DNA of 63,551 nt, counting the filler, from Conidiobolus incongruus B7586 (Eukaryota): assembly GCA_000697335.1 (NCBI GenBank). It is 27 parts of 27 records of this genome, joined end to end, with 100 filler letters (N's around TTAATTAATTAA, not from the genome) between each part and the next. Parts side by side here need not be neighbours in the genome. Positions count along the whole stretch, not along the records: positions 7,671 to 9,257 come from JNEM01005522.1; positions 9,358 to 10,386 come from JNEM01005523.1; positions 10,487 to 11,738 come from JNEM01005524.1; positions 11,839 to 14,888 come from JNEM01005526.1; positions 14,989 to 16,513 come from JNEM01005529.1; positions 16,614 to 18,187 come from JNEM01005530.1; positions 18,288 to 20,528 come from JNEM01005532.1; positions 20,629 to 31,466 come from JNEM01005533.1; 19 more parts are not named here. One strand, written 5' to 3'. Positions 1-63,551 of the stretch are shown here, piece by piece. The notes beneath the pieces are model-generated. The model was not told where the DNA came from, did not search any database, and saw only the letters and a program-made list of their open reading frames with translations. Numbering within the stretch: position 1 is the stretch's first letter; each line of letters begins with the position of its first letter. The position numbers and the translations under genes are program-made.

Positions 1-2284
1 AAAAAATATATATTTATAAAATATTAAGCTATTATATATTAATATATAATATTTCAAAATTGCAAAGAAATAAATATTAATATTGAAAAAATCAAAAATA
101 TATATATTAATATATCAAAATCAATAAAAATCATCAAATATTAAAATACTTATTTATAATAATTATTATTAATTTGATATATTTTTAGTTTCTAAGAAAT
201 TTTCAGAATTTGTTAAATTTTAGAATTTACAACTTTTATTATAATGAATAATAATACAAATAAATATTTCAATTACCTAATATATTTTAAAATTATATAT
301 TTTATATTTTTAATATATTTAAATTAAAATATTAATATAATATATTAATATTATTAATTTTTCGATAATATATTAAATATTACTTAAAATTATAAAAATA
401 AAATAAATATTATGATTATATCTAATACTCTCTAAATTTAAGGTATTATAATTTTTAGTGTTTTGGATTATTAAAAGAATTTTATCATAAATATTTTTAA
501 ATTTCAATGATATTAATAGAAAATATAATAAAATATTTAAATTATATATTTAATTAATAGTTTGAATCAATGTAAATAACTTTCAGCAATTTTAAAATAT
601 ATTATCATAAATTATTGATAGTATTATATTAATCTATTTTTTTTCTTTTATTACTTTTGTTATTTTATTATATTGGGTTATAATTTTAATTTTTTCCAAA
701 AATTCAAAATAACAAAAATATAAATATGTTAATTATTATTATTATAAAAAATTAAATTTAGTTATTAAATTAATAAAAACTATATAAATCAGTATTAATA
801 ATTAAATCAAAAATATTAATTTTAAAAAAAATAAAAATATAAGAAATAATACTATAAGATTGAATTTAATGATAACATGTTTTAATATTTTGATGAATCA
901 TAACACATGATTTGAATATAATTTAAATGAAGATAAGTAATATTCAAGTTAGATTAAATTGAATTGTCTAATATGGTAAACTTTTAATATAATAAATAAA
1001 ACCGTAAAATTAATGGTGAATCTAGATTGATATTATTATCTTTGGATTAAAGGAAATAGATTGAAGTTTTATAATATTCATTTATCAAAATATTGTGAAA
1101 TTTTAAAAAAAAGATTTTCGATAAGTCATAAGATATTAGATGATTAACACTACTTTCAACAATTATTGATACTAAAATCAGCATGTTTAAGAAACAAAAA
1201 ATTTATAACTAAACTTAATACTTAATATTTGTTAAAAATTTCTTTATTATTGAATTTACTAAATAAAGAAACCGATTAATAATACTAATTAATAAGTTAC
1301 AATGATTAAAATTATCAATTTTTAGATATTAGTATCTATTTTAATCAAGTACTATTAAAAATAATTCATATATTAATAAAAGAAATATATGAATTTTTTT
1401 ATTATCTAAGTTTATTAATAATCTTGGTATTATAAGTTTTAATGGAATGTTTTTACTGAATTTTTGAAAATCGTTTAAGGTTCCAAAAATTTTACTTAAT
1501 TTAGTATTAAACAGATTTATTTGTAGATCATTTTTAATCTATAACAGGGGTCATAATATTTGTTAATATTCTTAAAGATTACAAAGATCAATTTAAGAAT
1601 TTATCAAGTAAAAGTGCGTTGAAAAAGGTATTGATACTAGGACTATAATTACTGTGCTTTTTTATCTTATTGTTTGAATTTTAGACAAATAATTAGTTTG
1701 TTTTATTGTCAAAGTATCATATGGAAAATTATTAAAATGCATGTAGATTAGTCAATTAAGTAGAGAAGGTTGAATCGAAAATAAACCGTTATAATAATGA
1801 TATCAAGGTATAGACCAAAATAACGTGATAATTTTTCAATATCATAATATATATTATTCTAAATTTAATAAAATAACAGTTCTAATTTAGAAATTTCAAC
1901 TCACACAACAATTATTAATTAATAAAAGTGGAAAATAATCCCTGATTAACAAAAGATCTCCCTTTAAAATTTAAAATATCTATCAATTTCTAATTTTTGA
2001 CTAATATTCATAAACTGACCATATAATATATATTGTTTATTTTAAATTATAAATTAATAAATTTATAATAAGTTTTTAAAATAATAAATATCCATTTTCA
2101 TATGATAATAATTGGTATTATTATTATTATTATTATAAACATTTAAAATTTATTTACAATTTTTTCAATTTTAATTTACAAAAATATTATTGTTATTATT
2201 ATTAAATTTAATGATTTTTAAATTTGGTTTCGGTAAATTTTTTGTGGGAAATTTAGGAGAAAGGAGAATTATAGATGATTCTAT

Positions 2285-3667
2285 TTATCCAAATAGATTC
2301 CGTAATTGACTCGCAGGATGGAGAATGAGAGTGCTGAGCATTTTCAAGCGTTTTGTACTCTTATCGAAAGTTTTTGACTTAGTGGAACTGGGATTCTGTC
2401 CATGGTTCGTTGGTTCGTACAGTTCGTTGCCCAGGTTCAAGTTGGGCGTGCGAGGGGTTGTGGGGAAATCCATCACGGTGCTAAGGCTATTTGGACTCAC
2501 ACTTCCACTAACACTACTTCCTCCACCTTCGTCGTTGTACAGTGGTGGTGGTGCGTCGCATTCGACTAGCCAACTTTCCCTTAAATCTCCGTACCTTGGA
2601 AGACCATCCAACAACCGAGATTTTTCTACCTCAATTAAGGTAACTGGAGTTTTGATACTCAAACTCTTTGTAATCCCATGCATACTGTAGATGACATTGA
2701 GTTTGATGTGATGAGTAACTTCAAATAACTTATTTTGAGTGCTTGAATAAAGTGCACCACTTGAATTGGCTGGATCAATCAAAGGTAAATGAATGTTAAA
2801 GGTTGAAAAGCTAGTCGTATCATCTTCAAAGCTAGTTTCTGCATCACGCGCACTATAAGGCATTCTCACCCACGATAGCACATTAATACAGCTCAGATTG
2901 GGGTTGAGGTGACTGGTTTCGGGAATATTGATCTTTTGTTTCAAGAAGCCTCCAATGGACTGGATCTGGAAGTAAGGATATGGGAGCTGAAGCTGAAAAC
3001 TTACATCAATAGTATCCGATCTTCCGTAAACTTTATGGGGTGCAGAGATGGAGTATTGAATTATATCGTTCCAATTTCCTGCATAATCCAAACTTTCAAA
3101 CAACAGTGAACTCGTGGGCAGTATCCATCTCACTACTTGAATCGGCCTTTCCAACTTATACACACTCCACCTTCCAAGGCCCCTGCAGTATGCTACTAAC
3201 TTATACTCCACCTTAAGTCGTTCGGATGTGACAGTAGTAGGGGACTCTCCTGACAGGATAAATTCAAAGGGGAATCTATTCACCGAATTCGAGAAGGTTC
3301 TGGGTGAATTAAACAACTCTACTTTATTTCTGCTTACCACCTCGCCCTGTATTGTATTCCAAGGCTGGTGACCGGTACTTCTAGTCAGCACCGTACAGAT
3401 CAATTCCACCTTCAATTTTTTCAGCTGAATAGACTTAGAAATATCGAGCTCAACATAACCCGATAACACAGCACCACATGACTCTGCAGGATTTCCTCGA
3501 AATTCCACCACTCCATTATAGTCCACAATTCTCACACTGTAAGGAGGTGACAATAACGGAATTATGCACTGAGACGGTTTATGATCTTTGGAATCATAAG
3601 CTTCCACAAAGTTAGGAAAGTTCATAAAATTAGTATAAATATCACTTTGCGGTACAGTCAAACTCAT
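2285..3667 (-). CDS. Alpha-arrestin / ART-type Rsp5 ubiquitin-ligase adaptor (CreD/Rod1-like), intronless
   Basis: 460-aa ORF. Arrestin_N-like segments (GAVLSGYVELDISKSIQLKKLKVEL; FPFEFILSGESPTTV; VEYKLVA; RPIQVVR), an Arrestin_C-like segment (WNDIIQYSISAPHKVYG) and a C-terminal tail with PY motifs LPRY and PPLY. Confidence 0.85.
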   Translation of the reverse strand: MSLTVPQSDIYTNFMNFPNFVEAYDSKDHKPSQCIIPLLSPPYSVRIVDYNGVVEFRGNPAESCGAVLSGYVELDISKSIQLKKLKVELICTVLTRSTGHQPWNTIQGEVVSRNKVELFNSPRTFSNSVNRFPFEFILSGESPTTVTSERLKVEYKLVAYCRGLGRWSVYKLERPIQVVRWILPTSSLLFESLDYAGNWNDIIQYSISAPHKVYGRSDTIDVSFQLQLPYPYFQIQSIGGFLKQKINIPETSHLNPNLSCINVLSWVRMPYSARDAETSFEDDTTSFSTFNIHLPLIDPANSSGALYSSTQNKLFEVTHHIKLNVIYSMHGITKSLSIKTPVTLIEVEKSRLLDGLPRYGDLRESWLVECDAPPPLYNDEGGGSSVSGSVSPNSLSTVMDFPTTPRTPNLNLGNELYEPTNHGQNPSSTKSKTFDKSTKRLKMLSTLILHPASQLRNLFG

Positions 3668-5480
3668 AATTACAAAAAGAATAAAAATATGAACAAGAAT
3701 AGGCTTTAGATAACGATTAACAATTGCCTATTAGTAATCAATAATAAATTTGGGAAAAAAATCAAAATTCAACCAACAGGAATAAAAAAGAAAATTAAAT
3801 GATATGAAATTGAAATTTGGAAAGATATAAGACCCTTAAATAATACTAAAAATTAATAAAATAATTAGTATATACAGGAATTGATAAGTGATCCAATTGT
3901 AGTATATAATCTGAAATTAAAAATAAACAGTGTGGGGCTTATAAAATAAGGAAATTGATGGATTTTTGATATACTAAATCCCTTGAACAAATAATTCTAA
4001 TTAATAATAATATTAAGTATTTATAATTGGTTATTTTTGAAGATCTTTAATAATTTAATAAAATGGAAAATTTTATAATTTTTATTATTTTTAATATTTT
4101 ATCTATAAACTTATTATTGTTAATATTATTAAATTTAATATTAATTTTCCATTTTTTCCATTTAATAAAAAAAATATTCTTTTATATTAATTTAATTTTT
4201 AAATTCAATTAAATATACTTATATATTTGTTTATTAATATATTTTAAAAAAAATAATTTTTATACTAAATCTATTCACGGAAATTCTATTATCAATTCAT
4301 TTCTATGATTTCCAAAGTAAGCAATCGTATTATTATAATGATTAATAATTATATTATGATTCTAATTTGATTTCACTATAAGACATTAATTCTAATAAAA
4401 TATCATCATGATTTCATAAAAAATTATTAAAATGTACTAATTATTTTTAAATTATTAAGTAATTTAGTGTGATTTACATATATATTTTAGAATTTCAATC
4501 TAATCAAATGACACTTAAAAATTAAATAAAAAGATTAAGAGATAAATTTGGATAATTATGTTAATATTCACTAATGATTTGATAATTAAGAACGCGGAAA
4601 TTCGACAGTTATTTCTTCAATATTTTTTATTAACTAGAAACAATGTACTAATTTTAAAATGATAAAATAAATTAGCAAATAGTACAATACATTATAATTT
4701 TGATATCTGATATCAAAATATTAAGTCATAAAGTTAATATATATATTAATAATGTAAGCCTTGAAATCAAAATTTAAAAGTCACTTTTATAGTATAAATA
4801 CTTATTACAACTTAGTATTTGGCATAGTCTAAATTATTAATTTTTTCTCAATGTTATATTGAAATAATATAACTATCCAATTAGATTTGAATTTCTCAGT
4901 CTCTTTTAACTTATCCAAATACTTTTGTATTACCAACTTAAGTAATATTCTGAAATATTACTTTTATTATTTATATAATTTAATTATTAAAAAATTATAG
5001 AAATATAAATCAAATCTGAAAATATTTATAAAATAAAATAATGAATTTATTATAATATATTTTTTTAATTTTATATTATTCAAATTTCTATTAATTTTTT
5101 AAAACTAATTAATATTATTTTTTTTAGTTTAATAAAATTTATATATATAGTCAATTTACTATTTATAGAAATCTAGACCACTCTCCAATTTTCTAAATGC
5201 CAAAATTTGGAATTAAAATTAAAAATGATGTAATTTAATAAACTAAATTGTTCTTATAAAATGATATATTAATTATTTATTATCTCACATTTTATTTTAC
5301 ATATATAATTACATTAAGATTATCCTTTTGAAATATTTTTTTCTTGGCTAATTTAGTTTATTCACAATGAAATTTTTTTAAAAAATTATAACTTTTCAAT
5401 TGTTTAAAATATATTTAATTAAAATATGACGAATTGAAATTAGTATTAAAAATAACAAAAGAAAAAAAATAATATAATTA

Positions 5481-5580
5481 NNNNNNNNNNNNNNNNNNNN
5501 NNNNNNNNNNNNNNNNNNNNNNNNTTAATTAATTAANNNNNNNNNNNNNNNNNNNNNNNNNNNNNNNNNNNNNNNNNNNN
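5481..5580. other. Assembly spacer N44-TTAATTAATTAA-N44 (first of 26)
   Basis: The same 100-nt spacer with a six-frame-stop linker starts near 5481, 7571, 9258, 10387, 11739, 14889, 16514, 18188, 20529, 31467, 32578, 34178, 36198, 38482, 40228, 41700, 42883, 44887, 46356, 48676, 50449, 54577, 56679, 58297, 59544 and 60690. Confidence 0.98.
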
Positions 5581-7100
5581 AAACTGCTTTTTTAAGTAGG
5601 TAAAGATAATTTTAAAATAATTAAAGTAAAGATAATATAATTAAAATACCTAAAGTTAATTAAAATATTAACAAGTGTGTTTATAAAAAATCTAGTTAAA
5701 ATAAATAATAAGATGATAATTAAAAGTAAAGAATCATAAGATAAATTAATTACTAAAATATTTTTAATTTCTAGAAATTTAATAAATTAAAGCTTTTTAA
5801 TATATATAATTTAATTTGTAAAATCATTAATCTATTAAAGCTTTTATAGAATAAATTAGAATCTATTTATTAATTTTGAAAAAGGTAATTTTAAAGTTAT
5901 ATTAATAATATTCAAGTTTAATTTATAGTTAATAAGTTAAGATTGTTGAAAATTAAGCAAATATTATCTTTTGAAGGGATATTTATTAGCTTTATAATTA
6001 ACTTAAGTTTATTAACAATAGTAATAACTTTTATTTACCTTTAAATAAACTTTAACTTTTTTACTAAAAATTATCTTATAAAACTTTAAAGCAAAAATAT
6101 TTATCATTTAAGATTTAAGTAAGCTAAAGTAAAATTTAAAAAATTAATTCTTAAGATAAAAAGATTTAGTTATTAAGTAAAAGATATTATTAATTATAAT
6201 TGTTATATTACAATTGTTAAAAAAATATATAATTAAAATATTCTTTATTAATTAATTAAAATTTTACTTAAAAAATATATTATTATAATAACTTATAGAT
6301 TTATTTTTTTAGTAATATTTAATATGTTTAAGTATATTTTATTAAATTTTTTGATTAATTACTTTATAGAAGTTTTTTGTTTAAGTTAAGAAAGTTTTTT
6401 TATTAATTAAACTTAATCTTTTAAGTAATACTTTTTTTTAAAGGTTTTTTCTAATTATTTAAAGGTTTGTATTTTTATAATAAGTTATCCCTTTAAAAGT
6501 TTTTTAATATTAAGTTTATAATAAGTTAATTATTAAGTATAATTAGATTTTTCTAAAAAAATAGTTAATTTAAAGATGTTTTTTAAATCTTTATTAAAAA
6601 TTAAATTAAGATAATTTTTAATAATTTTAAAATAATTTTCAAACTTATAAATGTTTTTAAAATTATCATAAATAGGTAATTTATCTTTAACAATACTAAA
6701 TAAGTAATTTAATATGTTAATAATAGTGAAATAGTTAATTTATTAGATTTAAGCTTTTTAAATTATGTTTTTCTTAACTAAAAATTGTTTAATATAAATT
6801 TCTTAAAAGATAATAAACTTTTAAAGATTAAAATCTTAAATTTATTTAATAATTAAGCTATTATTATTATTAAAGTAATATAAAGGTATCTTTTTTTTAA
6901 TAATATTATAGTGTATAATATTAAATTTAAGTAAAATAAATTATAAATAAAATTTAAAATAATAATAAATAAATTTAATACAAATAATTATTAGTTTTTA
7001 ATAAGTTTTTAATAGTATTATAATTGTTACTATATAAGTATAGTAGTAAAATATTAATATGACATAGAGGAAAACTTAATATATAAGTAATATAATATAA
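5581..7100. repeat. Unclassified degenerate dispersed repeat, family C, copy 1
   Basis: Colinear with 38700-40150; for example 'aattactaaaatattttta(a/g)tttcta' and 'tattcaagtttaatttata(g/a)ttaat' are in both. CpG-free and rich in stop codons. Ends are approximate. Confidence 0.7.
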
Positions 7101-7670
7101 AATATAATATTATAATATAATTGTAGTATATAAATATAAATAAAAATTAATTAAGCTTTAAATTAAGATAAATCACTAATATATTAAAATATATATTAGG
7201 TAGTGTTAATATACTATAATATTAATAGGATATAGTCTCAATCTTAAAAATAATATAAAAGATAAAAAATAGTAAAAATTGAGAGAAAAAAGAAAAACCT
7301 AGTTTATTAAATAATTCAATGCTATTTATATAATTAATTTAACTATAAAAGAATAAATTAATCATATAATTTATAGTTAATTGAATTATATAGAAATATA
7401 TAAAAGAATTTAAAAAACTATTCTCTTAACAAATTATTTTATATTTATATAAATTTTATAAATATATAAGATTTATTTTCAATATTTAAAAAAATTTAAA
7501 TAATAATTTATATATTTTTAATTTTTAAAATTTTTATTTTGTATTATAGATATTGATAATTATTAATATTNNNNNNNNNNNNNNNNNNNNNNNNNNNNNN
7601 NNNNNNNNNNNNNNTTAATTAATTAANNNNNNNNNNNNNNNNNNNNNNNNNNNNNNNNNNNNNNNNNNNN

Positions 7671-7824
7671 TAATAACTAAATATTATTATATAATGATAT
7701 ATATTATTAATAAATATAATAGATTTTAATTATTTAATTTAAGTTTATTTTATTAAATATTTATTAAGTTATTAGTAGAAATATAAGTGTTTTTAATTTT
7801 ATAATTTATTTTTATAGGTTAGTA
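7671..7824 (+). mobile_element. Tc1 family A, 3' end only, abutting or inserted in the 5' end of the next copy
   Basis: Reverse complement of the terminus at 36631 (aagtgtttttaattttataatttatttttataggttagta), followed by TA. Confidence 0.7.
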
Positions 7825-7826
7825 TA

Positions 7827-9254
7827 TTATATTAGCTATTGGTTAATTTATTAAAACCCAAAATTTAACTAAAGTAAGTTATAAATTTACAGGTTTATAA
7901 ATTAAAAGGTTATAAATAACAAAACTTATATATATCTTTTTTTTTTCTTTTGTTGTATTGTATATATTATAAAATTATTAAGCTAATATTTGAAAATTAA
8001 TATTATAATACCTAAATCTCTCTCTAAAAAAGTTTACTTATATATTAATCAACTTTATAATAAAAATAAATTAACTTGTAAGATTGCTAAAATTATTAGT
8101 GTTAGCTAATCTACTATAGTTAAAGTTATTAAGAGTAATATTAAAGAAACATTTAAACTAAAACTTAAACATGTTAAAATTATAGATAAACATGATAAAA
8201 AGTATATTTGTAGATTAATTAGTATAGGTAAGTATAATACTACTATATAAGTGTAACAAGAATTATGAAACTATATAAGAATATTAGTTAGTATTAATAC
8301 TATTATATATACTTTATATTAGAATATATATTACTTATACTTTAAAAAAAACACTTTTAACTAAAGAAGTCTTATTATAAAGTTAAATAAGAGTTTAAAT
8401 GTTAATACTAAAGTAAAATTAAAATTAACTAGAGTAAAGTTATTTAGTCTAATGAAACAAAGATATGTTTTAATAAATCTAATAAAAAAGTTAGATGTTT
8501 TAAAAAAGATAAAAAACTACTTTATAACTATTATGTTATTATAACCCAAAAATATAATAATGGGTTAATTATAATTTATAGATGTATATTATCTTTAAGT
8601 ATAAGGTATTTTTATAGGGTTGATAAGGGAATTAATAGTGAGTTATATTAAAGTATTCTAAACAATAAATTGAAATAAAACTATTAAGTAATATAGATTA
8701 AAAAAATTAAATATTATTTTCTAACAAGATAATATACTTTGCTATACTATAAATTCTATTATTAAATGGTTTAAAAGTAACAAAATAACTATTATAAAAT
8801 AGCCTCTTTAATCTCTTAATTTTAACCTAATTAAATATCTTTACAATCAACTAAAAAAATTAATTAAAGTTTTCCCCCAGCAAAAAATTTAAATCAACTT
8901 TAAGAGTATATTTAAGAAGTTTAGAATAATATTAGTCCTACCTAATATAAAAAGATAGTTGATTCTATACCCCATAAATTTAAAGAAGTTAGAAAAACAA
9001 AAGATAAATATATTAAATATTAATTTTTCTATTAATACTAAAACCTACAAATTTATAACTTATCTTAAATATATTTTTAGTATTAATATATCAATTAATT
9101 ATTAATTAAATTTAACTATATATATTATATTATAAATAAAAAATATATATTAATTATATAGTTTAATATAAGTTTATTTTAATTAGAATTAATTAAGATA
9201 TTAATAGAAATTTATATATTTTTAATTTTATGACTTACTTTTACAGGTTAGTGT
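7827..9254 (+). mobile_element. Tc1 (DD34E) transposon relic, family A; dead transposase about 8008-9023
   Basis: Reversing transitions gives WSKVIWSDETK (tag agt aaa gtt att tag tct aat gaa aca), FQQDN, WPPQSPDxNPIE (tag cct ctt taa tct ctt aat ttt aac cta att aaa) and a C-terminal KG(G)xTKY*. There are 34 codons between the second D and the E. The 3' terminus is ...tgacttacttttacaggttagtg followed by TA. Confidence 0.9.
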
Positions 9255-9357
9255 ATGNNNNNNNNNNNNNNNNNNNNNNNNNNNNNNNNNNNNNNNNNNN
9301 NTTAATTAATTAANNNNNNNNNNNNNNNNNNNNNNNNNNNNNNNNNNNNNNNNNNNN

Positions 9358-10386
9358 TTTGTAATAGAAAATAAATAAATATTTAAATATATATTATATA
9401 AAAATAAAAATAAAATATAAATTTAATGATTTCCTTTAATATTAATAACTTTTTGCTATATTTTTAGCAAACTTCTAATACTTAAAAAATAGTTCTTTTT
9501 ATTAAAAACTGAAATTTAATATTTTACAAACTAATTAAATTTCCTTATAGAAATTTTCTTTTTTGTAAGCTAGTTTTTTAATTTCTTTAAGCAATTATTA
9601 TCAAATAGGTTATAATTTATGGAATACTAGATGTGGTAGTTTTTTCCAGTTATTTTTAACTAAAAAGTTTTTTATAGTTTTAGCTTTATATATTTTATAA
9701 TTATTATACAAAAATAATTGATTTTCTTAAAATATATTAAAAACACCAATTAAAAATATTTTTAATTAAAAAATAATATAAAGTTTATTATTAATTGATT
9801 TTCTTTCAAGAATTAAATAAAAATATTATATACTATTAAAATCTTTTATAATAATTAATATTTACTTATTTATAAAATAATTATTTAAAGGGATTTATAA
9901 AAGGGGTTGGTTTAACTTAAACTAACATATTGGTTTATATTTTAATAAAGGATTATACATTAATATTTAAGATTCATTAATTATAATTATATGCTATATA
10001 AGTTTAAACTTCTAATAATTTTTTAATAAATTTTGTGTAATAATAGCTATTTTAGATTTTTTTTAAACTTTATTTAAATTATAAACTATTTATTTTATAT
10101 TTTTATTTATTAATTTGAGTTGAAACTTAAATATATATAAAATACTTATAAAACTAATATTAAAATGCTTAGATAATTCTCTATCTGAAATAAAAAGGTG
10201 CTTTTTAATATATTTTTTCATTTTATTAATAATTAAAAGAATAACAATTAAAGTTGGTTTTTTAAATTTTAATAGATAATGGATAATTTTTCTCTTAACT
10301 TTAAAATAATTTACCAAGTGATAAATTGTTAATTTAAATAATACTTTATTATTAAAATTATTTGTAAATTTTAAATAATTTTAAAA
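9358..10386 (-). mobile_element. Mariner (DD34D) relic, family B, subfamily B1
   Basis: Track ORF 10090-10317 (ISDRELSKHFNIS, HTH-like) ends at a mutated W of the WVPHNL-like motif. Downstream 'aactggaaaaaactaccacatctagtattccataaattataaccta' is a degenerate WEKLPHPxYSPDYNP. Confidence 0.85.
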
Positions 10387-10527
10387 NNNNNNNNNNNNNN
10401 NNNNNNNNNNNNNNNNNNNNNNNNNNNNNNTTAATTAATTAANNNNNNNNNNNNNNNNNNNNNNNNNNNNNNNNNNNNNNNNNNNNATAAATTTTTACTT
10501 ATTTTAAATATATTTTTAATTTTAATA

Positions 10528-11738
10528 TTAGTATAAAAATTAAATAATGACATAATTTTAAAATTAAAATTAAATAAATAAATTAATAAATAATATATAG
10601 ATATTAATGAATAATATAAAATTAATATCCTCTTTTATTATTAATAACTCTTTTCTATACTTTTAATAAGTTTCTAATACTTAAAAAACAGTTCTTTTTA
10701 TTACAGACTAAAATTTAATATTTTATGAACTAATTTAATTTGTTTGCAAAAATTTTTTTTCCTGTAAGCTGTTTTTTTAATTATCTAAAACAATTATAAT
10801 CATATGGGTTATAATCAGGTGAATATATTAAATATAATAACTCCCTTTAATTTATTTTATATAAAAAATTTTTTATAACTTTAGTTTTATATATTTTGTA
10901 ACTATTATACAAAATAATAGGTGTTTTTGATTTATATTAAAAACACAATTTAGAAATTGTTTTATTTAAAAAAATAATATATAACTTACTATTAATTGAT
11001 TTTCCTTAAGATATTAAATAAAAAAACCATATAACATTATAATAAATTATAATAATTAATATTTATTTATATTCAAAATATTTATTTATTAGAATTTATA
11101 AAAGGGATTAATTTAGCTTAACCTAACATCTTGTTTTATTTTTAAGTAAAGGATTATATAAAAGAACCTAAGATTTATCAATTATAAGTATTTATTATAA
11201 AAACCTTTTTTTTAGTTATACCTTAATAGGTTTAGTTTAGTTATAGCTACTTTAGTTTTCTTTTAGGTTTTTATTAAATTATAAAATATCTATTTTATAT
11301 TTTTATTAATTAATCTAAGTTTAAACTTAAGTAAATATAATATGCTTATATAATTAAAATTAAATTACTTTAATAGTTCTCTAACAAAAATAAAAGGGTA
11401 TATCTTAATATATTTTTTGACTTAATTGTTAAGTGAAAAAATGACAATAAAAATTAGTCTTTTAGATTTTGGTAAATTTTAAATAATGTCCCTTCTAGCT
11501 TTAAAATCACAAATCTAGTAATATATGGTATTTTTAGATAAAACATTGTTTCCATAAACTATTTGCAAGTTTTAGATGATTTTAAAAGGTTTATAATTAA
11601 ATTTTAAAGATATAAAAATAAAAGCCTTTTGATAATCACAATCTAGTTTAAGTATGATTAAATTTAAACATAAATTTTAAAATCAAAATATTTTAATAAA
11701 AAAATAATTAAAATTAAATATATATATAGTTTGAAAAT
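10528..11738 (-). mobile_element. Mariner relic, subfamily B2
   Basis: Terminus ttagtataaaaattaaataatgacataa matches 53428 and the reverse complement of 21417. Retains tat tca cct gat tat aac cca tat gat tat (YSPDYNPxDY) at about 10796-10825. Confidence 0.88.
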
Positions 11739-11838
11739 NNNNNNNNNNNNNNNNNNNNNNNNNNNNNNNNNNNNNNNNNNNNTTAATTAATTAANNNNNN
11801 NNNNNNNNNNNNNNNNNNNNNNNNNNNNNNNNNNNNNN

Positions 11839-12182
11839 AAAACTTTCTAATTAAAAATAACTGGAAAAAACTACCATATCTAGTATATTCCTTAGATTAT
11901 AACCTATATAATTATAATTGCTTTAGGTAATTAAAAAACTAGATTACAGGAAAGAAAATTTTTATAAAAAAATTTAATTGGTTTGTAAAACATCAAATTT
12001 CAGTCTTTAATAAAAAAACTATTTTTTAGGAATTAGATTTTTACTAAAAATATAGCAAAAAGTTATTAATAATAAAGGAAACTATTAAATCTATACTATA
12101 TATTTATTTTTATATACTATATATTAAAATATTTATTAATTTTAAATTGCAAAAATTTCTTATTATTAACAATATAGAGTAA
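11839..12182 (+). mobile_element. Mariner relic B1, 3' part
   Basis: aac tgg aaa aaa cta cca tat cta gta tat tcc tta gat tat aac cta ... tgc ttt agg taa tta aaa aac tag is a transition-mutated NWEKLPHPxYSPDYNP..CFRQLKNW. The end tatagagtaa-ta is shared with 33068. Confidence 0.85.
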
Positions 12183-14149
12183 TATTATCATAGTTTTTAA
12201 TTTTAATAATGTATTTTTATTAACAATATTATGTTGTATAATATCAATATTTGTTTCAAAATTTTTCAACCTTAAAATTCTTTTGTATTAATTATAACAT
12301 TTAATATAACATTATTTTAAGCATTTTGCTTCCATTAAGTCTTGCTATTACTTGTAAATCAAATAATCTGAAGTTAAATTGAAATTGTGAATTATATCTA
12401 ATTATAATTTAATATATAAGTTAACCTATATAAATGGTATTACCATTTTTACAATTATATCAAAATAACCAAATATATTAATATAATGTTATATATAAAC
12501 CAAAAATAAATTTTTAAAGGATTCATTTATTAAAAGAGATTATATTCCGATAATACTGCGCTATATATATCAGGTTCAACTAATCAATTGATGATATTTT
12601 CAAATATATAGCAATCTCATATTTTTAATTGAATTGAATTAGTGAAATAAATTTTATATATTATTCCCTTTTAAAAATCTTGAGCATTTATATTTAAGCA
12701 AAATTTTTTACTCTTTAATATCTAATATTAGTTATTATAAATTTAAAATAATTTTCAATTTTTTATTAAGTTTAATATTGTTCAGTGGGATTTCAATTTA
12801 ATTAATAATTTAAAAATGATCAAATTATTAATAATGTCATAAAACATCCAGTTTATATTTGTCTAAAGATTTTAATATGTTTTTATTATTTACATTTATA
12901 GTAATAGTATATTTGATTCATTATATTAAATATTTATTTAGAGAAACCAATATATTTTTATTGATTTTTGCTCAAATTTGTATTTTCAGAATTTATATAA
13001 ATATTATGGAAAATAATTTATATATGTTAAATAATATATAAAGTTCAATATTTTCATAAATATATATGTATTATGGCTTGACTTTTTTTTGATATTGAAA
13101 TATATTATAAAAAATATTTTATTAATTAAAAAATATATTAGTAATTATTAGACTGCCAATCAAAACAATAATTTGATTTATTAATATCTTTAAATTGACT
13201 ATAATTTTATGTAAATTCTTTTCTTTATTATTTTTGTGATTTTAATTATAATAGAATTACAATGAAGTCTATTATTTTTGATACATTTTAGTCTTTCTCA
13301 ATTTAAGTAAAAAAATTCAATATTTATTCAACAATAATTTATCACCTTATTTCACGAACTCAGTATATATCAATTTTTTTATTTATTATTAATAAAATAT
13401 TTTAATTTTATAATAATTATTAATACAAACTACTTGTTTGTTATGATTCTTAATCTTGAAATATAAAAATTATCTATATTTAAATACTTAATAATAATAC
13501 CATACCCATTATTATATTAATTTCAATAGTTAGTCCGATATTTTACTGATTTTTTGAGTTTGATTAATAAAAGAATTATCATCTAATATAAGCCAATAAA
13601 ACCTTATTACGAAATTTCATATTTATTGTTCTATTAATGGATTTGAAATGAACAGGATATATAATTGTTTCTGGAAAAAAAGACTTTTTTAAGGATTAGG
13701 AAAAATCAGCCATTTTGAATAATAGAGCAATATTTAAAAACATTTTAAATTGATTTTTTGGTAGTGAAAAACTAATAAATAAGATATAGCATTAAATTTT
13801 TTTAAATAAAATATTTCATACTTTCTATATAATTCAATTTTTTGGGTTATTAGGAAAATACAGAATTTATATTTTTAAGGTAAATTTTAAAATATTAAAT
13901 AACTATAAGTGATTTGAGAAATATTTTTTATTATTAGTTTAGAAAGAAAAAATGGAAAATTTTTTAATTTCGGATTTTTCAAATAAATTTAAAGTTTGAA
14001 AAATCAAATATACATAAAATATATAGGAGAATTAATATCTTGAATATATATATAACTTATAACTATTTTTTATTGAAATATTTTTAAAATTTGAGGTTAA
14101 ATTAAACTAAGCTTAAACGAAATAATGGTTATCTAAAGTTTTTATTTTA

Positions 14150-14700
14150 ATATTATTGTAATTTAATTATAAATTCTTTAAAATCATTTAAGATTTAAAA
14201 ACAGCTTATTAAAATAATATTTTTTCTTAAGTTATCCTTTAGAATTAAATTTATTATTTTAAAATTAAAAAGGGTACTATTTAAGATTTTTCTAAATCTA
14301 TAAACTAATTTCTATTGTAATTTTTTTATTGATTATATAATTAAAAAAATATATTAAAGGATATTTCTTTATTTTAAATAAATAATTATCTAGTTAATTT
14401 AATATCAATTATATAGTTGTTTTATATATTTAACCTTAAACTTGGATTAATTAATAGCAATATTTAATAAATATCTCATCATTTAACCAAAGTTTAAATA
14501 TTTAAATAGCTATAGTTAAATAAAACCAATAGAATTTTTATTAAAAATAATACTTCTCTTAGTAAACTATTATTATTAATATATTATAAATATTTTATAT
14601 CCTTTTATTTAAGAATTTAACAAAATATTAAATTAAACTAAAATATCCCCTTATATAAAAATTAATAAATAAATAGTATCTATTATAATAAAATATAATT
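14150..14700. repeat. Unclassified degenerate repeat, family E
   Basis: 14200-14282 is the reverse complement of 16614-16690 (aatagtacccttttaattttaaaat vs aataatatcccttttagttttaaaat). Weak resemblance to a hAT C-terminus on the minus strand, not convincing. Ends are approximate. Confidence 0.4.
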
Positions 14701-14994
14701 ATATATATATTTCTTATTTAATTTTTAAAAATAAATAAATTAATACTAAATTTAATTTGTTTGTTTAAATAATTTTTAATTAGTTTTTTATTATTAATTT
14801 AGAATATCTATTTTTTTTCAAAATATTTTCAAAATATATAAAATTAAACTTATGAAAGATTTTTATATTAAAAAAGCTAAAAAAACTANNNNNNNNNNNN
14901 NNNNNNNNNNNNNNNNNNNNNNNNNNNNNNNNTTAATTAATTAANNNNNNNNNNNNNNNNNNNNNNNNNNNNNNNNNNNNNNNNNNNNTTAAAA

Positions 14995-15000
<6 letters not shown>

Positions 15001-15028
<28 letters not shown>
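15001..15028. repeat. (TA)n microsatellite
   Basis: 14 consecutive TA units. Confidence 0.9.
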
Positions 15029-15029
<1 letters not shown>

Positions 15030-15033
<4 letters not shown>

Positions 15034-15200
15034 CATAAACTAATATTAAAACATTAATAATTCTTTAACTAAAATAAAAAGATATTTTTCAATATATTTT
15101 TTTATTTTATTTATTATTGAAAAAGCTATAGTTAAAATTAATTTGTTAAATTTTAATTTAGTTTAAATAATTTACCTAATGATAATTGATAAAGTATGAA
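15030..15200 (-). mobile_element. Mariner fragment (HTH region)
   Basis: Aligns with 17510-17690 (aactaatattaaaa..., aactaaaataaaaag.tatttttcaat). Confidence 0.7.
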
Positions 15201-15229
15201 TAAAATATCTTTTATAAAAATTACCTATA

Positions 15230-15497
15230 TATTAACTTTTAAAAATAAGTCATAAAATTAAAATTACTTATATACTTACTTATTTCTTAAATAATCCTTA
15301 ATTAAATGAATTTAAATTAAAATATTAAATTTACCTATATTATTTGATTATAACTAAAAATATTTGATTATATTTTATTAACTATTGGTTAATATATTAA
15401 AACTTAAAATTTAACTAAGGTGAGTTATATATTTATAGGTTTATAAATTAAAAAAGTATTAATAACAAAATTTATATATATCTTTTTTTTCTATTAT
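15230..15497 (+). mobile_element. Tc1 family A, 5' end, interrupted by a second Tc1
   Basis: Terminus tattaacttttaaaaataagtcataaaatt and inner repeat aaggtgagttatatatttatagg at about 15417. Matches 48810-49020. Confidence 0.8.
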
Positions 15498-16513
15498 ATA
15501 TTAGCTTATAAAAGTAGGTTATAAAATTATGATTATATATATTTTTATCAATAACTTAGTTAATTCTTAATTAAATTAATTTAAATTAAAAATATATAAT
15601 AAAATTATATTATTTATTTATAATTAAATATTTTTGATCTAATAATATTAACTTTTAGATGATATATTAAAATTTAAATTTTATCTAAGATAAGTTATAA
15701 ATTTATATATTTTGGTTTTAGAAAAAAAATTAAAACTTAATATATTTATCTTTTGCTTTATTAACTTTTTTAAGTTTATAAGATATAGAGTCAACTAACT
15801 TCTTATATTAAGAAAGATTAATTTTGTTTTAAGCTTTTTAAATATATTCTTAAAGCTTATTTAAATTTTTTATTAGTGGGAAAGCTTTAATTATTTTTTT
15901 AACTAATCTTAAAGATATTTAATTTGATTAAAATTAAAAGATTAAAGAAGTTATTTTATAACTATTATTTTATTATTTTTAAACTATTTGGTAATAGAAA
16001 TAATAATATAACAAAAAGTATTATTTTATTAGAAAATAATATCTGATTTATTTAACTTAGATTATTTAATAATTCCTTTAATTCATTGTTTAAAATATTA
16101 TAGCATATCTTAATATTAATTCCCTTATTAATTTTATAAAAATATCTTATACTAAAAGATAATATATATCTTTAAATTATAATAAGCCTATTATTATATT
16201 TTTAGGTTAAAATAACATAATAATTATAAAGTAATTCTTTGTTTTTTCTAAAATATCTAGCTTTTTTATTAGATTTATTAAGATATATTTTTGTTTTATT
16301 AAACTAAATCACCTTACTCTAATTAATTATAATTTAACTTTAGTGGTGATATTTAAATTCCCATCTAGCTTTTTAATAAAATTTCTTTAATTAAGGGTGT
16401 TTTTTATTAAAGTATAAGTAATATATATTATAATATAAAGTATGTATAATAATATTAATATTAACTAATATTTTTATATAGTTTTATAATTCTTTTTATT
16501 TTTTTATAATAGT
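15498..16513 (-). mobile_element. Tc1 family A relic (3' two-thirds)
   Basis: Colinear with 19104-20120 from the terminus (tattagcttataaaagtaggttataaaattatgattata) through the DDE region. Confidence 0.88.
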
Positions 16514-16693
16514 NNNNNNNNNNNNNNNNNNNNNNNNNNNNNNNNNNNNNNNNNNNNTTAATTAATTAANNNNNNNNNNNNNNNNNNNNNNNNNNNNNNN
16601 NNNNNNNNNNNNNAATAATATCCCTTTTAGTTTTAAAATTACAAATTTAGTAATATATTGTAATTTTAAATAAAATATCATTTTTATAAATTA

Positions 16694-17860
16694 TTACTTT
16701 ATAATTTAAATAATAGGAATTTTTTACAATTAAAAAAATAAATATTTTAATATTTAAAAAATAAAAATAAATATATATTATAAAATTAATAATTTCTTTT
16801 ATTTCTAATTACTTTTTACTATATTTTTAATAAAGATTTAACACTTAAAAAATAATTCTTTTTATTAAAGATTAAAATTTGATGTTTTACAAACTAATTA
16901 AATTTTCCTACAGAAATTTTCTTTCTTCTAAGCTAGTTTTTTAATTACCTAAAACAATTATAATTATATAAGTTATAATCTAAAGAATATACTAGATGTA
17001 GTAGTTTTTTCCAGTTATTTTTAATTAAAAAATTTTTTATAACTTTAAATTTATGTATTTTATAATTATCATGTAAAATAATAGGTGTTTTTAAATTATA
17101 TTGAGAATACCAATTAGAAATAGTTTTATTTAAAAAAAAATATAAAGTTTACTATTAATTAATTTTTTTTAAAAATTAAATAAGAATAACATATGTTATT
17201 ATAATCTATTATAACAATTAATATTTGCTTATCAATAAAATATTTATTTAAAAGGATTTATAAAAAGGGTTGATTTAATTTAATCTAACACTTTGATTTA
17301 TGTTTTAATAAAAGATTATACAAAAGAATTTAAGATTCATTAATTATAATAATTTATTGTAAAAGCTTTAGTTTCTAGTTATACCTTAGTAAGTTTTGCT
17401 TAATAATAACTACTCTAGCTTTTTTTAAACATTAATTAAATTATAAGATACCTATTTTATATTTTTATTAATTAATTTTAATTTAAACTTTAATATATAT
17501 AAAATACTTATGTAACTAATATTAAAATGTTTTGATAATTTTCTAACTAAAATAAAAAGGTATTTTTCAATAAATTTTTTTACTTTATTAATAATTAGAA
17601 AAATAACAGTTGAAATTAGTTTTTTAAATTTTAGCAAGTTTTAGGTAGTTTTTTTCTTAGCCTTAAAATAATTTACCTAGCAATAAATTGTTGATTTAGA
17701 TAATATTTTATTATTAAAAGTTGCTTGTAAATTTTAAATAATTTTAGAAAATTTATAGTTAGGTTTTACTAATACTAAAATAAACACTTTTGATGGTTAT
17801 TATTTAGTTTAAGCATAATTAAATTAAATAACTAATTTTAAAAAAATATTTTTTTAATCA
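16694..17860 (-). mobile_element. Mariner relic B1, near full length
   Basis: Track ORF 17452-17637 ends in aaa TAG gta tct tat aat tta (ancestral KWVPHNL). Keeps tta cat gat aat (LHDN) at about 17064-17075 and the degenerate YSPDYNP motif. Confidence 0.9.
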
Positions 17861-18287
17861 AAAAAATAATTTAAAAATATTTATTTTCTTATTTATTTTG
17901 TATATATTTTTTATTTGAAATTAATAATATATTAAAAAAATCAGAAATTAAAAAATTTCTCATTTTTTTAATTTTATGGTAATATTTACATTTTAAATGA
18001 TTTTCAAGATTTTATAGTTAAATTTTGAAAATATAAAAATAAAAACCTTTTGATAATTAATATTTAATCTAAATATTATTAAATTTCAATATAATTTCTA
18101 AAATTAAAATATTTTAATAATAAAAATAATTAAATTAAATATATATTAGCTTATAAAAATAAGCTATAAAATAATAATCATAAATATNNNNNNNNNNNNN
18201 NNNNNNNNNNNNNNNNNNNNNNNNNNNNNNNTTAATTAATTAANNNNNNNNNNNNNNNNNNNNNNNNNNNNNNNNNNNNNNNNNNNN

Positions 18288-18956
18288 TAGGTTAAATATA
18301 ATTTAAGAATATATGTTATCTTTAAATATAAAGTATTTTTATAAGATTAATAAAAAAATTAATATTGAAATATATAAAAATATTTTAAATAATAAATTAA
18401 AAAAATTATTAAATATTATTTTCTAATAAAAATAATACCTTTTGTTATATTATAATTTCTACTATTAAATGGCTTGAAATAACAAAATAATTATTATAAA
18501 ATAATAACTTTAATCTTTTTATCTTAACTTAATTAAATATCTTTAGAATTAACTAAAAAGATTAATTAAAGTTTTCCCTTTAATAAAAAATTTAAATTAA
18601 TTTTAAAAGTATATTTAAGAAGCTTAAAATAATATTAGTCATGCTTAATATAAAAAGTTAATTAACTCTATACCCTATAAACTTAAAATGGTTAGAAAAA
18701 CAAAAGATAGATATATTAGATATTAATTTTTCTATTAATACTAAAACTTATAAATTTATAACTTATTTTAAATATACTTTTAATTTTAATATATTAATTA
18801 ATAATTAATTAAATTCAACTTTATATATTATATTATAAATAAAAAATATATATTAATTATATAGTTTAATATAAATTTATTTGAATAGAAATCTATTAAA
18901 ATAATAATAAAAATATTAATATATTTAATTTTATAACTTACTTTTATAAGCTAATA
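18288..18956 (+). mobile_element. Tc1 family A relic, 3' half
   Basis: Colinear with 8570-9254, including the terminus ttttataacttacttttataagctaata. Confidence 0.88.
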
Positions 18957-19103
18957 TATATATATTAATTATGAATTTAAATTTAATTTTGAATTTTAAC
19001 CTTAAAATATTATATTTTATTGATATATTTGATAAAAAATATAATTATTAATATATTATATTAAATTTGATCAATTAACTTAAAAAAATAAAATCATAAT
19101 ATA

Positions 19104-20528
19104 CACTAGCCTGTAAAAATGAGTTATAAAATTATGATTATATATATTATTATCAATAACTCTGTTAAATCTTAATTAAATTAATTTAAATTAAAACATA
19201 TAATAAACTTATATTATTTATTTATAATTAAGTATATTTGATCCAATTATATTAAGTTTTAATTGATATATTAAAGTTTAAATTTTACCTAAGATGAGTT
19301 ATAAATTTGTGAATTTTGGTTATAAAAAGAAAATTAAAACTTAGTATATTTACCTTTTTCTTTCTTAACTTCCTTAAGTTTATAGGGTATAGAGTCAACT
19401 AACTTCTTATATTAAGAAGGATTAATTTTGTTCTAAACTTCTTAAATATATTTTTAAAGCTCATTTAAATTTTTTATTGGTGGGAAAGCTTTAACTACTT
19501 TTTTTAACTGATCCTAAAGGTATTTAATTAGATTAAAGTTAAAAGATTGAAGAAGCTACTTCATAACTATTATTTTATTATTTTTAAACCATTTGGTAAT
19601 AGAAATAATAATATAGCAAAAAGTATTATCTTATTAGAAAATAACATCTAATTTATTTAACCTATACTATTCAATAGTTTTTTTTAATTCATTGTTTAGA
19701 ATATTTTAGTATATTTTAGCATTAATTCCCCTATTAACTTTATAAAGATACTTTATACTAGAAGCTAACATATATCTCTAAATTATAATTAACCCACTAT
19801 TATATTTTTGGGTTGAAATAACATAATAGTTACAAAGTAGTTTTTTGTCTTTTTTGAAATATCTAGCTTTTTTATCAAATCTACTAAAGTATATTTTTGT
19901 TTCATTAGATTAAATAACCTTGCTCTAATCAATTTTAGTTTAACTTTAGTAGTAACATTTAAACTTTTACCTAACCCTACAGTAAGATTTCTTTAGTTGG
20001 GGGTGTTTTTTCTTAAAGTGCAAGTGATATCTATTATAATATAAAGTATATATAATAATATCAATACTAATTAATATTCATATATAGTCTTGTAATTTTC
20101 TCTATACTTCTATAATAGTATTATATTTACTTATATTAATTAACCTACAAATATACTTTTCATCATGTTTATTTATAATCCTAGTATATTTAAGTTTAGG
20201 TTTAAATATATCCTTACTATAATTTTTAATAGCTTTAACTATAATAAACTAGTTAACACTAGTAATTCCAACAATCTTATAAGTTAATTTACCTTTATTA
20301 TAGAGTTGATTAATATATAAGTGAATCTTTTTAGAGAGGGATTTAAGTATTTTAATACTAATATTATTTAAAATAATAATTTACAATAATAATATTAGTA
20401 TAAATATATATAATTTAATAAAAGAAAAAAAATTTAAGTAATTTTTATTTTATATACCTTTTTAACTCTTAAACCTATAAATTTATAACTCACCTTATTT
20501 AAAATTTAAGATTTGATATATTAACCAA
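19104..20528 (-). mobile_element. Tc1 family A relic, near full length, one of the least mutated copies
   Basis: TA followed by cactagcctgtaaaaatgagttataaaatt. The minus strand keeps att acc aaa tgg ttt, aaa aca ccc caa cta and gat gaa. Colinear with the other family A copies. Confidence 0.92.
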
Positions 20529-20628
20529 NNNNNNNNNNNNNNNNNNNNNNNNNNNNNNNNNNNNNNNNNNNNTTAATTAATTAANNNNNNNNNNNNNNNN
20601 NNNNNNNNNNNNNNNNNNNNNNNNNNNN

Positions 20629-21417
20629 AATTAATTAATTATAATATAAAATAGATATCTTATAATTTAATAAAAGCTTAAAAAAAATTAGAATAATTAT
20701 AGTTAAATTAAACTTACTAAAATATAATTAAAAATAAAAATTTTTATAAAATATACTTATAATTAATAAATCTTAAATTCTTTTATATAATCCTTTATTT
20801 AAAAATAAAATAAACTGTTAGGTTAAGCTAAATTAATCCTCTTTATAAATTCTAATGAATAAATACTTTAAAAATAAGTAAGTATTAATTATTATAATAG
20901 ATTATAATAGTATATAGTTTTTTTTAATAACTCAAGGAAAATTAATTAATAATATATTATATATTAATTTTTTAAATAAAATAATTTTTAAATAGTGTTT
21001 TTAATATAAATTAAAAATACTTATTATTTCACATAATAATTATAAAATACATAAAGTTAAAACTATAAAAGATTTTATATATAAAAAAACTAAAAAGAGT
21101 TACCATATCTAGAATATTCACTTGATTATAACTTACATGATTATAATTGTTTTAAATAATTAAAAAATTAGCTTATAGGAATTTTTTTCCTATAAACAAA
21201 TTAAATTAGTTTATGAAATATTAAATTTCAGTCTTTAATAAAAAGAATTATTTTTTAAGTATTAGAAGCTTATTAAAAGTATAAAAAAGAGTTATTAATA
21301 ATAAAAAAAGCTATTAATTCTATATTATTTAATAAATTTTACATATTTTATATTAATTAATATATTTAATTTTAATTTTAATTTTAAATTTGTGCCATTA
21401 TTTAATTTCTGTATTAA
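20629..21417 (+). mobile_element. Mariner relic B2, 3' two-thirds
   Basis: aaa tag ata tct tat aat tta (WVPHNL-like); tta cca tat cta gaa tat tca ctt gat tat aac tta cat gat tat aat tgt ttt; terminus ttgtgccattatttaatttctgtattaa followed by TA. Confidence 0.88.
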
Positions 21418-21639
21418 TAATTATCTTTTTCTATATCTATTATTTTTAAATATAATACCCCCACCTTAGTGTTATTAAAATCACCTACTAATTTATCACC
21501 AGTTATATTATTCCATTTATTTATTTCATTCGTAAAATTTATATTACTATAATTTCTTTGCTTTATTTATTTTCACTCATTATTATATAATTTTACAATA
21601 TAACTCTTATTTATTCTAATTTGCCTAATTTATAATTAA

Positions 21640-22270
21640 TTCCATATGATAAATTTAATCAAATTGCTATTATGACCCAATTGGCCCTGATAGCCCCTAG
21701 AGTTATAGATCATATAGTCACTTATATCTCTAATCATTATGGTAAAATATTAGAGCTGGTATTAGTACCCTTAATTAATTTTATTACAAAAACTTAAAAA
21801 AATAAGAATGAAAAAGAACAAAAGAAACAGATTCATTAATTAAATTAATATTATTTATATAATTAAATTAATTGATTAATTTAGAGTTAAATCAATTATA
21901 TAAAGTTATATATTGCAAGGCTTTGGGAAGTAGTCTTGAAATAAAGATCACGTGAATTTGATGAAACGGGCCAAAGACAGCTAACTAGATACTTTAGAGG
22001 AGTTTTATTAAAATATCAAGATGTAGGGCTTGGCCCTGATCTAAGTGATCCTCCAGCAAATGTCTGCCCAGTGACTATTTTATAGTGTGGTTGATCCTTG
22101 GCCAATGTATTGAGACTCTAGCTTCTGCTATAGTCTGGAATTTTCCATTGTGTAAGGATTGTTCCTGATATTTGTGAGTGGATTACATTTGGAATTTAGA
22201 CGGATGGTTAAAATTGAAAGGCAAGCGGACCTCCTGATCCGCAACAATATAAGAATATTGAGACCTAATC
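21640..22270 (+). pseudogene. Putative decayed gene of unknown family (GC-richer island)
   Basis: GC is clearly above background. Protein-like stretches (MTQLALIAPRVIDHIVTYISNHYGKILELVLVP; RSREFDETGQRQLTRYFRGVLLKYQDVGLGPDLSDPPANVCP) are broken by stops and frameshifts, with an intron-like AT block ending in ttag at about 21883. An ncRNA is not excluded. Confidence 0.35.
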
Positions 22271-22686
22271 TTTTAACAATTTTTGATCAAATATTTAATC
22301 TATTTATATAACTAGTATTAGTACATTTGTTATAAATTTGCTTTTGATATCAAAGTGATTACTATTATATTTAAATAAAAATATATAATTACTAATTTTT
22401 TGTTCATTTTCCATTAGCAGTTGTGTTTTTAAAAATTTAAAAATTTCAAAATATATTTTTAAATTACTCTAGAAACAATTTAATTTAAAAAAATTTAGCA
22501 AAATAATAAAATTATTTAATCTGAAAGAGTTATATATGCTGTCCACTAAAAAAATTAAAAATATTACTAATAGTAAAATATTTTGAGTAAAAAAATTATT
22601 GTTTGTTGAAATTTGTAAATAATACAAGTGTTATATTCAACTAATAAACCAGAAAAGTATATAACCTATTTACCTCCTTAAAATAT

Positions 22687-23738
22687 ATGAACTACAAAAA
22701 TATGATAAATATTTTGATCTAGTTTTATTTATAATTTAGAAAAATTAGATTAAAAAGAATTTTAATAGCTTTATTTATTGTAAATCAACTTATTCTCAAG
22801 TATCAGAGTAATTTATTTAAAAATCTATGTATTAAAGGCAATTCTAATACATTTTAATTATACCTATTTATTCATTGAGTTTTTTAGTTGATATCATTTT
22901 ATCTGCTGATGGTGGTGCTAACAGATTATGCGATTATTTAAAATCAAATAATAGAGAAACTGGGTAAAACTACTGTTATTTATTAAATTAATCAATAATA
23001 ATGATTGATTTTGAATTAGATTTTTACCTCATTGGATTATTGGAGATTTAGGTTCTATTAGAGATGGCGTATTGAATTTCATAAAAATCAAGTAATATTC
23101 ATTGTATTATTTAATTAAAATTATTAATTTATTTGAATTGGGGAATCAATCCAATGAAAATTATGAAGATACTACTGACTTTACTAAATGCTTTCAACAT
23201 ATTCAAAAATTAAATCAGCATCCAAGAGTGATTCAATTAAAATTAAAAGCATAGCTATTCATTTGGAATCTTATTATAGCATAATGTGGTTATATTAGGT
23301 GGTTTAAATAGTAAATTTGGTCATTCAATCTCTCAGGCGAATAGTTTGTACAGTTTAAAAGATTATCCGTATACACTTTATATTATTTTAGATACTAGTC
23401 TCACATTCATATTGGATCGAGTGATTTATTCCAATTTCTATAATATCATTTATATAATTCGTGATAGGGTGAACATGAATTAAATTTTGATCCAAAGTAT
23501 GAATGTCCTACTTGTGGTCTATTTCCTTTGGAGCATCTTGTTAAAAGTTTAACTACTGAAGGATTAGTATAAAATTTAGGTATATTATCAAATAATACTA
23601 AATAATTTTTATTGATTACATTTAGAAAACCATGAATCTCAATTGGGAGGATTAGTGAGCACTTTCAATCTATTAAAAGAATAAAAAGCCAAAATATTCT
23701 CAGGTGATCCAATTTGCTGAACTATTGATTTAAAATGA
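22687..23738 (+). pseudogene. THI80: Thiamine pyrophosphokinase (THI80/TPK1) pseudogene, intron-containing
   Basis: Exon relics: ALFIVNQ, SADGGANRL, PHWIIGDLGSIR, EDTTDFTKCF, VVILGGLNSKFGHSI, CPTCGLFPL..TTEGLV*NL, LGGLVSTFN..DPIC*TIDLK. In-frame stops at 23570, 23682 and 23718, an apparent frameshift at about 23080 and a lost AG acceptor at about 23140. Start is approximate. Confidence 0.9.
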
Positions 23739-24274
23739 AAAACCATTTACCACGTGGTCAGGTTAGTTAAATTGGAAATGATTTGAGTAATTTTTAATTG
23801 TTAAGTCAATTACATTTCAAATATGTATCTAATAATAACGCATAGTAATAAAATAATAATTATAATATTCGTTCACATAATATTATAAGATAAAAATACA
23901 AAATAAAATTAAAATATATATTATGAACAAATCAAGGTCATAATTTAGAAAAACCAAAATATAAGGTAGCTAAAAAATAGTTGAATGATATATTGGTTAT
24001 ATATATTTAATTGAAAGAAAATTTAATAGTTATATGTAGCATTAAATCAACTTGAATAAACTATTAAAGAATAGAATTTGAAATCAAGTTAATATAATTA
24101 ATAGCTCATATATTTTAATAAATTATCAGATTAATATGTGGGGGTTAATAATCATGGTAAGGTTTAGGTTTGAAATCTATAATCTTCGTAAACAAATATG
24201 AAACAACTTCCAATGGTGAAAAGCTTGGTGGTATGGTAAAGGTTAGTAATAATTCCAAGAATATGATGTACAAC

Positions 24275-25223
24275 TTATACTAAGAGAACGGCGTTGATAC
24301 ATCCGTCATTTTCAGGATTATTGGTAATCTGGGCATATTTACCCCATACAACTTTACCACCAGAAGTGACTAAACCCAATTCACTTACGTTGACTTCGAT
24401 AACAGTACCCTTAGTCATGACACCCAATTGTGTGTAGAGAGGAGATTGAGGATTCTTCTTAACACCAATAATGGGGAGATGGAAAGTAGCACCAAGTTCA
24501 GGGTGCGTGACATGGGCTTTCTTATAACGTAAAGCCATAGGACGGATGAAACGTTCGTACTTGGGAGGCTTACGTGTGAAACCATCACCAACAAAGGTGG
24601 CTTTGGTGACCATACGCTTCCAGGACTTGGAATTCTTTTTCCCAGTCTTAACAACCTTAAACATTTCATCTTCAGCAATACCTCTGACCTTGGGGAGAGG
24701 AACATTCCATTTTCCGGCCTTTTCCTTACGCTTTTCTTTGACCATGTTACTCAAAACCTTAGCACGACGTTCACCTTCACGATCCAAAAGGTAAGCAGGA
24801 ACAGCTCCTTCAGGGACTCCCTCTTCGGTCTTTTGCTTGGTGGATTTTTCTTCGTGCATTTTGATGCTATAACATTGATATTAATTATTATATTAATTTT
24901 CACAATATTAAAATAAATAATTACGCTTTCTTCATTTGAATCTTTTCGGCATGACGTTTCTTATTATAAAGTTTAGCCTTCAAACCATGAACCTTTTGAG
25001 CAAATTGAGATCTCTTATGAACAGATCTAGCTTCCTTCTTACGTCTGAAAAATTAAACATTAATAAATTTGTAAAATTGAGTAAAAATTATTGAAATACT
25101 TTTTTTCATCATGGTCCAATCTACGACCGTATCTTTTAATGTGTTCTTCAATATATTCGTTTTGAGGCTAATTCATTAAATTAATATTTTATTGTTATTG
25201 ATGAGATGATTATTTAATACCAT
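24275..25223 (-). CDS. NSA2: Ribosome biogenesis protein NSA2; exons 25223-25221, 25167-25100, 25044-24925, 24866-24275
   Basis: Splices to [30 protein letters not shown]...[34 protein letters not shown]...[16 protein letters not shown]. Three GT-AG introns of about 55 nt. Confidence 0.97.
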
Positions 25224-25856
25224 ATTGAATTAATAATTAATCTGATTTTTTAAAGGGAATTAATAATTCACACAATCAAACAATTTAAAATTTTTACATT
25301 TTTCATTTATTAAATGTAAATTTGTGGGATTATAGAACTATTATTCATAATTTGTGAATTATAGGTTAAACAAAATTTATCTATTTTGTAAAATAGACAG
25401 TTTTTATTTGATATTAAATTAATTTTTAATAGATTGAACCAAAAATACAATACTTATATTTCATTCCGAAGTCTATAATACTGCTCTAATCTTTATTACT
25501 TCAGAATTGAAAGTCAACTCTTCTTCTAATTAATAGATTTAATAAAATAAGAAATAAGAATCGTACATTTTCCTAAATTAGATGTCAAATTATAAAATAT
25601 TCATTTAATCAATGATGAGAAAAATGATATTCAATGGAATATACTATACTTTGAAATTATTGAATTTCAAGGTGTAAAATTATTTTTATCAATATTAATT
25701 ACATGGATGATGAATAATCTGTCATGTTTGGAAAATAAGAAAATATATACAAATAATAATTCTAAGATGAACAAAATAGGTAATTAATTAAAATAAAGAT
25801 TGCAAATAAAGTGTAAAATTGAAGAAAATGGAAAAAGTTATTAAACCAGTATAACA

Positions 25857-25928
25857 AGCTCTGCCTGAGAATCGAACTCAGATCGCAGGATTCAAAGTCC
25901 TGAGTGCTAACCATTACACCAGCGGAGC
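25857..25928 (-). tRNA. tRNA-Gln(TTG)
   Basis: GCTCCGC TG GTGT AATGGTTA GCAC T CAGGA CT TTG AA TCCTG CGAT CTGAG TTCGATT CTCAG GCAGAGC T forms a 72-nt cloverleaf with A and B boxes. One C-A mismatch in the acceptor stem; T5 run about 20 nt downstream. Confidence 0.95.
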
Positions 25929-26390
25929 TTAAAATTAAATTTTACTGATATTATAAAAATTGGTATTTTTACGCAAAAATCACTTTTATTCATAATTTTT
26001 ATTAATTTTTATTCTTAATTTTTTTATATTTTTAGCCTTTTCTATCGACATGCCCTAATTCAAACTTGTATTTCTTATATTTCATTCTTCTTATTCTTCA
26101 ATCTTTTAAATTATATTTAACAATTATTCTAATTTACATATTTCCCAATATCCACTGCTCATTATATGTTATGATTTTTAATATGATTTGCATTTCAATA
26201 TTTTAAAATTATTAATCTATCTTTATTAAAATAGCAATTATAATTTTGAATATCAGTTATTTAATTGAAGTTCTCCTTATAGAATGTAATATCATAATTT
26301 TAACATTCAGGTACATTGAATTTTAAATTGAATCAAAATAGCATAAAATATATACGAATCCTTAATAATATTGAAAATTACTATATTTAT

Positions 26391-27298
26391 TTATAATGGT
26401 TGTATACGACATCTATATAAAATAATTAGTATATGAAGTTAAAATTCAAATAAATGACGATAATTACCCAATCAAACTCTTTGGTAAATCAGGATTTTGA
26501 TCCCAATCATAAGTAGGCGTTAATTCTAACTTCATTGTTTGGTCTTTGCGTAAAACTTCCAAAGAAATAGCTTTCTATTAAAGAATTAATTAATTTTTCT
26601 AATATACAAATAACTTGTTTAATATTTACATTTTCAGAGTTTTGAACTAACTCTGTTAGTTTTTTCAATGGTTCTTCTATTCCACTATTAATTTCACCAA
26701 TTTGAACTATTTTGTCTCCCTGCTTAAGTCCCTATAAAAAATGAATTATATAAACAAAAAAAATAAAGTTTATATTTAAATATTTTACAGCTTGATATGC
26801 GGGTGAATCAATTTGAATCATATTAACTTGAGCAAAAGGCGATCTACTAAATAATAAATACATGTTAATATCTCAGTGCTAATCTAGGTTATATAAATAT
26901 ATACCTTGAACCTGAATTTTGTTTTTTACTGGAGTGAAATTCATGTAAAGCTAATTCAATTTCTTTCATAACTCCCTTCAAATCATTTTGTAATCCTAAT
27001 GTTCATTAATATTCCCCAATCAATTCAAAAAATAATTTTAAATTACTTATAATTTTGATTCTAGCACTTCTTACAGAAGGAATATCAATATCAGATCTTG
27101 GAAAACCTTCTCTGTCTACAAGTGGTTCTTGAAGTCCAATTTTATTCTAGGATATATTGTTAAATAATTCAATGCCCGTTACAAAAATAATATTACTTTA
27201 ATTAAAACTTGTTCATGTTCAATAATTTCAGCTTCAATAGCGTCTTTTTGATTAAATAATTCTTGAATATTATTAGGGATCATAATCGGATTTCCCAT
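26391..27298 (-). CDS. NAS2: 26S proteasome assembly chaperone Nas2/p27 (PDZ), 7 exons; absent from the ORF track
   Basis: Spliced product: ..QKDAIEAEI..|..EPLVDREGFPRSDIDIPSVRSARIKII|RLQNDLKGVMKEIELALHEFH..|..PFAQVN..DSPAYQA|GLKQGDKIVQIG..|..LTP..SLIG|CRIQPL*. All introns GT-AG. Alternative in-frame ATG at 27283. Confidence 0.93.
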
Positions 27299-27564
27299 CG
27301 ATTATTTATTTAATAAATGCAAAAGATTTTTAAGAGGCAATGATAAAAATTTTGATTTCGTCAATTTGACAAAAATAACTATTTGATTGAATGACAAATT
27401 TTCATTGGATATTGTTAATATCTACTAGGATTTTCATTGGCTAAATTGAAAACACAAAAGAACCAAAAAAAAAATAGAGGAAATAACCTCTAAAAAATAT
27501 TAAAAAATTATAGTATGTGTATTTATATTATTTTAAAATCTAAATTGGTGTATTATTAAGACTA

Positions 27565-30088
27565 TTAAGCAGCATAACCTTTTCTTTCAAGAGCAGGGGG
27601 TAAGTTAGCGAATGCTTCAAAGAATGGTCTTTCAACAATAACAAGCTCTCCATCTGTTAAATAACCAACTTGGGCGATATGCTTATAAGAGAAAACTCCT
27701 CTGAAATTCCATTTTCCCTTATCGGCTAAGTTGAGACGACGCTTACCTAAAAATACACCCGTTTCTTCTTCTTTCAATTTCTTTTCGTGACTTAAAGCTT
27801 GATCCAATCGGCGTAAAAAGTTAAGCTCGTGATTGTTTCTAGAATTGGGTTCAACAGGTAAATCTAGTCGAACTTTGATGAGATACTGTGGTCCCCAGAT
27901 TAAGAGATCATTGGGATTGTTGGGATTGAATTCAATACCAGAAGCTTTGGGTTCTAACTCGAGATATGATTTTGGAAGTTGAGTAGTATTCTTCTGAGAC
28001 CATTCAGTAGGAGTTGCATTTTCAGTATTGTAGACCCAAATAGTGTGATCTCTTTCAACAATCACAATTTCGGAGTGATTGGGACGGAATGAAATATGCT
28101 CAGGATGCGTTTTGAAAGTGGGTAGAGTTAACTTCTGGCTAAAAGTAATAAGATCGATTAAATACACAGCGTTAGCGGAAGTAGACACGGCAGCCAAAGT
28201 TCCATCTCCATTGATTTCAAGATTGGTAATAGAAACAGTAGAATTCAATTTAGAATTCAAGATATTTAAAGATTGAAAATCATTAATGTCCTGTTCGCTA
28301 GCAGGTTTAGAAACATTATTGACGCATGATGAGATATCGAATGAGATTAACTGAGATCCAGTGGTCACAATTAAGATTCTATCCAGATTGGGCAAAAACT
28401 TGATAAATTTGGCACCGAATCCGGATGTAATTCCATGCTCTTTTAATTGCTTAGGAGATAACTCAAGAACTTTTTGAATTAAGAATTGAGGCTTCTCTTT
28501 TTTATAGCATTTATGAGCAATTTGATCAAGAACTAACTTATCTAACTGTGTTTGAGAATATTTAGTTCTCTTAGAGGAAGCAAAAGGCTTGAAATGGCTC
28601 GGTTTCTGCCAGTTAATATAATAAAGACGCAAACTAGCAACATCAGATAAAGCCAACCATGAACCACAAGGACTAATAGCTGATGATAAAAAGGAAAGAT
28701 TAGAAGCAGGGTGAATTTCTAAGACAGGAGAGAAGTTTTGGACCAGGTCTAATGCGGTAGCAGGAGTAAGTTTGAGCGGATCAGTTGAAGGATGAATCAA
28801 GGCTTCTCCAAGTTCCCAGATCTGAAATTTGTTAGGATATCTACAAGCAACAAAGCGTTGTTCGGGAACTAAATGGATATGTTTGAAAGTGTCGAAAGTT
28901 TCGGTACGAGTAGCGTGAGCATCATGACCAAGCATTTCAACAGGCACGCGATTTACCCTAATATCGTTACCACCAGTAAACAATTGTTTAGATACAGGAT
29001 CATAGCAAATGGCATTGATATCATGAGAATGATAGCGTTGGAATCCTTTCAAAGTAAAACCCTGGGCAATACCTCTGATATCAGTTCCTGAGGCATAGTG
29101 ACCAACCCAAGTATCTACACCAGCTGAGAACACGCTAGATCCATCAGGAGAGATATCAAGTGCTAAAATATCAGCTTCATGTCTGGAAAATGTGTATAAT
29201 TCAGTCATCATTAAACTATCGTAAAAGTTAACATAACCTAAAGAGTCACCAGATACCAAAGTTCCATCAGGTAAAAATCTAACTTTCCATACAACAGTAC
29301 TGGTTTTATCTCCTTGTCTAACTTTAATAGTGCTAACAGTACGACCTAGTTGATTGAAATTAGTTGATGAAAAGCATCATGATGATAAAGAACAAACCTG
29401 ATGCAGAATCTAAAATAAGGGTTTTACTTTTAGAAGTACCACATGCGATATAAGCGCTATCATAGGACCAATCAACCGAAAGGACCATGGCTAAAAATGT
29501 ATATTAAGGAAATGTAAACTAAAAGTAAAGTAGATCTTATTACCATTTTCAACAGCGAAACTCTTCAAAAATTCAAAACCAACTTCAGTAATTTCAAATA
29601 ACTTGATAGATGAATCGTAGCAAGCGACAGCTATTAGATTCTTTCTAGGATTAATAGAAATGTCCCAAACTGGGCCACCTTGGCTACGTAAACATGATTT
29701 TGGAATTAAATTAATCAAATCCCATTCCATGATATATCCATTTAAACCGGCTGAAAATAATCTTGGTAATTGTTGTTCTGTTTTTTGATTATCATTCTTT
29801 GGATAATACCATTTTAAGCAACGAACAGAACCTCCCTTAACACCTGGAATATGCTACGGTTAATTAAATATGTTAGTACTATAGTTTAACTAGATATTGA
29901 ATGTATATTACTTTTTCTTTTCTTAAAGCACCAGTTCCTTTTTCAATGGAATAAATCTCGATAATACCAGTTTCTCTGCCAACAGCTAACCAACGATTAT
30001 CTTTATAAGACTCGGGTGTAATAGCTAAAGAGGTAATAGCTGGCAACTGCGTGTCAATAAATCTTGCCCTATGTACTTTTAAACTCAT
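27565..30088 (-). CDS. UTP4: U3 snoRNA-associated WD40 protein Utp4 (cirhin); exons 30088-29912, 29853-29544, 29490-29398, 29345-27565
   Basis: N-terminal VHRARFID..PAITSLA, LAVGRETGIIEI, RLFSAGLNGYIMEWDL, SQGGPVW, LVSGDSLG, HSHDI and C-terminal ELVIVERP..LPP are Utp4 hallmarks. Joins three track ORFs through GT-AG introns. Confidence 0.93.
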
Positions 30089-31019
30089 GATTCTGTTTCA
30101 AAATTTTACAGATAGAAGATACAAATTAAAATAAATAATTAAAAGATAGAAAAGTAAATAAAATTAAACTAATAATCTGAAACAATATTTATAAAGTGAT
30201 CTATATATTTTTTTATCTATTTAAATTTATGTTTACTAATTTTAATCAAAAATGTGAATTTTGTATTTATCAATTTTTCTTAATATATTACTATTATGGG
30301 ACCAAAAATGACTAAACTTTGTACTCTTAAAATTTACCAAGTTCTTTTTTAATAGAAATAAATATACTTCTTCACTTTTAGATAATGATCATAAAACTTT
30401 TAATCAATATTAAAAATAAACTACCATTAACAAATTACATAATTACATTTTTCAATCACTCTTTAAAAATATTTTCATTAACAATATAGTTAATTTTTTC
30501 TAACCAAATATTTTTTGATTAATATTAAATCAAAGTCATATTTCGAGGAAATTTTGGAGAGAGATAAAAAACAGCTATATTATATTGATTTTATTACAGC
30601 TTAGAGTTTAATATATGTTCGTAAGTTCTATTATTTTATATTATTAAATTTTAATAAACTTGATTTCCCATAATTTTGTTATTAATAAAATTTCAATTTA
30701 AATTAAATTTCATAGTCAGATAAATAAATAGCTGATTAATCCATCTTTAGATTTAATAAACTTCTTCCTCATTATGTAACTAAATATTAATATATTAATA
30801 AAAAAATCAGTTTCTAAATATATCCATAATTTATAAACCTTATATGTATTAAGTTGGATTTTTTAATTGAAAAAGAATTCTCCAAATGGTACAATTTTAA
30901 ATCTTATTCTATTATATTATTTATATTTAATAAATAATTCATAGAATAAAAAATTAAAGCATATGATTAATATTTAATTACCCTTTGTTGTATTTTTATA
31001 ATAAGTTTTATAAATATAG

Positions 31020-31290
31020 GTTGTAGTTAGAAAAGTATTCGAAATATAATTTAGTAAATTATTTATTAATCCTGCTCTTTAATATATTGGGACTATAGGT
31101 TTGAAAACCTATTATTGAGATATTATAGCAGAATATCCAAAAGAAAAACCTTTTTTCTATCTTTATCACTTTTTGGTTTAAATAGTTATTTAAGTAAATG
31201 CTATGTGATTTGAATATAATCTAAAAATATAAACAAAGTGAATAAAAAGTATCCTTCAATTATAAACTAATAAAGCCAGCTTAAATTAGA
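31020..31290. repeat. Unclassified degenerate repeat, family D, copy 1
   Basis: Colinear with 60000-60265 (aatatattgg(g/a)actataggt; aatatccaaaagaaaaa; aattataaactaa.aaa.c.agcttaaa). Confidence 0.75.
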
Positions 31291-31566
31291 ATTAATATTA
31301 ATTTAATTATTATAATAGAATAAATAATTAAATTTAAAATATATCCCTTATTATTTAAAATTTGAATAAATGATTGAATACTTGATTTAATTATGGAATA
31401 TTGATAGAGTATACTTTTATATAATATATTATTTTACTTATATTTTTAACTATCCATTTAAGTGGTNNNNNNNNNNNNNNNNNNNNNNNNNNNNNNNNNN
31501 NNNNNNNNNNTTAATTAATTAANNNNNNNNNNNNNNNNNNNNNNNNNNNNNNNNNNNNNNNNNNNN

Positions 31567-32577
31567 AATTAATATAAGTAAATATAATATTATTATAAAA
31601 ATATAACAAAAATTATAAAATAATATAAAAATATTAGTTAGTATTAATATTATTATATATATTCTATATTAAAATAAATATTACTTATATCTTAAAAAAA
31701 TATCTTTAATTAAAAAAATCTTATTATAAAATTAAATAGGAGTTTAAATGCTAATATTAAAATTAAACTAAAATTAACTAAAATAAAGTTATTTAGTTTA
31801 ATAAAACAAAGATATATTTTAATAAATTTAATAAAAAAGCTAGATATTTCAAAAAAGATAAGAAATTACTTTATGACCATTATATTATTATAACTTAAAA
31901 ATATAATGGTGAGTTAATTATAATTTAAGGATATATATTATCTTTAGGTATAATATATCTTTATAAAGTTAATAAAGGAATTAATATTAAGATATATTAT
32001 AATATTTTAAATAATAAATTGAAAAAAAACTATAGAGTAATATAAGTTAAATAAATCAAATATTATTTCTTAACAAAATAATATCTTTTGTTATATTACA
32101 AATTTTATTATTAAATGAATTAAAAATAACAGAATAACTATTATAACATAATCTCTTTAATCTTTAATCTTTAAATCTTAATTAAATATTTCTAAAATCA
32201 ATTAAAAAAATTAACTAAAGCTTTCCCCTTAATAAAAAATTTAAATCAACTTTAAAAGAATATTTAAAAAGCTTAGAATAATATTGTTTTATTTAATATA
32301 AAAAGCTAGTTAACTTTATACCTGATAAACTTAAAAAAGTTAGAAAAACAAAAGGTGAATATATTAAATATTATTTTTTTATTAACCCTAAAACCTATAA
32401 ATTTATAACTTATCTTAAATATACTTTTAGTTTTAATATATCAATTAATAATTAATTAAATGTAACTTTATATATTATATTATAAATAAACAATATATAT
32501 TAATTATATAGTTTAATATAAGTTTATTTAAATTAGATTAGATTAAAATATTAATAGAAATATTTATATTCTTAATT
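31567..32577 (+). mobile_element. Tc1 family A relic, partial
   Basis: Colinear with 8215-9225. Confidence 0.88.
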
Positions 32578-32677
32578 NNNNNNNNNNNNNNNNNNNNNNN
32601 NNNNNNNNNNNNNNNNNNNNNTTAATTAATTAANNNNNNNNNNNNNNNNNNNNNNNNNNNNNNNNNNNNNNNNNNNN

Positions 32678-33068
32678 GAAAAAACCTATTATTTTATATA
32701 ATAATTACAAAATATATAAATTTAAAGCTATAAAAAATTTTCTAAATAAAAATAACTGGAAAAAATTACCATATCTAATATACTCTTTAGATTATAAATA
32801 TGTGATTATAATTGTTTTAAATAATTAAAAAACTAGCTTATAAGAAAAAAATTTTATAAAATAATTGATTTGTGAAATATTATATTTTAGTCTTTAATAA
32901 AAAAACTGTTTTTTAAATATTAGAAGTTTGCTAAAAATATAATAAAAAGTTATTAATAATAAAAGAAACTACTAAATTTATATTATATATTTATCTTTAT
33001 ATATTATATATTGTAATATTTATTTATTTTTAATTATCAAAATTCCTATTATTAAAAATATAGAGTAA
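32678..33068 (+). mobile_element. Mariner relic B1, 3' part; a further 3' fragment follows at about 33230-33470
   Basis: aac tgg aaa aaa tta cca tat cta ata tac tct tta gat tat aaa tat gtgat tat aat tgt; end tatagagtaa-ta. Confidence 0.85.
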
Positions 33069-36000
33069 TATTTTAAAATTTAATATAATAAAAACTTCTA
33101 TTATATATATTGTAATAAAATATATAATGCTAAAATTAGAAATCTTGTGTAAAGAAAATATTGAAAAAAGCTACTATATTTACTATATTCAATTGATTGT
33201 AGCTTATATTATTATAATTATTTTAGTTTATAAAAAATAAGCTTAAAACAAGTGAATCTTTACAAATCAATTTAAATAATTTATTTTATATTAAATTTTA
33301 GTCTCTTATTAAAGGAATGATTTTTAGGTATTAAATCTTTACTTCAATATAGAGAAAAGTTACTAATAATGAAAAAGCTATTGGTACTGTATTATATATT
33401 TATTTTCGTATATTATTTATTATTATTTTTATTTATTTTCAATCGCTAAAAAGTCTTGTTATTTAAAATTCATAGCATGATTAAATTAAGCTATATATTA
33501 GAACTTATAATTGATCTAATATTAACCATTTTAAGCTATAATAGAATAGGAATTACAATTAATTAAATATTTATTGATTTAATTTTTTTCTTATCAAATA
33601 AATTTATAACCCAAATAAAAATATTAATTCACTATTAAAATAATTCTAAATTAATTTTTATAATGATTTTTTCAAAATCTATCTTCAAGAATACATATTA
33701 GTATAATTGCTAATAAATATAAATAATACTTTATAATATTATATATTTAATTTTAAATTTATATTGAATAGAAAATTATATGAATAAAAAGGCTTTTGTA
33801 TCTTATTTTCGAATTTTAATTTAAAAAAATAAAAAGTATTATATGTTAAATTTTGTTTATTATATTGATATATAAGTTTTGATAATAATTGATATAAAGT
33901 TTTTTTTTAAATTAATAATATTTTAATCATTAGTTTATATTTTATTTTGATATTTTATATATTTAATTTGAATATATATATATATTAATATATATTTATA
34001 TTTATATTGATTTTATAACATATATAATAATATTCTCTATTTTTGTTAAATAACAAACAACTATTAACTATTAATAATTTTTTATTTATTTTATGTAATT
34101 TATAATATATTAATAATTTACATAGTTAATCATATAATATTACCGAATTACAAAACCAACTAGTCTTTAATTAAATANNNNNNNNNNNNNNNNNNNNNNN
34201 NNNNNNNNNNNNNNNNNNNNNTTAATTAATTAANNNNNNNNNNNNNNNNNNNNNNNNNNNNNNNNNNNNNNNNNNNNATATTATTGATGTTTAAATAAGA
34301 TTACAATCAATGAATATAATAACTATAATTAACTCATAATTAAGATATTATAAAATTGTAAAATTCAATATTTTATTAATTAATCTAATATTTAATATAT
34401 CAATAAATTGATTTAATTAAAATATTGGATTATTGATTAATTATTATAATAATTTTTACTTTAACTCAATATTATTTTGATGAATCAAATATTAAAATTC
34501 AATAATTACTCAAATTTGTTTTAATATTTTATATTAAAAAAATTTTAATTTAATGCTCTTTATATAAAAGGTTGTATAATATCAATTATTATATGATTTT
34601 AAAATTATTTTTATTATAATTTTATCCAATATAATTTTTTCCTCAAATATTATTTAATTATTATTTATAACTTTTGATTAATAGTTAATATTTTCAAGTC
34701 AAATTTCAATATCAATCAGTTTTACAAGATAATTAAATTCTCTCAAAGTGATCTTAAATATGTTAATTTCAATATATTATTATAATTATAAAAACAATTA
34801 TCATTTAATAAATTTATACTTTACATTTAAAATTTATTTTCAAAATTCAATCATTTACTAAAGTATACTTATAACAGTTGATTATTTTTTTAATTATAAA
34901 CTTCGAATAATTTGAATCATAACAAAATTATTCAATATATATTATAAAAAACTATGTATTTACATGTTATATATAAAATTGGTTATTTTATAAGCTAATC
35001 AAAAAATAAAATTTAATATATTAATGAAATATTGTTAACTCTTAATAATTTTTCAAAATATAAATATTATAAAAATAATTTTAGATAATTGGGATAAATT
35101 CAGTATCAATATTTATTGATGATATTAAATCAAGTTTATTTTATAATTTTTTACAAAATTATATTGCATTTATAAATTAGCTAAAATATGATTTATATTA
35201 AATAACCAATTTTATTAAGCTTGTTCTTATATATAACATAGACGATTCAGAACTAGATTATCATTAGAAGTAAACAAATATATTTTATTTCAAAATCATT
35301 TTGTCAATTAAAATTTAAAAATTTAATTATTCAATAAAATATTATTTTATTTATAAATATATATAATTCTGTAAAGTTAAAATAATATATTAAAATAGGA
35401 TATTATTTGTTATCTTTCATAATAAATTAAATTCAATCCCTAAAACATTTGTTCAAAATTTGAGAAAATAATTTGAAAGAGGTACAAAAATATATTTTGT
35501 TATATAATAATATATTATATTTATGATAATGGATTATTGAATATTATTAAATTGTGAAATATTTGTTAAATTTAAAAAATATATATAATAATTCTTTATT
35601 TATATAATTTATAACACTTAAATAAAAGATAATATATATTTACTAAATATTTTCCAATTAAACTAATAAACTATATTTAATATTATTTAAATTATCAAAA
35701 TATTTTAATTATATTAATAATATTGAATAAACATATGATTTTATATTGTATACAAAAAAAATTATATTATTCATGATATTTTATTTTTTAAACAGATATT
35801 TATTAAAATATATCAATCAAGTTTTTATATTAAATGATATATAAATTTGATTAATTAAATAAACAACCATTCCATTTCTCATTAAAAATGATTTTATTTC
35901 TAAAATTATACTTATAATTTGTGAAAAAATTTTCTTAATTTAGAATTTATGATTATATTATCAAAAAATATATTAATCCAATGCATTCAATTTAAATTTT

Positions 36001-36379
36001 TAAATATTTTTGTTTTTAATTATAATTTTTCAAATTTAATTGAATTAAATTATAATTTATTATGAAATATTGATATTCAAATATAAAATATTTAAATTTG
36101 TTGTAAAGATATAATAAAGTTAGAAAAAATTTAAAAGTAAAAAATTTATTCAACATATAATAAATAATGTAATTAATATTATATATTAACCTGTTCANNN
36201 NNNNNNNNNNNNNNNNNNNNNNNNNNNNNNNNNNNNNNNNNTTAATTAATTAANNNNNNNNNNNNNNNNNNNNNNNNNNNNNNNNNNNNNNNNNNNNCTT
36301 TTATTAAGGAATAAAGTTTAATATTTTATAAACTAATTTTTTTACTATCTAAATAATTAAAATCAAAAGTTTTATAATT

Positions 36380-38481
36380 ATATAAATATATTAAATATAA
36401 TAATTATTTTAATTTATTTTATATATAATATTTTTTTAGCTTTAGTTTTATATATTTATAGTTATTATTCAAAATAATAGTTATTTGATATTTATATTAG
36501 AAATATTATTTAGAAATGTTTTTATTTAAAATATAATATAAAATTCATTAATAATTGATCTTCATTATGATATTAAATAAAAAGAATATTTAATATTATA
36601 ATCTATTATAATGATTAATATTTTCTTATATACTCACCCACAAAAATAAGTCATAAAATCAAAAACACTTATATTTTTACTAATAACTTGATTAATATTT
36701 AATGAAATAAAACTTAATTAAATAATTAAAATCTATTATATTTATTAATTATATATATCATTAAATGATGATATCTAGCTATTAATTAGCTAAAATATAA
36801 ATTCTTAAATTTTACCTAGGGTGAGTTAAAAATGTATAGGTTTTTGCTGATAAAAAAAATTAACACTTAATATATCTATCTTTATCTTTTTTAATTTCTT
36901 TAAGTTTGTAGGGTATAGAATCAATTAACTTCCTATATTAAAAAGGGTTAATCTTATTCTATATTTCTTGAATATATTTTAAAAGTTAATCTAAATCTTT
37001 TATTAGGGGAAAAGCTTTAATAGCTTTTTTTACCTCATCCTAAAGATATTTAATTAAATTAAAGTTAGGAAATTGAGAAGGCTACTTTATAACTATTATC
37101 TTGTTATTTTTAAGCTATTTGGTAATAAAAGCTATAATATAACAAGAGGTATTATCTTACTAGAAATTAATATTAAATTTGTTTAACCTATATTATTCAA
37201 TAGTTTTTTTTAATTCATTGTTTTAAAATACTTTAATATATCTCAGTATTAATTCCCCTATTAATTTTACAAAGATACTTTATATTTAAAGATAATATAT
37301 ATCCTTAAATAATAATTAACTTATTATTATACTTTTAGATAGAATTAACATAATAGTTATAAAGTAATTTTATATATTTTCTAAAGTATCTAGTTTTTCT
37401 ATTAGATCTACTAAAGTATATTTTTGTTTTATTAAACTAAATAACCTTACTTTAATTAGGTTTAGTTTAACATTAATAGCAATATTTAAACTCCCACATA
37501 ACTTTATAATAGAATTTATTTAATTGGGGGTGTTTTTACTTAAGGTGTAAGTAGTATCTATGCTAATATAAAGCACATATAATAGTATTAGTGCTAACTA
37601 ATATTTTTATATAGTTTTATAATTCCTGTTGTATTTTTAACAATAATATTATATCTGCTTATATTATTAAACTTACAGATATACTTCTCATTATATTTAT
37701 CTATAATCTTAGAAAATTTAAGTTTATATTTAAATATTTCTTTATTGTTATTCTTAATAATTTTAACTATAGTAAACTAGTTAACACTAGTAATTCTAAC
37801 AATATTTTAAGTTGATTTATTTTTTTTATAAAGTTGATTAATATATAAGTAGATTTTTTTAAAAAAGGATATAGGTATAATGATACTAATAAAAAAAATT
37901 TAATATATCTGTAAAATATTATATAAAATAATAGCAAAAAGAGAAAAAAAATATGGTTATATATTGTTAAATATATCCCTTTATCTCAAAAACCTACAGA
38001 TTTATAACTTACTTTGGTTAAATATTAAAAGTTAATATTTTTGCTAATAGTTTACTAAATATATCTAAATATAATTATTTATTATTAAATAATATATCTT
38101 AATTATATATTATAGTTTCAAGTAATCTAATATATATAATTGTTTTAGTTATTAATTAAAATATATATATTTTTGATTTTATAACTTATTTTTATAGGAT
38201 AGTATATTTAAAATAATTATTGATTGGAATTATTAAAGGATTTAATCTAGCTTAACTTAATATTTTATTTTATTTTTAGATTTAGGATAATATAAATAAA
38301 TATAAAATTTATCAATAATAGGAATTTATTATGAAAACCTTTATTTTTTGTTATATCTTAATAAATTTAAATTAACTATAGCTATTGTAGCTTTCTTTAG
38401 GATTTTAATTAAATTATAAATTATTTATTATATATTTTTAAAAATTAATCTAAATTGAAATTTAAATATATATATATTATT
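36380..38481 (-). mobile_element. Mariner relic split by a complete Tc1 insertion (mariner parts 36380-36630 and 38205-38481)
   Basis: Removing 36631-38206 restores the sequence seen at 11050-11130 (..atatttatttata|ttcaaaatatttatttattagaatt..). Confidence 0.82.
36631..38204 (-). mobile_element. Complete Tc1 family A element (1574 bp) with both termini and a TA duplication
   Basis: TA-tactcacccacaaaaataagtcataaaatcaaaaa ... ttttgattttataacttatttttataggatagta-TA. Dead DD34E transposase at about 36865-37880. Confidence 0.93.
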
Positions 38482-38581
38482 NNNNNNNNNNNNNNNNNNN
38501 NNNNNNNNNNNNNNNNNNNNNNNNNTTAATTAATTAANNNNNNNNNNNNNNNNNNNNNNNNNNNNNNNNNNNNNNNNNNNN

Positions 38582-40227
38582 TAATTTATATGGAATAGTT
38601 AAGAAATAATCATAGGTATTAAAATATAATATTAAATATATACTTTATTAAGTTATTAATATATTTAACTATTAAGCTATTATTTTATATAATTAAAGAT
38701 ATCTTTAAATTAATAGAAAGAGATAATATAGTTAAAATAATTAAATTAATTAAATATTAACAAATGTATCTATAAAATATCTAATTAAAACAAATAATAA
38801 AATTATAATTAAAGGTAAAAATTCATAATATAAACTAATTACTAAAATATTTTTAGTTTCTAATAATTTAATAAGTTAGACTCCTTTATTATATATAATT
38901 TAATTTATATAATCATTAGTTTGTAAAAACATTTGTAAATTAAATTAGAGTTTACTAACTAAATATAAAAAATGTAATTTTAAGGTTATATGAATATTAT
39001 TCAAGTTTAATTTATAATTAATCTATTAAAATTATTGAGGATTTGATTGATATTGTATTTTAAAGGGTATTTATTAACTTTTAGCTAATTTAAGTTTTTT
39101 GACAATAATAACAACTTTTATTTATTTTTATATAAATTTTAACTTATTAAGTTTTGTCTTATAATGTTTTTAAGTAAAAGTATTCATTATTTAAGATTTA
39201 AACAAATTAATTAATTATAAAGACTAATTTTTATATAAAAAAATATAATTATAAAATAAAAAATACTATCAATTATAGTTATTTTATAGCAGTTTTAAAA
39301 AAAAGTATATTATTAAAATATTCTTTAATAATTATTTAGAGTTTTACTTAAGGATTAATATATTATAATAATATATAGATTAATTTTTTAATAATGTTTA
39401 ATATGCTCAAATATATCTCGTTAAATTATTAAATTAGTTACCTAATAAAAGCATTTATTTAAGTCAAGAAAGCTTTTTTTTATTAATTGAATTTGATTTT
39501 TTAGGTAATACCTTTTTGAAAACTATGTTGAATTATTTATAAATTTATATTTTGATAGTAGGTTATCTTTTTAATATTTTTAGGATTAAGTTTTTAAAAA
39601 GTTCAATATTAAGTATAGAAGAATTCTTTTTAAAAAAATGGCTAATTTAAAAATATTCTTAAATTCACTATTAAAAATTAAATCAAAATAATGTTTTATA
39701 TTTTTAAGATAATTTTCAAGCCTATAAAGATATAAAAAATTATAATAAGTTATTAATCTAATTTCACAAATATTAAGGAATTAGATTATTAAATTTACTT
39801 TGAAGAAATTTTTATTTGATTTATTTTAAATCTTTTATGTTTTCCTTTATCAAAAGTTACTTAATATAAGTTTCTTAAAGAATAAAAAGTTTTTAAGAGT
39901 TAAAGTCATAAAATTACTTAGTGATCAAGTTATTAACTATATTAAAATAATATAAGGGTATTTCTTTGATAATATAATAATATATAATATTAGATTTTGA
40001 TAAAATAAATTATAAGATTAAAAATAATAATAAATAAAATTAATATAGATATTAATTAATTTTTTAATATATTTTTAATAGTTTTATTTCTGTTATTATA
40101 TAAGTTTAATAAAATAATACTAATAAAATTTAAAGAAAGATTTAATAAAAAAAAGACATAAAATATAATGATATAAAATAGAAATATAAATAAAGTTTTA
40201 TTAAGAATTAAATTAAATTAAGTCAAT
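38582..40227. repeat. Unclassified degenerate dispersed repeat, family C, copy 2
   Basis: Colinear with 5581-7100 over roughly 1.4 kb. Confidence 0.7.
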
Positions 40228-40365
40228 NNNNNNNNNNNNNNNNNNNNNNNNNNNNNNNNNNNNNNNNNNNNTTAATTAATTAANNNNNNNNNNNNNNNNN
40301 NNNNNNNNNNNNNNNNNNNNNNNNNNNTTTATTAAAAATAAAAAAATAATTAATTTTATATTATA

Positions 40366-41699
40366 TACTAGCTTGTAAAAATAAGTCATAAAATTATAAT
40401 TATATTTATTTTTATCAATAACTTTGTTAATTCTTAATTAAATTTATTTAAATTAAAATATAAAATATATAATAAACTTATATTATTTATCTATAATTAA
40501 AAATATTTGATCTAATTATATTAACTTTTAGTTGATATATTAAAATTTAAATTTTACCCAAGATAAGTCATAAATTTGTATATTTTGGTTATAAAAATAA
40601 GATTAAAGCTTAATATATCTATTATTTGCTTTTTTAACTTTTTTAAGTTTATAAGATACAAAGTCAGTTAACTTCTTATATTAAAAAGGATTAATTTTGT
40701 TTTAAGCTTCTTAAATATATTTTTAAAGCTCATTTAAATTTTTTGCTAATAGGAAAACTTTAATTATTTTTTTAACTGATTCTAAAGATATTGAATTAAA
40801 TTAAAGTTAAAGAATTAAAGAAGCTACTTTATATATATTATTTAATTATTTTTAAACTATTTGGTAATAGAAATAATAATATAGCAAAATGTATTATCTT
40901 GTGGGAAAATAATATCTGATTTATTTAATTTATATTATTCAATATTTTTTTTAATTTATTATCTAAAATATTTTAATATACTTTAATATTAATTCTTTTA
41001 TTAATTTTATAAAGATATTTTATACTAAAAAATAATATATATCCTTCAACTATAATTAACCTACCATTATATTTTTAGGTTAAAATAAAATAATAGTTAT
41101 AAAGTAACTCTTTGTTTTTTCTAAAATATTTAACATTTTTATTAAATTTATTAAAATATATTTTTATTTCATTAGTTTAAATAACCTTACTTTAATTAAT
41201 TTCAATTTAACTCTAATTATGATATTTAAACTCCCACTTAATTTTATAATAAGTTTTTTTTAGTTAAGGGTGTTTATTCTTAAAATATAAATAATATCTA
41301 TTATAATACAAATCATGTATTATAGTATTAATAGTAATTAAAATTTTATATAATCTTATAATTTTTTCTATATTTCTATAATTATATTATATTTACTTAT
41401 ATTGACTAACCTATAAATATATTTTTTATCATATTTATCTATAATTTTAACATATTTAAGTTTAGGTTTAAATATATCCTTATCATAATTTTTAATAGCC
41501 TTAATTATAATAGATAAGCTAATATTAGTAATTCCAGTATTTTTATGAATTAATTTACCTTTATTATATAGTTGATTAATATATAAATGAATTTTTTTAG
41601 AGAGTGATATAAGTATTTTAATACTAATATTATTTAAAATAATAGTTTAAAATAATAATATTAGTATATATATATATATAATTTAATAAAAAAAATTAA
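40366..41699 (-). mobile_element. Tc1 family A relic, near full length
   Basis: TA followed by tactagcttgtaaaaataagtcataaaatt; colinear with 19104-20430. Confidence 0.9.
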
Positions 41700-41799
41700 N
41701 NNNNNNNNNNNNNNNNNNNNNNNNNNNNNNNNNNNNNNNNNNNTTAATTAATTAANNNNNNNNNNNNNNNNNNNNNNNNNNNNNNNNNNNNNNNNNNNN

Positions 41800-42882
41800 T
41801 TAATTTAATTATATTTAAATCAAATAATAATAATCAAAAGTTTTTTATTTTGTTATTAATAAAACTTAACCATAAACCTTTTAAAATTATTTAGAATTTA
41901 TAAACAGCTTTTGATAATAAAGTATTATCTAAATCAACTATTTATTGTTAAATAAATTATTTTAAGGTTAAAAAAAATTATCTAAAACTTGCCAAAATTT
42001 AAAAAACCAACTTTAATTATTATTTTTTCAATTATTAATAAATTAAAAAAATATATTGAAAACACCTTTTTATTTCAACTAAAAAGTTATTTCAATATTT
42101 TAATACTATTTTTATAAGTATTTTATATATTTTAAAGTTTATACTCAAATTAATAAATAAAAATATAAAATAGATATCTTATAATTTGACTAAAATTTAA
42201 AAAAAAGTTAGAATATTTATAATTAAACACAATTAACTAAAATATTACTAGAAACCTAAGCTTTTATATAAAATAATTACAATTGATCAATTTTGAATCT
42301 TTATATATAATTCTTTATCAAAACACAAATTAAAATATTAGATTAAGTTAAATTAACCCCTTTTTTAGATCTCTTTAAATAAGTATTTAATTAATAAACA
42401 AATGATAATTATTATAATAAATTATAATAATATATTTTACTCTTATTTAGTTCCTAAGGAAATCAATTACTAATAACCTTTATTTTGTTTTTTTAAACAA
42501 AAGTATTTGAAATTAATATTTTTAATAAAATTTAAGAAAATTTTTTATTTTATATGATAATTATAAAATATATAAATTTAAAGCTATAAAAAATATTCTA
42601 ATTAAAAATAACTAGAAAAAACTACCATATTTAGTATATTCCTTAGATTATAACCTATGGATTATAATTGTTTTAAGCAATTAAAAAACCAGCTTATAAG
42701 AAAGAAAATTTCTACAGGAAAATTTAATTAGTTTATAAAACATTAAATTTCAAATTTTAATTAAAAGAACTATTTTTTAAGTGTTAGAAGTTTGCTAAAA
42801 ATATAGCAAAAAGTTATTAATAATAAAAGAAATTATTAAACTTATATTATATATTTATTCTTATATATTATATATCAAAATG
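41800..42882 (+). mobile_element. Mariner relic B1, near-complete dead ORF
   Basis: tag ata tct tat aat ttg (WVPHNL-like), att aca att gat (first D), tta tat gat aat (LHDN), then 34 codons to the D of the degenerate PCDY, giving DD34D. Confidence 0.9.
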
Positions 42883-43941
42883 NNNNNNNNNNNNNNNNNN
42901 NNNNNNNNNNNNNNNNNNNNNNNNNNTTAATTAATTAANNNNNNNNNNNNNNNNNNNNNNNNNNNNNNNNNNNNNNNNNNNNAAAAATATATATTTATAT
43001 AAGTTTAATATGATTTAAAAGATAATATAAGGAAATCAATATTATTAAATAGAATATTAAATATATAAAAAAGTTTAAACTTATATTTTTTATAAAAATT
43101 AAAAAAATACCTTATATATTATTAAAAAAAATAAAAAAAAGTCAAAATAGTTATTAATATATTAATTCTATTAAAATATAACAAAAGAAAAAATCTTTTT
43201 ATTAAACTCATATATTTGATATATTATAAGTTACTTTATATAGTCTTTAATTGTAAAAAAATGAATTTGTTGGGTAGGTTAAAAGAATTTTTTTATTGAA
43301 TTTAATAAATTAAAACTTTGATTAAAAGTTAGTTTTAATTGATCTAACTTAATATTTCTGTATATTAACTATTTTATTTAATTTTTTAAGCTAAATTAAT
43401 TAATTTCAAATTATTATTATATTAAATAATATAATCTTTGATTGTGGTTTGGAAATTAAATTCTAATATTTATCAATTTATATATTAATTATTAAATATA
43501 TAAATTTAAAGAAATAAAAGAAATATCATAATTAATATATTAACTAGATAATAATACATGCTAATATAATGACTCTAATTAATTGATAAAATTAATTTTT
43601 TATAAAATACTTTAGAATCAAACTTAATTAATTTATAATTATCAAATCTCAGTTTATATTAATCAAAAAAGATTTTCGATTATAAAAATATATCAGAAAT
43701 CTTATATATATAAGGATAAATAAAATATTGGTATTATAAGTAATATTTTCAAATATATCAAATTTTAATATTAAGATAAATTTATTATTCATATTTCAAA
43801 AGTAATAAAATCCAATAAAATATAGATATATTTGATATAATTAATATCAATATTATTCATATTATTCTTAATTTTATAAATGAATTAATATAATGAATTA
43901 ATTATTAATAATATATTTATTATATTGCTTTATAAAATATA

Positions 43942-44886
43942 TATTAACTTGTAAAAATAAGTGATAAAATCAAAAACACTTATATTTTTACTAATAACTT
44001 AATTAATATCTAATAAAATAAACTTAAATTAAATAATTAAAATCTATTTTATTTATTTAGAATATATATATTATTAAATAATGATATTTAGTTATTAATT
44101 AGCTAAAATCTTAACTTTTAAACTTTATTTAAGATAAGTTATCAATTTATAAGTTTTTGGAGATAAGAAAAATTAAGATATAATATATCTATCTTTAGCT
44201 TTTTTAACTTCTTCAAGTTTATAGAGTATAAAATCAATTAACTTCTTATATTAAAAAGGGTTAATCTTATTCTATTCTTTTTAAACATATTTTTAAAACT
44301 AATTTAAATCTTTTATTAAGGGAATAGCTTTAATATCTTTTCTTAATTAAATTTAAAAGTATTTAATTAGGTTAAAGTTAAGATATTAAAGAATCTACTT
44401 TATAACAATTATTTTGTTATATTTAAGCTATTTGGTAATAAAAGCTATAGTATAATAAAAAACATTATCTTGCTAGAAAATAATATTAAATTTATTTAAC
44501 TTATTTTATTCAATAGTTTTTTTCAATTTATTATTTAAAATACTTTAGTATATATTATTATTAATTCCCTTATTAATTTTATAAAAATATCTTATATTAA
44601 AAAATAATATATATTTTTAAAAAAAATTAACCTATCATTAAATTTTTAAGTAAAATTAATATAATAATCATAAAGTAATTTTATATCTTTTATGAAACAA
44701 TTAACTTTTGTATTAAATTAATTAAAATATATCTTTATTTTATTAAATTAAATAATTTTAATTTATTTTAATTAAACATTAATAATAATATTTAAATTTT
44801 TTTTAACTTTATAATAAGGTTTTTTTTAATTAAGGGTGTTTTTCTTTTAAAATATAAGTGTTATCTATATTAATATAAAGTATATA
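43942..44886 (-). mobile_element. Tc1 family A relic, partial
   Basis: Terminus tattaacttgtaaaaataagtgataaaatcaaaaacactt; colinear with 36631-37580. Confidence 0.88.
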
Positions 44887-46455
44887 NNNNNNNNNNNNNN
44901 NNNNNNNNNNNNNNNNNNNNNNNNNNNNNNTTAATTAATTAANNNNNNNNNNNNNNNNNNNNNNNNNNNNNNNNNNNNNNNNNNNNTAAATTTTATATAA
45001 GATACACAAGTGTTTTAATTAACTTATATATTATTATTTATAGTCTAAAATAAGCTTAAAAAATGTTTATATCAAATAAAAACAATAATTAAATTATAAT
45101 AAGTTAAAATAGAACCTACAGAGACTATAATATTTTGGTATTTATATTTGATTAAAATTAAATATTTATTTATAACATATATATATATATTTAATTTTTA
45201 ACAAGAGTATTGCTATTATTCTAAGTTTATTTTTAATAAACTCTTTGTTAATAATTTTACTAGTATATTTATTATATTATTAAATAATATAAAGGATATT
45301 AATCAAGGTAATTTTAATTAAAAAAATTCTATTTATATTATTTTAAGTAAATTTAGCAAGATTAATGATATGGTTAAGTTGAAGGCTAAATAATTCTTCA
45401 TTTAAAGTTTTGGTATTCTTATATAATAAATATAAAATATATAAATTGATAAGTGAATTATTATTATTATTGAAAGCAATATAATTTTCTAATTACTTAT
45501 TTTAAAACTTATTTGGTTTTTATTTTCAAAAATAAAATTTTAATGATTTATAAATATTAATTAAAAAATAATGGTAATTAAAAGATAGTAGTTAAGTTAA
45601 AAATATATTTAATAAATGTTAAAAGAATATAAAGTATATTAATATATATAGTTAAGTGGGTAAGATAGTTTAATATTATTTATATATAAAAGAAAAAAAC
45701 TATGGGGTTAAAAATAATTTAAGATTATTCTTTTATTTAGTAAATAAATTAAAATAGTATAGCTAGTCCTTTTATAATAAAACTAATTATTAATAAATCT
45801 TAATCATTATTTTTTTAATTTAATTAAGCAAAGAAAAGATAGATGATATTGAATAATATATACATTTGAAGTTTATAATTAGAAACATGATTTAAATAAT
45901 AAAGATAGCTTGGTAAAATATTATTATATTATAAATATAATAGAGTTTATTAAGAGAATAGTAATTTTTGAAGGTTTATATTATAAGTAAATATGATATT
46001 CTTAATATCATCAAATATAGTTGTTTTAACCTTATTTATTTTTATTATTATATATAGTTTAAGTTTACTTATAAACTAATAGTGTTTTTCAGCATTTTTT
46101 ATATTATTAATCCTAACTATAATATTATTAAACTTATTAATATAATCTATTATTATTAAAATTTATCTTATTTTTGAAAGTTTATTTTTATCATTTTTTT
46201 ATTAAAGAAAATAATAAAAAACATTACAAACAAATCAAAGAATTAATTAAGAGTAATTAAAAATTAATTGATGATATTAAAGTATATTTTTACCTAAGTT
46301 AATATATTTTTATTTAAGTAATTAAAGAATATTTTAGTGAAAAGATTATTAAAATNNNNNNNNNNNNNNNNNNNNNNNNNNNNNNNNNNNNNNNNNNNNT
46401 TAATTAATTAANNNNNNNNNNNNNNNNNNNNNNNNNNNNNNNNNNNNNNNNNNNN

Positions 46456-48100
46456 AATATAAAGGGATTTTATAATGGTAAAAGAAATTATATTTTAATT
46501 AAATATGTTTTTTAATTTTTTAACAAGTATTACAAAAGTTAATATAATATTTAATAGTTTTATTTATTTAAGATTAATAATATTATATAAGATAATTAAA
46601 AATAATATTATATTTAAGATATTTTAAGATAAAGATAATATAATTTTCATAAATGAATAATTCATATAGTTTATTTAATTTAAGTATATAAAAACAAAAT
46701 ATATAATCAGCTATGTTATATATTAGGTTATTATATAGTTATTAATATTGTAATTTTGTAATTAAGTTATTATTAACTAAGTCATTAAAATTATTTGATA
46801 TTTAATAAATAATATTAAAATATTAGTTTTTAATATAGCTTTATTTAATATAGTTAAGTTGTTTTTTGTAATATTGAGAGTTTAAATATTAATTATTATA
46901 AGATTAAATTAAAAAGATAATTTATGAATAAAAAGATTTAATTTGTTAAGTTTATAACAAACTTTAATATTATGCTTATTAATAATATTTAAATATTATA
47001 TTTAAATATAAGAAAATTTTTTAATGTTTTAATTTATTTTAAAAGATATTAATTAATCTCAAAAATAACATGATATTTTAATAAATAGTAATATTAATAT
47101 TTAAGGTTTAAAATAATTAAAAGTAGTTTTTTATTATGAATATTATATTTATATTATATATTATTTAAGCTCTTGAATATAGATTCTATTAAATATTAAC
47201 TATTTAAGTAATTTTATCGAAATATAACATTTATAATAAAATCACAAGTGTTTATTATAATATAAATATTTAAATTCAAATTAAGTGAAAGATTAAGGTT
47301 AAATAAAAAAATTCTTTTAATTATTATAAAGTTACTTAAAAATCTTTAAACTAATTAAATTTAATTTTTTTGCTTATAAGTTAATTTAATAAGATTATAA
47401 TTTTAGTAAAACTTATGATAACATAATAATAATATTTAAAAACACCTAGATATTATTTAACTTATTTAATATCTATAAAAATTAGATAATTTTTAATTAT
47501 TATTTTTTTTAAATTAATATAAACGCCTTTTCTTAATATAATATAGTTAAAGTCTTTAATATAGTTTAAAAATAGGTGAGTTTTTTATTTGTTAACATAT
47601 AAATAATTTCCTTAAAAATATTAAAATACTAATTAGAAATGATGTTTATTTTTATTTTTATTCTTTAAATATATTAATAAACTATCTAGGTAAATATAAA
47701 CAAAAAACATATCTTTGAAGATTAATTTTATTTTTTATTAAAAGCTGAGGGTAATACTTTATATTTTTATTAAAGGTTTCTCTAAATAAAAATATTAAAA
47801 AGATAATGGAAAAAAATAAAAACCTTAAATCCAAAGTAAATACAATATTGTTAATATTTGTTTATTATATTAAATATTAAAAAAAATTAAAAATCTTGTA
47901 TAATTAATTAAAAAAAATTATTGTTTAATAATAGCTATAAGTAATTTTTAATAATATTATTCAATTATTATATATCTATTAAAAGTTAACAATTAGAAGT
48001 TCTGTTTTTAATAATAAATATAAATAAGATAAATAAAGCGTTATATTTATAGATTAGCTTTTTTTCTTTAATTTTTCAAGAATTTCTTAAAAAGCTTTTA
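46456..48100 (-). mobile_element. Ty3/Gypsy LTR retrotransposon pol relic (RT, connection, integrase Zn finger)
   Basis: Minus strand, in order: IDI**LNNII (DxRxLN), FTLDLR, SF**KIKLIFKDMFFVYIYLDSLLIY (FQR..YLDD) at about 47670-47750, *VK*YLGVFKYY, then YYINFCNTC*KIK..KIP (integrase CxxC) at about 46465-46560. RT before integrase is the Gypsy order. LTRs not seen. Confidence 0.85.
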
Positions 48101-48799
48101 TTTTAATATTAGATATTTAGAAATAAAGTAGTTTTTTAATTTTATATATATGTAATTTTTAGTTTAAGGTTAATTAAACATTAAAAAGATAGTTTACGAA
48201 ACGTTTTATTTTAAAATTAATTAGCAAATTTAAACTTAATTTCATTAACATATAAGTGTAAGTTTTTGACATTAAATTCTTTATTGTTTTTATTTATATT
48301 ACTTAATTTGTTTCTTTAATGTAATTTATTAATCAGGTTATTTTCAATTAAAATTTAAATATCAAAATTAATATTAAATTAATCTTAATAATTAATATAA
48401 TTATCTATTTTTATTAAAGGTTTATTAAAATTAAGTTTATATTGTTTTAATTCTTTAATCTTTATAAAACTTATATAAAATATAGAGCTATCTTAATTAA
48501 CCTATTTAATATTAAATATAATTTATAATAGGACTAAAATTATATTGTATTAGATTAAAACAATAATAGAATTATAATAATCTAAAGTAAAATCTATAAA
48601 AAATATAATGTTATAATATTAATATTTTATTTGAATTAGGGATTTATTTATAAAAAAAATTATTTTTAATTTTTANNNNNNNNNNNNNNNNNNNNNNNNN
48701 NNNNNNNNNNNNNNNNNNNTTAATTAATTAANNNNNNNNNNNNNNNNNNNNNNNNNNNNNNNNNNNNNNNNNNNNAATTGTAAATCAAAATTATTTATA

Positions 48800-50316
48800 T
48801 ATTTACCTCTATTTTAAATTATTCTTAATTAAATAAATTTAAATTAAAATATATAATTTATTTATATTTGTTGATTATAACTAATTATATTTGATTATAT
48901 TTTATTAATTATTGGTTAATATATCAAAACCTAAAATTCAATCAAAATAAGTTATAAATTTATGGATTTATAAGTTAAAAGGGTATAAATAACAAAACTT
49001 ATATATATCTTGTTTATTTGTTATATTATATATATTATAAGACTATTAAGCTAATATTTTGAAATTAATATCATAATGCTTAAATCTCTTTTTAAAAAAG
49101 TTAACTTATATATTAATTAACTTTATTATGAAAATAAATCAACTTATATAATTGTTAGAATTAATAATATTAGTTAATCTACTATAGTTAGGGCTATTAA
49201 AAATAATATTAAAAAACACTTAAACTAAAACTTAAATATGTTAAAATTATAGATAAATATAATAGAAAATATATTTATATATTAGTTAATATAGGTAAAT
49301 ATAATACTATTATAAAAAAATAACAAGAATTAATAAAAATATATAAGAATATTAACTTGTAATAATATTTTTATATATATTATATTAAAATAAATATCAC
49401 TTAGGTTTTTAAAAAAATATCTTTAACTAAAGAAGTTTTATTATAAGGTTTAATAAGAGTTTAAATATTAAAACTAAAGTTCAATTAATATTCACTTGAG
49501 TAAAGTTATTTAATTTAATAAAACAAAAATATATCTTAATAAATTTAATAAAAAAGCTAAATGTTTTAAAAAAGATCAAAAACTACTTTATAACTATTAT
49601 GTTATTATTATCTAAAAATACAATGGTGAGTTTATTATAATTTAAGGATATATATTATCTTTAGATATAAGATAACTTTATAAAGTTAATAGTGGAATTG
49701 ATACTAAGATATATTAAACTATTTTAAATAATAAATTAAAAAAATTATTAAATGCTATAGATTAAATAAATAAAATATTATTTTCCAACAAGATAATAGC
49801 TTTTACTATATTATAAATTCTTTTATTAAATGGCTTAAAAATAACGAAATAACTATTATAAAAAAATATCTTTAATTTTTTCATCTTAACCTAATTAAAT
49901 ATCTTTGAAATTAACTAAAAAAATTAATTAAAGTTTTTCCCAAATTAAGAATTTAAATTAACTTTAAAAGTATATTTAAAAAACTTAGAATAATATTAAT
50001 TTTACTTAACATTAAAAGTTAATTAACTTTATAACTTATAAGTTTAAAAAAGTTATAAAAACAAAAGGTAAGTATATTAAATATTAATTTTTCTATCAAT
50101 ATTAAAACTTATAAATTTATAACTTATTTTATATATACTTTTAGTTTTAATATATCAATTAATAATTAATTAAATTTAACTCTATATATTATATAATCAA
50201 TAAAAGATATATATTAACTACATAGTTTAATATAAGTTTATTTAAATCAAAATTAATTAAGATATTAATAGAAATATTTTTATTTTTAATTTTATAACTT
50301 ATTTTTTAAATTAGTG
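48800..50316 (+). mobile_element. Tc1 family A relic, near full length; ATG retained at 49076
   Basis: atg ctt aaa tct (ancestral MPKSLS) and ttc caa caa gat aat (FQQDN) are intact; 3' terminus ...aaattagtg followed by TA. Another family A terminus begins at about 50323. Confidence 0.9.
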
Positions 50317-50854
50317 TAATTAGACTAATTGGTAAAGATAAGTTATAAATTCAAAAACTCTCATATTCTTACTAATAACTTAATTAATATTTAATATAAT
50401 AAACTTAAATTAAAAAATTAAAATCTATTATTTTTATTAATAATATATNNNNNNNNNNNNNNNNNNNNNNNNNNNNNNNNNNNNNNNNNNNNTTAATTAA
50501 TTAANNNNNNNNNNNNNNNNNNNNNNNNNNNNNNNNNNNNNNNNNNNNATAATTTATTATAAAAAATTTTGAATTTTATTTTATTAAATATAATATAAAA
50601 TTAATAAATATTATAATTTAAATAAATATTTAATATTTAATTTTATATTAAATTTTTATTTTTAATTCTTTTATTTTATTATTAAATTAATTATTTTGAA
50701 TTAAATTTGAATTAGTCAAAATAAGTATAGGTACTTTATTAAAACTTAGAATTCCTGAACTTAAACATTGATTAAAATTTAAGGGGTTGACCATAGGTAT
50801 ATATAAGCTAATTGTCTTGTAATTTAATACTTTTTTCAAATTAAAATAACAAAA

Positions 50855-51713
50855 ATGAAATTAAAATTCAGTTTGATTCCAGTAGCACCCAATCCAGCTG
50901 ACAAGGTTGGATCTTTTATTGTCAAACCGATAACATTATTGATAATAAGATTTGTATTTTTAATATATATTTCAGCTGTATTAATCACTCAAAGTATAAT
51001 GAATACTCATAGACCTTACTTTTACTATGCTTTTTTAACCAATTGGTCCTATTATGTTTTATGGATATATTTTTTGGTAATATTAAATTATTTGATATAG
51101 TTGATAAAATTTTAATATAAATTATTAGATTAGTTCAATTTGTTCTTTTTACTTTGTAAAATTTAATAGAATAGTCTTTTTAAGTTCGCCTAATATCAAT
51201 CGATTGATATGTTGGATGTATCACTCCCTATTAGTCAATCATTTAATGGTTACCATACTCTATTGGGCTTTTATATTCGCTAGAGATGTAAATGTTAGAG
51301 AGGGTGTAAAAGCTTGGACCAATAGCTCAGTTCACGCTCTTCAAACTGGAATGATGTTGGTAGAATTAACATTATCCAAGTATGATTTTGATTGGCGATA
51401 TCTACCGATATTAGTAGTGTTGTTATATGTATATTTAGCTTTTTCGTTGGTGATGTTTGCTTGGTAAGTTCAAAGCATTTTGTGATATTATAAAACTAAT
51501 TGGTATATATTTAAAAGTTTTGATATATTAGCCTATCCCTTCCTAAATTACAAAGAATCCTTGAATCAATTCCTATTAGCGATGATTTTAATTCCCATCA
51601 TTTTTGTTATTATAGGTATTTTAGTTTATTATTTACATAGGTTTAAGTATTATGTAATTAGAAGATATTTCGGTGATGAAGATATTGAAGAAAGTGTTAA
51701 AGAAAATGTTTAA
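50855..51713 (+). CDS. FAR-17a/AIG1-like (rolling stone-like) multi-pass membrane protein; exons 50855-51076, 51129-51463, 51518-51713
   Basis: Spliced ORF with about six hydrophobic segments and the motifs AFLTNWSY, VTILYW, NSSVHA and AYPFLNY. Two GT-AG introns keep the frame. Confidence 0.78.
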
Positions 51714-53427
51714 ACAAGGGTGATTTTATTAAGTATGTCACCTTTATAAATGTTGATTTTATCTGGAATGTTTATTTTTTACAATTAACCTCATATAAAA
51801 TTGTGAAATGTTTTTTATGAAATCATTTTTGCTGAAATCTTTAATAAATCTTAGATTTGGTTATTAAATATATTTTATATTTAATGTATTTTCAATAATA
51901 ATTACTATTTTTTGGGTAAATTATTTCAAAATAGAAAAATAATTATAGATTTTACAATTAAATCGAATCATTAATGGTTTAATTGTTTTATATCTAGATT
52001 TAATAGATAAACTTGTGAGTTGTATTATTTATTTTTAATTAATATCTTTTAATAATTATAATTAACTTTGAATTTATATTATATATAAAATGAACTTGAT
52101 AATTCTGATTCCCCATGAGAAGTCATTATGTTTTATGTTGATAAATTTTAAAATTACAAACCAAAGTACTGTTTCTACAATGTCCAATACTGCTAATATT
52201 TAGCAGTTTTCAATAACTTTAAGTTGATGTAAAAAAATATCATAATCCATTATAAATAAATTATTTGAAATAAGAGCATTTAGATATCAAATGATAATAC
52301 TTTTAAATATATAATTTTTCTGATTTAATGAATTATATTGTGTCATTATTAATCTAATTATTTTTGGTATTTTATAGTAAAAAGTTGGGGTAATAAGAAT
52401 GTAGTTACTATAATTATTCTATCATATCAGCTTTAAAGTGATTATTAACTATATAAAAGATGATTAAACAGCTTTAATCAAATATTATCTTGCTAATATT
52501 ATAACACTTTCTATGTTTAATATTTTTCAATTTACTAAATTAAAGTTATAAGTGAATGATAATTACAATATTATCTCATTTGAACCAGTTTTATTCTTAA
52601 AAGTGTAAGTATATCAATAGCATTATTTCAACAAAAAATTTTCATTATTCGTATTATAAAAAATTATATTTCATAGTAAATTATTTTAATTACTTTTGAA
52701 TTTTATTCTTTAGTTTAAACTTAATTGATAAAAAAATAATAATTTTTTTATTGTGAAAAATTCAGTAAATTGATCGGATTATAATGAATAATTTCTCCGT
52801 TTAATTTGAAAAAAATAATCAATCATGTTTTTAAATAATATTAATTACAATTTAAAATTCATTTTTCAAGAGATATTTAGTTTGAATTATAATAAGCATC
52901 CTTTTCTTAACAACATATACTGATTTATTTGGTAATAATCTTTAAATCATTGAGATTTTATTGAATATATTAATGATAATTCAAAACTGTAAGATTTCAA
53001 AATTAAGGGTCGAATTCGATTGGATAGTTAAGGCAATAGAATTCGATAGATTATAACATTCGCTGAATCAACTATTGAAATAATTTACTTTCAACCTTTT
53101 TATTATAAATCTCAACAATTACGTAAAATTAAAATTAAAATAAAACTTTTTAGGAAATATTAAAATTAATTACAGTATCTAAAATTAATTTGAATGCAGA
53201 TTTTATGACTTATATTAAACAATCTTTTTAACAATAAAATAAAATGATCAAAATAGTAGTTTCTAATTCCAAAGAACTGATAAATTGATTATAATAATGA
53301 CTAAGAATAATATTATATGATAGTATTCTCTTGGTATAGAAATTCTAAATTGATATTAAAAATATTGAGCATTAAACCAAATAATTAATTTAACAAAGCT
53401 GATTGATATTCTAATTGAATTGTTTTT

Positions 53428-54576
53428 TTAGTGCAGAAATTAAATAATAGCACAATTTTAACATTAAAATTAAACAAATATATTAATAAATAATATATAA
53501 AATTTAATTAAGAATATAAAATTAATACTCTCTTTTATTATTAACAACTCTTTTCTATTCTTTTGGTAAGCTTCAAATACCTAAAAAATAGTTTTTTTAT
53601 TAAAGACTAAAATTTGATATTTTATAATCTAATTGAATTTATTTACAAGAATCTTTTTTCTTACAAGCTAATTTTTTAATTATCTAAACCAATTATAGTC
53701 ACATAATTTATAATTAAGTAAATATATTAAATATGCTAACTCTCTCTAGTTTTTTATATAAAAAAGTTTTTAATAGCTTTATTTTTATGTATTTTGCAAT
53801 TATTATACAAAATAATAAATATTTTTAATTTATATTAAAAACTCCTTTTAAAAATTATTGTATTTAAAAATATAATATATATAATATACTATTAATTAAT
53901 TTTCTTTAAGATATTAAATAAGAGAACTATATAGTATTATAATATATTACAACAATAAATATTTATTTATATTTAAAATATTTATTTATTAGAATTTATA
54001 AAAGGGATTAATTTAATTTAACCTAATATTTTGTTATTTTTAGGTAAAAAATTATATAAAAAAATTTAAGATTTATTAATTATAAGTATTTACTATAAAA
54101 ACCTTTGTTTTTAGTTATACCTTAATAAATTTAATTTAGCTATAATTACTTTAGTTTTTTTAAGCTTTTATTAAATTATAAGGTATTTATTTTATATTTT
54201 TATTAATTAATTTAAGTTTAAACTTAAGTATATATAATATGTTTATATAAATAATATTAAATTATTTTAATAGTTTTTTAACTAAAATAAAAAGAGATTT
54301 ATTAATATATTTTTTTTATTTTATTAATAAATAAAAGAATAATAGTAAAAATTAATCTTTTAGATTTTAGTAAATTTTAATTAATATCTTTTCTTGTTTT
54401 AAAATTATAAATTTAGAAATATATAATAGTTTTAAATAAAACACCATTTTTATAAGCTATTTACAAGTTTTAAATGATGGTAAAAAATATATAATTAAGT
54501 TTTAAAAATATAAAAATATAAGCTTTTTGATTAATATTATCTAGTTTTAACATAATTAAATTTGATTATAAATTTG
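53428..54576 (-). mobile_element. Mariner relic B2, near full length
   Basis: Terminus ttagtgcagaaattaaataatagcacaa. The minus strand keeps tgt gac tat aat (CDYN), aat tgc aaa ata cat and ata cct tat aat tta. Colinear with 10528-11680. Confidence 0.9.
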
Positions 54577-57399
54577 NNNNNNNNNNNNNNNNNNNNNNNN
54601 NNNNNNNNNNNNNNNNNNNNTTAATTAATTAANNNNNNNNNNNNNNNNNNNNNNNNNNNNNNNNNNNNNNNNNNNNATATTCATTATTAATATTTATCTG
54701 AATATTTAATTATAATCATAAATATTTATTAATCAAATAATATAAATAGTTTTAATATTAAATATTTTTCACATAAATATTATATCAAGTTATATTATAT
54801 AAATATAAAAAAACAAAAAATTACCACACTAAATGATATTAAAATAGATTAATTATATATTATACAAAAGTTAAAATTTAAAAATTATTAACGAACGAAA
54901 TTTAATAATAAAAAAATTTCAAAATTATAATTCAACCAAATAATATATATATAATATAAAACTGATAATATTTATCTTGTCAAATATATTTTGTTTTTTT
55001 GGACGAATTTTTAAAACATGTAAATATTTTCATAATATAAATAAAATTTCTATTTTATTAATCAATAATACCTGATTTTAAGAATTCTTTCCTTTATAAG
55101 CATTATATTTATTTATTATTAATAATAATATTTATATAAGTTATTTTATGGTAATTATATATAATATATATATTTAATTTAATTTTTTTGGATAAAAAGT
55201 TCTTTACAAAATTATAAATATTTTAAATTTTTAAAAAAATATCAAATTTATTATTAGCTAATTTACAAATAAAAACTAAAAAATAAGATATACTTTATTA
55301 AAATCTATTATAATATTTGATATAAATTTACAAAAAATATTGTTAAAAGATTAGTTCTTAAAACCCTGAGATATAATATTATATAATATATTTTATTTCA
55401 AATCAAATAATTCCTACTTTTGATGTTAATTTAATTATACAAATAATATTAATTCAACTGATAAATATATTATCACCCTTTTAATTCTTATTAATTTTTA
55501 ATTTCTATCTTTATTGTTAAAATTAAGGTTATAATTATGAATATTATAATACACTGATAATATCTTATATAGAATCTAATTTATCTATATTGACTCATTT
55601 GTTTACGAAGCATGAATAAACTTTGCTCGTTGATATATTAACTTGCTATTTGTATATTATACTAAGTCTTCCTTTGTATTATATTGGTTTTATTGCCCAT
55701 ATGATTATAAATACTTATTGAATTTATAAAAAAAGGAAGTTTTAATGTATTTTAACTTTTTTTTTAATGAATAAATAAAATATTATATCAAAATATTTTA
55801 TTTTTGGTTATTTCTTAATTGATGGTATTTAAATTAATTATTTTAATATAATTTTAATATATTATTAAATTATTAAATATCCATTTTATATATTTATTAA
55901 TCAAAACAAATTTAAACTTTAATATACATAATATATTTATATAATTATCATTGAATTATTGTGATAAATATATAGCTGAAATAAAAGGATGGTTTTAATA
56001 GATTTTTTTATTTTTTTAATTAAAAACACAATAGAAATTAATCTTTACATTTTGGTAAAATTTAAATAGTATTCTTTTTAGTTTAAAGTAATAAATTAAA
56101 TTATAAATAACTCCTTTAAATATTAAATTCGTAAGCTGTTTATAAATCTCATATGATTTTAAAATATAGTTCAGTTTTAATAATTTTTTAAGATTATAAT
56201 TAATATTTAATTTAAGCATAGTTATAGTTAATAGCAAATTTTTAATTAAATATATTTTAATATAAAATTTATTATAAAAGAATATATATAATATGAAAAT
56301 ATTAAATTTCATATTTTTTTTGAATATAATATATTTTTTATAATTACAAATATATCAAAATATAATTAATTAACAAGTTTAAGATTTTTTAAATATTTTG
56401 ATTAATATTCTGATATTTTAAAAAATACAAATTTAATCCCAGAAATTAATTTATAAAATAATATCAAATTTTAATAAGGAAAAGATTAATAGATTTAGAT
56501 ATTGGTTGTTATAATAGTGTAGTATTTTAAATTTCAAAAATAATTTCTATGAAATATATTTTAATTTAATAATAAATTTTATTAATAATGAAAATTTTTT
56601 AAATTATATTTTATTCAGGTATTGATAAAAAAATTTATAACAAAATTATTTATTTTATATATATTTATATATATATATNNNNNNNNNNNNNNNNNNNNNN
56701 NNNNNNNNNNNNNNNNNNNNNNTTAATTAATTAANNNNNNNNNNNNNNNNNNNNNNNNNNNNNNNNNNNNNNNNNNNNTTAATTATTTTAGATTTAATAT
56801 TTTGAAATAATATGATAAATATTATTTTTATAAGGTTCAATTATTTTTGAAAAATTTATATTAATTAATTTAATATATCGATTAGCAAAATAATTATTAA
56901 CGATAAAAATAGACTATGTTATTTTCAAAGATTGAAAAATAAATTTTAATATTAATATTGATCAATTTGCAAAATCAAAAAAAATAATAATTAGAATTTT
57001 TTAATAAATAATCTAAAAAAATTTATAAAATTATGATTAAACAATAAAAATGGATAAACTTATAATGTTTAATCATATCTAGCTTATCTTTATATAATAA
57101 TTTTAAGTAACAATTAATTTATAATTTATAATTAATAACTATTTAAAAAAATATAAGTCAATTAAATTTATATCAATTAATATAAAAAGTTAATAATTCA
57201 AAATATAAATATTAATTTGATAAATTCCTTTTTATTATTTAGAAATGTAATTCATAAGAATTAATTTAATTGAATATAAAAAAATATTAAATATAAAATA
57301 TAAAATTAAATATAAATTATTATATCAATATGTTAATATTTGTTATATCTGTTTGGTATATTTTTTGATAAGTCCAAATATTTAAAAACAATTGTATTT

Positions 57400-58296
57400 A
57401 TCAAAAAATATAATTAAATATTTTATAAACTGATTATATTTTCTATTAAAAATTTCTTCCTTACAAGATTATTTTTAATTACCCAAAGCAATTATAATTA
57501 TAATTATAATAGTTATAATTTAAAAATATAATGAAATATAATGGTTGTTGAAGTTATTTTTGATTAACAAGTTTTTTAACACTTTTATTTTATTTATATG
57601 ACAATTATTATTTAAAATAATTTATTTCCTTTGATTTTATTAAAAATATTAATTAAAAATAATTTTTTTATAAAAACATTAAAAAATTTATTATTATTAG
57701 TTTATAAACAAATTTAAATTATTAATTGCCATTATAATTTATTCTAGTTATTAATATCAATATATCAATATAATCTATTTTAAAAGTAATTTATAAAGGT
57801 TAATTTGGTTCAATCTAGTGACTTGAATTATATTTTAGTAAACGATGATTAAAAAAAATCAGGGATATAAAAAATAATAATTTATCATAAAAGCTTGATT
57901 TCTAACTAAATCTTCATCCATTTTATATAGTAATAACCATTTTAACTTGTTTTTAAACTTAATTTAATTTATAAGTTACTTATATTATTATTAATAAATT
58001 ATTAATGAAAATTTAATTTTAAAATATTCTTATATTGCTAATATTAAACTATTTTATTAATTCTCTAATTGAAATAAATGGGTGATTCTTAATAATTTTG
58101 TTCATTATAATAATAGTAAAAATATATTAATTAAATTTACTTCTTTAGACATTAGTTGTTGTAAAATAGTTTTATTCTTAGTTTTAAATAGTTTACCTAA
58201 AAAAATTTATTAATTAAAATCATCAATATTATTAAATAATATTTGTGAATTTTTAATATTTATAGAGGATTCAGGTTTTAATAATAATAATATTTA
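57400..58296 (-). mobile_element. More divergent mariner relic (third subfamily)
   Basis: aatttcttccttacaag.ttatttttaattacccaaagcaattataatta matches the C-terminal block of family B; looser colinearity through the HTH region. Confidence 0.7.
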
Positions 58297-59999
58297 NNNN
58301 NNNNNNNNNNNNNNNNNNNNNNNNNNNNNNNNNNNNNNNNTTAATTAATTAANNNNNNNNNNNNNNNNNNNNNNNNNNNNNNNNNNNNNNNNNNNNCAAA
58401 AATGTTAATTTATAATTATTAAGACCAAATAAACATAAATAGATCTATAATTTAGGGAGCAATAAATAATATTCCCTTAAGGTATTAAATATATAAAAAG
58501 TCATTATAATTGTTAGAATCTTATATACAAACACAATCCTTTTTTTAATTGATAATCGCAAAATATTATAAAAGAGGGATAATGCAAATAAAAAACGTTG
58601 AGTATAATATATAATTTTAGAGGAAATGATGGAAGATTAAGATTAAACTTTTTAAGTATACTAGATATAAATATATTAAAAACCCAATTCCATATTATTT
58701 ATTACTGTTTAGTTTTGAGAATAATAATATAGTTGATTTATTATAAATCGGTTCTATTAATAATTAAAATAGATATTTTATTTAATATATTTATTTTAAA
58801 TAAATAAGTTAATTTTATTAAATTACAAAAAAAAAGCTGATTAATCTAATGGTTAGATATTAGAAGTTCCCTTATTATTGATCTTTTACTATTATACTTT
58901 TATAATTGTCAGGTAAGTAAAAGTATTTTATAATAATAATATTAATTTCAATAAATGGATTTAATAAAATATCATTATATTTAAAAAATTCAATGATTTA
59001 TAATATTCCATGTATTTTTATAATTTTAAAAAAATATATTATTTTGAGCTTGAAATCGATATTTATATTTAATATTTGTCTTTGTATTATAATTAATATA
59101 TTTATTTATAATTTATAGTTTATTATTCGATTGCTTTGAATTTCTAGGAAAATATTTATATTCATTTTTAAATACAATTTTATTTAAATATTTAAGATAA
59201 TTATATTTATTTTTATATCCTATATTTTTTATTTATTAGTTTCAAATAATGAATTTTCTAATTAATTTAAAGAAATTTTAAACACATGTTCTATTATATT
59301 ATTATTTATATTTCTTATACTATTTATTTATTAATTAACGTTTAGATTTAATATTGATTTAATTTATATATTTGTAATTTATATATAGGTTGTAATAATT
59401 TAAATAATATAATTATATATCTTTAAATAGATTTATAATATAGAATTAAAACATGGTATATTAAAGGATAGTATATTATTTATATTACTTTATTTATTAT
59501 TTATCTTAATATCATAAAATTTAAAAAATGAGAAATTTTTTATNNNNNNNNNNNNNNNNNNNNNNNNNNNNNNNNNNNNNNNNNNNNTTAATTAATTAAN
59601 NNNNNNNNNNNNNNNNNNNNNNNNNNNNNNNNNNNNNNNNNNNATTATTGATAATTTTATTATAAAATTAATATTATTCATTAAAATTATTAATATTTTT
59701 ATTTAAAAATTTTCAAAAGGATTAAACTAAAATATTATTTGATTTTTTAATTAAATATATTTTAAAATTATAATATTATAAAGATTTATTAATTATATAT
59801 CTATTGGTTTCAGAATGGTTTGAAATCTAATTAAGATTAATATTATTGGAAATGATTTTTTTCAGATTTAAGTTATCAAGATTTAATTAATATAGGTTTT
59901 TAATAAAATAAAGAATACAAAGATATTTTTTATTATAAAAAATTTATATATATCAATAATTTAATATTATATATTTATATTAAGTTTTAGAAATAAAAA

Positions 60000-60265
60000 T
60001 TATAGTTAGAAAAATTCTCAAAATATAATTTAACAAATTATTAATTAATTTTGCTTTTTAATATATTGGAACTATAGGTCTATTAACTTACTATTAAGAT
60101 GATATAAAAAAATATCCAAAAGAAAAAACTTTCTTCTATATTAACCACTTTTGGGTTTAAAAATTACTTAAATAAATAACATGGGATTTGGATATAATCT
60201 AATAAAGAAAACAAAATAAATAAAAAATATCCTTTAATTATAAACTAACAAAACTAGCTTAAAAA
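60000..60265. repeat. Unclassified degenerate repeat, family D, copy 2
   Basis: Colinear with 31020-31290. Confidence 0.75.
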
Positions 60266-61805
60266 ATATAATATTGATTCAACTATTAAAATAAAATAAA
60301 GTTTAATTTTAAAATATAAAAATAAAAAATATAATTAAAAATATTAATTGAAATTATTAAAGAATTATTTATTAAAATAAATATACCTAATATTATAATA
60401 TATATATATATATAATATTTGAGCTTTTTTAATATTTTTTTAAAAACCAAATATATTATGAAATAGAACTTAATTATTTAATTTGAAATAATTAATAACT
60501 TTTGATAATATATTTAATTTGAACTTTATATTAACTTTAATAAAATTATTTTGATAATATATTGATAATAATTAATTATTTTTTTAAATTATTGATTTTA
60601 TTTTTTTCTTAAAACTTAAAATACTCAGGATATTACTTATTTGTTATATTTTAATATATATATATATATATACTAACTTGCAAAAATAANNNNNNNNNNN
60701 NNNNNNNNNNNNNNNNNNNNNNNNNNNNNNNNNTTAATTAATTAANNNNNNNNNNNNNNNNNNNNNNNNNNNNNNNNNNNNNNNNNNNNATTTAATTTAA
60801 AAATTATAAAATATTAAAATTCACTAATCAATTTAAAAAATTATATTATTACTTATAATTTTATATTATTTATATTATTTTATGCATTGATATTTATTAT
60901 AAAATTTTAAATAATAAATGGAAATAAATTGAGTTATGACTATCAAAAAATATTTATCAGATTATAATTATCAATAATAATTTAACTAAGATTTTGGTAA
61001 TAATTGAAATATATTAGAAAAAAATTTTTATATTATTCAATGTAAGATAAATATAATTAGAATAGTTATTTGTTTATCATTGATTGAATAAAAAAATTAA
61101 TGATATTAAATAATTTTAATGAAAGTGGAAATAAAATATTAAATCAAATTATAAAACAAAATACTTATAAAAGAGCAATAAATATTGATTTAATATTAAT
61201 ATTTGGAATTCAAATTTCATTCTGGTAAACGTCTTGGTGTTCTATAATTATATATTTTGATTTTACACCATGATTATTCATTTAAACTATTTTTAATATG
61301 AATGCAATTTTCTTGAACAAGTTGAGTGATTTTAATTAAACATATATTTTCTTAAACTAAATTTATTTGTATAGAAAATTTTAAATGTAAATTTATACAA
61401 TAATCATCCATATAAGTAAATTCAATTAATATCTTATCAAATATTTTGTTTATTTTCATTATATATTTTATTCATTACAATTTTAGTTCACAATTTCAAT
61501 TATTACATAAATAAAATATAACGAAATAAGTCTTAAGTCAAATCAAATAATCAATTTGGCACTTGAAATAATTGCCAAACCATTGGTATCAATTAAGTAT
61601 AATAAAAAATGAATATAAGTTGAAATAGCAGAAGAATAATATTTTTTTTATTGATCTTAATAATATAGATTTGAAGAATGTAATATAAATATATGATTGA
61701 CTTGAAAAAAATGAAAACACTGAAATTTAAGTATATACTTTATATCAAATTATTTTAAATATGAAACATTACGTTGAATAGATTAATTAACAGGTTAAAA
61801 TCAGT

Positions 61806-62931
61806 CTAATTCATCAAAGACATTGAGTACTCATAAACAACAAATGTAGCAGCATTGGCAGGGAAAGCTCTGAGAAGGGCAGGTGACAAACCCTTGAAGA
61901 AACCACGATAAGATGACTCTTTCATGATTGTTGAAATAGTTTCCTTAATGGTTGGGGTGACGGGAGCGGTGGACATTTGGATACGAGACTTGATAACATC
62001 TTGGGGATAAGATGAAAGCCAGCAAGCAATACCAGCCATACCACCAGATAAGAGTAAATACCAAGTAGGGATTTCGCGCTTCAAATCAATAGTCTCAGAG
62101 GAGATTGATTTGAAATCGTTCAAGTATAAGTTTCTTAAACTAAAGTAGGCGAAGAAATAACCGGCATAGGCTGGGATTTCACGAGTTAAAGTGGTTAGGT
62201 AACCTTGATATAAACCACGAACTCCAGATTGAGCGACGATCTGTCTACCACAATCAAGTAAACCGGTGTAGCGGGATTTGGCACCAGTTTCGACTTGGAA
62301 ACGGATCTTTAACAGCTCAACAGGGGTGTTGACAAGAGAGACAACAACACCAGTCAAACCACCAGCGATAGAGGTATTAAGTAAAGAGAGACGCTCATTA
62401 GGAATAGCACTGGGATTGGGATTTAACAAGCGTCTGAAATATCCATTAGCACTGAAAATGGCAGCATTACTACAAAACAGCAAAATTAATCCTTTGTATC
62501 ATAATTAAATTCAAATGATCTTACGCAATACCAATACCCAATAAAGGAGAAGTGACACCTTTGTATAAACCAGTAAACTAACAAAAGGAATGTAATGTTA
62601 GTAAGATTCAATTTGAGATCAGATTAACTTACTCCTTCTTTTTGAATAGTTTGGCGGAAACAATCACCAACACCAGAGAATTGTGGATTAGTAGAGGATT
62701 GAGTTTGAAGTCTGACCTATAAAAACAATGAGAGAATGATCTATGGTTGAAAAAGGGTTTACTAACCTTAACAGTATCGAAGGGGTGGCCAGAAATGACT
62801 TGAGCAATACCACCCATAGTACCGGCAACAAATTCTTTACCAAACTGAACTAATCCACTTTGGGCTTGGGTTTGATCTGGAGTTTGCTCAATGGCAATAT
62901 TTGTTGGACTATTTTCTAATTTAAGAGACAT
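61806..62931 (-). CDS. Mitochondrial carrier (SLC25; carnitine/basic-amino-acid/YMC1-like group); exons 62931-62767, 62716-62633, 62577-62525, 62469-61806
   Basis: Three Px[DE]xxKxR signatures (PFDTVKVR, PVELLKIR, PQDVIKSR), plus REIPAYAGYF and RAFPANAATF. Three GT-AG introns join the two track ORFs. Confidence 0.93.
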
Positions 62932-63551
62932 TATTATGTGAAGGTTGTGTATGGTGTTGATGAATTTAATATAACTTCATGTGGCAATATATATTTATAT
63001 ACCATCTCATCAAGTCATGGGTCAAAGATAAAATTTTTAGGTGGATATGTGGATTAAACTAAACATGTGCACAATTATGGAAACTTAAACAACCCAACTT
63101 GTGAGTTATTCATTAATAATTATTTCTATATTAGGTTTATCAACCCTGATTAAATAAATAAAATTGATAATTTTAATCCAATCACTATTAATCAATCACA
63201 CTTAAATTAATATTATTTTATTGAATTGATTGAAAAAGTAATTTAACATAATAATTCAATATTTGATTTAATTATGATTATACTATAATAATTCTAATTT
63301 TAATATTTTATATTAAATCAATAATATAATGAATAAAATTATGATTTATTAAATATTAATATAATATTAATAACAAATATATTTTAGTAATATTATTAGT
63401 TTTAACAAATATATTTTTAATTATAAATTATATATTCTTTTTAAAAAATATCAATATTTATTCAATAAATATTATTTTAGATATTAAATAATATTTTTTT
63501 AAAAAATATAAATAAACATTTTAATATTCAGTTTTCAAAAATAAATATATA

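Follow-up and report, generated by a model that had tools for sequence, protein, structure and literature searches.

The 63,551-nt window analysed here, which consists of 27 short contigs of Conidiobolus incongruus B7586 joined by 26 spacers of 100 nt (N/TTAATTAATTAA), raises the question of what process has destroyed its transposons. The initial annotation proposed a homology-directed defence resembling repeat-induced point mutation (RIP) within an apparently early-diverging fungus. With regard to the host, the main exon of NSA2 (24275..24859, minus strand) is identical to C. coronatus KXN73797.1 at 192 of 194 residues, and UTP4 (27565..29853, minus) is 85% (502/593) identical to KXN73798.1; judged by these genes, the host is an early-diverging, non-Dikarya fungus of the Conidiobolus lineage (Zoopagomycota), as had been supposed. 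An ascomycete host is ruled out by the same comparison with C. coronatus. An assembly artefact was also rejected, as contigs from four DNA runs of one sample show 0-1 differences from unique DNA over ~1.9 kb, although these runs are possibly the source sample and hence not independent of the assembly; in one of them, X1, transitions occupy 365 of 498 variant places.

The window holds nine Tc1 copies, nine mariner copies and three LTR-retrotransposon relics, with a maximum identity of ~87% between any two copies; self-BLAST of the window at permissive settings returned low-complexity noise only. The Tc1 copies, A1 to A9 in order, are found at 7671..9257 (plus; ORF start at 8008, where the former ATG reads ATA), 15440..16513 (minus; partial, at a contig end), 18288..19080 (plus; 3' part), 19081..20528 (minus), 31567..32577 (plus), 36628..38207 (minus; complete), 40328..41699 (minus), 43829..44886 (minus) and 48776..50448 (plus). 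When the decayed alignment was used as query, a word-index search gave no match, whereas a full HMMER scan recovered relatives; the best intact one, P0164 (E 2e-38), is colinear, identical to A4 at 121 of 338 residues, and carries HTH_Tnp_Tc3_2 and DDE_3, both above cut-off. These domains, together with a ~340-aa frame between inverted repeats as seen in A6, identify the family by sequence as Tc1 transposase. The terminal inverted repeats of A6 (~230 bp, 71% alike, 27 A<->T differences vs 23 transitions) are too imperfect and therefore unusable as a pair identical at insertion. The frame of A4 (19331-20350) is free of indels and contains 20 stops in 340 codons, nine opposite Trp and three opposite Gln of P0164; the annotated preservation of frames holds for this copy, but the other eight each carry several indels. 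As originally described, A9 is the sole Tc1 copy with an unbroken FQQDN (~49783; one of nine) and with the ATG (49076; one of the five copies that cover the site).

The mariner copies, B1 to B9, lie at 9358..10386 (minus), 10487..11738 (minus; DDE_3 E 0.005), 11839..12190 (plus; 3' part), 16614..17900 (minus), 20629..21430 (plus; on the contig of NSA2 and UTP4, where contig depths add up to several hundred times the unique-DNA value), 32678..33090 (plus; 3' part), 36300..36627 and 38208..38481 (both minus; the 3' and 5' pieces of B7, split by insertion of A6 at a TA), 41800..42882 (plus) and 53400..54576 (minus; on a gene-bearing contig, with CpG on the flank up to about 53200 and none inside the element). 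YSPD is unbroken only in B2 (~10820), one of nine rows covering the site, and the cited readings at the WVPH site are present: TAG GTA TCT TAT (17452), TAG ATA TCT TAT (20652, 42171) and TAA ATA CCT TAT (54189). Since TGG or CAT occurs at this site in none of the copies, the ancestral TGG ... CAT is presumed from the familiar motif. Among the LTR relics, a gag region (5590..7175, minus) and a second copy 76% alike to it (38683..40225, minus) differ by 199 transitions and 129 transversions, and a decayed pol relic (46456..48675, minus), with an RT-like stretch whose motifs we take to be those of a reverse transcriptase, is depleted of CpA and CpG as are the other repeats. The Gypsy label of these relics is tentative, since Ty3/Gypsy elements have gag and pol in Gypsy order within LTRs and the matches here are weak (Retrotrans_gag E 0.008, RT_RNaseH_2 E 0.047) and on separate contigs.

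The decay of these copies is dominated by transitions toward A/T, as first noticed. At Tc1 positions where 18 intact relatives fix the ancestral base, C>T accounts for 271 of 420 C/G observations, compared with 13 for C>A and 4 for C>G, and T>A, T>C and T>G for 6, 6 and 2 of 370; every non-C>T change is at or below 3%. In a second polarised count, the 2700 observations of an ancestral C include 1358 C>T, 55 C>A and 15 C>G, and T>A, T>C and T>G make up 152, 199 and 30 of 8800. C-to-T change has cost each dead copy roughly one half to two thirds of its C and G, while genes keep theirs. The raw transition share within subfamilies is merely 0.68-0.70, with 4-5% A<->T, so the copies are old. A deRIP consensus cannot show sites that have gone from all copies, which biases retention counts made from it; these were discarded in favour of fixed-flank and fixed-ancestor counts.

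In terms of context, CpG is nearly absent and CpA hard hit, again as annotated: CpG is seen once against 54.8 expected in Tc1, never against 30.8 in mariner and once against 11.1 in the gag pair (one seen and 86 expected for Tc1 and mariner together), and with the ancestor fixed CpA is lost at 80 of 86 sites and CpC at 71 of 141. Loss at fixed-flank pairs is 0.58 for CpA, 0.42 for CpT and 0.18 for CpC, with no shared CpG left. The order of targets is CpG≈CpA>CpT>CpC with every context affected; CpA is the leading non-CpG target, and CpT and CpC loss is 0.4-0.5. CpA is about as hard hit as CpG, an outcome not expected from plain spontaneous deamination of mostly-CpG methylation. The preference is set by the 3' base, the effect of the 5' base on loss being weak (0.35-0.47), and CpA/TpG observed/expected is 0.57-0.68.

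The comparison with unique DNA shows that this spectrum is specific to the repeats. The control set of unique non-coding DNA was hand-picked, stretches resembling unrecognised relics being left out, and has nearly the GC content of the repeats (14.2% vs 12.9%); C is followed by A in 47% of cases there vs 27% in repeats (p 3e-64), CpA observed/expected is about 1, and CpG is seen 52 times against 78 expected, compared with 7 against 104 in repeats. Equal rates in repeats and neutral unique DNA, by which the RIP-like proposal was to stand or fall, were thus not found. At equilibrium the repeat spectrum would bring GC down to 1.9% (upper 3.6%), whereas unique non-coding DNA stands at 14%; the excess is thus 4.5- to 9-fold. 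NSA2 and UTP4 are unmutated, while an arrestin-like gene (2285..3727, minus) and a mitochondrial carrier exon (61806..62498, minus) provide synonymous-site controls; at 4-fold sites of four genes, C/(C+T) peaks before A (0.44). The description of flanking genes as clean is correct for the genes themselves, but as the window is made of joined contigs most genes do not adjoin repeats, and just two mariner copies, those starting at 20629 and 53400, lie on a contig with host genes. The apparent allelic differences near NSA2, a neutral control of 16 sites in all, include 12 transitions, a share as high as between repeat copies, ten of them in CpG or CpA. When metagenomes were scanned with NSA2 to obtain an orthologous neutral control, no Conidiobolus-like contig was found (best 87%).

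The mutations are also copy-specific: of 264 informative columns with transitions, 32 track subfamilies, whereas among those with A<->T changes 45 of 79 do (p 4e-15), so that inheritance from a common ancestor, named beforehand as a refutation, fails. None of the 17 copies tested shows strand bias of C-to-T loss, and same-strand clustering in these copies is absent past 3 bases.

The repeat-restricted excess, its contexts, copy-specificity, strand symmetry and the host lineage are established. They are most likely explained by RID-independent repeat hypermutation coupled to a methyltransferase, to which a probability of roughly 0.6 is assigned. By analogy with the congener, a DNMT1-type enzyme would methylate repeats at CpG and a Dim-2-type enzyme would do so at CpA>CpT>CpC, and the methylated cytosines may then convert to T without RID; loss would accumulate over time, not in a single burst at the sexual stage, and probably during vegetative growth as with Zymoseptoria Dim2. 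A published table for C. coronatus lists DNMT1 (KXN74494), UHRF1 and HELLS but no DNMT4/RID (given as not detected) or DNMT5, and the accompanying tree places KXN73869 in the Dim-2 clade with support of 99.9/97, despite which the table of the same supplement gives Dim2 as 'not detected' (PMC10538959). Deamination of methylated repeats had been named as the main alternative to RIP; the support for mutation coupled to methylation is at least equal to that for RIP, but its CpG-only form is insufficient because CpA is lost too. Weighing against the methyltransferase reading are the CpA loss about as heavy as that of CpG, the 'no_rip' score given to C. coronatus although it has these enzymes, the much narrower Zymoseptoria spectrum, and the burst-like tempo and early losses described next.

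A true RIP-like defence, in which duplicates would be recognised by homology and mutated in bursts, probably at the sexual stage, by an enzyme of Dim-2 or another type and without RID, is a possible but unlikely second explanation. The excess, the host and the copy-specificity on which it was proposed all stand, CpA leads the non-CpG targets, the C>T rate is 40-70 times the A<->T rate, mutation load is unequal among copies (p 1e-8), and no copies in the window exceed ~87% identity. Two copies with just 3 private A<->T changes in ~675 sites have already lost 34-42% of scoreable C/G, and a burst plus clock is better than a plain clock (p 0.017; intercept 0.35); however, a gamma (rate-heterogeneous) clock comes within 1.7 log-units of it, and copies with more private A<->T changes show greater loss (rho 0.40, p 0.11). 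RIP typically takes the form of clustered, strand-biased bursts, and both strand bias and same-strand tracts are absent here, though saturation would hide bursts and many rounds would erase both signs. Neurospora DIM-2 is reported to mediate RIP without RID, but with a very strong CpA preference (10.1101/115501), whereas the contexts here are broad. Also against it, RID/Masc1 is reported mainly from Pezizomycotina (PMC5751038), and a ~330-bp high-depth repeat at 21924-22251 retains CpG, here and in its other copies, although selection or insufficient length may account for this. A homology or sexual-stage trigger, the remaining part of the original proposal, is not demonstrated by strand, spectrum or tempo. 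Should such a process nevertheless operate through the Dim-2-clade enzyme, for which the odds are similarly low, repeat-induced mutation would be older than Dikarya, the DIM-2 branch of Neurospora RIP ancestral and RID a later ascomycete addition.

Methyltransferase-coupled decay is also preferred to an AID/APOBEC-like cytidine deaminase or a heterochromatin repair defect acting independently of methylation, which is improbable: every context is hit, as it would predict, but AID/APOBEC-like deaminases read the 5' base and the preference here follows the 3' base, and DNA transposons and retroelements are affected alike on both strands. Genome-wide AT-biased mutation alone, by which transposons starting at ~33-35% GC would decay to the intergenic 10-14%, is slightly less probable still and already disfavoured as sole cause, for although it accounts for the similar GC of repeats and unique DNA and for the transition-rich, CpG- and CpA-centred allelic differences, it fails because CpA is retained at synonymous sites and in unique DNA just as rich in AT, the repeat equilibrium lies far lower, and the rate of transitions per C/G divided by that of A<->T per A/T comes to ~11 for the allelic differences (12/358 vs 2/682, a tiny sample that is coding in part) vs 40-70 in repeats.

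The idea of RIP outside Dikarya is not wholly new, as it was proposed earlier for Zoophthora radicans and other Entomophthorales from indices, with a signal in 24.2% of Z. radicans windows (PMC11105155). Z. radicans belongs to the same fungal order; its case is built on domain architecture and on composite indices for windows of 1 kb, unlike the polarised copy-level counts given here for the Conidiobolus lineage. In a screen of 1,239 genomes from 2025, which sets repeats against k-mers of non-coding DNA and uses scaffolds >50 kb, RIP-like signatures were judged to be confined to Ascomycota and C. coronatus, the owner of the enzymes above, was scored 'no_rip' (PMC12543289). The screen is likely blind to a genome such as this one because intergenic DNA is already at 10-14% GC and the contigs that carry the mutated repeats are 1-2 kb long. 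The copy-level counts reveal a strong mutator, restricted to repeats and acting on CpA among other contexts, in a zygomycete lineage with no RID listed for its congener; the scar resembles that of RIP but lies beyond the fungal group in which RIP is accepted. Conidiobolus grows in culture; therefore, DIM-2-type methylation as a mutagenic repeat defence, with or without sex or homology pairing, is directly testable outside Dikarya.

Among known systems, the CpG+CpA signature of Tuber melanosporum and the CpG-only transposon signatures of basidiomycetes resemble the present case in that CpG loss in transposons is tied to DNMT1-class methylation, the genes for which accompany CpG signatures in that survey (PMC4352252); the title of Clutterbuck 2017 names 'some lower fungi'. 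CpG-only decay produces CpA/TpG, whereas here both are depleted, and the survey ties the CpA component to RID, which is not recorded for the Conidiobolus congener. Neurospora crassa RIP, a homology-triggered premeiotic process with a RID branch and a DIM-2/heterochromatin branch, is alike in C:G>T:A change on both strands, copy-specificity, CpA preference, sparing of genes and conversion of Trp/Gln codons to stops (10.1101/115501), and unlike in its narrower contexts, while no strand bias is seen here and RID does not figure in the congener's table. Three of the features by which RIP is recognised in Pezizomycotina, namely C:G>T:A dominance in repeats, sparing of genes and unique DNA, and changes arising per copy after duplication, are all found here. 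Zymoseptoria tritici is an ascomycete with RID rather than a member of Zoopagomycota, and its mutator is far narrower than the Conidiobolus spectrum, with >98% of C>T at CA and CG spared, whereas here CpG is gone and loss extends to CpT and CpC. In both, however, C>T change is restricted to repeats, CpA is the chief non-CpG target, and transposons have less CpA and more TpA; in Zymoseptoria, Dim2 drives the change at CpA in repeats during mitosis (PMC8016269), and an enzyme of the Dim-2 clade is likewise on record in the Conidiobolus congener.

The window is a composite of 27 contigs of 1.0-10.8 kb, drawn from more than one locus and linked by 26 spacers, each 100 nt long (N runs flanking TTAATTAATTAA); most transposon copies take up a whole small contig. 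The mariner at 20629-21430 shares its contig with the host genes NSA2 and UTP4, and the mariner at 53400-54576 lies on a contig that also bears host genes; this links the repeats to the host. The placement of this host outside Dikarya, suggested in the initial annotation, is upheld by protein comparison, which identifies it as a Conidiobolus-lineage fungus (Entomophthorales, Zoopagomycota): UTP4 matches Conidiobolus coronatus KXN73798.1 at 502/593 residues (85%) compared with 26-30% for named ascomycete matches, NSA2 is identical to KXN73797.1 at 192/194 residues, and no ascomycete is found among the 120 NSA2 matches listed. In an NSA2 tree of 22 rows, including 21 named proteins hand-picked from match listings, the host joins C. 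coronatus at support 100/98; it is close to that species yet apparently distinct from it. As the NSA2 and UTP4 accessions are consecutive in C. coronatus (KXN73797, KXN73798), the neighbourhood at 24275-29853 looks conserved; in the window an intron-bearing gene (~26400-27300) separates the two, a tRNA gene lies at 25857-25928 (minus strand), and a gene-like segment at 22721-23736 has a paralogous contig ~87% alike.

Nine Tc1 copies of three subfamilies and nine mariner copies of two main subfamilies are present in the window, one mariner being interrupted by a complete Tc1, together with three LTR-retrotransposon relics with weak gag and RT-RNaseH matches; all motifs cited in the initial annotation were found as stated. 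Tc1 copy A4 (19081-20528) holds a 340-codon frame without indels but containing 20 stops, 9 of them opposite Trp and 3 opposite Gln when aligned to P0164, the best intact relative, in which HTH_Tnp_Tc3_2 and DDE_3 both score above cut-off. Mariner B5 (20629-21430) has a summed contig depth of 13,000-51,000 compared with 30-50 in unique bins of one DNA run (X1), which points to a large family, though depth is not copy number. A ~270-bp tandem duplication of a Tc1 3' end (15226-15496) adjoins copy A2, and a 356-bp duplicate pair (30988-31343 and 59967-60318), 80% alike, differs by 39 transitions and 23 transversions.

When ancestors are called from other copies (17 copies, the split mariner excluded), C>T is seen in 1358 of 2700 ancestral-C observations, with 55 C>A and 15 C>G, and 8800 ancestral-T observations hold 152 T>A, 199 T>C and 30 T>G. 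Because sites lost in every copy would otherwise be missed, ancestors were also fixed by means of 18 intact full-length relatives (of 56 matches), at 53 residues that these conserve, giving C>T at 271/420, C>A 13 and C>G 4, and, of 370 ancestral T, 6 T>A, 6 T>C and 2 T>G. By this set ancestral CpA is lost in 80/86 observations, and from every copy at 8/10 sites, and CpC in 71/141. In fixed-flank pairs the fractions lost, all biased low, are 0.58 for CpA, 0.42 for CpT and 0.18 for CpC; these pairs share no CpG, and the 5' base has little effect. The age of the copies, which carry 4-5% A<->T, keeps the raw transition share down at 0.68-0.70.

We take DNMT4, as tabulated for C. coronatus, to be the RID/Masc1 class. 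In the accessible parts of PMC10538959, the proteins on record for C. coronatus are DNMT1 (KXN74494), UHRF1 (three entries), HELLS and DNMT2 (two), while Dim2, DNMT4 and DNMT5 are tabulated as undetected; in the tree, unlike the table, C. coronatus KXN73869 branches basally in the Dim-2 clade (99.9/97). Excerpts of other papers cite Dim-2 in early-diverging fungi (PMC7862722), find RID/Masc1 mainly in Pezizomycotina (PMC5751038), link signatures at CpG with DNMT1-class genes and those at CpA/CpT with RID (PMC4352252), make mitotic CpA mutation dependent on Dim2 (PMC8016269), and describe DIM-2 as methylating all contexts and able to carry RIP without RID, with very strong CpA preference (10.1101/115501). 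The best reading, with a probability of roughly 0.6, is RID-independent, methyltransferase-coupled repeat hypermutation; judging from the congener and these papers, its source in the host may be DNMT1 with Dim-2, which would be expected to leave a two-layer scar of full CpG loss and CpA>CpT>CpC.

A homology-triggered RIP-like defence is the leading rival, although a doubtful one. The changes are copy-specific, as the initial annotation held, with just 32/264 informative transition columns following subfamilies versus 45/79 for A<->T (p 4e-15); strand bias is absent in 17/17 copies (lowest p 0.065). Loss varies among copies (p 1e-8) and tends weakly to be greater in those with more private A<->T changes. 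Under a plain clock, C>T would have to run at 42x the A<->T rate; burst+clock outperforms it (p 0.017), and a gamma clock, its shape parameter stuck at the start value, comes within 1.7 log-units of burst+clock. Same-strand clustering of residual losses does not extend beyond 3 bases. A deaminase or repair defect is an improbable source of the repeat hypermutation.

Neither a high AT content nor a preponderance of transitions is evidence in itself, since intergenic GC in the window is also 10-15% and transitions make up 12/16 of the apparent allelic differences near NSA2; AT drift alone is nonetheless the least probable account, given how repeats and unique DNA differ. Repeats (24,936 nt, GC 12.9%) hold 7 CpG versus 104 expected, with 27% of C preceding A, compared with 52 versus 78 and 47% in putative unique non-coding DNA (15,560 nt, GC 14.2%), a contrast (p 3e-64 for C then A, p 3e-15 for CpG) sharpened by our edits to the unique set. 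This set was chosen by us from 16 candidate stretches, with 21480-22000, 30000-30950, 42983-43740, 44987-46355 and 59644-60689 excluded, one stretch cut at 14000, one added, and the pol relic (46456-48675) moved into repeats. At 4-fold sites of four genes, C survives best when A follows (64 C, 82 T) and worst when the next base is G (27 C, 108 T). The repeat spectrum has its equilibrium at 1.9% GC (upper 3.6%); provided that the 14% background is itself close to equilibrium, GC loss in repeats is thus 4.5-9x faster than such a background permits. The CpA/CpG signature wanes within a few hundred bases of the element ends; the feature is genuine and limited to repeats, in a non-Dikarya host.

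The same depletion of CpA and CpG is seen at 44987-46355, 14000-14888 and 42983-43740, which have no partner in the window and are probably further relics. Between the window and same-sample contigs, 16 differences at 24305-25317 suggest two haplotypes ~1.5% apart. The segment at 21924-22251, with a broken reading frame and no Pfam or Rfam match, is a piece of another high-depth repeat (~200x unique depth) that retains CpG in the window copy and in others; among transition places in 21456-22223, the 15 with the best support read T/A in the window and C/G in most copies, 9/15 lying in CpA.

In the parts of the literature available, RIP is reported from indices in Zoophthora radicans and may act outside Dikarya, with caveats (PMC11105155, the searched supplement adding nothing to the main text), and in PMC12543289 RIP is confined to Ascomycota, C. 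coronatus being scored as no_rip. Clutterbuck 2017 describes, per its title, CG hypermutation in 'some lower fungi', which may include Conidiobolus. Nothing further on copy-level hypermutation in Conidiobolus appears in the accessible text of PMC11258239, PMC13297926 and PMC12387763, and no copy-level report for the genus was found in the literature searched, whose coverage largely excludes subscription journals. Of the RIP-like hypermutation first proposed, the restriction to repeats and the non-Dikarya host stand; the repeat scar is like that of RIP in its outcome, RIP proper being the less probable reading of how it arose.
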